NCBI GenBank assembly: GCA_963727645.1
Contig: CAVSHA010000011.1
Location: 64,233 to 128,232, forward strand
Reading direction: 5' to 3'
Source of the DNA: an uncultured Acidimicrobiaceae bacterium
GTDB taxonomy: Bacteria; Actinomycetota; Acidimicrobiia; Acidimicrobiales; Bog-793
Length of the DNA stretch: 64,000 nt
The stretch's first letter is position 1. Each line of letters opens with the position of its first letter. The notes beneath the pieces are model-generated. The model worked only from the letters and a program-made list of their open reading frames with translations. It was not told the DNA's origin and searched no databases. Both the position numbers and the translations under genes were made by a program. Positions 1-64,000 of this stretch are shown one piece after another.

Positions 1-1
1 C

Positions 2-1960
2 GGCGGCGGCTCGTGGTCGTCCGACAGCATCGACGCTGCCGGTGACCTGTCGTCCGTCTCGTGCCCGACTGCGAACTTGTGTGTCGCGGTGGACAGCGGA
101 GGCGATGTCCTCACTTACGGCGGGACCTCGTGGTCGCCACCCGACGAGATCGACCCGAGCAGGGGCGACCTGGACTCCGTCTCGTGCCCCACGACGAGCT
201 TCTGCGTAGCCGTAGACCAGTACGGCAATGCCCTTGCCTACGATGCCGGCTCGTGGTCGTCGCCCGACTCCATCGACGACGGAAACCTCCTGGACTCCGT
301 CTCGTGCCCCACGACGAGCTTCTGCGTAGCCGTAGACCAGTACGGCAATGCCCTTGCCTACGATGCCGGCTCGTGGTCGCTGGCCGACGAGATCGATCCG
401 GGCTACGCCCTGAACTCCGTCTCGTGCCCGACGTCGAGCTTCTGCGTCGCGGTAGACGATTATGGCGATGCCCTTGTCTATCAAGGTGGCTCGTGGTCGC
501 CGGCCGACGAGATCGATCCGGGCTACGCCCTGTACTCGGTCTCCTGCCCGACGGTGAACCTGTGCGTCGCGGTGGACCAGAGCGGCAATGTCCTCACTTA
601 TGACGGGACCTCGTGGTCGTCGCCCGACAGCATTGACATCAGGAACGGTCTGAGCTCCGTCTCGTGCCCGACGGCAAGCTTCTGCGTCGCTGTCGACTGG
701 AGCGGCAACGCCCTCACCTACGAGGGTGACTCATGGTCGTTACCCAATGACATTGGCGCGGCGGGCGCCCAGGTGTACTCGGTATCGTGCGTGTCGGCGA
801 GCTTGTGCGCCGCCGTTGACAACGCCGGCGACGTCCTCACCTACGACGGGACCTCATGGTCGTCCGACGCCATTGACGCCGGGAGCAGCCTGGTGGCCCT
901 TTCCTGCCCGTCGGTGACCTTCTGCACCGCGGTGGACTACTCCGACGCGTTCATCGGCTCACCGCTGCCCGTCCACTCTCCACCTCCCGTCGGCTCACCA
1001 CCTCCCGTCGGCTCACCACCTCCCGTCGGCTCACGACCGCTCATCTCGTCGACCACCATTGCTTCGTTCACGTCCAACCCGGTCGTCGGTCAGCCCATCT
1101 CGGTCGGTGTACAAGTCACCGGGCCAACTGTCACAGCTCAGTCGCCAACCCCAACTGGGCAGGTCACCGTTACTGACGGCACCCCGAGCTGTGAGGCAAC
1201 GCTAAGCGGATCGGACGGGAAAGCGACCGGCACGTGTTCGATCACCGAGGAAACCGTGGGTGAGTACTTGCTCACAGCCAGCTATCAAGGTGACGGGGTT
1301 CTCGCTTCCAGCCGGACGCCTGTACCGGTGCCTCTCGCGGTCGGAGCAGCCACCTCTGCGACGACCCTCGAGGTGGCCACGGCCAAGGTGACCTACGGCG
1401 ACGAAGTCAGGGAACAACTCTCGGTCACTGTCTCCCCGGAGTTTGGCGGCTCTACGCCGACCGGAACGGTGAAGCTGACGGTCAACAACTCGACAACGGG
1501 GCTGTGCACGATCTGGCTGTCTGGCGCCAAGGGCAAGTGCTCGTTGTTGGCCAAGGAGGTTCCCGTGGGCATCTTCAGCCTTCTCGCAACCTATGGAGGG
1601 AGCACCGACCTCGACGGCTCGACCTCGACGCGGGTGTCCCTCTCGGTTGCAAAGCAAACTTCGAGGACGATCCTCAGGCTCTCGAGCGCCAGGCCCGCCT
1701 ACGGTCACGAAGGCACCGAGCACTTGTCGGCAACAGTCTCACCGGAGTTTGCCGGCTCTACGCCGACCGGAACGGTGACGGTGGGGGACTCGACATCGAC
1801 GCTGTGTGCGATCTCGCTGTCGGGTTCCAAGGGCTCATGCTCGTTGTCGCCCAGGAAGCTTCCCGTAGGCGTTTATCGCCTCGTTGCTGCCTACAGTGGG
1901 AGCACCACGTTCGGCGCCTCGGCTTCGGCGAAAGTGGCCTTCACAGTCGCCAAGCGATGA
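2..1960 (+). CDS. secreted/cell-surface repeat protein, 5'-truncated by the window edge: at least 8 tandem ~40-aa Cys-containing repeats, a PPPVGS x3 linker, then Ig-like domains
   Basis: The frame stays open to base 2 (GGGSWSSDSIDAAGDLSSVSCPTANLCVAVD precedes the tracked Met at 77). The unit SVSCPtxsFCVAVDxxGNaLtYdGtSWS recurs. The C-terminal half has three repeated TPTGTVxxxxxxxxLCxxxLSGxKGxCSL Ig-like modules. Stop at 1958-1960. Confidence 0.75.
   Translation, partial: GGGSWSSDSIDAAGDLSSVSCPTANLCVAVDSGGDVLTYGGTSWSPPDEIDPSRGDLDSVSCPTTSFCVAVDQYGNALAYDAGSWSSPDSIDDGNLLDSVSCPTTSFCVAVDQYGNALAYDAGSWSLADEIDPGYALNSVSCPTSSFCVAVDDYGDALVYQGGSWSPADEIDPGYALYSVSCPTVNLCVAVDQSGNVLTYDGTSWSSPDSIDIRNGLSSVSCPTASFCVAVDWSGNALTYEGDSWSLPNDIGAAGAQVYSVSCVSASLCAAVDNAGDVLTYDGTSWSSDAIDAGSSLVALSCPSVTFCTAVDYSDAFIGSPLPVHSPPPVGSPPPVGSPPPVGSRPLISSTTIASFTSNPVVGQPISVGVQVTGPTVTAQSPTPTGQVTVTDGTPSCEATLSGSDGKATGTCSITEETVGEYLLTASYQGDGVLASSRTPVPVPLAVGAATSATTLEVATAKVTYGDEVREQLSVTVSPEFGGSTPTGTVKLTVNNSTTGLCTIWLSGAKGKCSLLAKEVPVGIFSLLATYGGSTDLDGSTSTRVSLSVAKQTSRTILRLSSARPAYGHEGTEHLSATVSPEFAGSTPTGTVTVGDSTSTLCAISLSGSKGSCSLSPRKLPVGVYRLVAAYSGSTTFGASASAKVAFTVAKR
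169..379 (+). repeat. intragenic tandem duplication with a 120-bp period; 91 bp are perfectly identical (169..259 = 289..379)
   Basis: Direct comparison of sequence lines 181-240 and 301-360 (identical) plus the flanking matches. A further near-identical stretch is 368..412 versus 488..532. Confidence 0.9.
980..1033 (+). repeat. perfect 18-bp x3 tandem repeat (ccacctcccgtcggctca) encoding PPPVGS x3
   Basis: Read directly from the sequence at 980-997, 998-1015 and 1016-1033. Confidence 0.95.
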
Positions 1961-2094
1961 CGGGCCGCAAAGAAACTTGCCGTCGAACGACAACACCCAG
2001 CAGACCACGGGCCATTGCCTCCCAGCCGGTCGAACGATCTGGTTGGGGGGCACAGCTGGCCGTCGGAGACCGCGCCGACGAGCCGTACCTTGGC

Positions 2095-2541
2095 CTAGAC
2101 AAGTCGGCTGGGGGGAGGAGCGTCGTGCTCCAGGCGCTTGCCGAAGCTCACAGCCTCGTCGAGCCTGTAGCCGATCTGTCGATAGAACTCTCTTGCGCTC
2201 TCGTTGGAGGTCCGGACCTGGAGATTCACCTTCGGGCAGCCAAGGTCGCGCAGTCGCCTTTCCGCCTCGTCCATGAGCAGGCGCCCGAGTCCCTCACGCC
2301 GTCGATCGGGGTGCACCGCGAGGTAGTTGACCCACCCGCGGTGGCCCTCGTAGCCGACCATCACTGATCCGATCAACTTCTCGCCCTCTTCGAGCACGAG
2401 AAGGTTTTCCCCGTCTCTTGCCAGTTTGCGGTCGATATCCCTGTGGGGGTTGTTCCATGGCCGCGTGAGCCCACAGATCGACCAGAGCGACACGAGCGCC
2501 TCGCGGTCGCCTGGCCGGTACGACCTGATCACGGGTTCCAC
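2095..2541 (-). CDS. GNAT family N-acetyltransferase
   Basis: 148-aa ORF with the acetyl-CoA-binding core WVNYLAVHPDRRREGLGRLLMDEAERRL and a typical GNAT length. Confidence 0.85.
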   Translation of the reverse strand: MEPVIRSYRPGDREALVSLWSICGLTRPWNNPHRDIDRKLARDGENLLVLEEGEKLIGSVMVGYEGHRGWVNYLAVHPDRRREGLGRLLMDEAERRLRDLGCPKVNLQVRTSNESAREFYRQIGYRLDEAVSFGKRLEHDAPPPSRLV

Positions 2542-2636
2542 GGCAACTTTCTACCAGCCGAGACCGGCGTATCGACGAAGAGTCGGTGGGGTCCCCGGCC
2601 CCGTGCGGGTGCCGGGGCAGGGCCTATATTGAACCC

Positions 2637-3407
2637 ATGACCCGATCTTGCTACCGCCTTGTCGCCGGAGGGTTCGCCGGAGCTCTCGCCCTGGGATCAG
2701 TTTCCGCCCTGCCCTCGATGGCCAACCTCCACCGGCTTGCCGGTGGCTCGTCCTCGGTCGTCGTCGAGGCGAAGGCCATCAACATGAAGGTGTCGGACCT
2801 GCCGACGAGCATCAAGTGGGCGACCGCCCAGCCAACCGCGTCACCTAAGGGCGAGGCGGCGCTCGGCAAGCAGGCCGTCGCCTGTATCGCCAAGGGTGGG
2901 CCGGTGAGCCCTGATCCGTTCGGCACGAGCGGAGTTGTCGGAGGTACGGTCCTCGTGGACGTCTCGTCGCCGACCTATTCCGAGAAGAGCTCGACCCTCA
3001 CGCACTTGCCGAGCGCGAGCTCGGAGGTGGTCTTCGCAAAGACCGCTCCCGGAGCGCTCGCCGACCTGGCGGGCGTCGGCCGCAAGCCGTCGATCGCCTG
3101 CCTGGCGACCCAGATGGCGGCCGAGAGCTCCCTGCAGGGAGCCGGGAAGGGTGTCAAGGCCAGCGGGAGCTTCATGCCTGCCCCCCGCTACGGCGGGGGC
3201 AATGGGGGAGTCCACATCCGCTTTCTGGAGACAGGCGGCAACTTCGCCCTGCTGAAAGAGTCGCTCTACGACGACGAGTACTTCTACGTGCAGGGTTCAG
3301 CCGAGGTCTTCCTGACGTTCGTCAACCTTGGCACGGCCTTCAGCCCGAGCGGGGCAGCTTCGGCCATTTCCAAGGTGATGGCGCGGGCGAAGTCGGAGGT
3401 CGGCTGA
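2637..3407 (+). CDS. hypothetical secreted protein
   Basis: ATG at 2637 gives MTRSCYRLVAGGFAGALALGSVSALPSMA, which looks like a signal peptide. No recognisable family. The tracked start at 2586 is less likely. Confidence 0.6.
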   Translation: MTRSCYRLVAGGFAGALALGSVSALPSMANLHRLAGGSSSVVVEAKAINMKVSDLPTSIKWATAQPTASPKGEAALGKQAVACIAKGGPVSPDPFGTSGVVGGTVLVDVSSPTYSEKSSTLTHLPSASSEVVFAKTAPGALADLAGVGRKPSIACLATQMAAESSLQGAGKGVKASGSFMPAPRYGGGNGGVHIRFLETGGNFALLKESLYDDEYFYVQGSAEVFLTFVNLGTAFSPSGAASAISKVMARAKSEVG

Positions 3408-3422
3408 GCCCACGGGATCCCG

Positions 3423-3977
3423 CTATGTCGGCGGGGGGGCGAGGATCTCCACGTCGTCGGGGACTCTTCGCGAGTGCCAGAACCCGAACGCGACGAGGAT
3501 GAGCATGAGGCCGGCAAGGATGAAGGCGGCGATGCCGGCCCAAAGTGAGATCGTCCCGAAGGTGCCGAAGGCGTAGGCCTCGAGCAGCAGGCCGCGAAGC
3601 GTGGTGCCCTCGAAGGCGGTCTGCGCCTCTGCCTTGAGTGCTGCGCTGTTCGGGTTGGCCAAGGCGGCTGCGCTGATCTTCGCGTAGACGCCGCCGTAGG
3701 GCATGCCAGCCACGTCGCTGGCGATCTTCTGCGCGTAGGCATCGGCCTGAGCACCGGTCAGCACCTGCTGGCCGGCGTACTGGAGGAGGTACGGCCTCTG
3801 CGCCGGGGTGATGCCAGCCTTGGCGGGGAAGAAGATGTCCTGCTGCGCCAGCTGGTTGTGCACGCTCGAGTTCGTGAAGCTCTGCGCCCACATCAAGAGC
3901 GCTCCGGCCACCACGAGCACGGCCACGACCAGCAGGCCACCTGCACTGACCAGGACATCGAACACCTTGCGTCGCAT
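3423..3977 (-). CDS. hypothetical membrane protein with N- and C-terminal TM helices
   Basis: ATG at 3977 gives MRRKVFDVLVSAGGLLVVAVLVVAGALLMW. A second hydrophobic helix (ISLWAGIAAFILAGLMLILVAFGFW) lies near the C-terminus. Confidence 0.6.
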   Translation of the reverse strand: MRRKVFDVLVSAGGLLVVAVLVVAGALLMWAQSFTNSSVHNQLAQQDIFFPAKAGITPAQRPYLLQYAGQQVLTGAQADAYAQKIASDVAGMPYGGVYAKISAAALANPNSAALKAEAQTAFEGTTLRGLLLEAYAFGTFGTISLWAGIAAFILAGLMLILVAFGFWHSRRVPDDVEILAPPPT

Positions 3978-4103
3978 CGGACGTACCCTCCCGCTTCGAT
4001 TGTGAATGAGACTGTATTGGCCTGGCCTTGTCACCGATGATGCTCGCAGGGGCCGGCTGCAAGCACCGTTCCATCAGGCTGCGAAAACGCGGCCCGGGAT
4101 CTC

Positions 4104-4743
4104 CTAAGCCGGGTGGCTTTGGGCAAAATTGGGGCCCATCAGATCTTTCGTTGCTTCTCTGAGCAGGTCCGCCAGCACCTGCGACGGGACCTCTGCGAAG
4201 ACATCACCCACCAGATCCAGCAGGCCCATGACGGCCTTGAAGCCGCACGCCATGCGCACGCGATCGCGAAGGTCGATCTCCCGATCCGAGAGCACCGCGT
4301 GGAACCAGTCCTCGAGCAGGTCGTGCTCGGAAACGTGGCGTTCGTGGTGCAGATGGGATATGGCAGCCCGGTTGCGCTCCTGGAGGATGAACAGGTCGTG
4401 GTACTCGAGAATCTCGTTGATCAGCTGGTCCAGCAGTATCATCCAGGCTTCGGGCGAGCTCGCCGGCAGCGTCACGGCACTCGAGCGCGTCACGTCCGAC
4501 CTCGTGGAGCTTGTAATGAAGCGCCATCAAGATGTCCTGCTTGCTGGCGAAGTGGTAGTAGATCGACGCCTTCGAGAACCCCAGCCTCTCGGCGATCTGG
4601 CGGATGGACGTGGCGTCGTAGCCCTGGGCGATGAAGAGATCCAGCGCTATGTCGAGGATCCGCTGGCGCGTGTTGGGATGGCCTGCCGAGCCGACCTCGG
4701 TAGTCTGCGTTAAGCCAGCTTGACTGTTCCCGGAGTACGACAC
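4104..4743 (-). pseudogene. TetR/AcrR family regulator split over two frames (frameshift or sequencing error near 4445-4490)
   Basis: ORF 4204..4743 has a TetR HTH (RILDIALDLFIAQGYDATSIRQIAERLGFSKASIYYHF) and then degenerates into R/P/G-rich text. ORF 4104..4493, in another frame, carries a plausible helical ligand-binding domain (WMILLDQLINEILEYHDLFILQERNRAAISHL...). Confidence 0.75.
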
Positions 4744-4785
4744 GTCCTGGTCATCCTCGCTTTACTTGACGGTCGGTCAGATCCG

Positions 4786-4807
4786 ACTTACTATCCGTTC
4801 GGTAAGT
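4786..4807. promoter_or_regulatory. candidate TetR operator: inverted repeat ACTTAC-N10-GTAAGT in the divergent intergenic region
   Basis: ACTTACTATCCGTTCGGTAAGT lies between the TetR start (4743) and the 4837 gene. The half-site resembles the palindrome at the second TetR locus (16734). Confidence 0.4.
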
Positions 4808-4836
4808 ATAGCGAACCACCGACTGGCAGGAAGAGG

Positions 4837-5364
4837 ATGAAGAAGCGAATTCCAGGTGTCGTGCTCGTGGCAGTGCTGAGCACCGGGCTGTTGGCAGGTC
4901 CCGTGTTCTCTGCTGTACCGGCAGTGAAGAGAGTCACGTTTTCCAGCAGCTACACCGGCAAGGCCTCGCTGCTCATCAACAACGGCCAGGCCACTATCTC
5001 CTCGGTGAAGGGTTCGGGGAAGAACTCGCTGTTCGGTGCCAGCAAGGTCAGCGGCAGCGGCTCGGCCGCCGCGTCGCAGCAGTGCGATCCGTTCGGCGGC
5101 AAGGGCAGCATCGCCGGTGGCGCCAACAAGATCATGTTCACCGTCACCCGGTCGAGCTCGCAACAGGGCTGTGCCAACGGTGAGAGCGGACCGGTGACGG
5201 TCACTTTCCACGGTGTCGCCGTGGCCACCGGAGGGCTCGGCGCGGCCAAGGGCGCTTCGGGGAGCCTCAAGTTCAAGGGCACCCTCAAGCTCGGCGGAAC
5301 CAGCGGATCCCAGGACGGCTCTTTCACGGTCACCCTCAGCGGAACGCTGAGCGTGAAGGCCTGA
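4837..5364 (+). CDS. hypothetical small secreted protein (Gly/Ser-rich, probably beta-rich)
   Basis: ATG at 4837 is preceded by GGAAGAGG. The signal peptide is MKKRIPGVVLVAVLSTGLLAGPVFSA. Confidence 0.65.
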   Translation: MKKRIPGVVLVAVLSTGLLAGPVFSAVPAVKRVTFSSSYTGKASLLINNGQATISSVKGSGKNSLFGASKVSGSGSAAASQQCDPFGGKGSIAGGANKIMFTVTRSSSQQGCANGESGPVTVTFHGVAVATGGLGAAKGASGSLKFKGTLKLGGTSGSQDGSFTVTLSGTLSVKA

Positions 5365-5398
5365 GACAGAACCCAGACGTGACAAGAGGGAGGATGGG

Positions 5399-6004
5399 AT
5401 GAAGAAGCTCATTATTACGGTTGCTGCCGGGCTTGTAGCGATCGGAGGTGTCGTTGCCATCGCCGTTATGGGTGCCGGCGCAGGAGCGGCCACCGGTCAC
5501 GCCCGAGCTGCCACGACAACGACGACTACAACCCTGGCCCCGCCCGTCCAAGGGGTCGGACCGCACAAGGTGTTCTTCTCCGTGGACACGGTCCAAGGCG
5601 GGGGTGGGACTGTGAAGCTCGCGGCCGACGCCGCCTGCTCGATGACAAACCTGTTCCAGCGCGGCGATGTCGTGGTGTTCCGCATGTACGGCGTGCACAT
5701 CACCACCGGGGGCAACGACCTCACCAACGTGACGGTGAAGAACGCCTATGTGAACGTCCCTGGTCTGCCGGCCGTTCCGATGGTTTACAGCACGCACCCG
5801 ACCAAGCCGGCGATGTCGTACTGGACAGCCGCTTGGCCTGTGGGCAAGACCTATCCGCTCGGCGTCGTGAACTACAGCGTCACGGTGATCACGAACCCGG
5901 TGCCGGCAGGGCTGACCGCTGCTGTCCCGTCCGAGAAGGGCGTATTCATGCAGCAGGATTCGCCGCAGGTGGCTTCGATGCTCACGATCGAGCCCAGCAG
6001 CTAG
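5399..6004 (+). CDS. hypothetical secreted protein
   Basis: GGGAGGATGGG precedes the ATG. An N-terminal TM/signal segment MKKLIITVAAGLVAIGGVVAIAVMGAGA is followed by a poly-Thr linker. Confidence 0.65.
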   Translation: MKKLIITVAAGLVAIGGVVAIAVMGAGAGAATGHARAATTTTTTTLAPPVQGVGPHKVFFSVDTVQGGGGTVKLAADAACSMTNLFQRGDVVVFRMYGVHITTGGNDLTNVTVKNAYVNVPGLPAVPMVYSTHPTKPAMSYWTAAWPVGKTYPLGVVNYSVTVITNPVPAGLTAAVPSEKGVFMQQDSPQVASMLTIEPSS

Positions 6005-6242
6005 CAAGGCGGAACAAGAGACCTTCAACCGAGAGGTTGCCTGCCGCCGGTCAGCCTGCGGCAGGCGACCTCTCGGGTCTTTTGGGCTACTTCTCGGGCC
6101 TTTCGAGGTGACCTCCCGCGTCTCTTGGACCTGTACGCGTTCAGACCTTCGCGTTTACGGTCGCCACCAAGACCTGGAGCGAGAAGGGCAGTTCCCAACG
6201 GCAGTCGACAGACAACATATTTAGGTGAGAGGAAAGTTGACT

Positions 6243-7862
6243 ATGAGGTATCTGAGAGGAAAGCAACCCCACAGCATGCTGATCGGGTTGTTGGCCGGGG
6301 CTCTGGTCCTGTTTTCCTGTGTGGCAACCGCAAGTGCCGCAACTTCGGGCAAGTCTGTCCGACCGTTGTCCGCGCACGCCGCCCCGGTGGTGAGCTTCAC
6401 AACGCTGCGTTCACCCGCCATTCCGGGGGTCAGCCCGCTCCCCGGTCCCGTCGCCGGCCCGGCGAAGGCGAGCCCGACCATGGGGATCCTCCAGGTGAAC
6501 CCCGATGAGGGTGTCGCTGGAACGCCGCTCACGATCTCGGGCTCGCACCTGGCTGCGAGCGCGGACGTGGAGCTGACATGGTCGACAGCGGATGCGACCT
6601 GGCTCGTGCAAGCCAAGCCGGACACGGTGAACTACCTCGGCCGCTCCGATACCTTGTTCACGGTGGTGCTCGCGAAGACGACCACCAGCACGAACGGGTC
6701 GTTCCGCGTGTCGCTCACCGTGCCCCAGGACTGGGGCGGGCTGCACGACATATACGCGGTCGTAAACGGCGTGGAGGTTGCTCACGGCGGGTTCATCACG
6801 CTGCGAACCGTCACCGTCACGCCGATGAGCGGCCCCATCGGGACGCCGATCACGATCACCTACAGCGGCCTCGGTGCGAGCCTGTACACGGGCGGGGCAT
6901 CCCTGCTCTGGGACAACCATTACGTGGGCGAGATGATGGCCAACTGGACGCGCGGCGTGGCGAAGGCGACCATTCGCGCGGCCGGGCCCGTGGGCCTGCA
7001 CACGATCCAGATCGGGAATGCCATCAGCTACCTGTACCTGAACGTGCCGCAGTCGCCGATCCCGTACACGAACGGCGCCACGGTCACCTTCACCGTGACA
7101 AAGGACGACGGTCCGCCACCTTCCTCCATCGACTGGCCGGTCAGTGTCGCTCCGACACTGAGCGCCCGGACAACGCTCCGGACAATCTCAGCCGCGAGCG
7201 GCGTACAGGCCACACTCGCGACCACAAGCGGACGGGTGGACGCCAAGGTTGATCTCACGGCGGCGGGGCTGTCGTCGGAATCTCCCGTGCAGCTGGTCTG
7301 GTCCACGGTTGTCGGAAACCGCGTCAACTGCGCGAGCACTTGCTGGGCTTTCGTGTCACAGCCATTGGGATCGGCGACCCCGTCCGGCGGATCGCTCCGC
7401 TCGAAGATAACGGTTCCGGACGGCCTGGGCGGCTGGCACGTTGTGCAGCTAGTGCAGAAGGGCAAGATCCTCGCGGAGGTGCCCTTCTACGTGATGGAGA
7501 GCATCGTCGGGCATGGCGTGTCCTCGATCGTGGTCAAGGAGGGCCAGTCCTTCACTATTCACTTGAAAGGCGTCGGCTGGACCCAGCTCGACAACACCGT
7601 CACCGTCGACTACGACAACAGCTACATCGGCTACGGGTGCGGCTTCAACTCGAACGGGGACGTCCTCTTGCACCTGAACGCCACAGGCGGTCCCGGCACG
7701 CACTTGATCGACCTCTACCCCATGCTGTACTCGTTGTCGCCTTCGTTCGCGGCGACCCCGTACGGCATGGTGCCGGTTCTCACCTACGCCCAGGATGAGC
7801 CCGCACTTGCGCTTGGCTATCACCTGCCCGCGTTCAGGTTCGCGATCACAGTCGTCAAGTAG
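6243..7862 (+). CDS. hypothetical secreted protein with repeated Ig/IPT-like modules
   Basis: ATG at 6243 follows GAGAGGAAAG. The signal peptide is MRYLRGKQPHSMLIGLLAGALVLFSCVATASA. The motif GxPxTISGxxL recurs (GTPLTISGSHL, GTPITITYSGL). Confidence 0.65.
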   Translation: MRYLRGKQPHSMLIGLLAGALVLFSCVATASAATSGKSVRPLSAHAAPVVSFTTLRSPAIPGVSPLPGPVAGPAKASPTMGILQVNPDEGVAGTPLTISGSHLAASADVELTWSTADATWLVQAKPDTVNYLGRSDTLFTVVLAKTTTSTNGSFRVSLTVPQDWGGLHDIYAVVNGVEVAHGGFITLRTVTVTPMSGPIGTPITITYSGLGASLYTGGASLLWDNHYVGEMMANWTRGVAKATIRAAGPVGLHTIQIGNAISYLYLNVPQSPIPYTNGATVTFTVTKDDGPPPSSIDWPVSVAPTLSARTTLRTISAASGVQATLATTSGRVDAKVDLTAAGLSSESPVQLVWSTVVGNRVNCASTCWAFVSQPLGSATPSGGSLRSKITVPDGLGGWHVVQLVQKGKILAEVPFYVMESIVGHGVSSIVVKEGQSFTIHLKGVGWTQLDNTVTVDYDNSYIGYGCGFNSNGDVLLHLNATGGPGTHLIDLYPMLYSLSPSFAATPYGMVPVLTYAQDEPALALGYHLPAFRFAITVVK

Positions 7863-7869
7863 CCGCCGG

Positions 7870-10041
7870 TCACGCCGTCGTCGTCAGGTCTCGTCTCTCG
7901 TGTCCAGCGAGAGGCGAGACCTTCACACCGGCGAACCGGGCGAAGGGCGCCGGGAGCCACCAGTTCCAGCGTCCGAGCAGTGTCATGAGGCTCGGCATCA
8001 ACAGGCCGCGCACGATCGTCGCGTCGATGATGACCCCGAGCGCGAGCCCGGCGCCGATCTCCTGCAGCCCCGCCACATGCCCGGCCACCAGCCCCGAGAG
8101 TGCCCCGACCATGATCAACGCCGCGGCGCTGACGACCCGCCCGGTGTGGGTGAGCCCGTCTGCCACGGCGCGCATGTTGTCTCCTAGCGCGTCCCACGAT
8201 TCGCGCATTCGCGTGACGAAGAAGACCTCGTAATCCATCGAGAGGCCAAAGAGCATCGCGAAGAGGAAGATCGGCACCCAGCCCTCGATCTGAGAGACGC
8301 GATACAGGCCGAGCACGTCGCGCCCGACGCCGAAGCGGAAGGTCACGACGAGCAGCCCGTAGGTGGCGGCAACGGAGATGGCGTCGAGTGCCACGGCCAT
8401 CAACGGGAGCACGAGGGACCGGAAGGCGCGCAGCAGCACGAGATAGGCGAGTGCGAGCACTAGCAGGACGATCCAGGGAAAGGTTCTGTAGACGCGTGTT
8501 AGGAAGTCGGCCCCCTGAGCCGGCGCACCGCCGACATAGACGCTGAGGCCGGGCGGGAAGCGGGCTCCGGGAAGGAACCTGGAGTGGATCTGGTGCACGA
8601 GCAGCTGGGTAGCTTCCTGGCCGAAGTCGTGCCGCCCGACGACGATCATCTGGCGATACCGGCCGGAGGAGTCGACATAGGGCGCTCGGGAGCCGATGGC
8701 AACGACGAAGATCTCAGGATCGTTCAGGAGCTCGTGCGCGAGCCGCAGCGTGGCGGCCGAAATGGCCGGTGCGTCCGCCTTGCCCGGAGCGCCCGCGTCC
8801 AGCACGACCTCGATCGGTGTGATCACCCCGGGCCCGATCCGATCGCGGAGCATGGCGAGGGCGCGGGCCGACTGGATGCTTTGGGGGATGGCCACGACAG
8901 ACCCAGGTGTGAGCTCGAGCCAGAGGGCCGGCGTGGCCGCGGCCAGGAGCACGGCAGCCGAGCAGACCAAGACGACAATGGGGCGCCGGATGACCAAGGC
9001 CGCTAGTCGCGACCAAAGGCTGTGCTGGAGGTCGCGGCTTGCCTCGGGACGCGAAAAGCGAATGCGCCCCATGCCGCGTCGCCCGAGCAGCGACAAGAGC
9101 GCTGGTTGCAACGTGAGTGCGGCAATGATCGACACGAGCGGAACCACCAGGCCTGCAAAGCCGAGTGAGCGGACGAAAGGCACCGGGACGACGAGGACCA
9201 CCGAGAGGCCTACGGCAACGGCGATGCCCGAGAAGACCACCGTCCGCCCTGCAGTTGCCATCGTGGCCACGACGGCGTCCTCGACTGCTCGTTCCTCGTC
9301 GGAAAGCTCGTGTCTGAACCGGTGCACGACCAGGAGCGAGTAGTCGACAGCGACCCCGAGCCCGATGAGCTGGACGAGGTTCGGGACATAGAGCACCATC
9401 AAGAACTCGTGCGCGAGGGCGAAGATGATCGCGAGCGCGGCCGTCGTCGTTCCGACGGCCAGAGCAAGTGGAATCAGGAGAGCGACCGAGGGACCGAGGA
9501 CGAAGATCAACAGCGCCAACGCAGCCAGGACAGCGATGACCTCGCCCCGGTGCAGGTCAGTGGTCAGGATAGGCTCGATGTCGTACTGGAGCGCAGGGGC
9601 TCCGGTCACGTACACGCTGGGGAGGCCGGAGGCCCTCAAGGCGTGGCGCAAGGCGCCCGTGTAGCCTGCAGCCCGTTGCAGGTCGAGTGCCGTGCTGATG
9701 TTGCCGTAGAGGATCCCGGCCACCTCCCGCAATGCCATGACGTGTGCGGTCGGTACCGCGCGAGCGGCAGCGGAGAACCGACCGTCCATGGCACGCAGGG
9801 TGGCGGGGGACAGGTTCGACACATGGAAGACCACGGTGAAGGTGCCTTCGACGTTCTCGCCAAAATGCTGGCTCAAAATGGCGTCGGCTCGTCCCGAGTC
9901 GCTTCCCGGGACGGCGAGCGAGGTTGACAGGAGCGCCGGCAAGCGCACGGCCGAGAAGGTTCCCACGATGATCACTGCGATCCAGAGCGCGATCACCAAG
10001 ATGCGCCAGCGAATGACAGCGTGGGTCCATCGCTCGAGCAT
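7870..10041 (-). CDS. MMPL family (RND superfamily) transporter
   Basis: 723 aa with two blocks of about 6 TM helices separated by soluble loops. The N-terminus RWRILVIALWIAVIIVGTFSAVRLPALL and the motifs GVAVDYSLLVVHRFRHEL / GLSMDYEVFFVTRMRE are typical of the MMPL domain. Confidence 0.85.
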   Translation of the reverse strand: MLERWTHAVIRWRILVIALWIAVIIVGTFSAVRLPALLSTSLAVPGSDSGRADAILSQHFGENVEGTFTVVFHVSNLSPATLRAMDGRFSAAARAVPTAHVMALREVAGILYGNISTALDLQRAAGYTGALRHALRASGLPSVYVTGAPALQYDIEPILTTDLHRGEVIAVLAALALLIFVLGPSVALLIPLALAVGTTTAALAIIFALAHEFLMVLYVPNLVQLIGLGVAVDYSLLVVHRFRHELSDEERAVEDAVVATMATAGRTVVFSGIAVAVGLSVVLVVPVPFVRSLGFAGLVVPLVSIIAALTLQPALLSLLGRRGMGRIRFSRPEASRDLQHSLWSRLAALVIRRPIVVLVCSAAVLLAAATPALWLELTPGSVVAIPQSIQSARALAMLRDRIGPGVITPIEVVLDAGAPGKADAPAISAATLRLAHELLNDPEIFVVAIGSRAPYVDSSGRYRQMIVVGRHDFGQEATQLLVHQIHSRFLPGARFPPGLSVYVGGAPAQGADFLTRVYRTFPWIVLLVLALAYLVLLRAFRSLVLPLMAVALDAISVAATYGLLVVTFRFGVGRDVLGLYRVSQIEGWVPIFLFAMLFGLSMDYEVFFVTRMRESWDALGDNMRAVADGLTHTGRVVSAAALIMVGALSGLVAGHVAGLQEIGAGLALGVIIDATIVRGLLMPSLMTLLGRWNWWLPAPFARFAGVKVSPLAGHERRDLTTTA

Positions 10042-10269
10042 GGGTGCTACATAAGCACCACCTTTGAATGCCTGCTCGCAATCGGAACCGGCGCGGATGC
10101 TCGGCTGGCATCGCGAGGCTCAAAGGCGGCGGCGCCTGCGCGCTGGGCCGGCGACTCGAACGCCGGCCCGAGCCCTGCCGGCTGGTCCACGTCGGACCCG
10201 TAAGTCCTGTTCAGAGGCCACTTTGAAGCAGCCGAGCGTCCGGGCCGGGGCGGGGATCGCCACGAGGGC

Positions 10270-10485
10270 CTACCTGAGCTTCTCGGCCCATGGCAGGTTC
10301 AGCCATGCTTCCACTTGATCGAGGTCGACGTTCTCCAAGACGACAACGCTCCGGTGCTCGTTGATGAGGCACCATCGGCCGCAGTCAGGTCCGCCCGGGT
10401 CGCGGCGTCGTGACTTCCGCAACTTGAACCCCTGCATCGCGGCTGCTCGTCTGAGTCGGTTCTCTCTTGTCCTGTTCTCTGCCAT
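10270..10485 (-). CDS. hypothetical small basic protein
   Basis: 71-aa ORF; the composition is protein-like in its second half (WCLINEHRSVVVLENVDLDQVEAWL). No family recognised. Confidence 0.35.
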   Translation of the reverse strand: MAENRTRENRLRRAAAMQGFKLRKSRRRDPGGPDCGRWCLINEHRSVVVLENVDLDQVEAWLNLPWAEKLR

Positions 10486-10676
10486 CGTCGCTCGGCTCCG
10501 CCACGTCCGTTCTCCACTTGCCTAGAGCATCGCGCTCCCGGCTGCGACCCGGCGTCGGCGCGTGGCTGCGGCCCCACAAACGAGGAGACTTTCGCCTCTA
10601 CCCCGACCCCGGCCGTGACCATTTCCCTGCCCTCATGAAAGAGGGTGGAATTGCCCCGTTTCGACGGACAGGTTGA

Positions 10677-10892
10677 TTATGCCGCTTGAGTTTCCTTGCG
10701 GGTCGAGCTCGTGCTGCGCCTCTCGTACTCGACCGGGGTGAGATTGCCGAGCGAGCTGTGCATCCGCTGGCGGTTGTAGAAGACCTCGATGAACTCGAAG
10801 ACCGCCCGCTGAGCCAGCGAACGCGTCGGCCAGGACTGGCGGTAGATGAGCTCTTCTTTGAGCGTCGCGAACCAGCTCTCGGCCACAGCGTT
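10677..10892 (-). pseudogene. IS3 OrfB transposase, C-terminal fragment (NAVAESWF...NRQRMHSSLGNLTPVEYE)
   Basis: Contains the rve-domain C-terminal motifs, including the AVAES Glu region. It continues the frame of 14202..14891 once 10893..14201 is removed. Confidence 0.85.
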
Positions 10893-10945
10893 GGACCGCG
10901 CCGTCAACTACGCCGGATTGCGGAGCTGAACGACAGACAGTCAGG

Positions 10946-11206
10946 GTGACCCATCCCTTCCATCCATGGTCAGGCCTGGAGTTCGTGTTCATCAGCCTGC
11001 GTCGCACCTGGGGGGAGGATCGGGTGTTCTTCTTCACCGGTGGCGGCAGGCAGACGTCCCTGCCCACGGCATGGACCGATGCCGCTCAGCCAGATGTCTT
11101 CGTGGCGCTGGCGGATGGACGCTGTCCGTTCCGCATTGAGGATCTGCTCATCCTGGTGGACCTCGTGGATGGGCTTCACGCCGACCTCAGCAGCGGCGGA
11201 GTGTAA
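10946..11206 (+). CDS. LSR-element accessory protein A (86 aa), homologous to the N-terminal region of ORF 26522..26959 in LSR-E2
   Basis: Shared motifs by eye: HPFxxxxGxEF/L, SLPxAWTD, and DLLxxxxxVDxL. Confidence 0.55.
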   Translation: MTHPFHPWSGLEFVFISLRRTWGEDRVFFFTGGGRQTSLPTAWTDAAQPDVFVALADGRCPFRIEDLLILVDLVDGLHADLSSGGV

Positions 11207-11313
11207 GGAGGATTTCGCCGACTGTGACAGGACGATTATGCCGTCGACTACTGAACTGGTCCTTGTCGGTGTGAGGAATACCCATGAAATAAGCCTAAGT
11301 AACGCCTAGATGC

Positions 11314-11341
11314 TTGACACGACTTAGATTGTCGGCATAAT
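11314..11341 (+). promoter_or_regulatory. candidate sigma-70-type promoter for the LSR-E1 operon (TTGACA-N16-CATAAT)
   Basis: TTGACA at 11314-11319 and CATAAT at 11336-11341, in the only AT-rich stretch of the element, 34 bp upstream of the RBS and ATG at 11375. The -10 overlaps one arm of the inverted repeat ATTATGCCG (11235-11243 / 11333-11341). Confidence 0.45.
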
Positions 11342-11374
11342 GATACTTACATTCATGTGATTCGGGAGGTCGCC

Positions 11375-11851
11375 ATGGCGAAAGGCAGGGAGGATCCGAA
11401 GGTGGGGGCACTGCGTGCCGAGCGAAGCTTGAACCCCCACCCGGAATCGGTCACCGACGGCCGCTTTGCGGCCTCGGACTTCTTCGACGCCAGAGATCTG
11501 GTCCAGGTCAAGTACGAGATGGTTCGCCGGGTCCGAGTCGAGGGCGACGCCGTGAGTCGCACTGCCTCCGCCTTCGGCCTGTCCCGCCCCACGTTCTACG
11601 AGGCGGCCGCTGCGCTCGATGCCGGCGGGCTGCCCGGGCTCGTTCCCGCCCGCCCCGGGCCTCGTCGTGCACACAAGCTCACCGACGAGGTGGTCGCCTT
11701 CGTGCGCGATCACCTCGAAGCCGATCCATCGGCACGGCCAGCCGATCTCGTCGAGGTCATCGCCGATCGCTTCGGGGTGAGGGTCCATCCCCGCTCGATC
11801 GAGCGGGCGCTCGCCCGGGCCCCCCACCCCAAAAGTGGAGGCTCCAAGTGA
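11375..11851 (+). CDS. helix-turn-helix DNA-binding protein (transposase-OrfA-like wHTH) of LSR-E1
   Basis: GGGAGG lies 5 nt upstream of the ATG at 11375. HTH segment SRTASAFGLSRPTFYEAAAAL, and a second wHTH-like segment LVEVIADRFGVRVHPRSIERAL. Confidence 0.65.
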   Translation: MAKGREDPKVGALRAERSLNPHPESVTDGRFAASDFFDARDLVQVKYEMVRRVRVEGDAVSRTASAFGLSRPTFYEAAAALDAGGLPGLVPARPGPRRAHKLTDEVVAFVRDHLEADPSARPADLVEVIADRFGVRVHPRSIERALARAPHPKSGGSK

Positions 11852-12107
11852 GCCGCTCGACGACCAAAGCGTGGAGCGCTACGAGATGCTGCGAGGCCAT
11901 GCGCTCGACGGAGCGGAGTCGGGCTGGCGTCTCGGGCTCGCGCTGCTCCAGCGATCCGGCATGGCAGCTTGGGCGAGAGCGTCACGAAGCATCGACACCC
12001 GAGCACCCCTCCGACCGACTCGGGCAGCTGCCCAGCCCGATGCCGACGGCGAGGCGATCGTCGCCGTGCTCACCGCCATGGCTCTGGCCTGCGTGGGAGA
12101 TCGGTGA
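11835..12107 (+). CDS. LSR-element accessory protein (90 aa)
   Basis: Its start overlaps the HTH gene stop and it ends 3 nt before the LSR start. The C-terminal EAIVAVLTAMALA resembles ERLAVVSTLARLM in the LSR-E2 ORF 26503..26715. Confidence 0.45.
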   Translation: MEAPSEPLDDQSVERYEMLRGHALDGAESGWRLGLALLQRSGMAAWARASRSIDTRAPLRPTRAAAQPDADGEAIVAVLTAMALACVGDR

Positions 12108-12110
12108 GTC

Positions 12111-14189
12111 GTGATCGCCGACACCTCCTCCAAGGTCAACTCTTCACATCTGGCGCGCACCGCTTATCTGTACGTCCGTCAGTCCACCCTGCGCCAAGTG
12201 ATCAACAACACCGAGTCCGCCACTCGCCAATATGCCCTGCGCCAACGTGCCGTCGCCCTCGGCTGGCCGGCCGAGCAGATCGTTGTCATCGACACCGACC
12301 AGGGACACTCTGGCGCGTCAGCCGCCGACCGGGAAGGCTTCCAGCGTCTCGTGGCCGAAGTCGGCATGGGCCGTGCCGGGATCGTCCTCGGCCTCGAGGT
12401 CTCGCGTCTCGCCCGGAACAATGCCGACTGGCATCGCCTGCTCGAGATCTGTGCCCTTTCTGGCACCCTCATCTGCGACGAGGACGGCCTCTACGACCCG
12501 GCTGATTTCAACGACCGCCTGCTGCTCGGCCTGAAGGGGACGATGTCGGAGGCCGAGCTCCACTTCATCCGTGCGCGCCTTCGCGGTGGTCAGCTCTCCA
12601 AAGCGCGTCGAGGCGAGCTGCCGATGGTCCCTCCGGTGGGGCTCGTCTACGATGCCGCCGCCAAGCTCGTCCTCGACCCGGACAACGGGGTGCAGCAGGC
12701 GGTCCGGCACCTGTTCGCCACCTTCGCCCGAACAGGCTCGGCACGCGCTGTCGTGCAGGCCTTCAACGAGGAAGGCCTGCAGTTCCCTGCCCGCGTCCGC
12801 AGCGGGCTTCATAAGGGCGAGCTCGCCTGGATGCCGCTGCGCCACTGGCGCGTGCTGCGGACGCTCCACAACCCACGCTATGCGGGCGCGTTCGTCTATG
12901 GCCGCCGCCGAGAGATCAGAGGACCGAACGGTCGGATCCGTCACGAGAGCGTGCCCCGGGACAAGTGGATCGCCCTCATTCAGGACTCGCATCCCGGCTA
13001 CATCACCTGGGAGCAGTTCGAGACCAACCAGGCACTGCTTGCTCAGAACGCCCAGGCGCATGGTGCCGACAGGGTGGCGGGCCCTGCACGCGAAGGTCCT
13101 GCGCTCCTTCAGGGCCTTGTTGTCTGTGGTCGGTGTGGGCGGCGGATGACCGTCCGATACCACGAGCGCCGTGACGGTCCAGTGCCCGAATACAACTGCA
13201 TCGGTGAGGCCATCCAAGCCGGCGCCCGCCGCTGCCTCACCATTCCCGGTGCAGGAGTCGACGAGGCGATCAGCCAACTCCTGCTCGATACACTCACACC
13301 GCTCGCACTCGAGGTCGCCCTCAAGGTGCAGTGCGAACTGGAAGCTCGCTCCGATGAAGCCGACGGGCTGAGGAAAACTCACGTCGAGCGGGCGCGCCAT
13401 CGCGCCGAGCTGGCAAGGCGTCGCTACTTGTCGGTCGATCCTGACAACCGGCTCGTGGCCGACACCCTCGAAGCCGACTGGAACGACTCGCTGCGCCAGC
13501 TCCAAAGCGCGCAGGACGATTACGAACGAGCAAGCGCTGCAACAAGAGGCGCTCTCAGTGAAGAACACAAGGCTCGCATTCGCCAACTTGCGACCGACTT
13601 CCCCATGTTGTGGTCGAACCCGGCCACTCCGCAGCGCGAACGCAAGCGAATGATCCGCCTCCTCATCGAGGACGTCACTCTCGCCAAGGCAGGCATGATC
13701 CACGTTCACGTTCGCTTCCGCGGCGGGCAGACGACGAGTCTCGTCCTGCCGCCGCCACTACCGGCCTGGAAGATCCGCCAGACCGATCCGGAGGCCATCG
13801 CCCTTCTCGGACACCTGCTCGACGAGCACACCGACCTCGAGGTGGCGACGGCGCTCAACGCCGCGGGCCATCATTCCGGACTCGGAAAGCCCTTCACCGC
13901 CCGCATCGTGCTCGAGCTACGCCGCAGCAACCATCTCCCGAGCCACGCCGAGCGCCTGCGTGCTCGCGGGCTTCTCAACCTCGGCGAGGTGGCACAGCGG
14001 CTCTCTGTCAGCACGGCGACTGTCAAGAAGTGGGACCAGGCCGGTCTGCTCGAGAGCTTCAGAGCGAACGACAAGAACGAACGGCTCTACGCTCCGCCGA
14101 GGCCCGATGACCCGAGACTCGTGAAATGCATGGGAAGCAAGCTCGAACGTCGAGTTCTGATCGAATCGACGACAGGAGGTGCAGTGTGA
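12111..14189 (+). CDS. large serine recombinase (LSR1, 692 aa)
   Basis: Resolvase catalytic N-domain (AYLYVRQSTLRQ with the Ser nucleophile, LEVSRLARNNADWHRLLE). Recombinase domain and zinc ribbon (CGRCGRRMTVRY...EYNC). Coiled-coil region and a C-terminal MerR/excisionase-like HTH (LNLGEVAQRLSVSTATVKKW). Confidence 0.92.
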   Translation: MIADTSSKVNSSHLARTAYLYVRQSTLRQVINNTESATRQYALRQRAVALGWPAEQIVVIDTDQGHSGASAADREGFQRLVAEVGMGRAGIVLGLEVSRLARNNADWHRLLEICALSGTLICDEDGLYDPADFNDRLLLGLKGTMSEAELHFIRARLRGGQLSKARRGELPMVPPVGLVYDAAAKLVLDPDNGVQQAVRHLFATFARTGSARAVVQAFNEEGLQFPARVRSGLHKGELAWMPLRHWRVLRTLHNPRYAGAFVYGRRREIRGPNGRIRHESVPRDKWIALIQDSHPGYITWEQFETNQALLAQNAQAHGADRVAGPAREGPALLQGLVVCGRCGRRMTVRYHERRDGPVPEYNCIGEAIQAGARRCLTIPGAGVDEAISQLLLDTLTPLALEVALKVQCELEARSDEADGLRKTHVERARHRAELARRRYLSVDPDNRLVADTLEADWNDSLRQLQSAQDDYERASAATRGALSEEHKARIRQLATDFPMLWSNPATPQRERKRMIRLLIEDVTLAKAGMIHVHVRFRGGQTTSLVLPPPLPAWKIRQTDPEAIALLGHLLDEHTDLEVATALNAAGHHSGLGKPFTARIVLELRRSNHLPSHAERLRARGLLNLGEVAQRLSVSTATVKKWDQAGLLESFRANDKNERLYAPPRPDDPRLVKCMGSKLERRVLIESTTGGAV

Positions 14190-14201
14190 AGCCAAGCCCT
14201 T

Positions 14202-14891
14202 GTCCCAGCACTGTCGGGGTCTCGAGAGCGACTGGCGGATGCCGTTCTTTTCGAGGAGCTCCCGGAAATCACTTGATGTGTACTGCGATCCGCGGTCTGA
14301 ATGGAAGATGAGCCCAGGTTCTGGCCGGCGCAGATCGATCGCCATCTTAAGCGCGTCGCAGACGAGATCGGCCCGCATGTGCTCGGCCATGGCGAAGCCG
14401 ACGACGCGCCGGGAGGCGAAGTCGATCACGGTCGCGAGGTACAGCCAGCCCTCCCAGGTGCGCACGTAGGTGATGTCGCCGCACCAGGCCGTGTCGATCT
14501 CGCGCACGCCGACCCCGAACTCACGACAGATGAGGTCGATCGCTTTCGTCTCGGCGTCCGGATCCGGGATCGTCGTCTTCTTGAACCGGCGCCTGCAGCG
14601 CCCGACAAGACCGTGGAGTGCCATGAGACGGGCGACTCGCTTCCGGCCAGCACAGACTCCCCGGTCTTTGAGCTTGCCCGTAATCCGGGGCGCCCCATAG
14701 GTCCCACGGGAAGCCTTGTGGATCTCGGTGATCTTCTCGAACAGCTCGGCGTCGGACAACTCCCGGGCGGATGGCTCTTTCGCGGACCACTCGTAGTAGG
14801 CGGTTCGGGAGACCTCGAGCAGCCGGCACGCCATGGCGACGTTGCCGTCCTGCTCAGCCTTTTCCGCCTCGACGAACGGGTAGACGTTCAC
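14202..14891 (-). pseudogene. IS3 OrfB transposase, N-terminal part (ends ...SLSRPRQCWD)
   Basis: HTH_21/rve motifs (YGAPRITGKL, WCGDITYVRTWEGWLYLATVIDFASRRVVG, FHSDRGSQYTS). The tracked ORF 13917..14891 reads through into LSR-E1 sequence after CWD. Confidence 0.88.
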
Positions 14892-15202
14892 CGGGTCTCC
14901 TTGGCGAAAAAAGCTGTCGCGCGCCTCAAGAGGTCGCGCTCTTCGCGCAGCACCCTGTTCTCTTTCCGGAGCGCCACCAGCTCGGCGTGCTCCTCTGTCG
15001 TCAGCCCAGGACGCCGGCCCGTGTCGATCTCGGCCTGGGCGACCCAGCGGCGTACCGCCGTCTCGCCGATGCCGAGGTCACGGGCAACCTGGGCGATCGA
15101 CTTGCCGCTGGTGCGGCACAGCTCGACCACCTCGGTCTTGTACTCGTCGGAGAACGACCGTCGTGGCCGTCTCCCGTTTCCCATGATCTCCATGATGGAC
15201 AT
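14888..15202 (-). CDS. IS3 OrfA (HTH, leucine-zipper-type)
   Basis: 104 aa: RRSFSDEYKTEVVELCRTSGKSIAQVARDLGIGETAVRRWV, then LRKENRVLREERDLLRRATAFFAKE, typical of IS3 OrfA. Confidence 0.9.
   Translation of the reverse strand: MSIMEIMGNGRRPRRSFSDEYKTEVVELCRTSGKSIAQVARDLGIGETAVRRWVAQAEIDTGRRPGLTTEEHAELVALRKENRVLREERDLLRRATAFFAKETR
14906..14914 (-). promoter_or_regulatory. programmed -1 ribosomal frameshift site T TTT TTC joining OrfA to OrfB
   Basis: The minus strand reads gcT TTT TTC gcc in the orfA frame. A -1 slip gives FFRQGDPVNVYPFVE, which is the orfB frame. Confidence 0.7.
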
Positions 15203-15265
15203 CCTTTCCGGGCGATGTCGCCCGATCGTGGATGTCCGTCAAAGCGGGTCAAGCCCACGTGGACA

Positions 15266-15378
15266 GGGTTCCTACTATCCTGCCCTCATGAAAGAGGGGG
15301 GCGGGGTTCCTACTATCCTGCCCTCATGAAAGAGGGGGGCGGGGTGCCTGCTGTCCTGCGCTCATGAAAAAGGGGGGC
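15266..15378. repeat. tandem array of about 38 bp x3 carrying the hairpin CCCTCATGAAAGAGGG; a fourth copy lies at 10617..10645 on the other side of the IS3
   Basis: Units at about 15265-15302 and 15303-15340 (near identical) and 15341-15378 (diverged). CCTGCCCTCATGAAAGAGGG also occurs at 10626-10645 in the same orientation. Confidence 0.85.
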
Positions 15379-15384
15379 TGAGTC

Positions 15385-15885
15385 ATGCGTTTCTTCATTG
15401 AGGACTCGGTTGACGTTTCGTGTCCGTTCGAAATGGTGCGGCGGCGCTTTGTCGGTGACGGGACCTGGCTTGCTTCCTTTGCCACCGAAGCAGAGGGCGA
15501 AGGCGAAGCGCTTTACCTTCGCATCGGACCGTCGTGGGCGAGCGGGCGGGTCGAGAGGGAAGTCCGCGTGACGCACGGGGCACTTCGTGACCTCGGGGTC
15601 GCCGTGGTCGTGCCTGTCTCCTGGCAGTCGAGCGGACTGCCTGCGCTCTTTCCCGTGCTCGAAGGCGAGGTAGAGATCCTCCCGCTGAACACGGACCGCT
15701 GCCGTGTCTCGCTCTTTGCTTTCTACGAGCCTCCGTTCGGCCAGCTCGGAGGGCAGCTCAATCGGGCGCTACTGCACCACGTGGCCCAGTCGACAGTACG
15801 CTCCTTCCTCGCGCGTGTGGCCGAGAAGCTTGAGACCGAGAGTCGCGGGCTACGGCCGGTGGTATCCCCGTCGCGGCAGGGTTGA
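15385..15885 (+). CDS. hypothetical protein (possibly SRPBCC-fold)
   Basis: 166-aa ORF with protein-like composition. The family assignment is a guess from size and pattern only. Confidence 0.4.
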   Translation: MRFFIEDSVDVSCPFEMVRRRFVGDGTWLASFATEAEGEGEALYLRIGPSWASGRVEREVRVTHGALRDLGVAVVVPVSWQSSGLPALFPVLEGEVEILPLNTDRCRVSLFAFYEPPFGQLGGQLNRALLHHVAQSTVRSFLARVAEKLETESRGLRPVVSPSRQG

Positions 15886-15976
15886 TCGACCTGACCATTG
15901 CCGCGACGATCGATCGCGTGGCGAGCAGTCGTCACACGTCATGCTCGAGGTAGGCCCATTGCGCTCCTCGGGCCGA

Positions 15977-16327
15977 TCAGCCCTTCACGTACGACAGCTT
16001 TTCGGCGACCTTGCCGTCTCGCACCCGGAAGACATCCACTCCACGTACGTGGCCACCACTCCAGGAGTACCGCCATCGCTGCACGACTCGGTCACCGGCG
16101 GAGAAGACTTCCTCCTGCTCGAACCAGGCGTGGCTGTCGGCGAAGATGGGGCCCCAGGCGCGTCTGATCGCTTCGTGGCCGACATGGCGCATCCCGTCAG
16201 GGGCCGGTCCGGTGGAATCAAAGACACAGTCGTCGGTGACAAGAACCAAGGCGGCCTCGAGGTCGTGCGCCGCCCACGCCATGCCAAAATCCTCCACGAC
16301 GCTGAGCGCGTCCGTCACTACCTCCAA
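15977..16327 (-). CDS. SnoaL-like / NTF2-fold family protein
   Basis: 116 aa. The pattern AWAAHDLEAALVLVTDDCVFD...G..A.R..W...F...........F..GDRVV..W......G.....GVDVFRVRDGKVAEKLSYVKG is typical of SnoaL_2 proteins. Confidence 0.7.
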   Translation of the reverse strand: MEVVTDALSVVEDFGMAWAAHDLEAALVLVTDDCVFDSTGPAPDGMRHVGHEAIRRAWGPIFADSHAWFEQEEVFSAGDRVVQRWRYSWSGGHVRGVDVFRVRDGKVAEKLSYVKG

Positions 16328-16332
16328 GCCTC

Positions 16333-16686
16333 TTACTTGGCGTAACTACTGGCGCCGAACCAGTCGACGGTCACGACCGGCTCATCGCCCACGACCCATG
16401 CGTCGTGGCCGCTGGGAAGGCAGGTGACATCTCCGGGCCCTGCGACGAACTCGCTGCCGTCGTCCATGTGGATCGCGAGGCGCCCGCTCACGTGGTACTG
16501 GAAGTGGGGAGCGAGACAGCTCTCGGTGCCGGCAATGGGCTTCACATCGTTGGACCAGCGCCATCCCGGCGCGAAGACGAGGCGCCCCACTTCACCGCCG
16601 CCGATTCTCACGATCTCCGCCCTGCCGTTCGGGAATTCGCGTACCTCGTCGGCCTTCTCGAAGCTGCGATGCTCGGTCTGTTGCAT
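16333..16686 (-). CDS. cupin domain protein
   Basis: 117 aa with the cupin motifs HFQYHVSGRLAIHMDDGSEFVAGPGDVTCLPSGHDAWVVG. Confidence 0.75.
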   Translation of the reverse strand: MQQTEHRSFEKADEVREFPNGRAEIVRIGGGEVGRLVFAPGWRWSNDVKPIAGTESCLAPHFQYHVSGRLAIHMDDGSEFVAGPGDVTCLPSGHDAWVVGDEPVVTVDWFGASSYAK

Positions 16687-16733
16687 ATTCGAGCCCCCCT
16701 TTATGCGCTCGCGTTGACCTTACCCAGTTAGAG

Positions 16734-16751
16734 TTACCTACTAGTAAGTAA
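16734..16751. promoter_or_regulatory. candidate TetR operator: 18-bp near-perfect palindrome TTACCTACTAGTAAGTAA
   Basis: Located in the cupin/TetR divergent intergenic region, ending 1 nt before the TetR ATG (16753). 16 of 18 positions are self-complementary. Confidence 0.5.
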
Positions 16752-16752
16752 A

Positions 16753-17376
16753 ATGTCAAGAGGCTTCGAGGGCGGAGGTAAGGTGGCAGTCCGAAGCGGA
16801 ACCAGTGACACGAGCACCGCCTCGCGGATCCTCGATGTCGGGGAGCGCCTAGTCCAAACGCGCGGCTACAACGCTTTCAGCTATGCCGACGTCGCGGCCG
16901 AGCTTGATGTGACCAAGGCTGCGCTCCACTACCACTTCCCAGGCAAAGCGGAGCTCGGCGAAGCGCTCCTCAGGCGTTACGTGGCGCGTTTCGCTGACGC
17001 GTTGACCACGATTGACGCGGAAGTTGTGGATGCTCCGCGAAAGATCGCCTCCTACGCCGAGTTGTACGCAGATGTGCTGCAGCGCGGGCGGATGTGCCTG
17101 TGCGGGATGATGGCTGCCGAGTTCGAAACCCTTCCCGAGCCAATGCGGGCGCTTGTCGTCGGGTTCTTCGACGACAACGAGATCTGGCTGTCCAAGGTGC
17201 TGGAACAAGGGCGCCGAGACGGATCACTCACGTTCCCCGGCTCGACGAGGCAAGCCGCACGTTTCGCGATCGCGGCCCTGGAAGGCTCCATGCTCGTCGC
17301 CCGTCCTTTTGGCGGTGTCATGCGATTCCGCAAAGCCGTGAGCAGCTTGGTTGCTGGCCTGAGAACCCATGTGTAA
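16753..17376 (+). CDS. TetR/AcrR family transcriptional regulator
   Basis: HTH RILDVGERLVQTRGYNAFSYADVAAELDVTKAALHYHFPGKAELGEALL, with a helical C-terminal domain. Confidence 0.88.
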   Translation: MSRGFEGGGKVAVRSGTSDTSTASRILDVGERLVQTRGYNAFSYADVAAELDVTKAALHYHFPGKAELGEALLRRYVARFADALTTIDAEVVDAPRKIASYAELYADVLQRGRMCLCGMMAAEFETLPEPMRALVVGFFDDNEIWLSKVLEQGRRDGSLTFPGSTRQAARFAIAALEGSMLVARPFGGVMRFRKAVSSLVAGLRTHV

Positions 17377-17454
17377 GGCAGCGCTCCCGTCCAGACTGGC
17401 CACGCTGCCGGGAGCCTGGACGGCGAACAGCGGTTCGCTGACCAGGGAGAAGCT

Positions 17455-17477
17455 AGTGCCCGGAGCGGGACTTGAAC
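17455..17477. repeat. distal att site of the island (copy of the tRNA-Leu 3' end)
   Basis: Identical 23-mer to 29448-29470. There is no tRNA body next to it. Confidence 0.85.
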
Positions 17478-17594
17478 TCCGACCAAGCCCATCCTGGCTT
17501 ATCCCTCCAAATGACGTTGTGGCTGCTCAGTGGTTGTTTCCGGCAGCTGTCATACCGCTTTGGGAGGGTCCGTCCCGGTCGATCCCGGCGCGTT

Positions 17595-17613
17595 TGTGAT
17601 CATTTTGTGATCA
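17595..17613. repeat. two TGTGATCA motifs (candidate integrase arm-type sites) at the distal island end
   Basis: TGTGATCAttttGTGATCA at 17595-17613. The same octamer occurs 3 times at 29342-29378. Confidence 0.5.
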
Positions 17614-17663
17614 CGAAGCCCCGCTCTGGCGATCCTGGGGGACCAGAACGCCGAGCCACGATC

Positions 17664-17693
17664 TCGTATATACGACGCCTACATCGTATATAC
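17664..17693. promoter_or_regulatory. candidate VapB operator: TCGTATATAC x2 spaced 20 bp start-to-start
   Basis: Two identical 10-mers, each containing the palindrome GTATATAC, lie immediately upstream of the vapB GTG at 17701. Confidence 0.5.
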
Positions 17694-17700
17694 TGAAAGA

Positions 17701-17895
17701 GTGGCAAAGCACCTAGTCGATCTGGATGAAGAGGCACTCAGCGCAGCACAGGCGGAACTGGGGACGACAACGATCAAAGACACCGTCAACAAGGCTCTCG
17801 AGCGATCTACCTCTAGTCGGCATCGCCGAGTGGCCTCAGCCCTTGACATCCTGGCCGAGGCTGACCTCGAGGACCGAGCCGAAGCGTGGCGCTGA
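17701..17895 (+). CDS. vapB: type II antitoxin (VapB-like)
   Basis: 64 aa. The sequence MAKHLVDLDEEALSAAQAELGTTTIKDTVNKAL is typical of actinobacterial VapB. It overlaps the downstream PIN gene by 10 nt. Confidence 0.8.
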   Translation: MAKHLVDLDEEALSAAQAELGTTTIKDTVNKALERSTSSRHRRVASALDILAEADLEDRAEAWR

Positions 17896-18299
17896 GCTTC
17901 TTGGTCGATACCAGTGTCCTGAAACGCCTCGGCCGCTACGAGGTCCGACGGGTGGTCGAGTCGCTTGCAGATCGAGGAGAGCTAGCAAGGGCGACCATCT
18001 GCGATCTTGAAGTCGGCTACTCCGCTCGCAACGCCGTGGAGTGGGACGAACTGCAACTGGCGCTGGACGCCTTCGCTCCGGTTCCAACCACGGCAGCTCA
18101 TGTCGGCCGGGCGCTCCAGGTCCAGCGACTCTTGGCCGAGCGCAGCCAACGAGGCCGCAAGATCCCAGACCTGCTCGTCGCGGCCGCGGCCGAGGAACTG
18201 TCCATCTCTGTTCTCCACTACGACGCCGACTTCAATCTCATCTCCGAAGTCACCGGCCAACCCAGCCAATGGGTAGTACCCGCGGGCACGATCGACTGA
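17886..18299 (+). CDS. vapC: PIN-domain ribonuclease toxin (VapC-like)
   Basis: 137 aa. An N-terminal FLVDTSVL supplies the first acidic residue. IPDLLVAAAAEE and VLHYDADFNLI match PIN motifs. Confidence 0.85.
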   Translation: MALSFLVDTSVLKRLGRYEVRRVVESLADRGELARATICDLEVGYSARNAVEWDELQLALDAFAPVPTTAAHVGRALQVQRLLAERSQRGRKIPDLLVAAAAEELSISVLHYDADFNLISEVTGQPSQWVVPAGTID

Positions 18300-18951
18300 C
18301 GCCAGAACATTCGATCACCGGGAGGCCAACCACGAGGACATCGGGCCATCAATCTTTGGCACCTTGAGGGCTTAGTGTGGTCGGCGAGCTCCTAGCGGAC
18401 GGTTCGTCTACGCCTGGCGTGTCGATGGCTCGAAAGAGAAGCTCGCTGCTCTCTCTTATGACCCAGGAAGATTCGTCGAAGTGGGTGATGAAACCGGGCG
18501 TGCCAGCCGGCTCGTCAAGAAGGGCTCCGGCGACGAAATCCGATCGACCAACCCCGCCCTCCTTGCATCGAGTCGAGCGGGGCGCGTGGCTCGCCAACTC
18601 TACGATGGCGTGCTTGCGATTCAAGGACCGCTCGGAAATCTTTCGAGACTTCAGACGCAGAGGCACCCAGAGGTGAGCGCTTCGGACGCTCTGGAGACCA
18701 CCGCCTACTGGTCACCGGACGGCGAAATGGGACGCACCGCCTCCGGGACTTGAGGATTTTCGTCGTCGAGCTGCGAGAACCGTCTGATCTGGGCCGCCGC
18801 TGAATTCGGGACCGCGAAGTCTCGGATGCGGCAGATCGATCGATCGGAACGCGATGCAGCACGTTTCGCCGGCGGCGATCGTCTCCGTCGCCGTCCCAGC
18901 CGGCCTCGAGGGATGCTCCGAAGGTTTAAACGAGGTGCGAGACTGCCAGGG

Positions 18952-19563
18952 ATGGCCGTTGACATTCCCGTAGTCACCGTGCCGGACGTTGCGGCGTGGG
19001 GACGCTGGCTCGAGGAGCATGAGGGGCAGCGCGACGGTATCTGGCTGACGTTGGCCAGGAAGGGAACGACTGAACCCACCTCCTTGACCTACGACGATGC
19101 ACTGGCCGAGGCGCTGTGCCGCGGATGGATCGACGGGCAGCTCGGCGCCGGTGACGACGGAACCTATCGCCGGAAGTTCACACCTCGAAGGCCGGGGAGC
19201 GCCTGGTCGAAGCGCAATGTTGCCATCGCCACCAAGCTCGTCGAGGAAGGTCGCATGCGACCGTCCGGGCTCGCAGCAGTGTCGAGAGCCAAGGCCGATG
19301 GCACGTGGCACACTGCTTACGAGGGTCAGGCGACGATCGAGATTCCCGCTGATCTGGCCGCGGCGCTTGCTGCCGATGCTGTGGCGAGCGCCATGTTCGA
19401 CAAGCTGAACGCGTCCAACCGGTATGCGATCCTCTACCGGGTGACGACGGCGAAGCAGGCTGACACACGACGCCGCCGCATTGAGCAATTCGTTGCGATG
19501 CTCGCCCGTGGCGAGGCCATCTACCCGCAACAGGAGTTCACGCCCCGCCGCAAACCTGACTAG
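18952..19563 (+). CDS. YdeI/OmpD-associated family protein
   Basis: ATG at 18952. The motifs WRWLEEH, GIWLTLARKG, YDDALAEALCRGWIDGQ, RKFTPRRPGSAWSKRN and NRYAILYRVTTAKQADTRRRRIEQFVAML are typical of this family. Confidence 0.75.
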   Translation: MAVDIPVVTVPDVAAWGRWLEEHEGQRDGIWLTLARKGTTEPTSLTYDDALAEALCRGWIDGQLGAGDDGTYRRKFTPRRPGSAWSKRNVAIATKLVEEGRMRPSGLAAVSRAKADGTWHTAYEGQATIEIPADLAAALAADAVASAMFDKLNASNRYAILYRVTTAKQADTRRRRIEQFVAMLARGEAIYPQQEFTPRRKPD

Positions 19564-20035
19564 GAGTGGCCTTTGCGGAACGGGCTCAGAACGCCCTGCT
19601 GCTTCGCCACCATCGACCCGCTGTCCCTCGCCGTCCCGAGTCCCGTCACGATGCTCGTGCGTCACGCTTACTCGTGCCGATGGAGTCGGCACAGATCAGC
19701 AACCCGCTGCTCGCCCGCTTTCCAGCGCCCGCCGCGCCAGAGTCGGCGATCGGAGCGGCCAGGACGAACAAGAACCGTCGTTATGGGGCGGGTCAGCGAG
19801 TCCTGGACCATGTCATTCGGGCGCGCGTTCTGTCTCGCGGGAGTCACCTACCGGCGCTTGCGGGGCACCCGTACCCGAGAGGTATCCGGCAATCTCGGTT
19901 GGGCCTGATCAGGGTCCAACCCGCTCGCGACGGGTAAGCCCCGACGCTCAGCGACCGAGTGAACGGCAACGAGGCGGCATTCCAGGACCGGGGATTTTGC
20001 CTCACGGACGTGTCTGCCGGTGGGATCATCGCGGT

Positions 20036-20899
20036 ATGGATGACTACGTGTCGGTCAACCGGGCTAACTGGAACAGTCGGGTTCCGCACCATGTGGAGGC
20101 GTACAGGCTCGATCTGTTCCACTCTGATCCGGGTCACTTGTCTCAGGTCGTCCGCTTCGATCTCCCTCGGCTCGGAGACATCCACGGCCTTGACGTGGTG
20201 CATCTTCAGTGCCACATCGGCACCGACACGCTGTCTTTGGCCCGACTCGGTGCCCGCAGCGTCACGGGGCTCGACTTCTCATCGCCTGCGCTGGAAGCCG
20301 CCGCTCGCCTAGCCCGTGAGTGCGGGGCCACAATCGATTACGTCGAGAGCGAGCTGTACGGAGCTGTCGACGCCCTCGGTGCCGGCCGGTTCGATCTGGT
20401 CTACACGGGGGTTGGAGCGCTGTGCTGGCTGCCGGACATCAGAGGCTGGGCACAGGTCGTGGCGGCACTTCTTCGACCGGGGGGCCGCCTGTTCATCCGC
20501 GAGGGTCACCCGATGTTGTGGACGTTGAGCGACCCACGACCCGACGGACTACTCGTGATTGAGTATCCGTACTTCGAGACCGAAGGCGTTCACTTCTCGG
20601 AACCACACAGCTACGTTGACCACGACGAGCCGCTGGAGTCGCCGGACATCGTCCACTTCAACCACGGCCTCGCCCAAGTGATCAACGCAGTTATGGACGC
20701 AGGGATGTCGTTGACGGCGATCGAGGAGCATGACACCGCCCCATGGAACCCGCTCGCTGATGCAATGGAAGATGTTGGAATGGGCGAGCATCGGCTGCGC
20801 CACGCCCCCGCCCGTCTGCCAGCCACCTATACGCTCCAGGCGATCAAGGCCAGCAGTGATGGCCTGCAACGAGACCGTGAGGGCCAGATCGAGATCTGA
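20036..20899 (+). CDS. class I SAM-dependent methyltransferase
   Basis: ATG at 20036 (MDDYVSVNRANWNSR). Motif I VVHLQCHIGTDTLSLARLGA, post-I GLDFS, and FDLVYTGVGALCWL. The tracked upstream extension (19481-) is low-complexity and unlikely to be coding. Confidence 0.8.
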   Translation: MDDYVSVNRANWNSRVPHHVEAYRLDLFHSDPGHLSQVVRFDLPRLGDIHGLDVVHLQCHIGTDTLSLARLGARSVTGLDFSSPALEAAARLARECGATIDYVESELYGAVDALGAGRFDLVYTGVGALCWLPDIRGWAQVVAALLRPGGRLFIREGHPMLWTLSDPRPDGLLVIEYPYFETEGVHFSEPHSYVDHDEPLESPDIVHFNHGLAQVINAVMDAGMSLTAIEEHDTAPWNPLADAMEDVGMGEHRLRHAPARLPATYTLQAIKASSDGLQRDREGQIEI

Positions 20900-21098
20900 T
20901 CACGAGCGGGTGCCTCTCTATGAAGAGGGGCCGGTTGTCAAGATCGATTGTTGTTCTTAGCGGACACCTCCTTCGTTGCGGTGCCCGGGCTGACTAGGCC
21001 GGGCGGTGGGAGGTTGGTTCTCATCTCTCTATCGCCTCCTCGAGGGAGGAAAAGGTCTGGTGGGAGAACTCCGGCTGGTCCATCTCAAACGAGGGTCG

Positions 21099-22142
21099 TC
21101 AAGTGACCAGAGGCGCGGCGGGGGACCTTGCCGGAGCGAACATCGAGCCCGTCTGGAGCATGTGCCAGATGGCCTCGGTGAGCTTGCGGGCCACTTCGAT
21201 ACGCGCGATCTTGGCGCCGCGTTGGCGACCGAGGCGGGCCTTGGTCCTGTCGTAGTGGTCCTTGTAGATGGGATGACTCGACGCGTGCACAGCAGCCTCG
21301 ATGAGTGACCAGCGCAGGTACTTCGGCCCGTTCTTCGTGATCGGACCGCGGAAGTCCTTGCCGCCGGACTGGTAGACGCGCGGGCAAAGCCCGGTGTAGC
21401 CCATCAACTTCTTCGGAGACGAGAAGCGGGAGATGTCTCCGATCTCCGAGGCGATCGTGAACCCGAGGACCCAGGCGATGCCAGGAGCGGACTGCAGCAG
21501 GCTCACGTAGGGATGGTCCGCTCCGAGTGATTGCAGCTCTTTCTCGCACGCGTCAATCTCAGAGTCAAGGTCGTCGATCATCAAGAGCGCCGTGGCGATG
21601 TTCTTCGTCCAGGGATCGGGGAGCTCGAGACGTCCGAGCAGCTCGCGGCCAGACTTTCCGAACAGGTCCGAGACCGGGCAGGGCTTGCCGAAAGCGAGCA
21701 GGCTCGAATGGATACGGTTCTTCAACATCACCCGGTGGCGCACAAGATGGAGGTGGAAGCGGGCCCGCTCCCGTTCGGCGCGGATCTCCGGGTCCGGGAG
21801 CCATATCGCCGGCACGAGATCACGCCGGGAGAGCTCAGCTAGGACCCAGGCGTCGATCTTGTCGGTCTTGCAGGCAAGCGGTGCGAGACCCTTCACCTTC
21901 TGCGCGTCGGCGATCTCGACGTCCCATCCCATGAGCTCGAGACTGTCGTGGACAAAGCGGGCACCGTTCATCGATTCGATGGCCGCGTTCACCGGTCCGC
22001 CGAGGACCGCCACCTCCTTGGCGAGGTGACGGAGCCCGTCGAGATCGGGAGGAGCTTGGGTGACGGCGAGCTTTGTGCCAGCCTCGTTGAGCACGCAGAC
22101 GTCGAGTCGCTTTCTGCTGAGGTCAAGTCCAAGATGCAACAT
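21099..22142 (-). CDS. IS110-family transposase (IS110-A, apparently intact)
   Basis: DEDD N-domain (LGLDLSRKRLDVCV, AIESMNGARF, KTDKIDAWVLAEL). C-terminal Transposase_20 motifs (LQSAPGIAWVLGFTIASEIGDISRF, GLCPRVYQSGG, ITKNGPKYLRW). The start is taken at MLHLGLD; the tracked start is 22184. Confidence 0.88.
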   Translation of the reverse strand: MLHLGLDLSRKRLDVCVLNEAGTKLAVTQAPPDLDGLRHLAKEVAVLGGPVNAAIESMNGARFVHDSLELMGWDVEIADAQKVKGLAPLACKTDKIDAWVLAELSRRDLVPAIWLPDPEIRAERERARFHLHLVRHRVMLKNRIHSSLLAFGKPCPVSDLFGKSGRELLGRLELPDPWTKNIATALLMIDDLDSEIDACEKELQSLGADHPYVSLLQSAPGIAWVLGFTIASEIGDISRFSSPKKLMGYTGLCPRVYQSGGKDFRGPITKNGPKYLRWSLIEAAVHASSHPIYKDHYDRTKARLGRQRGAKIARIEVARKLTEAIWHMLQTGSMFAPARSPAAPLVT

Positions 22143-22600
22143 GGTGTGGGGGCCTCCTTGGTGTTGGTTCCGACGAGAACCCAATGTTCACGCCGGGGAG
22201 GTCCCTCTTCATGGCATTCAAACGTCTCCGTCGGCGGCGCACAGCGGCTCCAAACACGAGGATCAAGGCCACCCCTAAGAGGTTCGGGTGCCGATCGCAA
22301 AGTGCTGTTACCGGGCGAGTTCTTGGGTGTCCCATATCGCCAGCTAGGTCGCGCACATATCGGTGCCCGCGAATTGGTTTAGCACCAGCGCCGAGTTGAT
22401 GTCATGAAGAAGCGCTGCGCCGCTTCTGCGTGACCGGGCTCCTCGTGCGAGCACGGGCGCCGAGGGAAGCGAGGGCAGCCGTGGCCGCTCGATCCGTGTC
22501 CTCTCCGGCGAACCACCGGAGTCCCTCTCGTGGCCAGGAACCGAATGTGCAAGGCACACTCGGGGTCTCCAAACCAACCCGGAAACGGAAGGGGACTCCG

Positions 22601-22786
22601 GTGGAACACCAAAGACAGTATGTGGGAATAGACCTGCACCGTCGGCGCTCGGTGATCGTGCGGATCACCGAGGACGGTGAGGTGCTCGAGACCGTGCGCG
22701 TCGTCAACGACCCGCTCAAGCTCGCTCTCGCCATGGCGGAAGCCGGTGATGATCCCGAGGTGGCACTTGAGGCTACGTATGGCTGG
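22601..22786 (+). pseudogene. IS110-family transposase B, exon 1 (ends ...EATYGW), interrupted by a group II intron
   Basis: GTG at 22601 follows GGAAGGGG. YVGIDLHRRRSVIVRITEDGEVLE and EAT are DEDD motifs. The frame breaks at the GTGCG that begins the intron. Confidence 0.8.
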
Positions 22787-23386
22787 GTGCGCCACGAGGC
22801 GCCACATGACCGGGTGGGGGGAAGAGCCCCACCTGTGGCCTGTCGCAGCAGGCCGCTGAAGCTGGAGGCAGCCTGACCTCGGAGACGAGAGGAAGGGCGG
22901 GAGCAGCCTCTACAACGCCGGGACGAACTGGCACTACCAGACAGCTCGGGCTCGGCCAGCAAGACGGAGAGGTGTACGTATGCAGGAACCAGTGGTGGAA
23001 CCCCCTCAAGAAGTCAGGACCGGCTGGGAATCTGGTGGATGGCCGGGATGGCAGTGCGCTGCGACTCCCTACAACCGGGAGGGACAGCCTCGACGCCGAG
23101 GGTGCGTCGGGGGCCACGGTGACGTGCTGCGGGATAGCCGTGGACAGGCCTGCAGGGGAAAAGCTGGGCACCGATCCCGTCAACCGGTCTGTGGTGAACG
23201 TGGGAACCGTCCTCTCGGCGCCAACCTGCCGGCCAACCGGGTCGGCAGCGGCAAGGCACGTCGTCTGCTGATGCCGAGAGGGCGGGGCGGAGGGTCCGTA
23301 GTAGTCCGAGGTCGGGAAAGCCGGCCACATGGCGAAGGGACCCAGCGAGCTTGCAGTAGTTGGACTGGAAGATCAGGAGGACGCTG

Positions 23387-23928
23387 GTGAACACCGACGC
23401 TCCGTGGCCCGATCTCTATGAGGCCGAGCAACGGGTACTGAAGATCCAGACGAAGCTGCACCAATGGGCTGCCGACGACCCTCGTCGTCGGTTCGATGAC
23501 CTGTTCAACCTTGTCTCCGATCCTGCGTTCCTCATCGTGGCGTGGGATCGGGTGCGGAGAAATCGAGGGGCACGGTCCAAAGGAGTCGATGGAGTCGCAC
23601 CAAGCTCCATCGTCCTTGGCAGAGAGGCGTTTCTCTCCGGGCTACGAGATGATCTCAAGGCCCGGCGGTTCGTCCCTTTGCCGGTGCGGGAGAAGCTCAT
23701 CCCGAAGAAATCGGGGAAGCTTCGCGGGCTCGGCATCCCAACCGCTCGGGATCGCTGCGTCCAGGCCAGCATGAAGCTGGTCCTCGAGCCGATTTTCGAA
23801 GCGGACTTCAAGCCGTGCAGTTACGGCTTCCGACCGAGGAGACGGGCGCAGGACGCCATCGAGGAGATCTTCTTCTACACGACCCATGGTTACCACTGGG
23901 TTTTGGAGGGAGACATCAAATCATGCTT
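23387..23928 (+). pseudogene. group II intron reverse transcriptase/maturase (IEP), N-terminal part (RT0-RT3, ends ...LEGDIKSC)
   Basis: AGGAGG lies 6 nt before the GTG at 23387. The motifs KGVDGVAPSSI, PVREKLIPKKSGKLRGLGIPTARDRCVQASMKLVLEPIFE, SYGFRPRRRAQDAI and VLEGDIKSC are present. After 23928 the tracked 1055-aa ORF is antisense LSR sequence. Confidence 0.88.
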
Positions 23929-23935
23929 GGAGGCC

Positions 23936-26170
23936 TCAACACACTGCGCCTTCCACTTGTTGCTGCTCGTCGAAGAGACTGGGTTGCGGTCGTTCCACCT
24001 TGATTCTCAAGCCCTTTCTCCTTCCAGCACGCACGTGGACGGCCTCGAGCTCTCCGCGCTTTACACGCTGCAACACCGTCTGGCGGCTGACGCCGAGCGC
24101 CCGGGTGGCTTCGAGCATGGCCAACCAGCCGGGTGGTGCCTCCTCGACGAAGCGGGAGCGGAGGTCGTCTGTGACGCGGATGCGCCACGGTGCCCCGGGG
24201 GTGAGCTGCTCACCGGCGATGAAGCCGTCCCCAAGCCAGCGGTGCACCGTGGATGGCACGACGCCGAGGATCTTTGCCGCCTCGGCGATCGTCACGAGCT
24301 CGCCCTTCTTCTCGTCGAGGGACGAGTCGTGGCGGGCGATCTTCCACGAGGTGCGCAGGCTGGAGACGCGACCGCGGGTGAAGCGCTCGCCTGTTGCGGT
24401 GCGCCGTCCCTGGCGGTTCAAGATGCCCACGATCGTCGCGTCGTCGTAGTGGACAGCGAGCCTGCGCATGAGATCGACCGTGTCCTCGTCAGTGCGGATC
24501 GGTGGGGAGTAGGCACGGGGGAGATCGACGACAAGCTCGGTGGTGGCACCGCCCCGCCACCTGAGCACGAGCACGGCTCGGTGCTCCTCGCGTTCCACCT
24601 CGACGACGACCTCTTCGACCAGAGTCCGCAACAGCTCCTTGCGGTCCTTGTCGGTGGTGCTCGGAGCGGACCACACCCGGCCCACATCGAGCGAGAGGCG
24701 CGAGATGGCTGCTATTTCCTCTGGCCCGAGCACCTTTGGGCGAGCGGCCTCACGCCGGACGAGCTCGGCTTCGGCGTCACGAAGAGCAAGGAGCGCCCGC
24801 TCCCACTCGGCCTCGAGCCCTCGAGCAACGAGGCGGTTGTCCGGGTCGACGGCGAGATAGCGCCGTTCGGCTCTGCTCGCCTGGAAACGGTGCCGTTCGA
24901 CCTCTTTGCGCCATTGCGCCAAGGCGGCGTCGCGGTCGTCCTCGAGCGCTTGTGCCGCAACGAGCGAGGCCTCGATGCCCGCCGGGGCGATAGCCGAGAG
25001 GAACGCTGTCTGAATGGCTTGGTCGATCTGGACCCCGCCGACCGACAGGTGCGTCACGCCCCGCCCCGAGACGAGCTCCCGGCCGGCGCAGTGATAGCCA
25101 GGGCTCGAGTTCGAGCCCTGGTAGTGCACGGCGAGACGCCGCCCGCAGTGCCCGCAGGAAGCGATCCCCTGCAAGAGCGCGGAGCCCTCCCGGAGCGCAC
25201 CGCCCGGCTCATGGGCCTTCGGGCGGATGTTGGCACCGATGCGGACCTGGTTGGCTTCGAAGGTTGCCCAGTCGATGTAGCCGGGGTGATGATCCACGAT
25301 CAGGACCGCCCACCCGTCGCGTCCGACGCGACGCTTTTGGACGCGGGCAGCACCCGCTTTGTCAACGACACGCTCGTGTCGCGTGCGCCCATAGACATAG
25401 GCGCCAGCGTAGGAAGGATGCGTGAGCACGCGGTGGATCGCGTTGTAGGTGGGTGCAACCCACCTGAGCTCGGGCCAGGTGTTCCCCGCCGTTTGCTGCA
25501 ACGGGAACGAGAGCCCCTCGCCGAGCAGCCACAGCCACACCGCCCGCACGGAGCCGGACTCTGCGAATTGGCTGAATACGGCCGCTATCACGCCACGCAC
25601 CGCCTCGTCGGGGTGGAGGAGCACCTCACCCTCCCCCTCCCCCCATACGAGCCCGACCGGAAGGCCCCGGCGGAGCTCACCTCGTGCCGCCTTGTTGCGG
25701 ATCCCGCCCTCGAGCCGGGCACGGAGCACATGCAGCTCGGCCTCGCTCATCGTGCCCTTCAAGCCCAACACGAGCCGGTCGTTGAAGCTCGCCGGGTCAT
25801 AGAGCCCGTCCGCGTCGCCGATGAGCGTGTCGGTCAGCCCGCAGAGATCGAGGAGCCGATACCAGTCGGCGTTGTTGCGCGCGAGACGGCTGACCTCGAG
25901 GCCGAGCACGATGCCGACGTGGCCGAGCGCGACCTCGGCGGTGAGGTGGGAAAAGCCACCCCGGGTGACGGACCCCGATCCGGAGAGCCCGAGGTCTTCG
26001 TCGATCACGACGACCGAAGAGGCGGGCCAGCCGAGCTCGACCGCCCGGCCCTTCAGCGCGTACTGGCGATCGGTGGACTCGGTGTTGTGCTCGAGCTGGC
26101 TCTTTGTCGACTGGCGGACATAGACCAGTGCCTGGCGCCGGAGATGGGACTGGCCGGGCCGTTCACTCAT
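23936..26170 (-). CDS. large serine recombinase (LSR2, 744 aa from the ATG at 26170)
   Basis: ALVYVRQSTKSQ (Ser nucleophile), LEVSRLARNNADWYRLLD, zinc ribbon CGHCGRRLAVHY...GYHC, a coiled-coil, and two C-terminal MerR/excisionase-like HTHs (LVTIAEAAKILGVVPSTVHRWL; MLEATRALGVSRQTVLQRV). Clearly homologous to LSR1. Confidence 0.92.
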   Translation of the reverse strand: MSERPGQSHLRRQALVYVRQSTKSQLEHNTESTDRQYALKGRAVELGWPASSVVVIDEDLGLSGSGSVTRGGFSHLTAEVALGHVGIVLGLEVSRLARNNADWYRLLDLCGLTDTLIGDADGLYDPASFNDRLVLGLKGTMSEAELHVLRARLEGGIRNKAARGELRRGLPVGLVWGEGEGEVLLHPDEAVRGVIAAVFSQFAESGSVRAVWLWLLGEGLSFPLQQTAGNTWPELRWVAPTYNAIHRVLTHPSYAGAYVYGRTRHERVVDKAGAARVQKRRVGRDGWAVLIVDHHPGYIDWATFEANQVRIGANIRPKAHEPGGALREGSALLQGIASCGHCGRRLAVHYQGSNSSPGYHCAGRELVSGRGVTHLSVGGVQIDQAIQTAFLSAIAPAGIEASLVAAQALEDDRDAALAQWRKEVERHRFQASRAERRYLAVDPDNRLVARGLEAEWERALLALRDAEAELVRREAARPKVLGPEEIAAISRLSLDVGRVWSAPSTTDKDRKELLRTLVEEVVVEVEREEHRAVLVLRWRGGATTELVVDLPRAYSPPIRTDEDTVDLMRRLAVHYDDATIVGILNRQGRRTATGERFTRGRVSSLRTSWKIARHDSSLDEKKGELVTIAEAAKILGVVPSTVHRWLGDGFIAGEQLTPGAPWRIRVTDDLRSRFVEEAPPGWLAMLEATRALGVSRQTVLQRVKRGELEAVHVRAGRRKGLRIKVERPQPSLFDEQQQVEGAVC

Positions 26171-26525
26171 CGCCGGACCGCTCTTTCGAAGATAGGGAAC
26201 GCTTCGCGCCACCTTCGTGCTGGAGCGGTGTGTCCTCTCCCACCCTGGCACGGCGGCGCCGATAGGCGGCCTGGCGACAGCCCGGCGAACAAAAGCGAGG
26301 CTTCGAGCCCGTCCGGGACCGAAGGAGCACGCCGTCGAGATCGGTGCGCACGAAGCGGCCACAGGGCGGGCAGACAAAGCCGACCGGTGACACCTCGGTG
26401 GCAGACGAAGAAGCGTCACGCAATGTGTCCTCATCCACCGAGCGACTCACTGGAGTTCTGCGTGACGCGTGCGGTGCCCCAGCAAGAGCGGGGCTCGTTC
26501 CCTCACTCCGTCGTGGCTCGGTCAT
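26163..26525 (-). CDS. small zinc-ribbon protein (CPPC...FCSPGCRQAAYRRRR) of LSR-E2
   Basis: 120-aa ORF with four Cys in CxxC/CxxxC spacing and a basic tail. Its stop overlaps the LSR2 ATG by 8 nt. The N-terminal half is low-complexity, so the true start may be internal. Confidence 0.5.
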   Translation of the reverse strand: MTEPRRSEGTSPALAGAPHASRRTPVSRSVDEDTLRDASSSATEVSPVGFVCPPCGRFVRTDLDGVLLRSRTGSKPRFCSPGCRQAAYRRRRARVGEDTPLQHEGGAKRSLSSKERSGDE

Positions 26526-26715
26526 GACGTCCCTCCTTCTTCTCGATCGACTTCGCCATCAGGCGTGCGAGCGTGCTCACGACGGCGAGGCGCTCGGTGG
26601 GTGCCAGCTCCTCCCAGAGAGGACCGACCGTCACCTCGTCCTCGAACAGCTCCAGGCTCAACTGCACGGGCAACCTCCTCGTCTGGTCTGTGCCGATCCT
26701 GGCGAGGGTTGTCAT
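26503..26715 (-). CDS. LSR-element accessory protein (about 70 aa from an internal Met of ORF 26503..26817)
   Basis: The C-terminal LWEELAPTERLAVVSTLARLMAKSI resembles the tail of the LSR-E1 orf90. The start choice is uncertain. Confidence 0.35.
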   Translation of the reverse strand: MTTLARIGTDQTRRLPVQLSLELFEDEVTVGPLWEELAPTERLAVVSTLARLMAKSIEKKEGRHDRATTE

Positions 26716-26959
26716 CGAGGTGGTGGACCAGGCGATCCACGACAGCACGGGCGTGCAGAAGGTCCGACAGCGTTCCCAAGGTGCCCGATTCACCTTGGCG
26801 CTCGGGGATCTGTTCAAGGTCGGTCCACGCAGCTGGGATCAGGCTCTTCGAACCATCCGGCAGGACGAGGCACAGCTCGAGGCTGTTGTGCCGGTGCATC
26901 GCGCTCAATACAGAGAGCTCCTGGCCCTCGAAGGGATGGTGGGGTCGCACGATGCGCAC
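26522..26959 (-). CDS. LSR-element accessory protein A homologue; only the first ~85 aa look genuine
   Basis: MRIVRPHHPFEGQELSVLS...DGSKSLIPAAWTD...LSDLLHARAVVDRL aligns with LSR-E1 orf86. The remaining ~60 aa are R/G/P-rich and overlap the next ORF. Confidence 0.5.
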   Translation of the reverse strand: MRIVRPHHPFEGQELSVLSAMHRHNSLELCLVLPDGSKSLIPAAWTDLEQIPERQGESGTLGTLSDLLHARAVVDRLVHHLDDNPRQDRHRPDEEVARAVEPGAVRGRGDGRSSLGGAGTHRAPRRREHARTPDGEVDREEGGTS

Positions 26960-27003
26960 CTTTTCCGGAAGGTCCCGGACGTGGGCAGTGTGTCGCCTAC
27001 TCC

Positions 27004-27894
27004 TTCGACGAAATCTCCCACGTCGGCCTCATGGACCGATTGCGGAGAAGAGTTGGAGACAAGCGCGTCCTGGGACTGGTGAAGGCGTTCCTCAAAGCTG
27101 GTGTCCTCGGTAAGGACCAGGTGATGAGGGACACCGTTACCGGCACTCCGCAGGGTGGCATCCTCTCACCGCTCCTGGCGAATATCGCCCTGTCGGTGCT
27201 CGATGAGCACTTCATGGACGAATGGGAGTCCTGGGGCGGCACCTACGAACGCAGGCGAAGGCGTGTCAAGGGCCTGGCGAATTACCGAATCATCAGGTAT
27301 GCGGACGACTTTCTCGTCCTGGTCCACGGCACCGAAGAGCATGCCCAAGCACTGCGGTCAGAGGTTGCAACGGTGCTTTTGCCGATGGGCTTACGCCTGT
27401 CGGAGGAAAAGACACTGGTCACCCACGTCGACGAGGGCTTCGACTTTCTCGGCTTCCACATCCAGCGGAAGCGCCAAGAAGGAACGAATCGGCGCACGAT
27501 GTACACCTACCCGTCGAAGAACGCTCTCGCGGCGATCAAGGCGAAGGTGCGTGCGCTCACGCAGGGCAACACGAACCAGACCCTGGCCAACCTGCTGCAG
27601 CGGCTGAATCCGGTGCTGCGGGGCTGGACCAATTACTTCCGGCACGGCGTGTCGGCGAGGACCTTCAGCTACCTGAACGCCTTCTCTTGGCGGCGGGTGG
27701 TCAACTGGCTTCGCCATAAGCACCCTCGTGCCTCTTGGAGTTGGCTCCGTCGCCATCATCTCCCGAAGTGGCGGCCGACGGACGGCGAGGTGACCCTTTT
27801 CAACCCGGCGACGGTGTCGATCACGAGGTATCGCTACCGGGGGACAAGGATCGCAACGCCTTGGGCAGGGCCGAACGAGAGGGACGCCGCATAG
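27004..27894 (+). pseudogene. group II intron IEP, C-terminal part (FDEISH..., RT4-7 with YADD, and the X/maturase domain)
   Basis: FDEISHVGLMDRLRRRVGDKRVLGLVKAFLKAGV, TPQGGILSPLLANIAL, RYADDFLVL, GFDFLGFH and LNPVLRGWTNYFRH are present. The tracked ORF 26344..27894 upstream of 27004 is antisense LSR-E2 sequence. Confidence 0.9.
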
Positions 27895-27916
27895 CCCGGC
27901 GGCATGAGCTCGTGGA

Positions 27917-27950
27917 GAGCCGGATGCGGGGGAACTCGCACGTCCGGTTT
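27917..27950 (+). ncRNA. group II intron domain V
   Basis: GAGCCGGATGCGGGGGAACTCGCACGTCCGGTTT closely matches the 34-nt DV consensus. It has the AGC triad, a 2-nt bulge context and a GGAA (GNRA) tetraloop. Confidence 0.85.
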
Positions 27951-28014
27951 GGGAGTGCGGGCCGGGGAGACGGACCATCGAGAGGTGGATACCGCGCTCC
28001 GGCCCGACACTCAC

Positions 28015-28260
28015 TACTGGGCGGCCGATCTGTTGCAAGCCGAGGGCGCACACGTACACCTCGTCCATCCCCTCGGTCTGCACTGGGACTCAAGACGTGT
28101 GAAGAACGACCTGCTCGATGCCTCCGAGCTCGCGAAACGACTCTCCCGGGGTGATCTCCCAGAAGCCTGGATCGCTCCACCGGAACTTCGAGAGCTGCGA
28201 GAGCTCGTCAGATACCGTGCCAAGCTCGTCGCCCTGCGCATCTCGGCCAAGGCCCAGGTG
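28015..28260 (+). pseudogene. IS110-family transposase B, exon 2 (YWAADLL...RAKLVALRISAKAQV), truncated and fused in frame to the integrase remnant
   Basis: VKNDLLDASELAKRLSRGDLPEAWIAPPELRELRELVRYRAKLV is the conserved IS110 N-domain end. The C-terminal Transposase_20 half is absent. Confidence 0.8.
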
Positions 28261-29346
28261 CTGCGCCGCGGGTTTGCCACCAAGAAGAAGGCACAGGAGG
28301 AACTCGATATCGTGCGGGGCCAGGGCCGCACGAACAGTTACGTCGCTCCAGCGAGACTGACCGTCAGGGAGTACCTCGAGCAGTGGGTAGCCGGCCTACC
28401 CGTGACGGGACTGCGCCCGTCAACGATCGACGGTTACAGGCGGAACATGGACTACGTGATCCCCGTCTTGGGCGGCCTCCGTCTCGAAAGCATCACCTCA
28501 CTCGACCTGGACCGGCTCTATTCCCAACTGCTCGTCTCGGGACGCCGGCAGAGACCCGGACCGCTCTCGAAACGGACCGTTTTCTACATCCATTCCGTTC
28601 TGCACCGGGCTCTTTCGGACGCAGTCAAGACGGGCATCCTCTCCCGGAACGTGGCAGATAACGCCTCCGCCCCGTCCGCGAAGTCCACGCGGCCGCCGGA
28701 GGCTTCCTGGTGGACCCCTGCCGAACTCCGCACGTTCCTTTCCGCCACAGCGGACGAGCCGCTCGGCCCGCTGTTTCGTGTGGCAGCGATGACAGGCATG
28801 CGGAGGGGCGAAGTTTGTGGGCTGCGCTGGTCCGACGTCGACCTTGATGGCGCGCGTGTCGAAGTCCGTCAACAGCTCAACGTGGTTCGCTCACCCGGTG
28901 CACCTGACGGCGGCCTCGTCTTCTCTGCACGTACCAAGACCGACCACGGGCGACGGTCCATCGACATCGATCGGGCGACGGTCGCCGCTTTGCGGACCCA
29001 GAGGAAGCGCCAAGCCGAGCAACGGCTGCTCGTCGGCGCGGGCTGGACGAACGATCACGACCTTGTCTTCACCGACCCCGCCGGTCACCCGCTTGATCCG
29101 GAGTCGGTCGCGAAGGTGTTCGACCGCCGGGTCCACCGGCTCGGTCTGAAGCGGCTCAGGTTCCATGACCTTCGCCATACGCATGTCGCTCATCTGATCG
29201 CGGCCAAGCAGCAGCCGCTGAAGATAGCGAAGCGGCTTGGTCACGCTTCCGCGGCCTTCACGCAAGACTGCTACGGCCACCTCTTCGAGGATGCCGACTC
29301 GGAGGCTGCCGCCGCGGTTGCCGCAATGGTCGACGAGGCGTTGTGA
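28261..29346 (+). pseudogene. int: phage-type tyrosine integrase, missing its N-terminal few dozen residues
   Basis: It begins within the arm-binding/SAM-like region (RRGFATKKKAQEELD...LTVREYLEQWV). The catalytic motifs are AAMTGMRRGEVCGLRW, RFHDLRHTHV and LGHASAAFTQDCYGH. It abuts tRNA-Leu. Confidence 0.85.
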
Positions 29347-29378
29347 TCAGGCGAGGCGCTGTGATCAAAATGTGATCA
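29342..29378. repeat. three TGTGATCA motifs (candidate arm-type sites) at the integrase-proximal island end
   Basis: The octamers lie at 29342-29349 (overlapping the int stop codon), 29360-29367 and 29371-29378. Confidence 0.5.
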
Positions 29379-29447
29379 TTGGGCGGTTTTTGGCCTCTCG
29401 CAACGGCTTACGCAAGCCTGTCACGTGCGACTTTGTGTCGGCGTCGG

Positions 29448-29470
29448 AGTGCCCGGAGCGGGACTTGAAC
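29448..29470. repeat. tRNA-proximal att site of the island
   Basis: Identical 23-mer to 17455-17477. It covers the last 21 nt of tRNA-Leu plus 2 nt downstream. Confidence 0.85.
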
Positions 29471-29532
29471 CCGCACGTCCTTTCGAACAACGGCTTTTGA
29501 GGCCGCCGCGTCTGCCATTCCGCCATCCGGGC
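29450..29532 (-). tRNA. tRNA-Leu (anticodon CAA)
   Basis: The minus strand reads GCCCGGA TG GCGGAATGGCAGACGC GGCGGCCTCAAAAGCCGTT GTTCGAAAGGACGT GCGGGTTCAAGTCCCGC TCCGGGC A. It has a 7-bp acceptor stem, anticodon loop CT-CAA-AA, the long variable arm typical of Leu, and the T-loop GGTTCAAGTCC. Confidence 0.88.
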
Positions 29533-29594
29533 CGTTAGAGGAGCGTAGCTGGCCCGGTGCACACCGGTCACCCCTTGGACCTGCAAGTCTGAAG

Positions 29595-31565
29595 GTGATG
29601 GGAGATGTCACGGCCGGCGATCCGTCTCGGCAGCGCGGACCCGCATCTTTCGAGGTGGCGGCGGGCGCCGGGTCGACTTCTGACCAGTCCGACAACGCCG
29701 GTCGACGTGCTACGGCAACAGTTGCGCACGCCGTTCGTCACGAGTTGCGAGGTGCGCTGCGCCCCTCCGAGCTCGCAGAGGCAGCCGTTCTTGGTGACCT
29801 CGGGCTCGTCCTCGAGGTGCTCGGGTGGTTCGTGCCTCTCGTCGGTGCGGCCTTTCAGGGCCTGGCGATCGTTCCGTTCGCAGCCCTGGCAGCCCGGCAA
29901 CGGGCGCGGACAGTAGTGGTCGCGGTTCTCGCGGCCAGCTCGGTCTCGTTTCTCGTCGGAGGGGTCGGGATCGTCGTCCAGACTGCGATCGCCGGCTCGC
30001 TCGGCTTTGCCGTCGGCACTGCCTACCGTCGCCGGTGGAACCGGGCCACGGCTGTGCTGCTCGCGTTCTTCACCACTGGGATCCCGGTTGCGCTGATCTC
30101 GCTGTTGGGAGAGGCGCTGTCGCCGGGCCTCCGGCGCCTCGCTTTCGCCCAGGTGGAGATCCTGTGGCGGGACGCTCGAGCCGGGCTGAAGTTGGGCGGC
30201 GCCGGTTCGCTCGCGTCGACGGGCAACGAGACGCTTCGGTGGGTCATCGGTCACTGGTGGCTTACCGTGCCCTTGTTCGAGCTACTGGCAATCGTGCTGG
30301 CCGCCGCACTCTGTGCCCGCTACCTCTGGCCGCTCCTCGCGCGCTTGGAGCACGAGTCGCCGGCTCCTGCGGAACCTGCTCCCTGGTCTGCCAGGGCCAT
30401 CGTCCCGCGTCCCACGCCGTCGCCCGGCATGCCCGCGGGTGAGCTCGCGCCGGTACCCGTTGAGCTCGACCAAGTTTCGTACCAGTATCCGGACAGCAAC
30501 GCCTGGGCCGTCGCGCAGGTCTCGCTGCGCGTCCAACCCAAGTCGTTCCTTGCCGTCGTCGGCCCCAACGGCTCGGGCAAGTCAACACTTGTGCGTCTCA
30601 TAGCCGGGCGCTTGTCGCCGACTCTGGGCACGGTATGGCGGGCAGGCGATCCCGGGCTTGGCGTGCCGCGGGGCACGTCGATGATCTTCCAGAGGCCGGA
30701 GAGCCAGGTGCTGGGCGTTCGCGCGCGCGATGACGTGGTCTGGGGGCTGCCGCCCACATGGCCAACCGAGGTCGGAGCCGTGCTTTCCCGGGTGGGGCTC
30801 GCAGGTTTCGAGGAGCGCGAGACCGCCGGGCTCTCCGGGGGGGAACTGCAAAGGCTCGCGATAGCGGCGTGCCTCGCCCGCGAACCGCGCCTTCTCATTT
30901 CCGATGAGGCAACGGCCATGATCGACGGCCCCGGACGGGCCGAAGTTGTCGCGTTGCTCGAGTCGCTGGCTGCGGCGGGGATCGCAGTCGTTCACGTCAC
31001 ACACCGCGAAGCCGAGGCTGCAAGGGCAGACTCGGCGCTAGCGCATGCTGGGAGGGCGGTTGATACCTTCTTCGCCCCAAGGCGCGCCGAATTCCGTTGC
31101 CGGATCGCCGCCGGAGCGGGGGGAGCCCCAGACCAAGAGCACACGGCCGGCCGTGCCCGAATGGTCTTTCGATCCCCGGCCGTCGTTCCTCCGCGTGCGG
31201 GATCTGGGCTACGTGTACGCCAACCGAACCCCGTGGGCCCGTCGCGCTCTGGAGGGTGTCGATCTCGACCTTCACCGGGGCGAGGGCATCGTCGTCACCG
31301 GGGACAACGGGTCGGGCAAGTCGACGCTGGCGTGGATCCTCGCCGGTCTGCTCGTCCCGGCCGAGGGAGAGGTCCTGCTCGAAGGACAACCTGTCGTCGC
31401 CGGCACAGGTGCGGTCGGGATCTCCTTCCAGCACGCGCGCCTGCAGCTGATCCGGCCGACTGTGCTGTCCGATGTCGCGTTCGGTGCCGACGACGACAGG
31501 GCCGCCGCCGCGCTGCGATCGGTCGGCCTGGACCCCGTGACGATGGGGCCGAGGCGGGTAGATGA
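29595..31565 (+). CDS. membrane domain fused to an ABC ATPase (ECF-transporter A component); the ORF as tracked runs on out of frame over the next gene
   Basis: About 5 TM helices in the N-terminus. Walker A GPNGSGKST, signature LSGGELQR, Walker B LLISDEATAMID, and H-loop VTH. Similarity ends near 31060; the remaining ~170 aa are R/G/P-rich text. Confidence 0.7.
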   Translation: MMGDVTAGDPSRQRGPASFEVAAGAGSTSDQSDNAGRRATATVAHAVRHELRGALRPSELAEAAVLGDLGLVLEVLGWFVPLVGAAFQGLAIVPFAALAARQRARTVVVAVLAASSVSFLVGGVGIVVQTAIAGSLGFAVGTAYRRRWNRATAVLLAFFTTGIPVALISLLGEALSPGLRRLAFAQVEILWRDARAGLKLGGAGSLASTGNETLRWVIGHWWLTVPLFELLAIVLAAALCARYLWPLLARLEHESPAPAEPAPWSARAIVPRPTPSPGMPAGELAPVPVELDQVSYQYPDSNAWAVAQVSLRVQPKSFLAVVGPNGSGKSTLVRLIAGRLSPTLGTVWRAGDPGLGVPRGTSMIFQRPESQVLGVRARDDVVWGLPPTWPTEVGAVLSRVGLAGFEERETAGLSGGELQRLAIAACLAREPRLLISDEATAMIDGPGRAEVVALLESLAAAGIAVVHVTHREAEAARADSALAHAGRAVDTFFAPRRAEFRCRIAAGAGGAPDQEHTAGRARMVFRSPAVVPPRAGSGLRVRQPNPVGPSRSGGCRSRPSPGRGHRRHRGQRVGQVDAGVDPRRSARPGRGRGPARRTTCRRRHRCGRDLLPARAPAADPADCAVRCRVRCRRRQGRRRAAIGRPGPRDDGAEAGR

Positions 31566-31836
31566 GCTCTCCGGCGGCGAGCAGCGGCGCGTAGCCCTCG
31601 CCGGGCTGCTCGTGCGCGATCCTGTGCTTCTCGTGCTCGACGAGCCCTACGCAGGACTGGACGATGAGGCCCGGGAGGGGCTTGCCACGATTCTCGCCCG
31701 GCTGCGCGATGAGCGCGAGATGGCCACGGTGGTCGTCTCGCACGACCTCGACAACGCGGAGCTGCTCGGCGATCGGTTGGTCACGCTCGAGGCCGGGCGC
31801 GTGACTGGCGAGCGGAGTTCTTGGAGCGAGACGTGA
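31045..31836 (+). CDS. ABC ATPase (second ECF A component)
   Basis: Walker A GDNGSGKST, signature LSGGEQRR, Walker B LLVLDEPYAGLD, and H-loop VSHD. The true N-terminus is uncertain (see the frameshift finding). Confidence 0.8.
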   Translation: MLGGRLIPSSPQGAPNSVAGSPPERGEPQTKSTRPAVPEWSFDPRPSFLRVRDLGYVYANRTPWARRALEGVDLDLHRGEGIVVTGDNGSGKSTLAWILAGLLVPAEGEVLLEGQPVVAGTGAVGISFQHARLQLIRPTVLSDVAFGADDDRAAAALRSVGLDPVTMGPRRVDELSGGEQRRVALAGLLVRDPVLLVLDEPYAGLDDEAREGLATILARLRDEREMATVVVSHDLDNAELLGDRLVTLEAGRVTGERSSWSET

Positions 31837-32690
31837 CGGCGACCGGGCCGCGGTGGGCAGGAGGGCTTCTCCGGAGCGCGGACGCGGACTCTCCCAGGCG
31901 CGCCCGCAATTTGCAGCTCGGCGACATCCACGTCGTGCGGTTCGTGCCGGGGACGAGCCCTCTCCACCGCATGTGGGCGGGGACCAAGCTCGTCGCTCTC
32001 GGACTGCTCTCCATCGGGCTGCTCCTCTGGCCGTCGTGGAAGTCGATCGGGATCGTCGGCGCGCTGGTGCTCATCGCCTTCCTGGTGGCACGTCTGCCGC
32101 GGGGAATCAGCCCGAGGCTGCCGTGGTGGCTTGGCGGGTTCCTGCTGGCCGGAGCCGCGCTCGCCCTGGTCTCGGGCGGTCAGCCCGATGTCCACTTCGG
32201 CTCGCTCAAGGTTGGCCTGGGAGGTCTCGGCAACTTCATGCGCTTTTCGATGGTGGGCGTCGACGTGCTCTCCAGTGCCGCCTTGCTCGGTTGGACGACA
32301 CCCTTGGCGGACCTGTCGCCGGCTCTCGGGAGGCTGCTCGGACCGTTGCGCCACCTTCGCGTGCCGGTTGACGAGCTTGTCGGCGCCATCGCGCTCTCCA
32401 TCAGGTGCCTGCCCTTGCTGCTCGAAGAGGCGCGAGTGCTGCGGGCGGCTCGAAGGGCTCGCCGCCCGGCGAACTCCAGGTCCTTCAGGGAGCTCGGCGA
32501 CGAGTCCGTCGAAGTCGTCTTCGGAGCCCTTGCCAACGCCATCAGACGGGCGCGCGAGATCGCAGAGGCGATCGAGTCCCGAGGTGGTGTCCCCACCGTC
32601 GCTCCCGAGACCCACCCCTTCACGCGGGTCGACGTCGTGGCGCTGCTGGTGAGTGTGGTGGGAGTCGCCGCCATGGCCGTCCTTCGCTGA
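31821..32690 (+). CDS. ecfT: energy-coupling factor transporter transmembrane (T) component, CbiQ family
   Basis: Polytopic membrane protein directly after two ECF-type ATPases. Contains the LHRMWAGTKL motif and the conserved Arg-rich coupling helix region (ARVLRAARRAR). Confidence 0.7.
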   Translation: MERDVTATGPRWAGGLLRSADADSPRRARNLQLGDIHVVRFVPGTSPLHRMWAGTKLVALGLLSIGLLLWPSWKSIGIVGALVLIAFLVARLPRGISPRLPWWLGGFLLAGAALALVSGGQPDVHFGSLKVGLGGLGNFMRFSMVGVDVLSSAALLGWTTPLADLSPALGRLLGPLRHLRVPVDELVGAIALSIRCLPLLLEEARVLRAARRARRPANSRSFRELGDESVEVVFGALANAIRRAREIAEAIESRGGVPTVAPETHPFTRVDVVALLVSVVGVAAMAVLR

Positions 32691-32785
32691 GGGTGCGTCC
32701 CCCGATGCGAACGTCGCGAGGAGGCACGGCCTCGCGACGGGAGGGAATGGCGAACAGCGCGAGGGCCCGGTCGTAGACTTCCCGC

Positions 32786-33070
32786 ATGAAGCGCGACGAG
32801 GTGGAACGCCGTCTTTTGGAGGTCCACGCTCGTCTCGTGCGTGCTCGCCAGGAGCTTGCGGTCGTCGAAGAGCAGCTCGACGTGTTCCTCGAAACCGCGG
32901 ATGAAGCGCGCATTAGGTCACTCGTTTCCGAGACGCCATTGGCCGACCGCGACTGGCAGGACGCTCAACGCCATGCCGAGGCGATGACCCGTAGCCGCGA
33001 CAATGCCCGCGCCCGAGTGGCCGAGCTGGAGCGTGCGCAGGACGAGCTGCTCGCCAAGCTCGTAGTGTGA
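32786..33070 (+). CDS. hypothetical coiled-coil protein
   Basis: 94 aa with heptad-rich charged sequence, immediately upstream of pdtaR. Confidence 0.5.
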   Translation: MKRDEVERRLLEVHARLVRARQELAVVEEQLDVFLETADEARIRSLVSETPLADRDWQDAQRHAEAMTRSRDNARARVAELERAQDELLAKLVV

Positions 33071-33112
33071 ACAGCAATCGGACACAAGCAAGAGGCATGA
33101 GTCGACAAAGGA

Positions 33113-33718
33113 GTGGACCCGTTGGCCAGAACCGTCGTGATCGCTGAGGACGAGGCGATCGTTCGTCTAGACCTGCGCGAAATACTCGAAGAGCAGGGCT
33201 TCGAAGTCGTCGGCGAGACTGGACGCGGCGACGAGGCGGTCGAGCTCGCGCGACGTTACAGGCCTGACCTTGTGATCCTCGACATCAAGATGCCGGGGCT
33301 CGACGGGTTGTCGGCGGCCAGCGAGATCAACGTCGACCGGGCTTCGGCAGTCCTCATCCTCACGGCATTCAGTCAGCGCAACCTGATCGAGCAGGCGCGT
33401 GACGCCGGAGCGCTCGCCTATCTCGTCAAACCGTTCCAGCAAGACGAGTTGCTGCCGGCTATCGAGGTCGCTCTCGCCCGGTTCAACGAGATGCAGGCGC
33501 TCGCGGCCGAGAACGCCGCGCTGGCCGACGACAAGCGCAATCTCGAGGAGCAGTTGGCGACGCGGCGTTGGGTCGACCGGGCCAAAGGCAAGCTCATGGA
33601 CGACCACACGATGCGCGAGGCGGACGCCTTCACGTTCATCCAGCAGACGGCCATGAACCAACGCACGACGATCCGCGAGATATCGGAGAAGGTCGTCGCG
33701 GGCGAGATCGTCCCCTGA
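33113..33718 (+). CDS. pdtaR: ANTAR-domain response regulator (PdtaR-like)
   Basis: REC domain (VVIAEDEAIVRLDL...DLVILDIKMPGLDG...LILTAF...YLVKPF), then an ANTAR domain (RRWVDRAKGKLMDDHTMREADAFTFIQQTAMNQRTTIREISEKVV). Confidence 0.88.
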   Translation: MDPLARTVVIAEDEAIVRLDLREILEEQGFEVVGETGRGDEAVELARRYRPDLVILDIKMPGLDGLSAASEINVDRASAVLILTAFSQRNLIEQARDAGALAYLVKPFQQDELLPAIEVALARFNEMQALAAENAALADDKRNLEEQLATRRWVDRAKGKLMDDHTMREADAFTFIQQTAMNQRTTIREISEKVVAGEIVP

Positions 33719-33748
33719 CCCGTCACGGCCGGCCGTGCCCGGCTTAGC

Positions 33749-36688
33749 ATGCACGTGGTGGCGCGCGACCTACTTCTCGACGGCCACTCCCTTGCGTACC
33801 GGGCTTGGTTCGCCCTGCAGGAGGCGCAGCTGTCCACGGCTTCCGGCCAGGAGACCCAGGCCGTCTACGGCTTCGTCTCGATGCTTGCCAAGCTGCTCGA
33901 GGACCAGTCGCCCACCGGGATGGCGGTGGCGTTCGACCGGCGCGAACCGACGTTCCGCGACGGTCTCGCAGCGACCTACAAGGCGGGTCGGCCAGCGACC
34001 CCGGAGCCCCTTGTAGAGCAGATCGAGCTCATACGCAGGCTGGTCGAGACACTCGGAGTCCCCGCGGTCGATGCCGAGGGATACGAGGCCGACGACGTGA
34101 TCGCGACGCTCGCCACGAGTCTGTCGGCCGAGGGCCACGAGGTCGTGATCGTGACCGGTGACCGGGACGCGTACCAGCTCGTGTGCGATCCGCTCGTGAA
34201 GGTGCTGTACAACCGCCGTGGCGTCACCGACTACGTGCTCTACGACGAGGCAGGGATCGAAGCCAGGACTGGCGTGCGTCCGGGGCTGTACCCGTTCCTG
34301 GCTTCGTTGCGCGGCGATCCCTCCGACAACCTTCCCGGTGTCCCAGGGGTGGGGGACAAGACCGCAGCCAAGCTCGTCAACGCCTACGGCGACGTCGACA
34401 CGCTCTACGCGCACTTGGAGGAACAGGCGCCGAAGCTCAGGTGCTCCCTTGCCGAGCACGAGGCGCAGGTGCGACTCAACCTGCTGATGACGCCGCTGGT
34501 TCGCGACGTGCCCCTCACGTGTGCGACCGACGACCTCCTCCTCGGTCGGTCCAACCGCGAAGAGATGCGCAGCCTGTTCGACCTCCTCGAGATCCGAGGG
34601 CCCCGCGATCGGATCTTCCGGCAGCTCGATCGCCTGGAGTCGCTGGCCAGGCCTTCGTCGTCCGTCGCCACGGAGGGCCCCGGCAGCTCCGGCGCCCGCG
34701 CCGCGCCCGCTCGGGAAGGAGCCTCGAGGCCTGTCCGGATCTTGCCGCTCGAAGAGATCGAGGACGCCCGAGCATGGCTCACATCGCTGGCGGTGTCATC
34801 CGGCCCTATCGCCATCGAGGCCGTGTGGGCGGGGGCGGCAGGCCGCTCCGCCGTCGAGGGGCTCGCTCTTGCCGCGCTCGAGGGCCCAAGGGGGCCCGGC
34901 GACGGCGGGGGCGGGCCGGAGGATCCACGTGCGCCCGAGGACGGGCCGCTTGTCGTGGGCTGGCTGGATGGCAGGCAGATCGCCGAGCCTCCCATCGTCG
35001 AGGCTCTCCAGGCCGTCCTGGGCGCGACGGGGGACGGCACTCGGCGCATTGTCGCCCACCGCGCGAAGGAGGTCATGCGCGCGCTGGAGCCGCTGGGAGT
35101 TCGTTTCACAGGCCTCGATCTCGATACCGCGGTCGCCGCCTACCTTTTAGACGCCCGCGAAGGCCAAGCCTCGCTGTCGGGGCTGGCAGGTCTCGTTCCA
35201 ACGCTCGGCACCGGGGCCGGTCCCGGCCAACGCGGGACTGTCTCCGAGCAGCTCGGGTTCGACCTTGGCGATCAGGGCACGCCTGATGACCGCCTGCGGG
35301 AAGCCGATGCAACACCTCTGCACGCGACGAAGGCGGCTGCGCAGGTGGCCATGCTCGGACGGCTCGCCCCCGCGATCCGCCTGGCTTTGGAGGAGACCGG
35401 GGCGACTCGCCTCTACGAGGATGTCGAGCGTCCCCTCGTTCGCGTGCTCGCGAAGATGGAGCTTCAGGGGATCGCGGTCGACATCGACAAGCTGCGAGCC
35501 ATCGGTGAGGAGCTGACCGGGGAGGCACGAAGGCTGGAGGCCGAGGTCCAGCAGCTGGCCGGCGAGGATTTCAACGTCAACTCGACCCTCCAACTGCGGC
35601 GCATCCTGTTCGACAAGCTCCAGCTCGTTCCACACAAGCGCACGAAGACCGGGTACTCCACCGACGCTCAGAGCCTGCTGCGCCTGCGTGACGCCCACCC
35701 CCTCGTCGACACCCTGCTCAGATACCGAGAGGTCGAGAAACTGCGCTCCACCTACGGAGAGGGCCTGCTCGCTGAGGTCGCCCCCGACGGGCGCATCCAC
35801 GCCTCGTTCAACCAGACCGTCGCCCGGACGGGCCGGCTTTCGTCAGATCGGCCGAACCTGCACAACATCCCGGTGCGCAGCCTCATTGGGCGCCGCTTCC
35901 GCGAAGCCTTCGTGCCGGGCGCCGGCTGCCGGCTGTTGGTCGCGGACTACGACCAGATCGAGTTGCGCGTCATCGCACATCTGGCCGACGACCCCGGCCT
36001 GGTCGAGGCCTTCGGCTCCGGACTCGACATCCACAACACGACAGCGGCGAGGGTCTATGGAGTCGAACCCGGCGAGGTGACCCTGGCGATGCGCTCGAAG
36101 GCGAAGATGATCTCCTACGGCCTCGCGTACGGGATGGAGGCGTACGGGCTTTCCCAGCGTCTTGGTGTCGGGGTCGAGGAGGCCGCCACGATCCTTGCGC
36201 AGTATTTCGCCGCGTTCCCGAACGTGAAGCAGTACATGGAGCGCTCGGTGGCCGAAGCCCGGGGCCGCGGGTACACCGAGACCCTCCTCGGTCGGCGTCG
36301 CTATCTGCCCGAGCTCGACTCGGGCAATTTCCGCGTCCGCCAGGCGGCCGAGCGCCAGGCGATGAACGCCGGCATCCAGGGCCTGGCCGCGGACATCTTC
36401 AAGGTCGCGCTGGTGCGCCTCGACCAGGCGCTGGAAGAGCGCGGGCTCTCCAGCCGGATCGTGCTCCAGGTCCATGACGAGATCCTCGTCGAGGCGGTCG
36501 CGGGCGAGGAAGACGAGGCTCTTGAACTGACAGTCGAGACCATGGAGCATGCCTTTGAGCTCCGGGTTCCGATGGCAGTTCACGTGGCAGTCGGAGAGAG
36601 CTGGGCGGTCGGCAAGGAGCCGGTGGTGGACGCGGGCGCCGACTTCGAGATGCCCGATGAACTCGGACAGGGCGAGCCGGCCGTGTGA
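33749..36688 (+). CDS. polA: DNA polymerase I
   Basis: 5'-nuclease motifs (LLLDGHSLAYRAWFAL, AVYGF, VTGDRDAYQL, DNLPGVPGVGDKTAAKL). Family A polymerase motifs (DYDQIELRVIAHLADD, RSKAKMISYGLAYG, LQVHDEILVE). Confidence 0.95.
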   Translation: MHVVARDLLLDGHSLAYRAWFALQEAQLSTASGQETQAVYGFVSMLAKLLEDQSPTGMAVAFDRREPTFRDGLAATYKAGRPATPEPLVEQIELIRRLVETLGVPAVDAEGYEADDVIATLATSLSAEGHEVVIVTGDRDAYQLVCDPLVKVLYNRRGVTDYVLYDEAGIEARTGVRPGLYPFLASLRGDPSDNLPGVPGVGDKTAAKLVNAYGDVDTLYAHLEEQAPKLRCSLAEHEAQVRLNLLMTPLVRDVPLTCATDDLLLGRSNREEMRSLFDLLEIRGPRDRIFRQLDRLESLARPSSSVATEGPGSSGARAAPAREGASRPVRILPLEEIEDARAWLTSLAVSSGPIAIEAVWAGAAGRSAVEGLALAALEGPRGPGDGGGGPEDPRAPEDGPLVVGWLDGRQIAEPPIVEALQAVLGATGDGTRRIVAHRAKEVMRALEPLGVRFTGLDLDTAVAAYLLDAREGQASLSGLAGLVPTLGTGAGPGQRGTVSEQLGFDLGDQGTPDDRLREADATPLHATKAAAQVAMLGRLAPAIRLALEETGATRLYEDVERPLVRVLAKMELQGIAVDIDKLRAIGEELTGEARRLEAEVQQLAGEDFNVNSTLQLRRILFDKLQLVPHKRTKTGYSTDAQSLLRLRDAHPLVDTLLRYREVEKLRSTYGEGLLAEVAPDGRIHASFNQTVARTGRLSSDRPNLHNIPVRSLIGRRFREAFVPGAGCRLLVADYDQIELRVIAHLADDPGLVEAFGSGLDIHNTTAARVYGVEPGEVTLAMRSKAKMISYGLAYGMEAYGLSQRLGVGVEEAATILAQYFAAFPNVKQYMERSVAEARGRGYTETLLGRRRYLPELDSGNFRVRQAAERQAMNAGIQGLAADIFKVALVRLDQALEERGLSSRIVLQVHDEILVEAVAGEEDEALELTVETMEHAFELRVPMAVHVAVGESWAVGKEPVVDAGADFEMPDELGQGEPAV

Positions 36689-36871
36689 CATTGTGGGTTC
36701 GGCCCAGGCGACGGGTAACATTGTTGCGCGACCATTACGGCGGCAACCAAGTCATGGTCGGCAGCGCACTAGCCAGCGCAGAGTTCTGAGTCCAATCCCA
36801 ATCGTCAGTGGCGGCCGAGCGCGGACCGTCGCTGTTAATGACCCGTCCGAAAAGAGAGCGACCTACCTCCG

Positions 36872-38440
36872 ATGTCCGACACCACGAGCACCACTGCAGC
36901 CGATTTCTCCGCAGACCAAGAGCGTCATGGCACCTTCGACGCCGACGGGGTCTACGTTCCCCGCAAGATCGTCGAGGACGATCTCGGCGACCTGTCCTTC
37001 GAGGACGCCATCGACCAGACAATCGTCGCCTTCGAAGATGGGGACGTTGTCACGGGCAAAGTGGTGAAGGTCGACAAGGACGAGGTGCTCCTCGACATCG
37101 GCTTCAAGTCCGAGGGGGTGATCCCCGCCCGTGAGCTCTCGATCCGCCATGACCTCGATCCTCACGACGTCGTTTCGGTGGGAGAGGAGATCGAAGCGCT
37201 CGTTCTCCAGAAGGAGGACAAGGAAGGTCGCCTGATCCTCTCGAAGAAGCGTGCCCAGTACGAGCACGCGTGGGGCACGATCGAAAGGGTCAAGGAGTCC
37301 GGTGGCGTCGTGAAGGGCCTCGTCATCGAGGTCGTCAAGGGCGGGCTCATAGTCGACATCGGTCTGCGCGGGTTCCTCCCGGCATCCCTCGTCGAGCTTC
37401 GCCGTGTGCGCGATCTCCAGCCTTACATAGGCAAGTCACTCGAGGCCAAGATCATCGAGCTCGACAAGAACCGCAACAACGTCGTGCTGTCGAGGCGTGC
37501 GTGGCTGGAGGAGACCCAGCGCGAGCAGCGCGGCGAGTTCCTGGTGAACCTGAAGCCGGGGGAGGTTCGCAAGGGCGTCGTGTCGTCGGTAGTGAACTTC
37601 GGTGCATTCGTGGACCTCGGGGGCATGGACGGGCTCGTGCACGTGTCGGAGCTCTCCTGGAAGCACGTCGACCACCCTTCATCTGTTGTCGCGGTGGGCG
37701 ACGAGGTGAATGTCCAGGTTCTCGACGTCGACCTGGACAAGGAAAGGATCAGCCTTTCGCTGAAGGCAACCCAGGTCGACCCCTGGCAGGAGTTCGCCAC
37801 GAACCACCGGATCGGCGAGCTCGTCTACGGCAGGATCACAAAGCTCGTGCCCTTCGGTGCTTTCGTCCAGGTGGGCGACGGGATCGAGGGCCTTGTGCAT
37901 ATCTCGGAGATGGCGGCGCACCACGTCGACCTGCCCGAGCAGGTCGTAACGCCCGGTGAAGAGCTTTGGGTGAAGATCATCGACATCGACCTTCAGCGCC
38001 GCAGGATCAGCCTTTCGATCAAGCAGGCCGCCGAAGGCGGGGAAGTCGCCGAGGAGTACCGAGAGGCCTTTGGCGAGCACGCTTACGACGCGGAGGGCAA
38101 CTACATCGGTTACGACTATTCGGCTACCGACTTCACCCCGGAAACCGAGAGCCAGGCTGCATGGGCCGACCTGCTGGCGGCCAACGAGGCCGCAAGCGCC
38201 ACAGCGTCTGAGCAAGGTCTCGGCGTACCGGTCCTCGAGAACCCGGTCGCGGGCTTGCAGGGCGCCGGCGACGCGATCGAGGAGGAGCAGGTCGCAGAGA
38301 GCACTGCCGAAGCACTGGTTGAGGGCGGGGACTTGCCGGGACTGACACCCGACTCGTTGCCGGAGCAGACGGCCGAGCCCGAGGCAATCGCCGAACCCGA
38401 GGTTTCTGCGGCCCCGTCCGGCGAGGCACCCACGGACTAA
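36872..38440 (+). CDS. rpsA: 30S ribosomal protein S1
   Basis: Four S1 domains (GDVVTGKVVKVDKDEVLLDIG, VVKGLVIEVVKGGLIVDIGLRGFLPAS, VRKGVVSSVVNFGAFVDLGGMDGLVHVSELS, LVYGRITKLVPFGAFVQVGDGIEGLVHISEM) plus an acidic C-terminal tail. Confidence 0.95.
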   Translation: MSDTTSTTAADFSADQERHGTFDADGVYVPRKIVEDDLGDLSFEDAIDQTIVAFEDGDVVTGKVVKVDKDEVLLDIGFKSEGVIPARELSIRHDLDPHDVVSVGEEIEALVLQKEDKEGRLILSKKRAQYEHAWGTIERVKESGGVVKGLVIEVVKGGLIVDIGLRGFLPASLVELRRVRDLQPYIGKSLEAKIIELDKNRNNVVLSRRAWLEETQREQRGEFLVNLKPGEVRKGVVSSVVNFGAFVDLGGMDGLVHVSELSWKHVDHPSSVVAVGDEVNVQVLDVDLDKERISLSLKATQVDPWQEFATNHRIGELVYGRITKLVPFGAFVQVGDGIEGLVHISEMAAHHVDLPEQVVTPGEELWVKIIDIDLQRRRISLSIKQAAEGGEVAEEYREAFGEHAYDAEGNYIGYDYSATDFTPETESQAAWADLLAANEAASATASEQGLGVPVLENPVAGLQGAGDAIEEEQVAESTAEALVEGGDLPGLTPDSLPEQTAEPEAIAEPEVSAAPSGEAPTD

Positions 38441-38559
38441 GGCGTCCCGCGCCGTTGGGTCCGGACGCGAAAGCCGGGCTCCGCGGGGCGTCTCGAAGGC
38501 TCACTCGGAGCCTCCTGGCAGCCGGTTGAGCATGGAAGGGCGCGGCTACCATTCGGTCG

Positions 38560-40257
38560 ATGCACCCGGTGAACGCGCCGGTGCGGTCACCTGGGGTGCC
38601 GGCGCCGCCTTCAGACAGGACTGGGACGTGCGGCAGTCCTCCGGGTACAACTCCCTCGCAGACATTTGTCGCCGTCGCGGTTGGGGCCGTGCTGGTCTTC
38701 ACGGTGGTATTGCGTTTCTGGACGCCGTCGCCGATGTGGCTCGACGAGGCACTCACCGTCAACATCGCCAGAGCGCCGCTGCACCTGATCCCGCACCTGC
38801 TTCGTGACGACGGGGCACCGCCTTTGTACTACGTGCTCCTCCACTTCTGGATGAAGGTGTTCGGCACGAGCGACCTCGGTGCGCGCTCGCTGTCGGGGGT
38901 CATCGGAGTCATCACGCTGCCTGTGGCGTGGGTCGCGGGCTACAGGGTCGGCTCACAAGCCTGGAGGGAGGCCGTTGCCACCGATCCTGGAGCCGTGCAG
39001 GCCGAGGCGGCGAACGGTGCCCCTGAGCGCGCGACACGTGAACGGGCCGGTCGGCTCGTGGCATGGACGACGGCGCTGCTCGTGGCCACTTCGCCGTTCG
39101 CGGTCTACTACGACACCGAGGCCCGCATGTACTCGCTGGTCATCTTGCTGACGACCTTGGGCGTTCTGGCCTTCATAGCAGTCCTTCGCAGGCCCACGAT
39201 CGCAAGTGGGCTGGGTCTGGGCACGGTGGCCTGCGGCCTGGAGTACAGCCACTACTGGGCGTTCTTCCTTGTGGCTGTCGCCGCTGTCGGCACCGCCTTG
39301 TACGCGAGGTCCGGCTCCCACGCGCACAGCTGCCGTGTTGCACTGGTCGCGTTGGCGGCCGGAACCTGCGCTTTCGGGCCATGGGTCCCGACTTTTCTCT
39401 TCCAGTTGCACCACACCGGCACGCCTTGGGCGACGCCGGCGGACTTCACGGCGCTCGTCTACACCTTCACGCAGTTCGCCGGTGGCGACTCTGACGCGGG
39501 CCGGGCACTCGCCCTGGTGCTCGCGTTCCTGGCGCTGCTGGCGCTCTTGGGCAGCGCTTTGGACGGGCGGCGCGTCGTGCTCGATCTGAGGACGCGCCCG
39601 GGAGTCCGCGCTCTCGGGTTGCTGTCGGGCGGGACGCTCCTGATGGCGGTGATCGCGGGCAAGCTTGCGGGGAGCACGTTCGCGGACCGCTACTCCGCCG
39701 TCATCTTGATGCCGTGCCTGTTGGTCGTTGCGTACGGCGTGACGACCTTGGCGGACCGGCGGGTGCGCCAAGGGGTTGTCACCCTCGCGGTCGCGCTCGG
39801 TCTGGCGGCGTCGATCCCAAATGCCTTCCTCACAAGGACCCAGGCCGCGCAGGTTGCGTCCGCGGTCCTGGCCCGCGCTGATCGCAGTGATGTGGTGGCC
39901 TACTGCCCCGATCAGCTCGGCCCAGCTGTGAGCCGCAAACTGGGCGACCGCTTTGACGAGGTGGCCTTCCCGCGCGCGAACCGCCCGGAGATCGTGGACT
40001 GGGTCGACTACGCGACGACCGTCGAGCACGCCAGGCCGAGCACGTTCGTGAAGCTTCTCGTGTCGCGAGCCGGACCGGAGAACGCGATCTGGTACGTCTG
40101 GGCTCCGGGCTACCTCAACTTCGGGGGCGACTGCCAAGTGATCGCCAACGACCTCGCCGCGAAAAGGCCCCGACAGGAGGTCGTGGGCGAAAGGGCCTCC
40201 GACACGCCCTTTGAGATCTTCGAGGGCGAGAGCCTCTATCGTTATGCGCCGTCGTGA
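38560..40257 (+). CDS. polytopic membrane glycosyltransferase (GT39/PMT_2-like, GT-C fold)
   Basis: Multiple TM helices. The early loop motif MWLDEALTVNIA...DGAPPLYYVLLHFW has the DE motif typical of ArnT/PMT-type GT-C enzymes. Confidence 0.65.
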   Translation: MHPVNAPVRSPGVPAPPSDRTGTCGSPPGTTPSQTFVAVAVGAVLVFTVVLRFWTPSPMWLDEALTVNIARAPLHLIPHLLRDDGAPPLYYVLLHFWMKVFGTSDLGARSLSGVIGVITLPVAWVAGYRVGSQAWREAVATDPGAVQAEAANGAPERATRERAGRLVAWTTALLVATSPFAVYYDTEARMYSLVILLTTLGVLAFIAVLRRPTIASGLGLGTVACGLEYSHYWAFFLVAVAAVGTALYARSGSHAHSCRVALVALAAGTCAFGPWVPTFLFQLHHTGTPWATPADFTALVYTFTQFAGGDSDAGRALALVLAFLALLALLGSALDGRRVVLDLRTRPGVRALGLLSGGTLLMAVIAGKLAGSTFADRYSAVILMPCLLVVAYGVTTLADRRVRQGVVTLAVALGLAASIPNAFLTRTQAAQVASAVLARADRSDVVAYCPDQLGPAVSRKLGDRFDEVAFPRANRPEIVDWVDYATTVEHARPSTFVKLLVSRAGPENAIWYVWAPGYLNFGGDCQVIANDLAAKRPRQEVVGERASDTPFEIFEGESLYRYAPS

Positions 40258-41405
40258 GCGACAGGACCGTTAGCCGCCGCACTGTCGCAGAGCAGTTGGC
40301 GGTCGCGTCGCCCGCGCTGCAAGCTTCTGTTTTCCCGTTCCTCGCGTCGAGAGCGATTGTGCTGGTTGCGCTCGTTGCCGCGCGGTTCTCCGCGAGCACC
40401 TTCAAGTTGGGCGCCGCCGCACGTGCTGCCAGCCACGCCGGCCTGCTCGGCTGGGATGCCGCCTGGTACGAGAGGATCGCTGCCCATGGATACGCGGGTC
40501 GCGGGAACGCGGCGCTGCGCTTCTTCCCGTTGCTGCCGATCTTGGCGAGGTCGTTCCGGGCGGTGCCCGGGATGACGGCGGGGATGTCGGTGATCGTCGT
40601 CGCGAATGTCGCGTCGTTGGCGGCCTTGGTCGTGCTCTACCGCCTTGTGATATTGGAGATCGGCGACGAGGCGTGTGCGCGCCGGGCCGTGTGGCTGCTC
40701 GCCCTCGCGCCGCCGGCCTTCGTGCTCGTGATCGGCTACGCGGAGTCACTGCTGCTCGTGACCTCACTGGTGGCCTTCCTGGGCCTGCGACAGCGCCGAT
40801 ACGGCCTTGCGATCAGTGCCGGGTTCGCGGCGGGGCTGTGCCGGCCCGTCGGGATGCTACTGGTTATCCCGGCAGCCATCGAGGTGGCCGCGAGCTGGCG
40901 CTCGGTGCAGGGTCGCGAAAGAGTCCTCGGCGTCGGCGCAGTTCTCGCGGCCCCGGCCGGCACGGCTGCGTATCTCGGCTGGGCTCAGGAGGTTGTCGGG
41001 AGCTTCCTGCTCCCAATGCGCGAGCAGTTCTCCCGATCGCGCCGAGGCACGATCGCCGACCCGTTGGTGACCTTTGCGCGCGACGCACGTGATCTGGTGC
41101 ACGGCGCTCATCTCGGTACCGCGGAGCACACGTTCTGGGCGGTGCTGCTGCTGGCACTCGCGGTGTTCATCGTCTGGAGGCTCCCGGCCGCCTATGGCTG
41201 GTACACAGTGGCGGTGCTCGCCGTGGTGTTGACGGCCTCAAACCTCGCTTCCCTCGAGCGGTACGGACTCGGCTGCTTCCCGTTCTTCATCGCAGCCGCG
41301 ATGCTCACCAAAGCGCGCAAGAGCTACGCAGCGGTGATCGGCCTCTCGGGCTCGATGCTTTTCGCCTATGCGATGCTGGCTTTTCTCGGCAAGTATGTTC
41401 CTTGA
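40254..41405 (+). CDS. integral membrane protein, PIG-V/mannosyltransferase-like (GT-C)
   Basis: About 9 TM helices. The loop motif GWDAAWYERIAAHGY followed by FFPLLP is characteristic of PIG-V-type mannosyltransferases. The start overlaps the upstream stop. Confidence 0.55.
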   Translation: MSDRTVSRRTVAEQLAVASPALQASVFPFLASRAIVLVALVAARFSASTFKLGAAARAASHAGLLGWDAAWYERIAAHGYAGRGNAALRFFPLLPILARSFRAVPGMTAGMSVIVVANVASLAALVVLYRLVILEIGDEACARRAVWLLALAPPAFVLVIGYAESLLLVTSLVAFLGLRQRRYGLAISAGFAAGLCRPVGMLLVIPAAIEVAASWRSVQGRERVLGVGAVLAAPAGTAAYLGWAQEVVGSFLLPMREQFSRSRRGTIADPLVTFARDARDLVHGAHLGTAEHTFWAVLLLALAVFIVWRLPAAYGWYTVAVLAVVLTASNLASLERYGLGCFPFFIAAAMLTKARKSYAAVIGLSGSMLFAYAMLAFLGKYVP

Positions 41406-41469
41406 CGCGCGCCGTGGTACGAGCACACGCGGGCTGGTCCGGACTGCTCCGTGCGATGATGGCACGACC

Positions 41470-43044
41470 ATGACCAAGCCGGACGAGTCGAGCGCGGGCG
41501 CGTCCCGCCGAGACGGCGGCCCGCCCGGTCAAGTCGTCGTGGTCGGTGCCGGTCCGGCGGGCTTGACCGCCGCGTACCAGCTGGCCAAACGGGGCGCGAC
41601 CTGCACGGTCTTGGAGATGGACACCGTAGTGGGCGGGATCTCCCGCACCGTAGAGCGGGAGGGATGGAGGTTCGACATCGGGGGGCATCGTTTCTTCACC
41701 AAGGTGCCGGAGGTCGAGAGCCTGTGGGATGAGATCCTTGGGCCGGAGGACTTCCTGGCGAGGCGCAGGCTGAGCCGGATCTACTACGAGGGGACCTACT
41801 ACGACTACCCGATGCGTCTCGGCAATGCTCTGCGGGGTCTCGGGGTGGTCGAGTCGATTCGGTGCTTTCTCTCGTTTCTGTGGGTGCGGGCGCATCCTCC
41901 CAGGGACCTCGACACCTTCGAAGGCTGGACAGCCCGGGCTTTCGGCTGGCGCCTTTATCGGAAGTTCTTCAAGGCCTACACCGAGAAGGTGTGGGGGATA
42001 CCGGCGGAGGAGATCAAGGCGGACTGGGCCGCCCAGAGGATCAAGAGCCTGACGCTCGGGAACCTGGTCAGAAATGCGCTCGTGCCGAACCGCAACAAGG
42101 CCCGCATCACTTCGCTCATCGAGGAGTTCCATTACCCGCGCCTCGGCCCGGGGATGATGTGGGAGCGCGTTCGCGAGCTCGTGGAGGAGCAGGGCTCCAA
42201 GGTGGTGTTGGGCGCCCGGCTCGAGTCGATCCGGCGTTCGGGCGGCCGAGCGTTGACGGTGGTGACACGATCGGTTGCGACCGAGCCAGCCGACGACGGC
42301 GTGCCGGCGGGCGGGCAGGCCGCGACCGCAAGCTGGCCCTTTGACCACCTGATCTCCTCGATGCCGCTCTCCGAGCTTGTTCAGGCGATGGATCCGCCCG
42401 CACCTGAGGAGGTTCGCCAAGCGGCCCGGGCCCTGCGTTACCGCGACTTCCTCACCGTCGCGTTGGTATTGCCGGAAGATCGCGGGTTTCCGGACAATTG
42501 GATATACGTGCACTCTGAGAAGGTGCGTGTGGGGCGCGTCCAGAACTTCGGCTCGTGGTCACCTGATCTCGTCAAACAAGGCAGGACCTGTCTCGGGCTC
42601 GAGTACTTCGTCTTCGAGGGCGACGATCTCTGGTCGGCGACAGACGAGGAGCTCGTGGCCCTCGGCACCTGCGAGCTGGAGACGCTCGGCCTTGTGCAAC
42701 CCGGCGATGTCGAGAAGGGTTTCGTGGTCAGGATGCCAAAGGCGTATCCCGTCTATGACGCGGGCTACCACTTGAAGGTGCAGGCGATCCGGGAGTGGCT
42801 GGAAGCCGAAACGCCCAATGTGCATCCGGTCGGCCGCAACGGCATGCATCGCTACAACAACCAGGACCACTCGATGCTGACCGCCATGCTGACGGTCGAG
42901 GGCCTCTACGGAGAGCGTTACGACACTTGGGCTGTGAACGTGGAGTCGGACTACCACGAGCAACAGGTCGGGAGGCAGTCCGGGGGGTTGCCGTCGGGTG
43001 GCACCGGTGCCGGTCGAGCCGTGCCAATGCCGGTCGGGTCGTGA
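41470..43044 (+). CDS. FAD/NAD(P)-binding oxidoreductase (amine-oxidase/UGM-like)
   Basis: Dinucleotide-binding VVVVGAGPAGLTAAYQLAKRG...LEMDTVVGG, then RFDIGGHRFF. ATG at 41470. Confidence 0.75.
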   Translation: MTKPDESSAGASRRDGGPPGQVVVVGAGPAGLTAAYQLAKRGATCTVLEMDTVVGGISRTVEREGWRFDIGGHRFFTKVPEVESLWDEILGPEDFLARRRLSRIYYEGTYYDYPMRLGNALRGLGVVESIRCFLSFLWVRAHPPRDLDTFEGWTARAFGWRLYRKFFKAYTEKVWGIPAEEIKADWAAQRIKSLTLGNLVRNALVPNRNKARITSLIEEFHYPRLGPGMMWERVRELVEEQGSKVVLGARLESIRRSGGRALTVVTRSVATEPADDGVPAGGQAATASWPFDHLISSMPLSELVQAMDPPAPEEVRQAARALRYRDFLTVALVLPEDRGFPDNWIYVHSEKVRVGRVQNFGSWSPDLVKQGRTCLGLEYFVFEGDDLWSATDEELVALGTCELETLGLVQPGDVEKGFVVRMPKAYPVYDAGYHLKVQAIREWLEAETPNVHPVGRNGMHRYNNQDHSMLTAMLTVEGLYGERYDTWAVNVESDYHEQQVGRQSGGLPSGGTGAGRAVPMPVGS

Positions 43045-43054
43045 GCCGCGACCG

Positions 43055-44323
43055 ATGAGAGGGCGTATCCCGGGCTCACCGGCCAGGCCTGAGCTCCAGC
43101 CGGAGGCTGCGAGCGCGGCGATGCCCGGCGCCGGGCCGGACGTGCCAAGTGCGTCCGGTGCCCCCGCGGCCGCCGAGCTTGCCGAGGTTGCTGGACAAGC
43201 CGGGCTGCGACACGTGGCCATACTCGCCTGGCGGGACATCGATGACGCGGAGGCGGGCGGGTCCGAGCTGCATGCGCACGAAGTTGCCAGCCGATGGGCT
43301 GCCGCGGGGATCGACGTCGTCGTGAGGACGTCTTCGGTCGCCGGCCGAGCAGTTCTGGTCGAACGCGCGGGTTATCGGGTCCTGCGCCGCTCCGGTCGTT
43401 ACGCCGTGTTCTTGACAGGGCCTATGGATCTCGCGCGGAGCCGTCTTGGCCCGCTCGACGGGTTGGTGGAGGTCTGGAATGGGATGCCCTGGCTGAGCCC
43501 CCTGTGGTCACGGCTGCCCAGGGTTGTATTCCTTCACCACGTTCATGGCGAGATGTGGCCGATGACGCTGCCCTCGCCGCTGGCCGAGGCGGGCAACCTG
43601 CTCGAGTCGCGCCTCGCCCCACCCTTCTACCGCCGGTCGCGGATCGTTACCCTTTCCGAGTCGTCCCGGCGCGAGATCGTGGCTCTGCCCGGTGTGCACG
43701 CGAGTCGTGTGAGCGTCGTGCCCCCGGGGATAAGCCCGTGTTACTCGCCGGGCGGCAAGCGCGCGGACCGGCCGCTCGTGGTCGCAGTCGGGCGCCTCGT
43801 GCCCGTCAAGAACTTCCCCAGGTTGATAGAGATCCTGGCCCGGGTGCACGAGAAGGTCCCCGATCTGGAGACGGTTATCGTCGGTGAGGGGATGGAGCGG
43901 TCAAGCCTTCAGGCAAGGCTCAGAGATCTCGGTGCGGAACGTTATGTCTCGCTCCCCGGCCGGGTGGGCTCCGACGAGCTCGTGGACCTGTACCGCCGGG
44001 CGTGGGTGGTCGCTTCCACGTCGGTGCGGGAAGGCTGGGGCATGACCGTCAGCGAGGCCGCGGCATGCGGGACACCGGCGGTCGCCACGCGGATCCCCGG
44101 GCACATAGATGTGATCGACCATGGGATCAGCGGGATGCTGGCCGACCGGGACGACGAGTTCGAACTCCAGCTAGAGATCTTGCTGGGCGATCCCTTGCTC
44201 CGTCGCCGTCTCGGCCGCGCGGCCGCGGCACGAGTCGCCCCGCTCACCTGGGAGGCGACGGCGCGTGGAACCCTGGCGGCCCTTGCGGCCGACGCGCGGA
44301 ACCGGTCCGCGCGGCTCAGCTAG
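43055..44323 (+). CDS. glycosyltransferase family 4 (GT-B)
   Basis: C-terminal GT1/GT4 motifs (VGRLVPVKNF, S.REGWGMTVSEAAACGTPAVATRIPGH.DVI..G.SG.L). The ATG at 43055 lies just after the upstream stop. Confidence 0.8.
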   Translation: MRGRIPGSPARPELQPEAASAAMPGAGPDVPSASGAPAAAELAEVAGQAGLRHVAILAWRDIDDAEAGGSELHAHEVASRWAAAGIDVVVRTSSVAGRAVLVERAGYRVLRRSGRYAVFLTGPMDLARSRLGPLDGLVEVWNGMPWLSPLWSRLPRVVFLHHVHGEMWPMTLPSPLAEAGNLLESRLAPPFYRRSRIVTLSESSRREIVALPGVHASRVSVVPPGISPCYSPGGKRADRPLVVAVGRLVPVKNFPRLIEILARVHEKVPDLETVIVGEGMERSSLQARLRDLGAERYVSLPGRVGSDELVDLYRRAWVVASTSVREGWGMTVSEAAACGTPAVATRIPGHIDVIDHGISGMLADRDDEFELQLEILLGDPLLRRRLGRAAAARVAPLTWEATARGTLAALAADARNRSARLS

Positions 44324-47300
44324 CTTGCGGACCATTGCCGTGTTTGGCCGGCCCGCGGTGCTGTCGGGCAACTTCGACCGCCGTATCGGTCGCCAGCGCG
44401 ACCACTGCGATGAACGCGAGCACTCCGGCCGCCTCCAAGTTGTGGGGCCAAGCGCTGCCTGGCTGGTAGTGGTGGCGAACTTGATCGAGGACCGTGACCG
44501 CGCCCGCGGCCGCGATGCATCCGACGGCCGCGACACTGAGAAGCGAACGTGCCCTCGGCCAGCACAACGCCGCGATCACCGCGACCGTGGTCGCGCCGGC
44601 GATTGACGGCGCCCAGGGTGGCGGCAGGACCAGCATCGCCACGGCACCGCACGCGGCCGCGACAATGATGCAGGTGGGCAAGGTCGGCCGCCTCTTGCTG
44701 GGCGCGAAGGGCGATCCCAAAGTGGGCGACCCGTTGCCGATCTGCCTCTGCAGATCCCCAGCCTGCCCCACTGCTCGCCCGTCGGCCGCGTGAGCTCTAC
44801 GGCGCCGGGTCCGGCGTCTGATGGGCCCAAAGGGCACGAAACCGACCAAGAGACAGACCGCCAGAGTGGCGCCCGAGATGAGGATGGCGGGGGTCACGAT
44901 CCGCTGCGGCCCGAACTCGAGCGTCACGATGAACCTTCCGCTGCGCGGGGGCACGGCGTACCAGCCGTTCGCATAGCCGTCGATCAGCTGGGGCTCCCCG
45001 AGGGATCGCCCGCCCGGCCCGGTGGCCTGCCAGCCGGTGTTGAGGCTCTCGCCGAGTACGAGCCAGACGGGCCCGCTGGCGCCTTGGACCTCGAGCTTGG
45101 CCGAAGTGGCGGAGGACGCCAGCACCCGGACCGTCGGGGTCGGGGACGACGCCGTCTTCGGGGTGCCGATCGTCCCCGGCGCCGGTGCCGTGCTGCCGTC
45201 GGCGAGCGGGGCGAGCGGGGCGCCTCCAGGAGCCGAGTCGAGCACGAGCCGGTCGAGATCCCAGCCCGTGATCTTTCCCCATACGGCGTCAAGCGCGTGG
45301 GCGCCGGGGCCGAGAACGATGCCTCTGGCGTCGCGGCCCGCACCCCGAGACGGTCAAGCCCTGGAGCTTCTCGGCGGTCCCGACGGTCCCCGAGATCCTC
45401 AGCCAAACCGGCCGGCCGTCGATCTTGAGCAGCTTCGAGGTGCAGACCGAAGGGATCTGTGCACTCGTCGACTCAGGAGTGAAGCGGACTTTGGGAAGCC
45501 CGATCTCGGCGATCCCGACCGGCATGACGATCGGCTCGCGTGTGAACCAGTTGATGGTCGTGACTTTGCGAACGGCCTCGATCGTGAACCTGATCGTGCT
45601 CCCCGTCAGTGTCGGGAAGTTCATCGGCACGCTCACAACCGAGTTGATCGCCTTGCGGTTGCGCACGGGCGGCACCGCGACGAGCTCGTCACCGCCGGTG
45701 TTGGTCGTGATCCTGATCTTCGTGGGAACAGAGTGCCGCCCGTCCGCGATGACCCTCAGGTCGAGGTGGTCGAAGCTGATGCTGTGGGTCAGCGATGCCT
45801 GCATCCAGGCGCCGATCTGGGCGGGCCCGTCGAAGCCCGGGCTCCAGGAGGTCTTCGTGCTGCCGTCAAAGGCGAACGCCGCCCGGGCGTTCAGGTCGCC
45901 GGGCAGCCTCTCGTTCGAGCCGATGACGGCACCGCCGAAGACATCCGGGCCAGCGAGGAGCGTGTCGATCACGTTGTCGGGGATCAGCGCGGAGATGCGT
46001 GCCGTCCCGCTGAGCGAGAACGAGCGGGTCGTCGGGAGCCAGAAAGTCCGGCTCATCGCCGGCTCCGGATCCGACCGGGGCGGCGTGGCGCCGACACGGT
46101 CCCGGGTCATCACGATGGTGAGGCGGTGCGAGAGCGAGGAGCCCCCCAGCGCCCGCAAGAGGTCCGAAGGCATCTGGATCGTCTCGGCGACCTGCACCCC
46201 GGGGATCCGGACCTCGGAGAAGCCCACCCCCGATGCCCCCAGCATCGATGCGCGGCCCGCCCAAGTGGTGCCGTCGACCGTGATCCGAAGGGTCGTGAAG
46301 GAGCGCTTCGGGAAGCGGATCGTCTGGCCAGCGGCGGTTCGTGAGGCGGGGCTCAGGTTCTCTGAGATGGCGTTGTTGCCATCGAACCCGACGGTCACTC
46401 GGGTGATCCACCGGTTGACCGTGGAGCCCAGTACTTGGACGAGACTGACGTGGTCTGCTGTCACGGGATGGTCGAGGCGGACCTGGAGCCAATTGCCTGC
46501 CGCGTCGGAGAAGGCGGCGACGCTCCAAGCCGTGTCGAGGTTCCCGTCGAATGCCTCCGCCGGGCGGTCCTCGGGTGTGAAGGCCACCGGGTTGCCGTAG
46601 GCCGAAGCCGCCACGTAGCGAGCCCCGCTGTAGACCGCGAGGCTCTCCCCAGCCGGGCGGACGTGGGCGAAGAGCGCCAGAGCCACCGCTGTCGGGTCAG
46701 GTGTGGAGGGCTCCGCCACCGCGGGCAGGGTCTCTCCGATGTTGGCGCTCACGCTCGACCAGTGCTCGAGGACTTTGCGGTTGGAGTCTGTGAGTACGAG
46801 CTGCGCATCGGGCGTGACCACCTCGCGCAACAGCTTCGCCTGGCCGTCGATGGTCCCCGCGTAGAAGATCGTGGGGTTGTCGGCGAGAAGTCCGGTCGAG
46901 GCTGCGGCGACGACGCCGGCGCCGCTGCCGTCGATCACGAGAGGGGCGTAGGCCGGCTCCGCGCGGTAGATGGGTCGCGGATCGGACACCGGGAACACCG
47001 CGATCGGCGGTGGCCACGGTGCGTTCGCCGGCTGCGCCAAGGCTTCCTCGTCGGTAAGGCTGTACTCTGCCGGCGCGACGACCGGCACGGGTTTGCCAAA
47101 CGTCACCGGCTTGCCAATTCCCGTCGGCGGGGGATTGAACAGCGACCAGGTCTCCTGCGGGCGCGGCGTGTTGTAGCGCCAATACGCGAGGTTCGATTGC
47201 AGGACCACGTCGCCGGCGCTGAAAAGGCGGGCGATGGGAGCCAGCGTCGAGGGCTCGTAGGTGCCCTGCTGGAGGGTGAGGTCGAAGGCCTGGAGGAGGT

Positions 47301-48816
47301 CCGTCGTCGCCGGCGAACCCTGGATGGTCTGCTCACGGAGGACCTCAGGCCGGGTCATGATCCCGGGCCAGATCGTGTCGAAGAGAGTGCCCCAGTCGTA
47401 GGCGGCGAAGTTCTGTCCCGGTTCGATGAGCACCCGCGTCGAGTCGCCCTGGGCATCCAGGTAAGTCGCGGCCTTTGCATAGTACGGAGGGACCTTCTCC
47501 GGGCGCTCGAAGTTCAGCGCGACGGCGCCTCCTTCGAGATACGGAGCACTGTTGGCCACCACCACCACCGCCAACACACAGGCGGTGACAAGGCCGAGAC
47601 GGGGGAGCCGCGACCAAAGCGCCGTGGCGCCCACACCGAGCAGCACGGCAAGACCGAGCACCACGAGCGGCGTGGCACGGTCGCTCGAGCGGAGCGCCAG
47701 GCCCACCGACGAGCCCGACATGAACGCCCTCAGCACCCGCCCGACGATCGAGGGGCCCGGGTACGGGTGCATACCGACGGCCAGCACTACCCCGGTGAGA
47801 ATCAGCAGGACGAAGAACGCCTTCGCCCGCCAACGCGAGAACACCGCGCCGAGGACTCCCAGTGCCGGAACGGCGAAGCTCGTGACGAGGAGCCAAGCGC
47901 TCTGTTCGAGCTTCACAGCCGCCTGCTTCCAGGGCCCGAGCCGGTCACTGCCGTAGAAGTACCAGTAGCCGAGCCCGCGCAGGACCTCGGACGCGAGCGA
48001 GGTCCCCGCGATCGCCGGGAGTGTCTCGGTGTACCTGAGGATGTTGATCCCGTAGGCGCCTTCGATGCGGAGCCCGGCGATCCAGAACAGCGAGACCCCG
48101 AGCGAGAACAGGCCCATCTTCACCGCGGCGCCGAACGCGCGACGCGCCGGTGCATCCCGCAGGACGAGGACCGCGTAGAAGAGCCACGCCACTGGGGCAA
48201 TGCCTGCGTAAATCAAAGAGGTGGCGTTTGTCGCACCGACGAAGGCGACCACGAGCCCGAACAGAGCGGGATAGCGCCACCCGCCCCGGCGCACGGCGAG
48301 CACGGCGAGCGCCACCAGCCAGCCGAGGCCTGCCCAAGGCAGAAGTATCGCCGAGGTCTGCTGGATGTACTGGAGGAAGTACGGGCTGAGCTCGTAGGCC
48401 AGTGCAGCGACGATCACACCCGGGCCATTGACCCCGAGGGCCCTTACGAGGTAGCGGACACCTGCTCCGGCGGCGAACAGCACGGTGCCCATCCAGAGCC
48501 GTTGTGCCACCCACATGGGCACGTCGACTTGAGCGAAAAGCCAGTAGAAGGGGCCTTGTGGGAACAAGTACCCGATGTTCTGGTGGGTGACGGTGCCGGC
48601 CGCGACCGATGGGTCCCACATCGACACGGCCGAGCGGAGGAGCCGGCCGGGGTCCAGATAGAGGTACTGCTTGGTGTCGTCTGCGAGGACCCCGGGCTGG
48701 GTCGCCAGCAGAGGGCCGTACGCGAACCCAGCGAGGAGGACGTTCTCCAGAGCTCGCATGAAGAGCCTGCGGGTGCTGCTCGTTCGAGCCACGGCGCGGT
48801 TAGTGTAGGCGCCCAT
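44316..48816 (-). pseudogene. AftD-like alpha-(1->3)-arabinofuranosyltransferase family GT-C protein (DUF3367-type, about 1500 aa) with an apparent frameshift near 45320-45335
   Basis: N-terminus from the ATG at 48816 (MGAYTNRAV...LADDTKQYLYLDPGRLL...WDPSVAAGTVTHQNIGYLFP), then about 12 TM helices and a large extracytoplasmic domain. The frame of 45289..49740 stops at 45289, while ARGIVLGPGAHALDAVWGKITGWDLDRLVLDSAPGG continues in the frame of ORF 44316..45245, which ends with GESLNTGWQA...IDGYANGW and 3 TM helices. Confidence 0.7.
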
Positions 48817-48879
48817 GTCATGGCCCGGCGAGGCACGCGACGTGCGGGCCGGAAGCTGGTTCCCGCTGCCAGGCGCGAC

Positions 48880-49518
48880 ATGATCGTCGTCGGGCTGACC
48901 GGCGGGATCGGTTCTGGAAAGTCGACCGTCGCCGCGTTGCTGGTCGAGCGCGGGGCCGTACTGATCGACGCCGATGAGGTGGCCCGCGAGGTGGTCGAGC
49001 CCGGGCGACCGGCGCATGCGAAGGTGGTGGAGCGTTTTGGTGACGAGGTGGTCGCGCCGGACGGGACCCTTGACCGCGCGGCGATCGCCGCGATCGTCTT
49101 CGACGACCCGGTGTCGCTGGCCGAGCTGAACGCGATCGTCCATCCCGAGGTCAGAGCGGAGATGGCGAACCGGCTTGCGTCGCTGTCGGGCACCGAGCAT
49201 GTGGTCGTGCTCGACATCCCCTTGTTGGTCGAAGATGGCGGTTCGGACCGCTACGGCCTCGCGGGTGTGATCGTCGTGGACGCGCCTGTAGATCTCGTGC
49301 TGGAACGGCTCGTGAGCCGGCGGAGGATGGACCGGTCCGACGCCGAGGCGCGCATTGCCAGCCAGGCGAGCCGGCCCGAGCGGATCGCGCAGGCCGACTT
49401 CGTGATAACGAACGCCGGCACCCTGGACGAGCTCGAGGAGATCGTCGATCGAGCGTGGGCTTGGATCGGACGCCTGGCGGCGCAGTCGGCAAGCGGCGAT
49501 GGGCACAGCGGGGGCTGA
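48880..49518 (+). CDS. coaE: dephospho-CoA kinase
   Basis: MIVVGLTGGIGSGKSTVAALL (P-loop), LIDADEVAREVVEPG and IVHPEV. The tracked 1027-aa ORF 46435..49518 is antisense AftD-like sequence upstream of 48880. Confidence 0.9.
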   Translation: MIVVGLTGGIGSGKSTVAALLVERGAVLIDADEVAREVVEPGRPAHAKVVERFGDEVVAPDGTLDRAAIAAIVFDDPVSLAELNAIVHPEVRAEMANRLASLSGTEHVVVLDIPLLVEDGGSDRYGLAGVIVVDAPVDLVLERLVSRRRMDRSDAEARIASQASRPERIAQADFVITNAGTLDELEEIVDRAWAWIGRLAAQSASGDGHSGG

Positions 49519-49572
49519 GCCCACCCACGACGCGCCGCTCGCCGGCGCGCACCCTATCGGTACCATGCCGGG

Positions 49573-51666
49573 GTGCCTGCGTTCCGCGTCGTCTCCGATT
49601 TTCAGCCGGCTGGCGACCAGCCCGCCGCGATCGAAGCGCTGACTCGCGGCATAGAGCGGGGCGACCGCTTCCAGACACTGCTCGGGATCACCGGGAGCGG
49701 CAAGAGCGCGACGATTGCCTGGACCATCGAGAAGGTGCAACGGCCGACCCTGGTGCTGGCCCCGAACAAGTCCCTCGCAGCCCAGCTCGCCGGTGAGCTG
49801 CGCGGCTTCTTCCCCGACAACCGGGTCGAGTACTTCGTCTCCTACTACGACTACTACCAGCCCGAGGCCTACCTGCCCTCATCGGACACCTACATCGAGA
49901 AGGACTCGTCCATCAACGACGAGATCGACCGGCTGAGGCACTCCACGACCGCCAGCCTTCTCACACGCAGGGACGTGATAGTCGTGGCGTCGGTCTCGTG
50001 CATCTACGGGCTCGGATCCCCCGACGAGTACCGGGACCAGATCCTCGTGCTCTCGCCCGGAGAGTTTCACGACCAGCGCTCGATGCTGTCCCGCCTCGTG
50101 GCGATGAACTACGAGCGCAACGACGCCAACCTCGTGAGGGGAAGGTTCCGTGTCCGGGGCGACACGATCGAGGTTCACCCCGCATATGAGGAGTACGCAG
50201 TGCGCATCGAGCTGTTCGGTGACGAGGTCGAGCGTCTGAGTCGTTTCGACGTCCTGACGGGCGAGGTGCTCGGCGATCTCGAGGAGCTGCTCATCTTTCC
50301 CGCTACCCATTACGTCGCCGGGGACGAGCGCACGCGCAACGCGATCGCCTCGATCGAGATCGAGCTCGGCGAGCGTCTGCGAGAACTGGAGCAGGCGGGC
50401 AAGCTGCTCGAAGCCCAGCGACTGCGGATGCGCACCGAACACGATCTCGAGATGCTCGCCGAGCTCGGCAGCTGCAACGGTGTCGAGAACTACAGCCGTC
50501 ACCTGGACGGGCGCGCGCCGGGCGAGGCGCCGTACACCTTGCTCAACTACTTCCCGGACGACTGGCTGCTCGTGATCGACGAGAGCCACGTGACTGTGCC
50601 GCAGCTTCACGGCCAGTTCGCTGGCGACCGTTCCCGCAAGGACGTCCTGGTCGAGCATGGGTTCCGCCTCCCGTCGGCAAGGGACAACCGGCCGCTGCAC
50701 TTCGCGGAGCTTGAGGCTCGCATCAACCAGTGCGTCTTCTTGTCAGCGACCCCGTCCGAGTACGAGATCTCCGTGTCGAACCAGGTGGTCGAGCAGATCG
50801 TGCGGCCGACGGGCCTGGTCGATCCTGAGGTCGTCATCAAGCCCACAAAGGGTCAGATCGACGATCTCATCGCAGAGATCGACACAACGATCGGTCGGGG
50901 CGAGCGGGTTCTCGTCACGACCCTCACTAAGAAGATGGCCGAGGACCTTGCCGACTACCTCCTCGAGACGGGCCTCAGGGTCCGCTACCTGCACTCGAAC
51001 ATCGACACGATCGAACGGATCGAGATCATCCGGGATCTGCGCCTTGGCGAGTTCGACGTGCTCGTGGGGATCAACCTTCTCCGCGAGGGTCTCGACCTTC
51101 CCGAAGTAGCGCTTGTCGCGATCCTCGACGCCGACAAGGAGGGCTTCCTCCGCTCCAAGACGTCGCTGATTCAGACAATGGGCCGTGCCGCGAGAAATGT
51201 CTCGGGACGGGTCATCCTCTACGCGGATGTGATCACCGACTCGATGCGGGGAGCCATCGCCGAGACCGAGCGTCGTCGGCTCGTCCAACAGGAGTACAAC
51301 AAGCAGCACGGGATCGACCCGCAGACGATCCACAAGGCCGTGACCGACCTCGTTGCTCAGTTCCGCAGCGCCGCAGGCACCGGCGGCGACGGCTTCGGGG
51401 CCGGGGCGCCGCTGCCCAGCCGCGCCGGGTCCGACCGGTCCCGCCGCGCCGGCCGGCGAGCTGTCGAGCGAGCCGCCGATCTGGCCGAGGTGTCCATGAA
51501 AGGGCTTGCCGGCAACGGCGAGCTTCCCACCGACGAGCTCGGCAGGCTGATCACGACGCTCGAACGTGAGATGCAAGCAGCGGCCGCCGAGCTTCGTTTC
51601 GAGTATGCGGCGAGGTTGCGAGACGAGATCCGGTCGCTGCGCAGGGAGCTCAGGGAGGTCGGGTGA
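49573..51666 (+). CDS. uvrB: excinuclease ABC subunit B
   Basis: [28 protein letters not shown], helicase motifs, and the C-terminal UVR domain ([20 protein letters not shown]). Confidence 0.96.
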
Positions 51667-51770
51667 GCACCGTAGGGCCGGCCTCGACGAGAGGCTCGCT
51701 CATGCCGGGCGCTGACGGGCACCCCCCGGGTCCCGACGCGCCCGCCCCGGCCGGTCGGTAGTCTGCGGCC

Positions 51771-54734
<2,964 letters not shown>

Positions 54735-54844
54735 TCCGCCCTCCCGACTTGCTCAGACGTCACCGAGCCGAAGAGGCCGGGGATGGCACCGCGGCCCGGG
54801 AGCTGATCGAGGCTTGAGCCCGGCCCGCGAGGCGGACACAGTTC

Positions 54845-55492
54845 TCAGAACGGTCGGAGCTCGATTCCTGATGGCAGGCCGGCGCGCCCGTAGATCCACG
54901 CCAGGAGCGCGGTCTTTCGGGAGGGATCTTCGAGCCTTCCGGGGAGCCGGTCGAGGGCAAGGGGCAGATCGGAACTGACGAAGTCCTCCGACCAGTCCGA
55001 GATGCCGTATCCGAGACCGAGGTCGACATGGTGCACTTCGACCTCGCGCCACCTCGACATGGGCAGCTCGCGACAGGGGAGTGGGGAACCGTCGGTGCGC
55101 AGGCCCTCACGCAGCCAGACTTCTTCGGGCACCTCGCGCCATGTCGCATCCAGGCGCGCCGCCGAGTCGCGCAGGTCCTCCAGGATCACTTCGGCGTGCC
55201 GGTTGGCGCCTTCGGCGATGTCCCGACCGCGCCCGGCAGCGCCACCGGGATACTGAGGCACCTGCTTGCCTTTACTGGCCGAGCGAAGGACCCACACGAA
55301 GGAGTCTGCGTTGCGGGCCAGGTGGGTGAGCACGTGGCCCACGGTCCAGTCGGGCAGCAGGCTCGGCCGGGCGACGTCCAGGTCGTGGAGGACCTCGAGC
55401 GCCGCGAGCAGCCGGGCCGTCGCATCGCGCGAGCCCTTGACGGCCCGCCGGATTTCCGCGGCCGCCGATTGCGGCAAGCTGCCGTCGGTCAT
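54845..55492 (-). CDS. maleylpyruvate isomerase family mycothiol-dependent enzyme (DinB-fold)
   Basis: LPDWTVGHVLTHLARNADSF is the hallmark of the MDMPI_N/TIGR03083 family. Confidence 0.75.
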   Translation of the reverse strand: MTDGSLPQSAAAEIRRAVKGSRDATARLLAALEVLHDLDVARPSLLPDWTVGHVLTHLARNADSFVWVLRSASKGKQVPQYPGGAAGRGRDIAEGANRHAEVILEDLRDSAARLDATWREVPEEVWLREGLRTDGSPLPCRELPMSRWREVEVHHVDLGLGYGISDWSEDFVSSDLPLALDRLPGRLEDPSRKTALLAWIYGRAGLPSGIELRPF

Positions 55493-55523
55493 GGGCTCAG
55501 CATAAGTGCGTCGCGCCGAGGCC

Positions 55524-56690
55524 TCACGCGATCGCGAGCATCCGCTCGAGGGCTACCCGCGCATCTGCGGCCGTGTCCTCGTCGACTGTGATGCGGTTAC
55601 GGACCTCCCCGGCGACCAGGCCGTCGAGTACCCAGGCGAGGTGGGGCAGGTCGATCCGGAACATGGTCGAACATGGGCAGACGAGGGGATCGAGCGAGAG
55701 CACGGTCCGGTCGGGGTGCTCGCGGGCGAGTCGGTCGACGAGATGGATCTCAGTGCCTACCGCGATCGTGGAGCCTGCAGGTGCGCCGGAGACCGCGCCA
55801 ATTATGTAGTCGGTGGAGCCGACCTGATCGGCGATCTCGACGACTTCGTGCGAGCACTCCGGATGCACGATCACGATGCCGTCTGGATGCTCGGAGCGGA
55901 ACGCCTCGACATGCTCGGTGCGAAATCGCTGGTGCACCGAGCAGTGGCCCTTCCAGAGCAGGAAGGTGGCCTCCTTGACGTCGGCTTCCGTCAGCCCGCC
56001 GAGCCACCGGCGCGGATCGACGACCTCCATGTCAGAGGCTCGGTAACCAAGCTGGAAGCCGGTGTTGCGGCCGAGGTGCTGGTCGGGGAAGAACAGGACC
56101 TTGTTCCCGCGGCCCGCGGCGCCCGGGGAGCCTGCCCAGGGCCCGAGCGCGCCGTTCCCACCCTTGGCGCCGGGAGGACCAAGCTCGAGCGCCCAGGTCA
56201 GCACGGCTCGGGCGTTGGAAGACGTGCAGACTGCGCCTGAATTGCGGCCCACGAAGGCCTTCAGGGCCGCCGCTGAGTTCACATAGGTGATGGGCACCAC
56301 CGCCTCGATGTCGGTGACCTCCGCGAGCTCGTCCCAGATCTGCTCGACGTCCTCAAGGTTGGCCATGTCTGCCATGGAGCACCCGGCGTTCAGATCGGGC
56401 AGGAGCACCTGCTGGTGCGGCCCGGTCAGGATGTCCGCCGACTCGGCCATGAAGTGAACCCCGCAGAAGACCACGAACTCGGCATCGTGCTGTTCCGCAG
56501 CAAAACGGGACAAGGCGAACGAGTCGCCCCTCCTGTCCGCGAACTGGATGACCTCCTCTCGCTGGTAGTGGTGCCCGAGGATGAGCAGTCGCTTGCCGAG
56601 GCGCGAACGTGCCGTGGTGACGCGCCGGACCAGCTCGTCGTTGGGTGCCGTGGAGTAGTCGTCGGGAAGCGGCGGCTGCAGGCGGAACAT
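55524..56690 (-). CDS. nadA: quinolinate synthase
   Basis: LILGHHYQREEVIQFAD.RGDSF.LSR, FCGVHFMAESADIL, and PDLNAGCSMADMA are present. The motif CSVHQRF and a C-terminal VCPCSTMFRIDL supply the Fe-S Cys ligands. Confidence 0.9.
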   Translation of the reverse strand: MFRLQPPLPDDYSTAPNDELVRRVTTARSRLGKRLLILGHHYQREEVIQFADRRGDSFALSRFAAEQHDAEFVVFCGVHFMAESADILTGPHQQVLLPDLNAGCSMADMANLEDVEQIWDELAEVTDIEAVVPITYVNSAAALKAFVGRNSGAVCTSSNARAVLTWALELGPPGAKGGNGALGPWAGSPGAAGRGNKVLFFPDQHLGRNTGFQLGYRASDMEVVDPRRWLGGLTEADVKEATFLLWKGHCSVHQRFRTEHVEAFRSEHPDGIVIVHPECSHEVVEIADQVGSTDYIIGAVSGAPAGSTIAVGTEIHLVDRLAREHPDRTVLSLDPLVCPCSTMFRIDLPHLAWVLDGLVAGEVRNRITVDEDTAADARVALERMLAIA

Positions 56691-56820
56691 CTCTGTGACC
56701 CCCTATGGAACGCCTCGTTTATCGGCCGGCGGGGACAGCCTGGTCGCCCAACCGCGGGTATGTCGGTCACGAAGCGAATATGTCAGCCGGGGTACCAGGC
56801 CGGCCGTAACCTGCACTCTA

Positions 56821-58794
56821 GTGCTCGAACGCCCGCAGTCGGTTCCCGATGCCCCCGGCTCGTACCAATTCAGGGACACGGCAGGCCGGATCATCTACGT
56901 CGGCAAGGCAATGTCATTGCGCAGCCGGCTCTCGAGCTACTTCCAGGACCCGGTTCACCTCCACCCGCGCACCGCCCAGATGGTGGAGCGGGCGGCGTCG
57001 GTCGAGTGGATCGTTGTCGCGAGCGACGTCGAGGCCATCATGCTCGAGTACAACTTGATCAAGGCACACCGACCGCGCTTCAACATCCGCCTCGTCGACG
57101 ACAAGAGCTACCCGTATCTCGCGGTCACCGTGGGCGACCAGTGGCCCAGGGCCACGGTCATGCGAGGAGCGAAGCGCAAGGACACCCGCTATTTCGGTCC
57201 CTACGCGCACGCGTACGCGATCCGGGAGACGCTGGACCTGCTGCTCCGGTCGTTCCCGATCCGGACTTGCTCGGATGCAAAGCTCCGGCGCCACGAGCTC
57301 CTTGGGCGACCCTGCCTCCTGTTTCACATCGAGCGGTGCTCAGGCCCCTGCATTGGCGAGATCGAGCCCGAGGAGTACGGCAGGCTCGTGGCGGAGCTGA
57401 TGGAGTTCCTCGACGGCGATACCAAGCCGGTCGTCGACCGCCTCGAAGCAGGGATGCGCCAAGCGGCGGCGGAGCTCGAGTTCGAGCGGGCGGCGCGGCT
57501 GCGTGACCGTTTGGCCACGGTCCGCCTCGCGGTCGAGCGTCAACAGATGGTCACCGACACCCCGGAAGACCTCGATGCCCTCGCGATCGCCGAGGACGAG
57601 CTCGCCGCTGCCGTGCAGGTCTTTCACGTCCGCCGGGGACGAGTCGTCGGTCGTCACGGTTTCATCGTCGAGAAAGTGGAGCCGCTCACATCCACGCAGC
57701 TCATCGGCAGGGTGCTCGAGCAGCACTACGCCGAGACGCCGATCGGGATCCCCCGAGACCTGCTCGTCCCCGAGCTGCCCGATGACGTGGCCACCTACGA
57801 GGCCTGGCTTTCCGGCCTGCGTGGCGGCAAGGTCACTGTGAGGGTCCCTCTGAGAGGCCGCAAGCGCGAACTGTTGGCGACGGCCCGCCAAAATGCGGAG
57901 GAGCAGCTGAAGCGGCACCGGCTGCGGCGGGCAAGCGACCTCACGAGCCGCGCGGCTGCGATCGAGGAGCTGCAGCAGGCCCTCGGGCTGAAAGAAGCGC
58001 CGCTGCGCATCGAGTGCTACGACATGAGCCACATGCAGGGAACCGATTATGTCGGCTCGATGGTGGTCCTCGAGGACGGGCTGCCGAAGCGAAGCGACTA
58101 CCGGCGGTTCAAAGTGACCGCAGTCCAAGGTAACGATGACTACGGCGCCATGCACGAGGTCCTCACTCGGCGACTTCACCGGCTCGGCGACGCCCGATCG
58201 GTCGGCTTCGCCAAGGCCGACGGTCGTGCGGAGACCGAAGGGATCGGCGAGAGCGACAACGGTGCTGAAGACGACCGGGTCCCTGGGGACGCCGAGGCCT
58301 TTGCCGACGGTCGCCGACGGCGCGGACCCCGCTTTGCCTACCCGCCACAGCTCCTGCTGCTCGATGGCGGAAAGGGGCAGCTCGGAGTCGGTGTGCGAGT
58401 CCTCTCCGAGCTGGGCCTCACGGGCAAGATCGCGGTGGCCGCCCTGGCCAAGCAGTTGGAAGAGGTCTTCGTGCCCGGTAGACCGGGCCCGGTTCAGATC
58501 CCTCGTGACAGCGAGGCGATCTACTTGTTGCAGCAGGCCAGGGACGAGGCACACCGGTTCGCCATCGGGTTCCACCGCGAGCTGCGCGGCCGGCGCATGA
58601 CCCGCGGCGCGCTCGACGACATCGTCGGGCTGGGCCCGGTTCGGCGACGTCGGCTCGTTTCCGAGCTGGGTGGGGTCAGAGCCGTTCAGGCGGCGTCCCT
58701 GGACGACCTCCTCGGCCTCAGCTGGCTGCCGCAAACTGTTGGGAGGGCGGTGTACGAGCACCTGCACGCCCGGCGAGGACCGAAAGCCGGATGA
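56821..58794 (+). CDS. uvrC: excinuclease ABC subunit C
   Basis: GIY-YIG (GSYQFRDTAGRIIYVGKAMSLRSRLSSYF), UVR domain (LEFERAARLRDRL), and the endonuclease/HhH2 C-terminus. GTG at 56821 is preferred over the tracked 56695. Confidence 0.93.
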   Translation: MLERPQSVPDAPGSYQFRDTAGRIIYVGKAMSLRSRLSSYFQDPVHLHPRTAQMVERAASVEWIVVASDVEAIMLEYNLIKAHRPRFNIRLVDDKSYPYLAVTVGDQWPRATVMRGAKRKDTRYFGPYAHAYAIRETLDLLLRSFPIRTCSDAKLRRHELLGRPCLLFHIERCSGPCIGEIEPEEYGRLVAELMEFLDGDTKPVVDRLEAGMRQAAAELEFERAARLRDRLATVRLAVERQQMVTDTPEDLDALAIAEDELAAAVQVFHVRRGRVVGRHGFIVEKVEPLTSTQLIGRVLEQHYAETPIGIPRDLLVPELPDDVATYEAWLSGLRGGKVTVRVPLRGRKRELLATARQNAEEQLKRHRLRRASDLTSRAAAIEELQQALGLKEAPLRIECYDMSHMQGTDYVGSMVVLEDGLPKRSDYRRFKVTAVQGNDDYGAMHEVLTRRLHRLGDARSVGFAKADGRAETEGIGESDNGAEDDRVPGDAEAFADGRRRRGPRFAYPPQLLLLDGGKGQLGVGVRVLSELGLTGKIAVAALAKQLEEVFVPGRPGPVQIPRDSEAIYLLQQARDEAHRFAIGFHRELRGRRMTRGALDDIVGLGPVRRRRLVSELGGVRAVQAASLDDLLGLSWLPQTVGRAVYEHLHARRGPKAG

Positions 58795-59543
58795 GCGCGA
58801 ACAAGGGCCCCTGGGAGCGCCACGCCATCTGGTGGCGCGAGACGTTCACCAACGGGGCAGACCTCGAATACGAGCTCCAGATCCTTCCGCTCGCTCAGTC
58901 GCACCTGGAGGGCGCTTCGCGCGTGCTGGACCTCGGAAGCGGTGAAGGCCATCTCGCCCGACGTCTTGTGCGAGGGACCCCCGAGCCCGAGATCGTCGTC
59001 GGGCTCGAACCGGCCGTCGCCCAGCTGGCGGGCGCCATCGGCCAAGGCGGTGGCCCTAGGTACGTGCGGGGTGTGGGCGAGCGCCTCCCGTTCCGGGACG
59101 GTTCCTTCGACGGGGTCGTCTGTTGCCTGGTGATCGAGCATTCCTCCGACCCGGACGCCTTGCTGGCCGAGGCGGTCCGGGTGCTCGCCGTCGGCGGCCG
59201 GCTCCTGCTGCTCATCAATCACCCGATGTTCCAGGGGACCGGGAGTGGCTTCGTGGACGACCAGGTCATTGGCGAGCACTACTGGCGTGTTGGTCCGTAC
59301 CTGCGCGAGGACACCGTCTTGGAGGAGGTCGACCCAGGCGTGTGGCTGCCGTTCGCCCACCGTCCGCTGTCGCGGTATGTCAATCCCGTCACTGACCTCG
59401 GCTGTGTGCTCACGCGCCTCGAGGAGCCCGTGCCGCCGTTAGCCTTTCTCGAGGGTTCGATCGACCTCGAGCTCGAGTCCGCGATCCCGCGGTTGCTGTT
59501 GCTCCGCTTTGAGAGACAGCGCGCCGAGCAGATGGGAAACTAG
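58791..59543 (+). CDS. class I SAM-dependent methyltransferase
   Basis: RVLDLGSGEGHLA (motif I), FDGVVCCLVIEH and LAVGGRLLLLINHP. The ATG overlaps the uvrC stop (ATGA). Confidence 0.8.
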   Translation: MSANKGPWERHAIWWRETFTNGADLEYELQILPLAQSHLEGASRVLDLGSGEGHLARRLVRGTPEPEIVVGLEPAVAQLAGAIGQGGGPRYVRGVGERLPFRDGSFDGVVCCLVIEHSSDPDALLAEAVRVLAVGGRLLLLINHPMFQGTGSGFVDDQVIGEHYWRVGPYLREDTVLEEVDPGVWLPFAHRPLSRYVNPVTDLGCVLTRLEEPVPPLAFLEGSIDLELESAIPRLLLLRFERQRAEQMGN

Positions 59544-59548
59544 AACCG

Positions 59549-60403
59549 ATGGCCGAGTATCTGATCCTTGTCGGCATGTCGGGAGCCGGGCGGTCAACCG
59601 CGGCGGCGACGTTCGAGGACCGTGGCTGGTTCGTGATCGACAACCTGCCACCCGCGCTTATCGGCAAGATCGCCGAGCTCACGAGCCAGGCGGGCGCAGA
59701 GTACGAACGGGTGTGCCTGGTATCGGGACGCGGAGGCTACGAGGGCATCGCCGAGCTGGCGCCGGAGATCAGACGCCTGCGCTCGACAGGCGCGCGCGTC
59801 CGGGTGGTCTTTCTGGACGCCCCCAATGAAGTCCTCGTCCGTCGGTACGAGGGCACGCGCCGGCGGCACCCGGTGGAGGCCAACAGCGTGCTCTCGGCCA
59901 TCCGCCAAGAACGTGAGATGCTCGACAGCCTGCATGAAGAGGCCGACGTGGTGGTCGAGACCGGGAACCTGAACGTGCACGAACTGCGCGACCGCCTGAT
60001 CGAGCTCGTCGACGGCGTCGGCACCGTGGCGGGCATGCAGACCGCGGTCGTGTCGTTCGGTTTCAAGCACGGGATCCCGCTCGATGTCGACCTGGTCTTC
60101 GACTGCCGTTTCCTGCCCAATCCTCATTGGGTTACCAGGCTTCGACCCTTGAGCGGGCTGGACCCGGAGGTGCGTGACTACGTCCTCGGCAACGAGGAAG
60201 CCAAAGAGCTCCTCGACCGCCTGGATGACCTGTTCGCGCTTCTGCTTCCCGCCTACGCCCGAGAGGGCAAGTCCTACCTTTCGATCGCGATCGGCTGCAC
60301 GGGTGGGCGTCACCGTTCGGTCGTGCTGGCCGACGAGATCGCCGAGCGGATCCGCCGGCGCGGCTATGCGCCGGTCGTGCACCACCGGGACATCGACTTG
60401 TGA
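59549..60403 (+). CDS. rapZ: RNase adapter / nucleotide-binding protein RapZ (YvcJ)
   Basis: LILVGMSGAGRSTAAATFEDRGWFVIDNLPPAL, DCRFLPNPHW, and IGCTGGRHRSVVLADE. Confidence 0.93.
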   Translation: MAEYLILVGMSGAGRSTAAATFEDRGWFVIDNLPPALIGKIAELTSQAGAEYERVCLVSGRGGYEGIAELAPEIRRLRSTGARVRVVFLDAPNEVLVRRYEGTRRRHPVEANSVLSAIRQEREMLDSLHEEADVVVETGNLNVHELRDRLIELVDGVGTVAGMQTAVVSFGFKHGIPLDVDLVFDCRFLPNPHWVTRLRPLSGLDPEVRDYVLGNEEAKELLDRLDDLFALLLPAYAREGKSYLSIAIGCTGGRHRSVVLADEIAERIRRRGYAPVVHHRDIDL

Positions 60404-61380
60404 GTCGACGAGCCACCGGCGACGCCCCGAGAGTGGTCGCCATCGGGGGTGGCCATGGGCTTGCCCAGACCCTCAAGGCGGCTCGGCGGTATTCCGTTGA
60501 GCTCACGGCAGTGGTCTCGGTAGCCGACGACGGCGGCTCGAGTGGCCGGCTGCGTGAGCTGCTTGGAATTCCGGCTCCCGGTGACCTCCGGCGCTGCATC
60601 GGTGCGCTGCTGCCGGAACCGTCGCCGCTGGGTGACGCCCTCGAGTATCGCTTCGCCTCCGGCGAGCTCGCCGGCCACGCATTTGGCAACCTGCTCATAG
60701 CAGCACTGGCGTCCACGACCGGAGACTTCCCGTCCGGTGTTGAGGAGGCGGCCCGAGTGCTCGGGGCCGTCGGTCGTGTGTTTCCGGCCACGGAGGGTCC
60801 AGTTGTGTTGAAGGCGCAGACGGCTTCCGGCGAGCTCATCGGCCAGGCCCGGGTGAGCAAGGGCGAGGCGATTGCGACGGTGTCGCTCGGCCCGCCCGGT
60901 GCAAGGCCACCGCCGGCTGTTCTCCGGGCGATTGGGGAGGCGGATCAGATCGTGCTCGGCCCGGGGTCGCTGTTCACGAGTGTTCTCGCTGCTTGTGTTG
61001 TGCCGGGGATCCGTGAGGCCCTCAGTTCCACGCGAGCCAAACGCGTCTACGTCGCGAACCTGCGCGAGCAGCTGCCCGAGACGGCCGGATTCGACGTCGC
61101 GCGGCTCGTTGGGGCGCTACGTGCGCATGGTGTCGATGTCGATGTCGTCTTGGCAGACGCCGCCGGGCTCCCGGTCGGCGAATTCCCTGTCGACACCGCC
61201 CTTGTGCTCGCGGATGTGGGTGGCGCGGGACTTCGCGAGCACGACCCGAAGCTGCTCGGGGCTGAGCTCGCCTTGCTCGTCAACGACGACGTTTTGCGGC
61301 TGGCGGGGCCTGTGAGAGACAATGGACCTGTTCCCACGAGCGGTAAAGCCGTTTCGAAAGAGCATTCGCGAGAAAGGTGA
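60400..61380 (+). CDS. yvcK: gluconeogenesis factor YvcK/CuvA (CofD-like family)
   Basis: VVAIGGGHGLAQTLKA, VVSVADDGGSSGRLR, PGDLRRC and LGPGSLFTSVLA. Confidence 0.9.
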   Translation: MSRRATGDAPRVVAIGGGHGLAQTLKAARRYSVELTAVVSVADDGGSSGRLRELLGIPAPGDLRRCIGALLPEPSPLGDALEYRFASGELAGHAFGNLLIAALASTTGDFPSGVEEAARVLGAVGRVFPATEGPVVLKAQTASGELIGQARVSKGEAIATVSLGPPGARPPPAVLRAIGEADQIVLGPGSLFTSVLAACVVPGIREALSSTRAKRVYVANLREQLPETAGFDVARLVGALRAHGVDVDVVLADAAGLPVGEFPVDTALVLADVGGAGLREHDPKLLGAELALLVNDDVLRLAGPVRDNGPVPTSGKAVSKEHSRER

Positions 61381-62423
61381 TCGAGTTGAGCGTTCGCATC
61401 GGCATCAACGGCTTTGGGCGGATCGGGAGGAATCTCCTGCGATCCGTTATCGCTCTCGAGACCAAGTCCGGGGAGTCCTCGGGCATCGAGATCGTCGCTG
61501 TCAACGATCTCGTCTCGCGCGAGGCAAACGTGCACCTTCTCCGCTACGACTCCACTTTCGGCCGCCTCGACGTCGACGTGGCCCAGACCGACAAGGGCTT
61601 CAAGGTCGGTGGACGTGAGATAATCGTCTTGGAAGAGAAGGACCCCAAGGCGATCGCATGGGGCAGCCTGGGCGTCGACGTCGTGATCGAGTCCACGGGG
61701 CGTTTCACCAGCCGTGAGGGCGCCAGTGGCCACCTCGAGGGTGGTGCCAAGCGTGTGATCATCTCGGCGCCCGGCAAGGAGGTCGACGCGACGTTCGTCG
61801 TCGGAGTGAACGACGACACGTTCGACCCCGCCAAGCACTTTGTCGTTTCCGCGGCTTCCTGCACGACGAACTGCCTCGTGCCGATGGTCAAGGTCCTGGA
61901 GGACTCCTTCGGTCTTCGCCAGGGGCTCATGACGACCATCCACGCCTACACCAACGACCAGAATGTGCTCGACCTCGGGCGATCCAATCTTCGCCGGGCG
62001 CGGGCCGCGGCTGTGAACATCATCCCCTCGACGACTGGAGCCGCTCGCGCGACCAGCCTCGTCGTGGAGGCGATGAAGGGTCGGCTCGACGGCCAGGCGC
62101 TGCGCGTGCCGGTGGTCGACGGCTCGATCACGGACCTCACGGCAGTGCTGGGCGCCAAGGTGAGCGCCGGCGACATCAACGAAGCCTTCCGGGTTGCCTC
62201 GGAGACCGACCGTCTCCGCGGGATCCTCGTGTACAACACCGAGGAGATCGTCTCGACCGACATCATCGGAACCCCCGCCTCGTGCACCTTCGACTCGACG
62301 CTCACAATGGCCATCGCCATCGACGAGGCGACCACGCTCGCCAAGGTGCTCGGCTGGTACGACAACGAGTGGGGCTACTCGAACCGCCTGATCGACCTCG
62401 CTCGGCTGATCGGCGCAGCATGA
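61377..62423 (+). CDS. gap: type I glyceraldehyde-3-phosphate dehydrogenase
   Basis: RIGINGFGRIGRN, SAASCTTNCLVP (catalytic Cys) and WYDNEWGYSNR. Confidence 0.96.
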   Translation: MIELSVRIGINGFGRIGRNLLRSVIALETKSGESSGIEIVAVNDLVSREANVHLLRYDSTFGRLDVDVAQTDKGFKVGGREIIVLEEKDPKAIAWGSLGVDVVIESTGRFTSREGASGHLEGGAKRVIISAPGKEVDATFVVGVNDDTFDPAKHFVVSAASCTTNCLVPMVKVLEDSFGLRQGLMTTIHAYTNDQNVLDLGRSNLRRARAAAVNIIPSTTGAARATSLVVEAMKGRLDGQALRVPVVDGSITDLTAVLGAKVSAGDINEAFRVASETDRLRGILVYNTEEIVSTDIIGTPASCTFDSTLTMAIAIDEATTLAKVLGWYDNEWGYSNRLIDLARLIGAA

Positions 62424-62433
62424 CCGGACTGTC

Positions 62434-63618
62434 GTGACCCGGCGCGTTCCACTCCTGGAGGACCTCGGGGAACTGGACGGTAAGAGCGTCCTCGTCCGGC
62501 TCGACCTCAACGTCCCGCTCGCCGAGACACCGGAGGGCGACCGTGTGGTTGCCGACGACTTCAGGATCCGGGCGGCCCTGCCGACTCTGTTCTGGCTGCG
62601 TGACCACGGAGCTCGCATCACCGCGTGCTCGCACCTCGGCCGGCCGAAGGGCAAGCCTGACCCCAAGTACGACATGGCACCGGTCAGGGCGCGGCTCGAC
62701 GAGCTGATCGGCGGCGTCGAGTTGCTGGAGAACCTTCGCTTCTCGCCAGGCGAGGAGGCGAACGACCCCGACTTCGTTCTCGAGCTTGTCAAAGGCCACG
62801 ACGCTTACGTCAATGACGCGTTCGGCTCCTCACATCGGGCCCATGCCTCGGTGGTGGGCCCGCCGAAGTACCTGCCTTCGGCAGCGGGTCGCCTGCTGGC
62901 TCGTGAGGTCGAGGTTCTGACCGGCTTGCTCGACGAGCCGGTGCGGCCGTTTGTCGTGATCCTCGGCGGCGCCAAGGTGAAGGACAAGATCGGAGTCCTG
63001 CGTTCTCTCGCGGCGCGAGCAGACACGGTGCTCGTGGGTGGGGGAATGTCGTTCACGTTCCTCGAGGCGCTCGGTCACTCGGTCGGAGCCTCTCTTACGG
63101 ACCCGACCCATCTGGAGGCCTGCAAGGAGCTCCTCGGCTCACCAGGGCATCTGATCCTGCCCGTCGACGCTGTGGCGTTGGCGCCCGGCCGGAAGCTCAG
63201 CATCGAGCTCCAGGGCGCTCCCGAAGAGCCGACGAACGTCGGTCACGTGGGGCCCGATGTTGAGACCTTCGGATTGGAAATACCCGAAGGCTGGCGCGGG
63301 GTCGACATCGGACCGGCCACGGTCGAACTGTTCGCCGGGGTAATTGCCTCGGCGGGCACGGTGCTTTGGAACGGGCCAATGGGCGTGTTCGAGGACGACC
63401 GCTTTGCCGAGGGAACCAGAGCCATTGCGCAAGCGATGGCGCGGTGCCCGGGCCGTACGGTCGTCGGCGGCGGAGACAGCGCTGCGGCGCTGGCCCAGCT
63501 CGGCCTCAAGGACAAGATCGACCACGTCTCCACAGGCGGTGGCGCCACGCTCGAGTTGCTCGAGTTCGGTGACCTCCCAGGTCTTGCCGCGCTTCGTGCA
63601 GCGCCGAATGCCAAGTAG
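62434..63618 (+). CDS. pgk: phosphoglycerate kinase
   Basis: VLVRLDLNVPL, ACSHLGRPKG, NLRF..GEE.ND, GGAKV.DKI and WNGPMGVFE. Confidence 0.96.
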   Translation: MTRRVPLLEDLGELDGKSVLVRLDLNVPLAETPEGDRVVADDFRIRAALPTLFWLRDHGARITACSHLGRPKGKPDPKYDMAPVRARLDELIGGVELLENLRFSPGEEANDPDFVLELVKGHDAYVNDAFGSSHRAHASVVGPPKYLPSAAGRLLAREVEVLTGLLDEPVRPFVVILGGAKVKDKIGVLRSLAARADTVLVGGGMSFTFLEALGHSVGASLTDPTHLEACKELLGSPGHLILPVDAVALAPGRKLSIELQGAPEEPTNVGHVGPDVETFGLEIPEGWRGVDIGPATVELFAGVIASAGTVLWNGPMGVFEDDRFAEGTRAIAQAMARCPGRTVVGGGDSAAALAQLGLKDKIDHVSTGGGATLELLEFGDLPGLAALRAAPNAK

Positions 63619-63687
63619 GAAGCCCGTGACGAGGTGCGGTGGGGCGCCGACAGTCGCGGAAGAGCCGATGAGCCCGGAGGCGCGTCC

Positions 63688-64000
63688 ATGAGCGCGAGGG
63701 ACAGTGGTCGCAGGCTGCTGGTCAGTGGCAACTGGAAGATGAACCACACCCATTACGAAGCGATCCAGGTTGTGCAGAAGCTTGCCGCGCTCCTGCGAGC
63801 CGCCCCGCTCCCGGATGACACAGATGTCTCGTTGCATCCGTCGTTCACGTGCCTGCGATCGGTCCAGACCGCGCTCGAGTCCGATTCGGTACCTATCGCG
63901 CTAGGCGCTCAGACTTGTCACTTCGAGGACTCGGGCGCTTACACCGGCGAGGTGAGCGCCGAGATGCTGTCGAAGCTCAACGTTCGCTACGTGATCGTTG
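63688..64000 (+). CDS. tpiA: triose-phosphate isomerase, 3'-truncated by the window edge
   Basis: ATG at 63688. LLVSGNWKMNHTH...GAQTCHFEDSGAYTGEVSAEMLSKLNVRYVIV carries the NWKMN and GA(F/Y)TGE motifs. It is absent from the ORF track because there is no stop codon in the window. Confidence 0.9.
   Translation, partial: MSARDSGRRLLVSGNWKMNHTHYEAIQVVQKLAALLRAAPLPDDTDVSLHPSFTCLRSVQTALESDSVPIALGAQTCHFEDSGAYTGEVSAEMLSKLNVRYVIV

Follow-up and report, generated by a model that had tools for sequence, protein, structure and literature searches.

Minimal serine recombinase elements inserted at catalytic-motif DNA of mobile-element enzymes in an uncultured Acidimicrobiaceae genome

We identified two integrative elements, E1 and E2, in a 64,000-nucleotide stretch of contig CAVSHA010000011.1 from an uncultured Acidimicrobiaceae bacterium (the window, to which all coordinates refer). 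E1 interrupts an IS3 transposase at CWDN|AVAES, and E2 a group II intron reverse transcriptase (RT) at DIKSC|FDEISH. Both most likely belong to a large family whose members are minimal, autonomous integrative elements of about 2.75-3.8 kb, with the catalytic-motif DNA of mobility enzymes as attB. We lean slightly toward a wider reading, a hyperparasitic superfamily of large serine recombinases (LSRs) with thousands of members in at least 10 bacterial phyla and one archaeal MAG. Its attB sites would have radiated along mobility-enzyme catalytic motifs (in four to five IS families the DDE Glu, in group II introns RT motif A, and in tyrosine recombinases the catalytic Tyr), and its recombinases would read a loose AA-N9-GA signature.

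Anatomy of the two elements

E1 measures 3309 bp counting one copy of its core (10893..14201, plus strand). At its junctions the core dinucleotide TT reads at 10891..10892 on the left and 14200..14201 on the right, and the joined flanks restore an open IS3 OrfB (rve, HTH_21; ...RPRQCWDN|AVAESWFATLKEE). The interrupted gene lies on the minus strand; its N-terminal part (14202..14891) reaches ...CWD, the core supplying the Asn, and its C-terminal part (10633..10892) runs from N|AVAESWFATLKEE and holds the catalytic Glu, with Lys seven residues on. All E1 genes are on the plus strand. Next to the left terminal arm (GGACCGCGCCGTCAACTAC, 10893..10911, plus strand, the P' half-site) lies the hallmark accessory gene of the family, encoding an 86-aa DUF5372 protein (10946..11206; Pfam PF17342, E 3.6e-25). 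A sigma-70-like promoter, TTGACA-N16-CATAAT, at 11314..11341 (plus strand, 11/12 match, the sole such match within E1) is predicted to serve the HTH-orf88-LSR operon; a match of at least 9/12 occurs at the same place in 33/70 relatives, often as TTGACA-N16-GGCATAAT. The middle gene (11357..11851) encodes an HTH_32/HTH_28 protein resembling the N-terminus of IS630/IS481 transposases and is kept in 78/82 E1-family loci. The following 88-aa ORF (11848..12114), which overlaps both neighbors, is conserved in position and poorly in sequence: similar sequence was found in one relative only (L001), and annotated plasmid copies have an ORF of 54-95 aa there. LSR1 (12111..14189; 692 aa, with a C-terminal MerR-like HTH) ends inside the right terminal arm (GCAGTGTGAAGCCAAGCCC, 14181..14199, plus strand, the P half-site), its stop codon lying in GCAGTGTGA at 14181-14189.

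E2 measures 3077 bp counting one core copy (23929..27005, minus strand), and its core, read at both junctions (23927-8 and 27004-5), is AA in element orientation and TT on the plus strand. The joined flanks restore an RVT_1+GIIM protein (...EGDIKSC|FDEISH). On the plus strand, the N-terminal part of this group II intron RT (23360..23928) ends in ...EGDIKSC plus the TT of a Phe codon, the C-terminal RT and maturase part runs from (F)DEISH (27006..27894), and intron domain V/VI lies at 27915-28014 (Rfam). The LSR-side arm, GCAGTGTGTTGAGGCCTCC on the minus strand (23929..23947), holds the LSR2 stop codon (GCAGTGTGTTGA, minus strand, ending at 23936). LSR2 is 744 aa from MSERPGQ... (23936..26170, minus strand); a longer ATG ORF reaching 26434 is probably not the one used, and LSR2 relatives are 739-756 aa. 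The next gene, orf120 (26163..26525, minus strand), is conserved in 4 E2-clade loci and encodes a putative zinc-ribbon protein (CPPC...FCSPGC). Last comes a 145-aa DUF5372-like ORF (26522..26959, minus strand; PF17342, E 2.4e-6), to which all ten E2-clade loci have similar sequence, and then the arm at that end, GCAGTGTGTCGCCTACTCC on the plus strand (26985..27003).

The first-pass annotation had described both elements as carrying homologous LSRs at one extreme with the stop codon inside a 19-bp arm, homologous small ORFs at the other, a 19-2-19 attP-like geometry, a central dinucleotide of TT (E1) or AA (E2) in element orientation, and an operon antisense to the disrupted gene. Each of these features is present in both elements; the small ORFs both match DUF5372, and the core is duplicated at the junctions. 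Its account of the middle modules stands for the HTH protein of E1, while the E2 zinc ribbon, for which a Pfam search of orf120 gave no match, is plausible from the cysteine pattern of the predicted protein.

LSR1 and LSR2 are 44% identical across 653 aa, and Pfam finds Resolvase, Recombinase, Zn_ribbon_recom, and a C-terminal HTH in both, the one in LSR1 being MerR-like (Pfam MerR). The resolvase catalytic domain (PF00239; E 2.5e-20 in LSR1, 4.8e-17 in LSR2) is followed C-terminally by PF07508 (Recombinase) and PF13408 (zinc ribbon), and a Y-V-R-Q-S motif with the nucleophilic serine S25 is invariant in the LSR alignment. Alignment to the SPbeta integrase covers residues 62-384, and LSR1 matches the phrog_95 integrase (E 2e-52).

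Both elements have 19-2-19 ends with the shared non-palindromic 2-bp core and imperfect inverted-repeat ends (~40 bp) of serine integrase sites; as inverted repeats, the arms match at 10/19 positions in E1 and 14/19 in E2. Across 55 distinct relatives the mean arm match is 8.6/19 versus 4.9 in shuffled arms, and outer positions 1, 3, and 5 (G.A.T) agree in 93-98%. The right-end family motif, GGTGCAGTRTGA + N10 + TT, occurs in 68/80 loci; the left-end consensus, TT + N10 + GTCRACTRC, precedes the DUF5372 start by 55 nt at most loci. Where both junctions were located in genomes, 55/62 loci have TT at both and three more have matched non-TT cores (AC/AC and GA/GA). These conserved ends hold across phyla. 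The DUF5372 gene was found in 64 of the 66 related loci having enough upstream DNA, and E1 and E2 share the DUF5372-linked layout (DUF5372 at one end, LSR at the other, same strand, ~3.3 kb, 55 nt from the end). The predicted DUF5372 structure (pLDDT 69) gave no significant fold match.

Target genes and insertion register

We surveyed 80 loci, chosen solely by protein similarity to LSR1, from about ten phyla and mostly from MAGs, where chimeras occur. The surveyed relatives share ends and gene order, and E1 relatives have the same ends and the same size (3.3-3.6 kb). At 69 of 72 resolvable loci the element lies within a mobile-element enzyme gene (transposase or recombinase): rve in 32 (IS3/IS481-type), IS21-type in 25, ISL3 in 7, IS66 in 2, IS256 in 1, and Phage_integrase (tyrosine recombinases) in 2, with target classes confirmed on representatives by Pfam. 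Loci L047, L051, and L069 are outside any recognizable mobile-element gene, and at L051 the two flanks do not form one gene. The idea in the first-pass annotation that conserved, multi-copy catalytic-core sequences of other mobile elements serve as attB gains support from this survey and from the E2 clade, where RT motif A borders the element in 10/10 relatives examined.

Insertion follows a fixed register. At 49/59 loci with both flanks, the crossover TT corresponds to the AA of an Asn/Lys codon and a Glu follows exactly four codons later, which in IS3 is the catalytic DDE Glu. Among 47 distinct attB sites, TC occupies positions -12/-11 in 44-46. The fixed feature is a DNA register: the AA of the Asn/Lys codon, nine bases, and the GA of the Glu codon. 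Twenty-four restored target frames stay open across no fewer than 200 upstream and 60 downstream codons. A third clade, with core AC, is inserted in tyrosine recombinase genes, four codons ahead of the catalytic Tyr. In all ten E2 relatives examined (2.75-3.27 kb, with ends as in E2), as in E2 itself, the LSR side borders RT motif A; the joined flanks restore ...DIxxC|FDxIxH in 6/11 loci (E2 and five relatives), and L085 and L086 have an RT on one side only. As first annotated, E1 and E2 themselves each sit within a few codons of a catalytic residue, just before IS3 AVAES and just after RT EGDI.

Two observations bear on how the site is chosen. L017 is inserted at a look-alike site outside the catalytic part of an IS256 transposase, which suggests that a preference for the most conserved DNA may bring catalytic targeting with it. 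E1 and L001 share 96% DNA identity, the same attP, and 98%-identical LSRs, and reside in IS3 versus IS21-like genes; that attB sites of 98%-identical LSRs agree at only about half their bases points to loose recognition or to another factor that helps site choice.

Mobility, carriage, and competing explanations

One MAG carries three copies identical over 3418 bp in different IS copies. One of the three lies in a diverged IS21-type target copy (93.6% over a block that includes the element), with flanks well under 100% identity. L068 and L071 are likewise identical elements with different flanks. Vertical relics without conserved ends, one outcome that would have contradicted the first-pass reading, are not what these copies resemble. 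Relatives were found in 454 plasmids, 271 of them conjugative, and they are present in finished plasmids of cultured strains; strains that have copies include Sinorhizobium fredii NGR234 and Rhodococcus opacus. None of 50,697 phage records gave a match and no surveyed locus is embedded in a prophage, contrary to a family carried always by prophages; E1 and E2, at about 3 kb, have no phage-like gene. Close relatives number thousands, mostly on contigs as long as the element itself. We sought the circular attP junction in metagenome contigs for the E1 and E2 clades and found none. A 6.6-kb block is present at two loci, and interrupted insertion sequences may have moved in trans there with the element as cargo.

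Genes y4bA-y4bD of pNGR234a (Sinorhizobium fredii NGR234) are a 3320-bp copy of the same element, with the gene set and order DUF5372 (y4bD), HTH (y4bC), small ORF (y4bB), and LSR (y4bA; 52% identity to LSR1) and with end motifs and TT core as in the E1 family. This copy sits at PQAK|GRVER in an ISNCY-annotated rve transposase; one on pNGR234b sits at PYRARTK|GKDER in IS21 IstA. Joining the flanks of the pNGR234a copy gives a sequence that aligns as one piece (800/800 nt at 97.4%) with uninterrupted transposase genes, annotated ISNCY, on other plasmids, an exact empty site. The y4bA-D genes (and y4pH-K) are presumably the element NGRIS-4, which a 1997 paper by Perret et al. (J Bacteriol 179:7488) reportedly described as about 3.3 kb, in nine copies, all within other insertion sequences; that work reportedly treated it as an ordinary IS. 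To our knowledge it gave neither a serine-recombinase mechanism, nor attP/attB geometry, nor a codon-precise target at the DDE Glu, and we know of no mention there of relatives targeting RTs and tyrosine recombinases. Our literature search returned no paper on the recombinase mechanism or catalytic-motif targeting of the family, and no mention of NGRIS-4, y4bA, or DUF5372 in this sense. The first-pass view that the lifestyle is undescribed agrees with this search on mechanism and catalytic targeting but has to yield on residence in other ISs, given what is reported of NGRIS-4.

The gene order is DUF5372, HTH protein, small ORF, and LSR in the E1 clade, with a zinc-ribbon-like middle gene in the E2 clade. 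In the mechanism we propose, the LSR would excise the element as a circle, joining the 19-bp arms around the 2-bp core into attP, and would then recombine attP with a short attB in the DNA that specifies the best-conserved catalytic motif in the enzyme of another mobile element. In the E1 clade the core TT is, on the coding strand, AA of the Asn/Lys codon four before the DDE Glu of IS3/IS481-, IS21-, ISL3-, and IS66-type transposases; in the E2 clade the core is the TT of the Phe codon in group II intron RT motif A (DIxxCF|DxIxH); and the AC-core clade uses a site in tyrosine recombinase genes, four codons ahead of the catalytic Tyr. Such sites would occur in many copies in nearly every genome or plasmid, cost the host nothing, and place the element on DNA that travels, which may be the adaptive reason for the choice. 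Insertion would split the gene and leave the carrier element without its own enzyme, and conservative excision would restore the gene exactly, with DUF5372, the HTH protein, or the small ORF as candidate directors of excision.

Several other explanations deserve weighing. If the LSR were a promiscuous TnpX/TndX-style transposase, transposase genes could be enriched by selection, with only insertions in dispensable DNA surviving; the near-identical LSRs of E1 and L001 in different gene families, and attB sites with few bases in common outside the core, would fit. Selection, however, cannot account for the fixed register: insertions in four to five transposase families fall at the same codon position with respect to Glu (49/59), the E2 clade uses the same RT codon, no insertions were seen elsewhere in target genes or in intergenic DNA, and DUF4368, typical of the multi-targeting clade (PMC10083194), is absent, so that we consider promiscuity very unlikely. 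We give equally little credence to a reversible, skin/sigK-like switch of the carrier's enzyme gene, kept for regulating transposition or retrohoming to the advantage of IS, intron, or host. An operon running antisense to its target, an internal promoter that may include an operator, and the conservative nature of LSR recombination, by which excision would restore the open frame exactly, are what such a switch would have; yet one lineage hops among unrelated IS families and phyla, the element is multi-copy with empty sites in sister plasmids, as an independent selfish element behaves, and the excision product was not seen in metagenome contigs.

That each insertion disables a mobile-element enzyme, and does so at the catalytic motif, could also suggest a host-beneficial weapon that spread through knocking out transposases, RTs, and integrases. 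This is less probable still: inactivation is equally accounted for as a side effect of site choice, the element lacks defense-type genes and is itself multi-copy and on plasmids, and just a minority of a genome's IS copies would be hit. Scarcely credible is the idea that E1 and E2 are ancient insertions passed down vertically, or assembly artifacts, without family behavior, for all that the window holds a single copy each of E1 and E2 and that metagenome contigs yielded no circle. Thousands of close relatives, identical copies at different sites, the exact empty site, and copies in finished plasmids of cultured strains argue against it, and the survey refuted it.

If a family targeting catalytic-motif DNA is the right reading, it adds an extra layer of mobile-element ecology, in which small elements live in and disable the enzymes of ISs, introns, and integrase elements. 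The family is common on IS-rich conjugative plasmids of rhizobia and actinomycetes and may account for many "pseudogenised" transposases and "IS islands." It may have been missed because annotation says just "recombinase family protein" and "DUF5372," and because island-finding pipelines drop IS-flanked calls, as TIGER does for calls with flanks in an IS (PMC7192596). Near-identical LSRs with different attB and a fixed register amount to a natural experiment in DNA recognition by serine integrases, the matched attP/attB pairs from the survey, dozens in number and with TT, AA, AC, and GA as 2-bp cores, are available for recombinase tool development, and DUF5372 gains a candidate role as a directionality or accessory factor. 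Should the superfamily reading be true as well, it would represent an undescribed mobile-element lifestyle and a natural LSR set with graded, evolvable specificity.

Comparison with known systems

The prophage-like phiRv1 of Mycobacterium tuberculosis integrates through the LSR Rv1586c into the REP13E12 repeat, has several alternative attB copies per genome, and encodes a small RDF nearby. Like E1 and E2, it is LSR-driven with attB inside a repeated multi-copy element. Unlike them, phiRv1 is about 10 kb, has phage-like genes, and lacks DUF5372, and its target is one repeat family in one species complex, whereas the E1/E2 family targets catalytic motifs across phyla. Tn4451/Tn4453 (TnpX) and Tn5397 (TndX) are comparable as non-phage LSR elements with a circular intermediate, a 2-bp core, and several targets per genome, but they carry cargo such as resistance or conjugation genes. 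In the multi-targeting LSR clade, DUF4368 is usual (63%; PMC10083194); LSR1 and LSR2 had no Pfam match to it at E <= 0.01 and fall outside that definition. Neither these transposons nor the multi-targeting clade are known to target mobile-element enzyme genes, and the same study makes no such statement (PMC10083194).

IS607 resembles E1 and E2 in being IS-sized with a serine recombinase, and LSR1 and LSR2 share its MerR/excisionase-like HTH; LSR2 residues 687-722 weakly match transpos_IS607. IS607 TnpA, however, is about 190 aa with an N-terminal HTH, lacks Recombinase and zinc-ribbon domains, and has little target specificity, whereas LSR1 and LSR2 are LSRs of 690-750 aa with precise sites and with the HTH at the C-terminus; the NF033518 score of 18 bits, where the cut-off is 110, places them outside the IS607 family. 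IS607 also often comes with TnpB, absent from E1 and E2. E1 and E2 can also be likened to IMEs that insert in oriT of ICEs (PMC7563843) and to helper-embedded PICIs that insert in prophage late genes (PMC10111431), in which, as in E1 and E2, an integrase lineage repeatedly hits a conserved site in another mobile element. IMEs and PICIs differ in using mostly tyrosine integrases and in depending on the carrier for transfer, and their sites lie in the transfer or late genes of a single type of element rather than in catalytic motifs of transposases, RTs, and recombinases.

Anatomy, ends and split targets of E1 and E2

The two approximately 3-kb elements in the window, E1 and E2, share one layout; because the window is GC-rich (about 60 to 70%), annotation relied solely on long ORFs with their Pfam matches. 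E1 (10893-14201, plus strand) carries a DUF5372 gene (10946-11206; PF17342, E = 3.6e-25), a strong internal promoter that is the sole such site within the element (TTGACA-N16-CATAAT, 11314-11341), a gene for an HTH_32/HTH_28 protein (11357-11851), an overlapping 88-codon ORF (11848-12114), and the gene for LSR1, a 692-aa large serine recombinase (LSR) with Resolvase, Recombinase, and Zn_ribbon_recom domains and a C-terminal MerR-like HTH (12111-14189). E2 (23929-27005, genes on the minus strand) correspondingly encodes a DUF5372-like protein (26522-26959; E = 2.4e-6), a 120-codon ORF with CPPC...FCSPGC and no Pfam match (26163-26525), and LSR2 (23936 to ~26170), which has an excisionase-like HTH_17 at its C terminus. 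LSR1 and LSR2 are 44% identical across 653 residues, and both continue for ~200 residues past the zinc-ribbon region to a terminal MerR/excisionase-type HTH (LSR1 residues about 620 to 661, window 13980-14100; LSR2 residues about 625 to 722, with two such stretches and a weak match to an IS607 transposase model), an extension that is unusual among serine integrases. No second copy of E1, E2, or their targets was found within the 64-kb window.

Both elements could be delimited to the base. The left junction of E1 reads ...GGCCACAGCG-TT-GGACCGCGCCGTCAACTAC... and its right junction ...GCAGTGTGAAGCCAAGCCC-TT-GTCCCAGCACTG..., while the E2 junctions, in element orientation, read GCAGTGTGTTGAGGCCTCC-AA-flank and flank-AA-GGAGTAGGCGACACACTGC; in each element the LSR stop codon falls within a GCAGTGTG arm. 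The attP sites (joined element ends) are predicted to be GCAGTGTGAAGCCAAGCCC-TT-GGACCGCGCCGTCAACTAC for E1 and GCAGTGTGTTGAGGCCTCC-AA-GGAGTAGGCGACACACTGC for E2. Removing E1 and keeping one copy of the 2-bp core restores an open IS3 OrfB, RPRQCWDN|AVAESWFATLKEE (rve, rve_3, HTH_21), and the same operation on E2 restores an open group II intron protein, EGDIKSC|FDEISH (RVT_1 plus GIIM), with intron domain V/VI at 27915-28014, 3′ of the reverse transcriptase (RT). Both operons run antisense to the gene that they split. In the IS3 family and in retroviral integrases, a Glu with Lys/Arg seven residues on completes the DDE triad, and the E1 crossover lies in an Asn codon four codons upstream of that Glu. 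With junctions read and frames restored, the first-pass annotation of ends, junctions, and split targets proved correct in every particular.

Several further features of the window were recorded. A small palindrome, CGACTTAGATTGTCG, in the spacer of the E1 internal promoter (11320-11335) may serve the HTH protein as an operator. A 13/14 near-copy of the right-end motif AGGTGCAGTGTGAA inside the LSR1 gene (13324-13337) may be due to chance, and a repeat search within E1 and E2 returned chance-level repeats only, as seen in GC-rich DNA, with a tool that missed the short imperfect terminal arms. The AlphaFold2 model of DUF5372 was only moderately confident (pLDDT 69, pTM 0.36), and Foldseek against the PDB returned nothing below E = 0.3; a chromo/SH3-like fold was considered, and because these resemblances were not significant, we assign DUF5372 no function. 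E2 is the innermost layer of a three-deep nesting at 22430-29532, in which the group II intron that holds E2 itself splits an IS110-family transposase gene (DEDD_Tnp_IS110). The IS110 remnant continues as an open frame into a tyrosine integrase ORF (27904-29346), which is bordered by a tRNA gene (29450-29532, minus strand), resembling the edge of a tRNA-integrated island. Just upstream of the nested cluster lies another IS110-family transposase gene that seems intact (DEDD_Tnp_IS110 plus Transposase_20; 21099-22184, minus strand).

Distribution and conserved anatomy of the family

At E <= 1e-20, the relatives of LSR1 number more than 8000, and the best 120 are all at least 73% identical to it. 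Contigs carrying these 120 are mostly 3.2 to 3.7 kb, the length of the element itself, and LSR2 relatives show a like pattern (contigs of 2.8 to 3.3 kb), as expected because a repeat breaks assemblies at its ends. DUF5372 alone comprises 1853 clusters at 50% identity. Scanning one genome per species yielded 80 loci with recombinases 52 to 97% identical to LSR1, hosted by Actinomycetota, Chloroflexota, Gemmatimonadota, Acidobacteriota, Planctomycetota, Verrucomicrobiota, Desulfobacterota, Pseudomonadota, Bacteroidota, and one archaeal MAG; with ten loci carrying LSR2 relatives (69 to 93% identical), the sample covers 80 + 10 loci of thousands and is mostly MAG derived.

The anatomy of E1 recurs across these loci. 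DUF5372 was found in 64 of the 66 loci having enough upstream DNA and the HTH gene in 78 of 82; the right end GGTGCAGTRTGA-N10-TT was recovered in 68/80 loci, and the left end, TT-N10-GTCRACTRC, lies 55 nt upstream of the DUF5372 start in most. Element size is usually 3.3 to 3.6 kb (maximum, about 3.95 kb). Read as inverted repeats, the arms agree at a mean of 8.6 of 19 positions versus 4.9 for shuffled arms, chiefly at an outer G.A.T and the innermost two bases. The internal promoter was also found again, often as TTGACA-N16-GGCATAAT, with the -10 region GGCATAAT kept across phyla. Where the core is not TT, the two junctions can still match (GA/GA in L077; AC/AC in L075 and L076), supporting a 2-bp crossover; the mismatched core of L063 (TT versus AC) suggests a mis-called end or a hybrid.

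In PLSDB, 454 plasmids (mostly rhizobial; 271 conjugative) also carry relatives, at 879 places in all. None of 50,697 phage records contained a relative, and a phage origin was rejected on that basis.

Target sites in catalytic motifs of other mobile elements

Flanks were joined at the core and the strand antisense to the LSR was read with the core AA as codon positions 1 and 2, followed by a Pfam check; the frame was fixed by the core since choosing the longest spanning ORF picks wrong frames in GC-rich DNA, and at one-sided loci the right flank alone was read. The restored frame is open nearly everywhere, and in 24 cases it is open for at least 200 + 60 codons, indicating insertion into intact genes. 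By clustering and Pfam assignment of representatives, the 80 genome loci comprise 32 rve-type targets (two of them Mu/Tn7-like), 25 IS21-type targets (rve plus Mu-transpos_C_2), seven DDE_Tnp_ISL3, two DDE_Tnp_IS66, two Phage_integrase, and one Transposase_mut (IS256) target, along with three unclear cases (L047, L051, L069) and eight whose contigs end too early. The first-pass annotation had proposed, from E1 and E2, that such elements use genes of other mobile elements as target sites, and the survey it called for supports this: insertion is into mobile-element enzyme genes at 69 of the 72 resolvable loci.

The position within these genes is equally consistent. An Asn or Lys crossover codon with a Glu four codons on was found in 49 of 59 two-flank loci, the exceptions being mostly decayed or unresolved left flanks. 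Restored sites read GDxYDN|AxAES in IS3-type genes; RAPRAN|AxAER and SPWQN|PxVER in other rve genes; KPKDK|PRVER, AHEK|GGVEG, and DPDRK|AKAEV in IS21 IstA types; LSN|GLIES in ISL3; and PPDN|NGSER in IS66. Among 47 distinct attB (target) sites, near-invariance outside the core is limited to TC at -12/-11 (44 to 46 of 47), corresponding to GA of the Glu codon, with GTC at +1 to +3 (an Asp codon) also common. The two Phage_integrase targets, L075 (the archaeal MAG) and L076, are entered in sense orientation at GHSDVRTT|SVYLH and GHARLTT|TQMYL, about four codons before the catalytic Tyr. At L017, in IS256, the DNA register is as elsewhere, but the site (LTK|RLVERA) lies in the N-terminal region (Pfam positions 9 to 91 of 379) and is noncatalytic.

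In the E2 clade the LSR-side flank encodes (E/D)xDIxxC/F of RT at all ten loci, and where the other end was found, five of the ten relatives and E2 itself restore ...DIxxC|FD(E/R)I(S/D)H. Elements of this clade span 2.75 to 3.27 kb with AA/AA cores except in L081, whose left end is ambiguous by one base, and annotated RVT_1 or GIIM genes adjoin 7/10 loci. At L085 and L086 just one flank encodes RT, and these two loci, with L047, L051, and L069, are the misfits to the target pattern.

Some loci carried additional features. At L051, on a Desulfopila MAG contig, the flanks (junctions about 4719 and 8096) do not form one gene: one encodes the C-terminal two-thirds of citrate synthase (Pfam positions 123 to 357) and the other is unrelated, possibly through rearrangement between element copies, off-target insertion, or a MAG chimera. 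In the E2 clade, L082 (1-3039 and 6473-8746) and L088 (3231-5507) have a second LSR gene of like type, tail-to-tail with the first, and L082 also has three tandem Phage_integrase genes beside the split RT, like a recombinase-in-trio element.

The plasmid copies of Rhodococcus opacus, Burkholderia, Paraburkholderia, Aromatoleum, and Mesorhizobium interrupt IS3- or IS21-type genes. On Sinorhizobium fredii NGR234 plasmid pNGR234a, a 3320-bp element with a TT core and genes y4bD (DUF5372), y4bC (HTH), y4bB, and y4bA (recombinase) splits an rve transposase annotated as ISNCY (PQAK|GRVERANQTL), and the pNGR234b copy of this element interrupts an IS21 IstA (PYRARTK|GKDER). The joined pNGR234a flanks align with other Sinorhizobium plasmids as a single piece (800/800 nt, 97.4%) containing intact transposase genes, and 161 records cover at least 80% of this query; this is the exact empty site, and it confirms the element boundaries.

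Signs of mobility, proposed mechanism and relation to described elements

Copies within and between genomes show signs of activity. One long-read MAG holds three copies identical across 3418 bp, one of which, L025, occupies an IS21-type target copy that has diverged; the two loci compared align at 93.6% over a 4.4-kb block, a figure raised by the 100%-identical element within it, so that similarity between the flanks is much lower. L068 and L071, from one MAG, have identical elements in flanks that differ. E1 and L001 share 96.3% identity over the full element and have the same attP, whereas E1 is in an IS3 gene and L001 in an IS21-like gene, with attB sites sharing only about half their bases. 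In an LSR similarity tree, recombinases that target ISL3, IS66, tyrosine recombinases, or RTs group coherently, and those that target rve and IS21 genes are mixed. L024 (2334-8930) and L057 (2368-8930), two of the three copies in the long-read MAG, share a 6.6-kb block (99.4% identical, unrelated DNA outside) consisting of an IS21-type element plus the 3418-bp LSR element; this could represent trans-mobilization of the interrupted IS with the element as cargo or two independent hits on identical IS copies. Two degenerate attP patterns, one per clade, had no match as circle junctions in metagenome contigs, which may reflect assembly behavior rather than true absence.

Anatomy, junctions, register, copy identity, and the empty site are observed directly, and the known serine integrase mechanism suggests how insertion would proceed. 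One LSR dimer would bind attP and another attB, all four strands would be cut at the 2-bp core, and subunit rotation would precede rejoining, with orientation presumably set by the nonpalindromic core. Since the LSR gene lacks a terminator behind it, DUF5372 would come to lie downstream of the LSR operon in a circle, and its expression could then depend on the state of the element. The directionality factor is probably DUF5372, the HTH protein, or the small ORF. Site choice would favor the DNA that can change least within genes that are the most abundant and the most widely shared, at sites that would be dispensable to the host and located on plasmids.

A large LSR survey reports no such mobile-element-gene targets (PMC10083194), and TIGER discards island calls with flanks inside IS (PMC7192596), a step that would conceal this DUF5372-linked LSR family. 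DUF5372 is not mentioned in the literature searched, and no description was found in literature on serine recombinases with transposase-gene targets, y4bA/NGRIS-4, or hyperparasites. What thus appears undescribed is the mechanism of the recombinase, the register that fixes insertion to a precise codon of catalytic motifs across IS families, and the clades that target RTs or tyrosine recombinases. The family and its preference for insertion sequences had been glimpsed earlier: Perret et al. (1997) reportedly described NGRIS-4 of NGR234 as about 3.3 kb long, with nine copies, all in other insertion sequences, a description that matches the y4bA-D element, which occurs at 3 + 6 places on the two plasmids pNGR234a and pNGR234b.

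Follow-up and report, generated by a model that had tools for sequence, protein, structure and literature searches.

The window, a stretch of 64,000 nucleotides from an uncultured Acidimicrobiaceae bacterium, contains an island of 11,993 bp at a tRNA-Leu(CAA) gene, in which two IS110-family elements, a group II intron and a large-serine-recombinase (LSR) element were identified. Secondary mobile DNA now accounts for about 60% of the island length. A sister LSR element lies outside the island. The features are as follows.

10893..14201, plus: LSR-E1, 3,309-bp sister element outside the island (tblastn)
17455..17477, no strand: distal att repeat marking the left edge of the island; repeats 29448-29470 exactly, in direct orientation
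17886..18299, plus: VapC/PIN toxin gene at the left end of the island, common to the L007 sister island
18952..19563, plus: YdeI/OmdA-family protein, island cargo (Pfam OmdA; gene call in L083)
20036..20899, plus: SAM-dependent methyltransferase, island cargo (Pfam Methyltransf_12/25/11; gene call in L083)
20912..22224, minus: IS110-A, intact 1,313-bp IS110-family element (transposase 21099-22142/22184)
22396..22786, plus: IS110-B left end and exon 1 (non-coding 22396-22621; exon 1 from GTG at 22622 to 22786, 55 codons)
22787..28014, plus: group II intron (total length 5,228 bp, of which 2,151 bp remain once the LSR insert is subtracted)
23929..27005, minus: LSR-E2, 3,077-bp large-serine-recombinase element inserted in the IEP gene
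26170-23936, minus: LSR-E2 gene for a 744-aa large serine recombinase
26525-26163, minus: LSR-E2 Zn-ribbon-like ORF
26673-26503, minus: LSR-E2 small ORF
~26959-26813, minus: LSR-E2 DUF5372 ORF
28015..28261, plus: IS110-B exon 2 remnant of 82 codons that breaks off within the DEDD domain
28254..28261, plus: deletion junction, 8-nt microhomology CCAGGTGC, present in both the intact IS110-B and the intact integrase gene
28262..29346, plus: island tyrosine-integrase remnant (Pfam Phage_int_SAM_3 and Phage_integrase)
29449..29532, minus: tRNA-Leu(CAA), integration target of the island (ARAGORN and Rfam)

The island and its nested layers

The window contains exactly two copies of the 23-mer AGTGCCCGGAGCGGGACTTGAAC, a distal one (17455-17477) and a proximal one (29448-29470, the proximal att repeat), and the distal copy corresponds to the last 22 nt of the tRNA-Leu(CAA) gene plus 1 nt. 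Shuffled sequences yielded zero matches to it, even when 3 mismatches were allowed. In two related Acidimicrobiaceae (L001 and L005) the tRNA site is empty: instead of synteny being conserved across 17455, the left flank CGCTGACCAGGGAGAAGCT directly abuts the tRNA. Sister islands in L007 and L015 begin at the identical base, each with its own tRNA-derived repeat, and window positions 17456-18773 are 95% identical to L007 2978-4322. The island integrase has an intact N-terminus, MSRNSTAAPRKDPKTGTWFFVVDVGADSDGNRRQV, in L003, L004 and L007, and an ECF-transporter gene adjoins the conserved tRNA-Leu(CAA) in 18 of the 20 related loci scanned. Pfam PIN matches the L007 homologue of the toxin gene, while the NCBIfam VapC match is weak and below cut-off.

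The segment 15886-17454, carrying SnoaL-like, cupin and TetR genes, is likewise missing from L001 and L005, and no recognisable att site was found as its boundary. The tRNA flank therefore has an older history as well.

IS110-A carries the Pfam domains DEDD_Tnp_IS110 and Transposase_20 (NCBIfam transpos_IS110, 225 bits against a cut-off of 140), and a second copy, 99.9% identical over exactly 1,313 bp, was found on another contig of the same assembly (L082). The distance to IS110-B is 171 bp and the two are separate insertions; IS110-A is probably a recent one, which would have been a step of its own elsewhere in the island.

The left end of IS110-B (TTGATGTCATGAAG..) was set by three differing upstream contexts, those of the window, L080 and L081. 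Its exon 1 ends at 22786 (..EATYGW) and exon 2 begins at 28015 (YWAADLL..); the joined exons (137 aa) match Pfam DEDD_Tnp_IS110, homologues read EATYGWYWAADLL unbroken across the junction, and in the intron-less alleles L080 and L081 position 22786 is joined exactly to 28015. The intron begins with GTGCG at 22787 and has an Rfam Intron_gpII match (RF00029; domains V-VI) at 27915-28014 (50.4 bits, gathering score 40), whereas its 5' part gave no match to the Rfam D1-D4 models. LSR-free copies of the intron, about 92% identical, occupy the same IS110-B site in L084-L089. The intron-encoded protein (IEP) is encoded in two pieces, an N part (23387-23926) and a C part (27004-27894). Joined, they give a group II RT/maturase of 476 aa that reaches 368 bits against the TIGR04416 cut-off of 300 and has no endonuclease domain in Pfam. 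The joined protein is 95% identical to intact P0121, which is continuous across GDIKSC|FDEISH.

LSR-E2, which separates these pieces, has a core TT at both junctions (23927-28 and 27004-05) and the Pfam domains Resolvase, Recombinase, Zn_ribbon_recom, HTH_17 and DUF5372; no DUF4368 match was obtained in Pfam. Uninterrupted introns read across the site, aligning with the window to 23931 and resuming at 27003. LSR-E2 copies 98.5%, 95.2% and 91.3% identical are found in other introns, and the DNA similarity ends at the element ends.

Downstream of the intron, IS110-B continues in frame into the tyrosine-integrase remnant (28254-29346). Intact IS110-B copies (L086, L088) run on as ..AKAQVHAVMAKLG.. 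past window position 28261, and a search of the whole window for the C-terminal piece found none. The integrase remnant retains the catalytic domain and is missing about 33-35 N-terminal residues, with tblastn matches starting at residue 34. The deletion junction was placed by a three-way comparison of the window with L088/L086 for IS110-B and with L007 for the integrase, and the same CCAGGTGC fusion, without the intron, is present in L080, a 2.3-kb public contig.

The original prediction, which had read from the letters an island of 12 kb between exact tRNA-Leu(CAA) repeats, an IS110-family gene fused to the integrase remnant and split in frame at EATYGW|YWAADLL, and an IEP split in turn by LSR-E2, is borne out by these comparisons, and its coordinates proved correct to the base. 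The exon junctions agree with intact homologues. IS110-A and LSR-E2 had been regarded as intact; given the near-identical second copy of the former and the copies of the latter elsewhere, both elements look active.

Order of events

The locus is very probably a genuine nest of four mobile-DNA layers in the chromosome of an Acidimicrobiaceae bacterium, with the event order given below and a member of an RT-targeting LSR family as its innermost component. The first event was the integration, at the 3' end of tRNA-Leu(CAA), of an island of about 12 kb with a tyrosine integrase, which duplicated 23 bp. IS110-B, the 3' end of which is now deleted, presumably inserted next, at a point upstream of the integrase gene and oriented like it. 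One deletion between two copies of CCAGGTGC then eliminated the first 33-35 codons of the integrase gene together with the 3' half of IS110-B and the DNA that lay between them, so that the two frames were fused and the island was stranded. The group II intron, the usual home of which is exactly this IS110-family site, presumably entered the truncated IS110-B, and LSR-E2 integrated last, into the RT gene of the intron. We infer excision, integration and splicing at the locus from sequence comparisons.

An ordered history of invasions had been proposed, and all four layers and their order are backed by other sequences, among which both empty tRNA sites (L001, L005) and intermediate nesting states (L007, L080, L084-L089) were found. 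The accompanying idea that each outer layer was disabled by an inner one applies to the IEP, but it fails for the integrase and IS110-B: a single deletion at CCAGGTGC, and not inner insertions, cost the integrase its N-terminus and IS110-B its C-terminal half. The loss of the integrase N-terminus means that the island is immobilised, and the presence of the intron is not by itself disabling for its host gene. The nesting is no accident of accumulation, as three of the four layers represent site-specific homing (island into tRNA, intron into IS110 gene, LSR-E2 into RT motif).

The intron most likely arrived after the deletion, since L080 carries the same fusion without it, and this placement draws on one 2.3-kb contig in which the intron might have been lost by gene conversion. 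It could be supposed that the intron was in IS110-B before the deletion and that L080 lost it later, by gene conversion with an IS110-B copy lacking the intron as donor or by recombination with spliced cDNA; the full-length IS110-B copies L086 and L088 already hold the intron, so that IS110-B could have come intron-bearing, and L080 is a single short contig. This sequence of events is unlikely, as it requires an extra and precise loss, while the truncated IS110-B retains the whole surroundings of the insertion site, making a later gain by homing or gene conversion simpler, and the 8-nt junction is identical in L080 and the window.

The LSR-E2 family and its target in RT genes

In 82 of the 83 loci first analysed (80 metagenome loci, 2 plasmids and the window), relatives of LSR-E2 are inserted, in antisense orientation, at one and the same codon, that of the RT motif D-I-x-x-x-F|F-D; the sole locus without RT evidence has flanks of 161-260 nt. 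With motif patterns tuned on the first examples, the junction motif was detected on the left in 70 loci, on the right in 64 and on both sides in 55, many loci on short metagenome contigs showing one junction only. The pattern also holds in four further isolate plasmids, with both junctions visible in three and the left one only in the fourth. The RT fragments are always on the strand opposite the LSR, and the host introns are very different from one another. In sequence logos TT reaches 2.0 bits in both attB and attP; attP is strongly conserved, whereas in attB conservation is confined to the first two positions of the codons.

The LSR would pair a near-palindromic attP (GGGCAGTGTGT..TCC-TT-GGA..ACACACTGCCC) with an attB that consists of the codons for the RT motif D-I/L-x-x-x-F|F-D, and strand exchange would occur at the TT within the codon for the conserved Phe, a crossover dinucleotide deduced from sequence. 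Because the TT core is non-palindromic, the element always ends up antisense to the RT gene. The junctions are directly visible, and the serine-recombinase chemistry would be that of the family. The placement of LSR-E2 in an RT gene is not due to chance, and members of its family use this RT site across many phyla and in many introns unrelated to one another.

The LSR and the RT gene might instead have long been passed on together by vertical descent, or form a switch under host control comparable to the excision elements skin/sigK and fdxN/XisF, as co-inheritance would also lead to the near-universal association in the clade, LSR identity is weakly correlated with host RT identity (r = 0.40), and the best NCBIfam match is XisF. 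This possibility is very improbable: the XisF match reaches 49 bits against a cut-off of 375, and elements 91-98% identical at the DNA level sit in introns with IEPs about 30-56% identical, those at 95-98% being in introns whose IEPs share 30-38% identity near the insertion site. For many more LSR pairs with an identity of 90% or above, the host RTs are only 28-50% identical (at least 10 further such pairs in RTs of at most 50% identity), similarity does not extend beyond the element ends, and close relatives of the host intron exist uninterrupted.

It is hardly credible that the nest is wholly or partly an assembly artefact, formed by misjoined repeats in a metagenome-assembled genome. The inner layers are indeed all multi-copy repeats, where assemblers fail, and the related contigs are mostly short, breaking off within these elements. 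Nevertheless, the public contig L083 (ENA ERZ25039466 contig_12594), which may or may not be the source assembly of the window, matches positions 17099-26142 at 99.96%, a span that takes in the att repeat, IS110-A, the boundary between exon 1 and the intron, and the junction at the left end of the LSR element. Each junction restores a reading frame to the base, with matching empty sites elsewhere, and the LSR-in-RT arrangement is also found in finished plasmids of cultured strains. A coincidental 23-bp repeat at 17455, with no island, is a negligible possibility even though 17.5-29.5 kb does not stand out clearly from its surroundings in base composition, being refuted by the same left flank at the empty sites and by the L007 and L015 sister islands, and the shuffles gave no second copy.

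Targeting of mobile-element genes is also seen in the sister clades. LSR-E1 has the gene order DUF5372, HTH, small ORF, LSR, with an LSR 44% identical to that of LSR-E2, and lies antisense within orfB of an IS3-family element (~10624-15335, minus strand); its removal in silico restores ..SRPRQCWD|NAVAESWF... The IS3 element and its LSR-E1 insert are absent from L001 and L005. The sister clades, including LSR-E1, occupy conserved motifs of IS3-type and IS21 genes, most sites being Asp-Asn or Asp-Lys codons just upstream of the presumed catalytic-Glu motif and one being the IstB Walker A motif.

Relation to known systems

The outermost layer resembles other tRNA-targeting tyrosine-integrase islands in the duplicated tRNA 3' end, the integrase gene adjoining the tRNA, the toxin-antitoxin gene at the far end and the decay through IS insertion and deletion; nothing essential sets it apart, apart from its immobilisation and its load of secondary mobile DNA. 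Bacterial group II introns reportedly home into IS elements, according to surveys by Dai and Zimmerly, and RmInt1 in ISRm2011-2 is one such intron. The present intron shares with them an endonuclease-less RT/maturase, one fixed transposase-gene site and many copies, and differs in its host, an IS110-family gene in Acidimicrobiia, and in its 5' part, which escapes the Rfam D1-D4 models.

Phage and ICE/IME LSRs integrating at one conserved coding site have been surveyed (PMC10083194), and the main text of that survey does not name reverse transcriptase or group II introns as LSR targets. LSR-E2 and its relatives are similar to them in the Resolvase, Recombinase and Zn-ribbon domains, the near-palindromic attP, the 2-bp non-palindromic core, the attB in conserved coding sequence and the sharing of a target gene family by distant LSRs. 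In contrast, the elements described here are only 2.7-3.4 kb long, carry a DUF5372 partner gene and no phage, conjugation or cargo genes, and target enzyme genes of other mobile elements. Tn4451/Tn5397 (TnpX, TndX) and the DUF4368 'multi-targeting' clade are likewise small elements with the LSR as sole mobility enzyme and many sites, but their targets are short and degenerate and they typically carry DUF4368, whereas LSR-E2 lacks a DUF4368 match and is invariably placed, in one orientation, at a single site defined by a motif.

The DUF5372 homologue P0350 carries the NCBI name 'Y4bD/Y4pK family protein', and by this name the protein family is shared with the y4bA-y4bD / y4pH-y4pK ORFs of plasmid pNGR234a, which we take to be the same four-gene repeat as the LSR-E1 type. 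In the literature searched, no paper was found that treats these ORFs as a mobile element or gives their target, and no published description of the LSR-E2 family was found. Mobile elements that target other mobile elements include IS4321/IS5075, which enter Tn21-family inverted repeats, Tn7-like elements entering plasmids, and integron-targeting IS1111 members. They too land in sequences that another mobile element keeps conserved, but here a serine recombinase does the work, and it lands in the codons for a conserved enzyme motif of the victim, which is thereby inactivated.

The LSR-E2 family comprises widespread, compact DUF5372-plus-LSR elements with a specificity for enzyme genes of other mobile DNA. 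An advantage of targeting other mobile elements is put forward as an argument rather than a result: such target sites would be multi-copy, dispensable to the cell, conserved by the function of the victim and carried between cells.

Layers of the tRNA-Leu island

The four-layer nest of mobile DNA predicted at the tRNA-Leu gene proved to be real, with coordinates correct to the base, and each of its four layers belongs to a known kind of element. The features of the nest and of its neighbourhood are listed below.

Features of the window
10624-15335: IS3-family element together with the large-serine-recombinase (LSR) element LSR-E1
10893-14201: LSR-E1, 3,309 bp, antisense in IS3-family orfB
17455-17477: left copy of the 23-mer AGTGCCCGGAGCGGGACTTGAAC
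20912-22224: IS110-A, intact IS110-family element, 1,313 bp
22396: left end of IS110-B, the IS110-family gene split by the intron and fused to the integrase
22787-28014: group II intron, with its domain V-VI at 27915-28014
23929-27005, minus strand: LSR-E2, LSR element inside the gene of the intron-encoded reverse transcriptase/maturase (IEP)
28262-29346: tyrosine recombinase gene (island integrase)
29448-29470: right copy of the 23-mer
29449-29532, minus strand: tRNA-Leu(CAA), located by ARAGORN and Rfam

The island is flanked on both sides by an exact direct repeat that comes from the 3' end of the tRNA, and no third copy of the 23-mer was found elsewhere in the 64-kb window even at 3 mismatches; shuffled sequences gave 0 matches. 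Related genomes also favour an island over a coincidental repeat at 17455 with synteny running across it. In two related loci with an empty site (L001 and L005) the left flank of 17455 (CGCTGACCAGGGAGAAGCT) lies directly against the tRNA 3' end, and the homology of two sister islands (L007 and L015) to the window at their left ends starts exactly at 17456, each of these islands having its own tRNA-derived repeat. The L007 left end is 95% identical to the window over 1.3 kb, and a PIN/VapC gene is encoded in the left end common to the window and the sister island. The window's island carries a YdeI/OmdA protein and a methyltransferase as cargo, as well as the tyrosine recombinase (Phage_integrase and Phage_int_SAM_3 domains), whose gene adjoins one boundary. 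The tRNA adjoins an ECF-transporter gene in 18 of 20 related loci scanned, and homologues of this gene, which lies to the right of the tRNA, are 85-93% identical in metagenome-assembled genomes of Acidimicrobiaceae/Acidimicrobiales; the setting of the genome is peat or bog soil, Acidimicrobiaceae (Actinomycetota). Over 17099-26142 the window has a 99.96% match in a public contig (ENA ERZ25039466 contig_12594).

The segment 15886-17454 (SnoaL-like, cupin and TetR genes), located between a conserved 168-aa gene and the island, is also absent from L001 and L005, and no decayed tRNA-derived repeat that might mark an older tandem island was found near 15.9 kb within 6 mismatches. Since this segment is missing from both loci and has no att-like bound, the flank of tRNA-Leu(CAA) appears to be generally variable, with an older history. 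An exact-sequence look-up of the TetR protein gave no match. L001 carries a degenerate integrase remnant where the window has the SnoaL-like/cupin/TetR genes. On a blastn alignment of 68% identity to the integrase 3' end, L001 was considered as an occupied site, and this was rejected: the match is a degenerate older remnant, and the tRNA-side flank agrees with the left flank of the window's island. Short partial duplications of the tRNA end adjoin the tRNA 3' end in L005 (9830-9860) and L015 (9835-9860) (GCCCGGAGCGG.. or GGTGCCCGGAGTGGTGCCCGGAGCGGG), and may be scars of earlier integration and excision. Elsewhere in the window, ARAGORN called a tRNA-Pro(GGG) at 46193-46271 (minus strand), which is below the Rfam tRNA gathering score and falls within a 1,530-codon ORF with strong GC3 (45289-49878, minus strand); this call is probably a false positive.

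Inside the island, the left end of IS110-B (TTGATGTCATGAAG..) was placed where three copies with unrelated upstream DNA start aligning, while the right end is not present in the window. The joined exons match DEDD_Tnp_IS110 over 137 residues (positions 1-145 of 155); only the DEDD domain is retained, as the remainder of the gene is deleted. Full-length relatives run on through ..AKAQVHAVMAKLG.., whereas the window switches there to ..AKAQVLRRGFATKKK.., which is the integrase, in line with the predicted fusion to an integrase remnant; the integrase N-terminus is missing in comparison with L007 and two further loci (L003 and L004), where the same gene begins intact (MSRNSTAAPRKDPKTGTWFFVVDVGADSDGNRRQV-LRRGF..). 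At the switch point (28254-28261) a three-way DNA comparison found the octamer CCAGGTGC in the IS110-B parent as well as in the integrase parent, and one microhomology-mediated deletion therefore took the 3' half of IS110-B, the intervening DNA (in L007 this includes an HTH gene) and the initial 33-35 codons of the integrase. The lost IS110-B C-terminal part and integrase N-terminus were both looked for throughout the 64-kb window, and neither was found. The original prediction, in which every outer layer owes its loss of function to an inner event, does not hold for the two outermost layers, whose missing parts were lost together in that one deletion. The spliced fusion (window 27904-29346) would form one open frame comprising the partial DEDD domain and the integrase without its N-terminus; in L080, a contig with an intron-less IS110-B, a frameshift breaks this fusion, and hence nothing indicates that selection maintains the chimera.

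IS110-group elements encode a guide RNA in a non-coding end such as the left end of IS110-B. This end comprises 226 bp of non-coding DNA, in which a 24-nt inverted repeat (79% complementary, 66-nt loop) was observed at 22502-22615; a search of the hairpin for a guide ('bridge') RNA family gave no Rfam match at a permissive threshold. In the second intron-less contig (L081), another IS110-B copy is broken at the equivalent of window position 28221. The insert there (1072-1440, ~370 bp) ends in perfect inverted repeats (GGGCTCTCCATTTAACCGGAGTAG) and looks like a miniature inverted-repeat element. The best 120 homologues of the IS110-B N-terminal part (P0001-P0120) are 128-240 aa long with the DEDD domain only, and many of them end at frameshifts or contig ends; these short proteins probably reflect assembly fragmentation of a multi-copy element.

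The neighbouring IS110-A, delimited by a 99.9% identical second copy in the same assembly and matched by a near-identical public contig, carries both IS110-family domains, DEDD (N-terminal) and Transposase_20 (C-terminal). It is a side insertion outside the nest, 171 bp from IS110-B. A head-to-head placement against IS110-B, as a hint of targeting, was considered and rejected, because the second copy puts the end of IS110-A at 22224.

The intron begins with GTGCG, which fits the 5' GUGYG consensus, and its domain V-VI scored 50.4 bits against Rfam RF00029 (gathering score 40). For domains D1-D4 no Rfam model matched at a permissive threshold, at which a spurious miRNA match on a hairpin was the only hit, and a simple search of the intron for EBS-IBS pairing, as complementarity to the end of exon 1, gave only a self-complementary hexamer and nothing convincing. 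The predicted in-frame split of IS110-B is borne out by L080 and L081, in which the sequence of window 22396-22786 is joined directly to the sequence that starts at 28015, and which are thus exact intron-less alleles; the exon junction also matches intact homologues of the host protein, which are continuous through EATYGWYWAADLL. In six other contigs, IS110-B copies are occupied at the corresponding site by this intron (~92% identical), and two of these contigs have a host gene that is intact past 28261; this IS110 gene is therefore the regular home of the intron. L080 has the fusion with the integrase at the octamer and lacks the intron, and it appears to be an intermediate state of the nest. 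The simplest history would be that the intron entered an IS110-B copy that was already truncated. The same allele might also arise, improbably in our view, by a secondary loss of the intron in L080. Entry into a truncated copy would then be followed by the split of the IEP gene, where the prediction was also correct: introns that lack the insert can be aligned as far as window 23931 and again from 27003, and without LSR-E2 the halves rejoin into 476 aa (TIGR04416, the NCBIfam group II RT/maturase model, 368 bits vs a cut-off of 300). An intact protein that shares 95% identity with the rejoined IEP runs straight through GDIKSC-FDEISH, and homologues of the IEP carry RVT_1 and GIIM domains.

LSR-E2 and its target in reverse transcriptase genes

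The innermost element, an insert of 3,077 bp, has TT at both junctions (TGC-TT-GGAGG... ...CTCC-TT-CGAC). In 54 elements this core shows no variation at either junction, the inverted-repeat arms of attP are GGGCAGTGTGT and ACACACTGCCC, and the reconstructed attP is GGGCAGTGTGTCGCCTACTCC-TT-GGAGGCCTCAACACACTGCGCC. Four ORFs are encoded on the minus strand: a DUF5372 ORF, a short ORF, a Zn-ribbon-like ORF and a 744-aa recombinase, the stop codon of which is 7 nt from the element end. The recombinase has the defining sequence features of large serine recombinases, as Resolvase (PF00239), Recombinase (PF07508) and Zn_ribbon_recom (PF13408) were all above cut-offs and two HTH_17 matches were found at the C-terminus. 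Its YVRQST motif aligns with YCRVST of PDB entry 3g13, in the region of the serine nucleophile; the match in the PDB sequence search was to the catalytic domain only, and an exact-sequence look-up of the protein gave no match. The DUF5372 ORF is present in 76 of 80 loci, and this constant linkage to the LSR is what makes it a candidate accessory factor; its AlphaFold model (mean pLDDT 64) was too poor for fold comparison. The Zn-ribbon ORF occurs only in the window's clade.

A tblastn search with LSR-E2 against plasmids returned 531 records, and the 20 matches listed were 57-64% identical and belonged to Bradyrhizobium, Pseudomonas, Cupriavidus, Mycetohabitans, Mesorhizobium and Rhizobium. All six plasmid loci examined had the recombinase antisense inside a group II RT gene, five with both RT halves broken at the same motif and one (L183) with the left junction only. 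A metagenome scan added 80 loci with LSRs of 62-100% identity. According to tblastn with the window IEP, the N-terminal part of the RT (ending near residue 185-190) follows directly after the LSR stop, and the C-terminal part, which starts at residue 177-181, is found ~500 bp upstream of the LSR; the two parts are always on the strand opposite the LSR. Motif-based junction calling was applied to 83 loci and recovered the left junction for 70 of them, the right one for 64, and both junctions for 55, the misses being attributed to short flanks or pattern misses; L132, with a flank of 161-260 nt, was the only locus lacking any RT evidence. Elements were 2.67-2.77 kb long, or 3.07-3.11 kb in the window's clade (L092-L096, inserted in other introns).

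On one side of the junction there is always residue 5 after the Asp of ..D-I/L/V-x-x-x, and on the other the following F-D, so the TT supplies bases 1 and 2 of the conserved Phe codon. The attP is strongly conserved and nearly palindromic, whereas conservation of attB is confined to the first and second positions of codons. Three elements of the window's clade (L092, L093 and L094) are 98.5%, 95.2% and 91.3% identical in DNA to LSR-E2, while their host RTs are only ~30-56% identical to that of the window around the site, and similarity stops at or just past the element boundaries. At least 10 further pairs of LSRs that are at least 90% identical sit in RTs of at most 50% identity. These comparisons show that the insertions were independent rather than inherited.

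LSR-E2 is not an enzyme of the TndX/TnpX type. In contrast to these multi-targeting transposases, it had no DUF4368 match and shares with its relatives one motif-defined target in 82 of the 83 loci; it also scored far below the NCBIfam equivalog cut-offs for XisF (49 bits vs 375) and CcrA (25 bits vs 700).

Sister elements and the family reading

A second nest in the window is formed by LSR-E1 and its host IS3 element, which is absent from the empty-site loci L001 and L005. LSR-E1 is 44% identical to LSR-E2 and has the gene order DUF5372, HTH, small ORF, LSR. Taking it out restores ..SRPRQCWD-NAVAESWF.. in orfB (break at C-W-D|N-A-V-A-E), and we take the Glu of NAVAESWF to be the catalytic Glu of the IS3 family. 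Plasmid relatives of the two elements (L172-L180, 40-72% identical) are all antisense in the host gene, with the break points listed below; a scan of viral contigs for LSR-E1 relatives found none.

Break points of sister elements in plasmid loci
Rhodococcus, Burkholderia, Streptomyces: IS3-type transposase genes, at D|N
Azospirillum: IS3-type gene, a few codons upstream, ..SVGSVG|
Aromatoleum, Mesorhizobium, Caballeronia: IS21 istA, at D|K-x-K-V-E or equivalent
Bradyrhizobium betae: IS21 istB, at the Walker A motif

Every resolved case was an enzyme gene of another mobile element, which suggests, from a small sample of nine plasmid loci and the window, that the whole DUF5372-LSR group targets such genes.

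The innermost layer of the nest might represent an undescribed superfamily of 2.7-3.4 kb DUF5372 and LSR elements, found only inside other mobile elements, antisense, with clade-specific enzyme-motif targets and a TT/AA core, a reading for and against which we find the balance even. Victims found to date are the group II intron RT at motif D-I-x-x-x-F|F-D, the IS3-type DDE transposase, mostly at D|N-A-x-x-E, IS21 IstA and the Walker A of IS21 IstB, across Actinomycetota and Alpha-, Beta- and Gammaproteobacteria. A compact and widespread serine-recombinase family that homes into enzyme motifs of other elements is apparently undescribed. Its sequence pattern is strong; the recombination mechanism and the biological role are what we infer from it. 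Members would inactivate the victim enzyme and leave the victim ends intact, and for this reason they may both curb introns and insertion sequences and ride on them, the latter needing a sister copy that would supply the enzyme in trans.

LSRs targeting one conserved coding site have been described in a survey (PMC10083194), the main text of which makes no mention of reverse transcriptase or group II introns. A search for literature on DUF5372, on y4bA/y4bD elements and on serine recombinases targeting intron RT or transposase genes found none, which is not proof that they are undescribed; ISfinder and TnCentral lay outside this search. The NCBI name of DUF5372, 'Y4bD/Y4pK family', links the elements to the repeated ORFs of pNGR234a.

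Biological significance

In the nest, one invasion after another has left a clean record, resolved to the base, and intermediate states survive in public data; it is a useful teaching case, and unsurprising as such. The main significance lies in a serine recombinase family that appears to use conserved enzyme motifs of other mobile elements as landing pads. Cultured carriers offer testable systems (Pseudomonas mandelii JR-1, Bradyrhizobium septentrionale, Mycetohabitans endofungorum and Rhizobium jaguaris); the copy on P. putida pWW53, which the annotation gives as two CDS, may be defective. If confirmed, the family would provide an LSR whose attB is set by protein-level constraint, the site being still recognised while third codon positions vary, with implications for site recognition by LSRs and for LSR engineering. 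It would also help to explain why recombinase genes in plasmid annotations are frequently surrounded by broken transposase and RT genes, and would add an extra layer of parasitism over introns and insertion sequences that could affect their spread.

Follow-up and report, generated by a model that had tools for sequence, protein, structure and literature searches.

How does the reverse transcriptase (RT) gene of a group II intron come to be broken by a set of recombinase genes, and do those genes form a discrete unit that moves by itself? The locus lies in a 64,000-nucleotide stretch of DNA from an uncultured Acidimicrobiaceae bacterium (GCA_963727645.1 CAVSHA010000011.1:64233-128232), hereafter the window, and positions are counted from its first letter. 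The host intron (22787..28016, plus strand; 2153 bp without the inserted segment) is itself inserted in an IS110-family transposase gene, and was delimited by its GUGYG-type 5' end (GTGCG at 22787), by exon continuity (EATYGW|YWAADLL) and by domain V/VI at 27915..28014 (Rfam Intron_gpII match), features which together with RVT_1 and GIIM in the restored RT place it among the group II introns. Its RT gene is split between ...LEGDIKSC and FDEISH... by the 3077 bp at 23929..27005, here termed LSR-E2 (minus strand, one copy of the TT/AA core counted), into an N-terminal part (23360..23926, plus strand) and an RT/maturase C-terminal part (27004..27894, plus strand). The original prediction read this segment as a large serine recombinase (LSR) element interrupting the RT, and removing it indeed lets ...IKSCFDEISH... 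read through to give an RT of 485 aa with RVT_1 and GIIM domains, colinear with the T.el4h RT (...DADITGCFDNISH...) and LtrA (...EGDIKGCFDNIDH...). The left junction is ATC AAA TCA TGC TT|GGAGGCCTCAACACACTGC and the right GCAGTGTGTCGCCTACTCC TT|CGACGAAATC, with the predicted crossover dinucleotide TT found at 23927..23928 on the LSR-stop side (AA in element orientation) and again at 27004..27005, where it forms bases 1-2 of the FDEISH Phe codon.

Support for these ends comes from copies of the intron that lack the element. We found the same intron uninterrupted on 4 contigs, from which exactly this segment is absent and in which the junction is GATATCAAATCGTGCTTCGACGAAATCTCCCAC; the contigs are 90-92.6% identical in nucleotide sequence to the window intron over 2.2-2.7 kb across the junction, with 95% amino acid identity in the intron-encoded protein (IEP), and such unbroken copies (90-93% nucleotide identity) read ...ATCAAATCGTGC-TT-CGACGAAATC.... 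This is the empty site that the original prediction had proposed be sought, and it shows the claimed ends to be exact. The concern that related IEPs might naturally lack the CFDEISH continuity was likewise removed, as they possess it. Moreover, element copies 82-97% identical to LSR-E2 at the nucleotide level have the same terminal bases in unrelated flanks: L001a (97% identical) sits in a different RT (DLDIRAF|FDSVPH), and L001b, L002 and L007 are further copies with LSR-E2 ends in other flanks. LSR-E2 is not part of a larger co-mobilised unit. The GC content of LSR-E2 is 0.68-0.69 as against 0.61-0.63 in the flanking IEP. Exact deletion, the empty site and the ends of related copies thus support the reading of the segment as a discrete LSR element that has integrated into the intron's RT gene.

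LSR-E2 consists of three translationally coupled minus-strand genes, and has no replication or transfer genes. The first (26522..26959, 145 aa), which begins 44 nt in from the element end, encodes an accessory protein of Y4bD/Y4pK type with a DUF5372 match (PF17342) of 27.9 bits (gathering cutoff 25; E 2.4e-6) that covers residues 4-50 only; its homologues carry PF17342, one of them being named Y4bD/Y4pK. An AF2 model predicts a small beta domain together with a helix and a basic, disordered tail, a fold with no significant structural match (best E 0.33). The second ORF (26163..26525, 120 aa), of CxxC/FCSxxC (Zn) type with CPPC and FCSPGC motifs, is coupled to both neighbours by overlaps, ATGA upstream and ATGAGTGA at the LSR start, the latter as originally claimed. 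It has no Pfam or NCBIfam family match, is conserved at 68-97% amino acid identity in L001-L007 and is missing from the typical 2.7-kb family members. The third gene encodes the recombinase LSR2 (23936..26170, 744 aa), with Pfam Resolvase (residues 14-165, E 4.8e-17), Recombinase (194-311, E 2.1e-14) and Zn_ribbon_recom (332-388, E 1.5e-6, above cutoff) domains and two HTH_17 domains. Its YVRQST motif (Ser21) and the arginines of ..SRLARN.. are invariant in an alignment of 20 sequences, and it therefore has the Ser nucleophile of the catalytic domain, the Recombinase domain and the zinc ribbon of the LSR family. LSR2 is 99% identical to the protein P0001; its AF2 model is poor overall (mean pLDDT 61.6) and contains long helices at 379-475 (pLDDT up to 94). 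The LSR2 stop (GCA GTG TGT TGA) is 7 nt from the element end, within the terminal arm as had been predicted. No promoter was detected in LSR-E2, and because only 53 nt lie between the LSR stop and the first gene start in a circular form, we suggest that expression is controlled at or across the joined ends.

These joined ends have the layout of an LSR attP. They read GCAGTGTGTTGAGGCCTCC-AA-GGAGTAGGCGACACACTGC, in which the outer 9-bp inverted repeat is perfect and the arms match at 14/19 positions, a level with a frequency of ~5e-5 among random 19-mer pairs from the window; every part of the claimed arrangement, from the TT at both junctions to the repeat and the arms, was borne out. In element orientation GCAGTGTGTTGAGGCCTCC is the terminal arm of the LSR end (23929..23947, minus strand; family consensus CcAGGGGGCAGTATGAaGaaGgATCC), which holds the LSR stop codon, and GGAGTAGGCGACACACTGC that of the DUF5372 end (26985..27003, minus strand; family consensus GGAAacCACGACACACTACCC). 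Inverted arms, a 2-bp core at both attL and attR and an exact empty site, which define the attP of a serine integrase, are all seen here. The corresponding predicted attB is GGAGGGAGACATCAAATCATGC-TT-CGACGAAATCTCCCACGTCGG, its halves lying at ~23900..23926 and ~27006..27035. Additional support comes from a metagenome contig (L094) that runs from an LSR 3' end through GGGGGCAGTATGGAACACGATCC-AA-GGACACCACGACACACTACCC into the DUF5372 ORF and an LSR 5' end, with breakpoints at the exact element ends. This is the predicted attP junction, although the contig could represent a head-to-tail tandem instead of a circle. It is the sole family-level attP contig obtained from metagenome contigs, and the window-specific attP pattern had no match there.

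In the explanation that we consider very probable, LSR-E2 is a minimal, IS-sized integrative element moved by its own LSR through conservative site-specific recombination into an attB in the RT motif. LSR2 would be the enzyme responsible and the DUF5372 protein a likely directionality or accessory factor. The attP would be the joined element ends, in which imperfect inverted arms flank the AA/TT core, and the attB the ~50 bp that encode motif 3/A of group II intron RTs (W-V-x-D-x-D-[IL]-x-x-[FCY]|F-[DG]-x-[IVL]-x-H), with the strands exchanged at TT in the Phe codon; the recombinase operon would always be antisense to the RT because the non-palindromic core fixes orientation. Integration would split the RT beside its catalytic Asp and so disable intron mobility and maturase function, and excision would restore the RT exactly because recombination is conservative. 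Such a choice of target would exploit nucleotides held constant by purifying selection on RT active-site codons, and would therefore let the element land in introns and hosts that differ widely.

A survey of one-genome-per-species contigs points to the same conclusion. At least 593 of 600 pattern-matched stretches among the matches listed encode relatives, and nearly every locus of the family has a DUF5372 ORF upstream of its LSR. The DUF5372 and LSR unit interrupts a single set of RT codons (D-[IL]-x-x-[FCY]|F-[DG]-x-[IVL]-x-H) in 63 of the 76 loci whose junctions could be read; there the motif appears on each side that is readable, and the unit always lies antisense to the RT. The other 13 misfit the motif on some readable side, and have other targets or are rearranged or unreadable. 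The TT core is present in 43/45 distinct complete reconstructed attB sites, in which conservation falls on the codon-fixed nucleotides and spans ~+/-25 bp. In-silico excision restored an ORF of at least 380 aa across the junction in 23 RT-targeting loci, and RVT_1 plus GIIM were found in 7 of 8 restored RTs. LSR-E2 is therefore not a one-off insertion; it is a member of a large, widespread family with the RT motif as its putative attB, a family of which we found no description in the literature. One could instead suppose that a low-specificity serine transposon of the TnpX/TndX kind landed by chance in an RT gene, LSR-E2 being small, transposon-like and multi-copy, and single LSR lineages tolerating very different attB sequences. 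However, the 63 of 76 insertions at one motif and in one orientation, conservation extending beyond a short motif, and the lack of a Pfam DUF4368 match in LSR2, a domain reported as common in the multi-targeting TnpX/TndX clade, which inserts into many unrelated genes (Durrant et al. 2022, PMC10083194), set LSR2 apart from that clade and make such a chance landing highly improbable.

The shared position could also reflect common descent, with the LSR genes a fixed cargo inherited with the intron since a single ancient insertion. An intron plus element composite of 4530 bp is present twice in one MAG (L020/L021), with 99.96% identity between the two loci, and L006 and the window share both a related element (LSR 88% identical) and a related RT core (70%), as such inheritance would predict. 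It is contradicted, however, by the same intron existing uninterrupted, by homology between copies that ends exactly at the element ends, and by LSR identity that is barely correlated with RT identity (Spearman 0.16): L004, L005 and L006 have identical LSRs in RT cores only 48-56% identical, and thus these insertions are independent and recent, and L016 and L017, both from one MAG, have the element alone in common. The host introns moreover span several structural classes and come from many phyla, with Rfam families D1-D4 1, 2, 3, 4 and 6 plus D5/6 flanking the restored RTs. We accordingly rejected a single ancient insertion, to which we give scarcely any credence.

A milder version of inheritance, in which composites are retrohomed by an RT acting in trans and the recombinase moves the element only occasionally, is rather unlikely. 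Group II introns tolerate inserts in their domain IV, similar pairs to L020/L021 were found (L026/L027 and L032/L079), and intact RT genes adjoin occupied ones (L002, L046, L053, L072). Against such passive transport, two identical intron copies could have been invaded separately, and host switching is frequent. We regard it as quite unlikely, too, that LSR-E2 is a domesticated switch similar to skin or fdxN (XisF), whose programmed excision toggles the RT and the mobility of the intron for the benefit of host or intron. Conservative recombination would restore the RT exactly, there is a weak, sub-threshold NCBIfam similarity to XisF, and silencing a selfish element by insertion might cost the host nothing or benefit it. 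Yet the interrupted gene belongs to a mobile element and not to host development, movement between unrelated introns and phyla is the behaviour of a selfish element, and we saw no sign of developmental control or regulated excision. The mechanism would in any case be identical, so that a switch is compatible with recombination by the element's own LSR. We conclude that LSR-E2 is a real, site-specific and probably active element.

A second element in the window, LSR-E1 (10893..14201, plus strand; 3309 bp, TT core), contains a DUF5372 ORF, an HTH ORF, a small ORF and LSR1, and lies in the OrfB of an IS3-family element at ...QCWD-N|AVAES; its excision restores a 337-aa OrfB. The original prediction held the two elements to be homologous, and formal alignment of LSR1 and LSR2 (44% identity over 653 aa, E 6e-162) agrees, as does Pfam for the accessory ORFs, LSR-E1 orf86 also being DUF5372 (E 3.6e-25, 88.2 bits). 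Relatives including LSR-E1 target catalytic motifs in the genes of other mobile elements (IS3, IS21 IstA and IstB, ISNCY), and we found no literature on this targeting. We lean slightly towards the reading that LSR-E1 and LSR-E2 belong to an undescribed superfamily of minimal LSR and DUF5372 obligate hyperparasites, in which the attB of each lineage is the catalytic-motif codons of a mobile-element enzyme. These targets may comprise RT motif A of group II introns, the DDE 'E' motif of IS3 OrfB, IS21 IstA and ISNCY rve-type transposases, the first-Asp region of IS3 OrfB and the Walker A of IstB. If so, any host would be sure to offer landing sites, as purifying selection preserves the active site of the victim, insertion would knock out the victim reversibly, and the victim (intron, IS or plasmid) may double as vehicle, for instance by retrohoming of composite introns.

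Among the closest known systems are the y4bA-y4bD and y4pH-y4pK sets of Sinorhizobium fredii NGR234 (pNGR234a), which have the LSR-E1 order of DUF5372, HTH protein, small protein and LSR, an LSR 52% identical to LSR1, and an insertion in a transposase gene at PQAK|GRVER. Their genes bear only the annotations hypothetical, recombinase or transposase, and in the literature we found neither an account of the sets as a mobile element nor one of their target; beside them LSR-E2 is a variant of two to three genes that targets an RT. Similar to the known LSR integrative elements (phiC31, Bxb1, A118, SPbeta prophages, SCCmec Ccr), LSR2 has the Resolvase, Recombinase and Zn_ribbon_recom set; the long helical region after its zinc ribbon (~379-475), seen in a low-confidence model, might form a coiled coil. 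Its only significant sequence match to solved integrase structures is in the catalytic domain (E 4e-4). LSR-E2 likewise has a short attP with imperfect inverted arms and a 2-bp non-palindromic core that sets orientation, and is inserted conservatively within coding sequence, with an exact empty site. Unlike phiC31-type elements, the family measures only 2.7-3.1 kb with the recombinase operon as its sole content, LSR2 has an extra C-terminal ~260 aa with two excisionase-type HTH domains, and the attB consists of protein-motif codons of another mobile element, many variants of which are taken by one LSR lineage. As in TnpX/TndX (Tn4451, Tn5397), the LSR would act as the transposase, and the element is small, excises and circularises, and has many copies and sites. 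Those elements use short degenerate targets, however, whereas the LSR-E2 family uses one defined ~50-bp motif in one gene family and has a DUF5372 partner gene. Those elements also usually carry DUF4368, which was not detected in LSR2. In common with skin and fdxN/XisF-type elements, a gene is interrupted by an LSR element and exactly restored on excision, although here the gene is that of a selfish element and LSR-E2 is horizontally mobile across phyla. Finally, LSR-E2 resembles other site-specific 'parasites of mobile elements' specialised on a conserved feature of mobile or repeated elements, such as IS1111-attC insertion sequences, group IIC-attC introns at integron attC sites, CRISPR-repeat Tn7-like elements and the IS1202 family at dif (PMC10132070, PMC11837452). 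These use DDE/DEDD transposases or retrohoming at structured or non-coding sites, whereas LSR-E2 would use a serine integrase and the codons of a catalytic motif.

Taken together, our comparative analyses agree with the original prediction that LSR-E2 (E2), a 3077-bp large-serine-recombinase element, sits within the reverse transcriptase (RT) gene of a group II intron. The intron-encoded protein (IEP, plus strand) breaks off after ...HWVLEGDIKSC at 23926 and resumes with FDEISHVGLMDRL at 27004, the (C)TT that had been noted at both junctions is present (TT at 23927-23928 and 27004-27005), and deletion of 23929..27005 (3077 bp) repairs the gene to encode a 485-aa RT with RVT_1 and GIIM domains. 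This repaired protein aligns without gaps over the junction to solved group II RTs (T.el4h DADITGCFDNISH, LtrA EGDIKGCFDNIDH) and has unbroken homologues at 95, 93 and 89% identity. Uninterrupted copies of the intron, the first test proposed for this reading, were indeed found: in four contigs, those that encode the 95% homologue, the same intron is unoccupied, with 90-92.6% nucleotide identity over 2.2-2.7 kb across the junction, where they read GATATCAAATCGTGC-TT-CGACGAAATCTCCCAC, and they also have the upstream IS110 sequence in common with the window, homology beginning at about 22388. The GC content of the insert is 0.68-0.69 versus 0.61-0.63 for the IEP, and the joined E2 ends form the attP-like palindrome that had been described, with a perfect outer 9 bp and arms matched at 14/19 positions, a level reached by about 5e-5 of random 19-mer pairs drawn from the window. 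The earlier observation is thus confirmed and its interpretation supported. The host intron (22787..28016, plus strand) has its GTGCG 5' end at 22787 and a domain V/VI at 27915..28014 (Rfam), and lies within an IS110-family transposase gene (EATYGW/YWAADLL, the slash marking the insertion point here and below). We also observe that window 22430..29532 is a four-level nesting, with E2 in the intron and the intron in the 5' part of the IS110-family gene, which continues in frame into a tyrosine-integrase ORF (27904..29346) adjoining a tRNA-Leu (29449..29532, minus strand). A separate intact IS110-family transposase gene (21099..22184, minus strand, 361 aa, DEDD_Tnp_IS110 and Transposase_20) is found just upstream of the intron-bearing copy. 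We take a 1055-aa open frame (23360..26527, plus strand), which begins with the IEP and reads antisense across the entire LSR gene, as a high-GC antisense artefact rather than a gene.

E2 contains three translationally coupled genes, all on the minus strand. The first encodes a 145-aa DUF5372 protein (26522..26959, Pfam PF17342), the second a 120-aa CPPC...FCSPGC protein (Zn ORF, 26163..26525) that matches no Pfam or NCBIfam family, and the third the 744-aa recombinase LSR2 (23936..26170), which has Resolvase, Recombinase and Zn_ribbon_recom domains followed by two excisionase-type HTH_17 domains. The LSR stop codon lies 7 nt from the core and the opposite end is 44 nt away from the start of the first gene, so in circular E2 only 53 nt, the attP itself, would separate the end of the operon from its start. 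A sigma-70 promoter scan of 23850..27150, uninformative at about 65% GC, came back empty. The homologies proposed between E2 and LSR-E1 (E1), a related element in the window, were borne out: LSR2 is 44% identical over 653 aa to the E1 recombinase LSR1 (12111..14189), and E1 orf86 is a strong DUF5372 match. LSR2 fits the large serine recombinase family by domain and att-site tests, with catalysis predicted; its modelled structure has a mean pLDDT of 61.6, too poor for a fold search. The DUF5372 ORF is present in nearly all family loci, and its product is modelled as a small beta domain, a helix and a disordered basic tail, confidently at residues 1-45 and in helix 64-83. A Foldseek comparison of this model with the PDB gave nothing below E 0.3 and weak resemblance to SH3, chromo and Tudor-like barrels only. 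Because known folds give no significant match, it is as a hypothesis that we suggest the DUF5372 protein might serve as a directionality factor.

Close homologues of LSR2 number in the thousands, many of them on contigs of about 2.7-3.3 kb, as is typical of a repeat that breaks assemblies. In contigs encoding LSRs with 99%, 93% and 88% identity, homology to the window starts and stops exactly at the element ends, which rules out E2 as part of a larger unit, and on either side lie RT genes that differ between the contigs but are interrupted at one and the same motif (L001a DLDIRAF/FDSVPH, L005 DADIKAC/FDNIDH, L004 EADIKDF/FGQIDH). Relatives were present in at least 593 of 600 pattern-matched stretches among the matches listed from a scan of one genome per species, the hosts among these matches belonging to Actinomycetota, Acidobacteriota, Alpha-, Beta- and Gammaproteobacteria, Gemmatimonadota, Verrucomicrobiota, Spirochaetota and others. 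To anchor junctions we searched with the two halves of the IEP (tblastn) and afterwards applied position matrices built on the conserved element ends (AA-GGAAacCACGACACACTACCC ... GGGGGCAGTATGAaGaaGgATCC-AA), which gave 76 loci where one junction or both could be read. All readable sides carried the RT motif at 63 of the 76, with the recombinase operon antisense to the RT in all 63, and on this recurrence of one motif and one orientation we reject chance insertion in an RT gene. The usual family element is 2.70-2.76 kb, and the window's subclade is larger because of its extra Zn ORF. Among 45 distinct complete attB sites the core was TT in 43, and over about +/-25 bp conservation coincides with the nucleotides held constant by the need to encode W-V-x-D-x-D-[IL]-x-x-[FCY]/F-[DG]-x-[IVL]-x-H, the rest varying freely. 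At 23 RT-targeting loci, excision in silico regained an ORF of 380 aa or more across the junction, GIIM was present in 7/8 restored RTs, and in the 15 loci run the split ORFs were flanked by Rfam D1-D4 families 1, 2, 3, 4 and 6 and by domain V/VI; the host genes are true group II introns.

A number of loci depart from this pattern. Two elements have cores that differ between their junctions (L004, GA and AA; L036, CA and AA), which could mean either that the core mutated once inserted or that integration took place at mismatched cores, and L002/L003 and L033 are 'half' sites with the RT motif on one flank and unrelated sequence on the other, which suggests rearrangement or recombination between element copies. 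L001 (ERZ25039466 contig_2775, 1..11961) has two oppositely oriented copies of E2's closest relative (97% nucleotide identity), which adjoin different RT fragments. Between them are a small ORF and a third LSR gene, unrelated to the other two (624 aa, 23% identity to LSR2), and the contig looks like an LSR-element pile-up. L018, L058, L073 and L074 have, no more than a few kb from the RT-targeting element, second LSR genes with 39-49% identity to LSR2, and different superfamily members therefore tend to cluster. The TOL plasmid pWW53 (NC_008275.1) carries, between benA and xylS, a decayed and frameshifted RT-targeting member with short remnants of RT on either side. This member's sole annotation is 'recombinase family protein', and the same hit occurs in a second P. 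putida plasmid, NC_014124.1. Cultured carriers with an element at the RT motif are Ralstonia pickettii RAL3, Bradyrhizobium septentrionale 28S5, Mesorhizobium tianshanense NBRC 102499 and Kribbella sp. NPDC050124, of which the RAL3 and 28S5 copies look intact, both junctions being readable and a full-length RT restored. The RAL3 copy is located on chromosome 3 (CP158805.1, about 91.8-102.0 kb) and the 28S5 copy on pBs28S5b.

As to how these introns came to be occupied, we found that over 23 elements LSR identity is barely correlated with RT-core identity (Spearman 0.16), and that L004, L005 and L006 have an identical LSR in host RT cores only 48-56% identical to one another. On these two observations we reject a single ancestral insertion. 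Two further loci from one MAG (L016 and L017) share nothing other than the element, and by sequence comparison the insertions are independent and recent as opposed to co-inherited. A counter-current comes from two loci of one genome (L020/L021) that hold a 4530-bp composite of intron and element with 99.96% identity. Such composites could have arisen through retrohoming of the intron with the element as cargo, or equally two identical introns could have been invaded separately. Likewise L026/L027 and L032/L079 are composites of intron and LSR element, 99.9% identical at two places per genome.

The loci establish conservative insertion at a 2-bp core within a defined 50-bp target, in fixed orientation, with host switching and an intact LSR operon. 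We consider it highly probable that E2 is a minimal element that moves by conservative site-specific recombination, catalyzed by its own LSR, with the RT motif of group II introns as attB. By analogy with serine integrases, dimers of LSR2 would bring attP and the RT-motif attB together in a synapse after binding them, and strand exchange would follow cleavage at TT, with the single orientation presumably set by core asymmetry; excision, perhaps aided by the DUF5372 protein, would regenerate the RT gene and a circle. The predicted circle junction reads ...GCAGTGTGTTGAGGCCTCC-AA-GGAGTAGGCGACACACTGC... and the predicted repaired RT ...ATCAAATCATGC-TT-CGACGAAATC..., and since the break in the RT falls next to motif A's catalytic Asp, the intron would need RT from elsewhere, in trans, for as long as the element stays. 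The attP pattern of the window's own subclade (GTGTGTTGAGSCSTCCAAGGAGTAGGCGACACACTGC) had no match in metagenome contigs. The family-consensus attP pattern matched one (L094, from metagenome Ga0182025, a single observation), which has the order LSR 3' end, GGGGGCAGTATGGAACACGATCC-AA-GGACACCACGACACACTACCC, DUF5372 ORF, LSR 5' end, and its two halves align with integrated elements up to exactly the right and left ends. L094 is either the predicted circle junction or a head-to-tail tandem.

Relatives with other targets were also found. E1 itself (10893..14201, plus strand, 3309 bp, TT core) interrupts an IS3-family OrfB at QCWD-N/AVAES in the catalytic Glu region, and a 337-aa OrfB is regained when it is excised. 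E1 has four genes (DUF5372, an HTH_32/HTH_28 protein, a 90-aa ORF and LSR1) in the layout of y4bD-y4bA of NGR234. E1-like elements on plasmids of cultured strains all lie at a catalytic-Glu motif of DDE transposases: at the same D-N/A-x-x-E-S site of IS3 OrfB in Rhodococcus opacus pLPS8 (L096) and a Burkholderia sp. PAMC 26561 plasmid (L099), at PQAK/GRVER of an ISNCY rve-type transposase for NGR234 y4bABCD (pNGR234a, L095), and at the ..K-[AG]-K/V-E motif of IS21 IstA in Paraburkholderia pSYMBR3459 (L097, ..PAKKG/) and Aromatoleum EbN1 plasmid 2 (L098, ..DKAK/VE). Closer to LSR2 are the recombinases of L037 and L038 (Vicinamibacterales MAG, 63-64% identity), where elements with the same end sequences split an IS3-family OrfB at DVFSRRV/VGWAM, in the region of the first catalytic Asp (the core is AC, and a 366-aa OrfB is regained on excision), and of L060 (Solirubrobacterales MAG, 62% identity), where a transposase-like gene that we take, from its motif only, to be ISKra4-like is split in the same orientation at ...GWPIATGIIE/GACRHLIKDRMDITGARW. 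In L086 (Acidimicrobiales MAG, about 690 and 3500) an element with an LSR 50% identical to LSR2 splits the Walker A motif of an IS21 IstB ATPase (NLCLVGPPG/TGKSHLLVALG). The common theme of these targets is the catalytic-motif codons of mobile-element enzymes.

Our literature search, with subscription journals largely outside it, returned nothing on LSR elements in RT genes, on DUF5372, or on y4bA-D sets as mobile elements, and the main LSR survey (Durrant et al. 2022, PMC10083194) nowhere names reverse transcriptase as a target. The E2 family is widespread and apparently undescribed, its IS-sized serine-integrase elements homing to the active-site motif in RTs of group II introns. It adds a new layer to mobile-element ecology, in which a cut-and-paste serine-integrase element lives in and inactivates group II introns, as its relatives do IS elements. 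Such elements abound in bacteria of soil and water, and likewise on plasmids of rhizobia, Pseudomonas and Burkholderia, under no annotation but 'recombinase family protein', and the cultured carriers make the family testable. Because RT genes are disrupted precisely and reversibly, interrupted 'pseudogene' RTs or transposases flanking a recombinase can be recognized and repaired in silico, and an E2-type element is both a ready-made tool and an annotation rule. The family is moreover a natural experiment in LSR target recognition, in that single LSR lineages take dozens of attB variants with only the codon-constrained nucleotides in common, and this tolerance bears directly on the retargeting of serine integrases for genome engineering. 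Set against phage and ICE integrases, E2 is distinct in four respects: it is minimal in size, its target is of another kind, it tolerates variant attB sites, and its recombinase has a C-terminal extension carrying two HTH domains. From multi-targeting LSRs of the TnpX/TndX type it is set apart by its strict target, and DUF4368 was not detected in LSR2.
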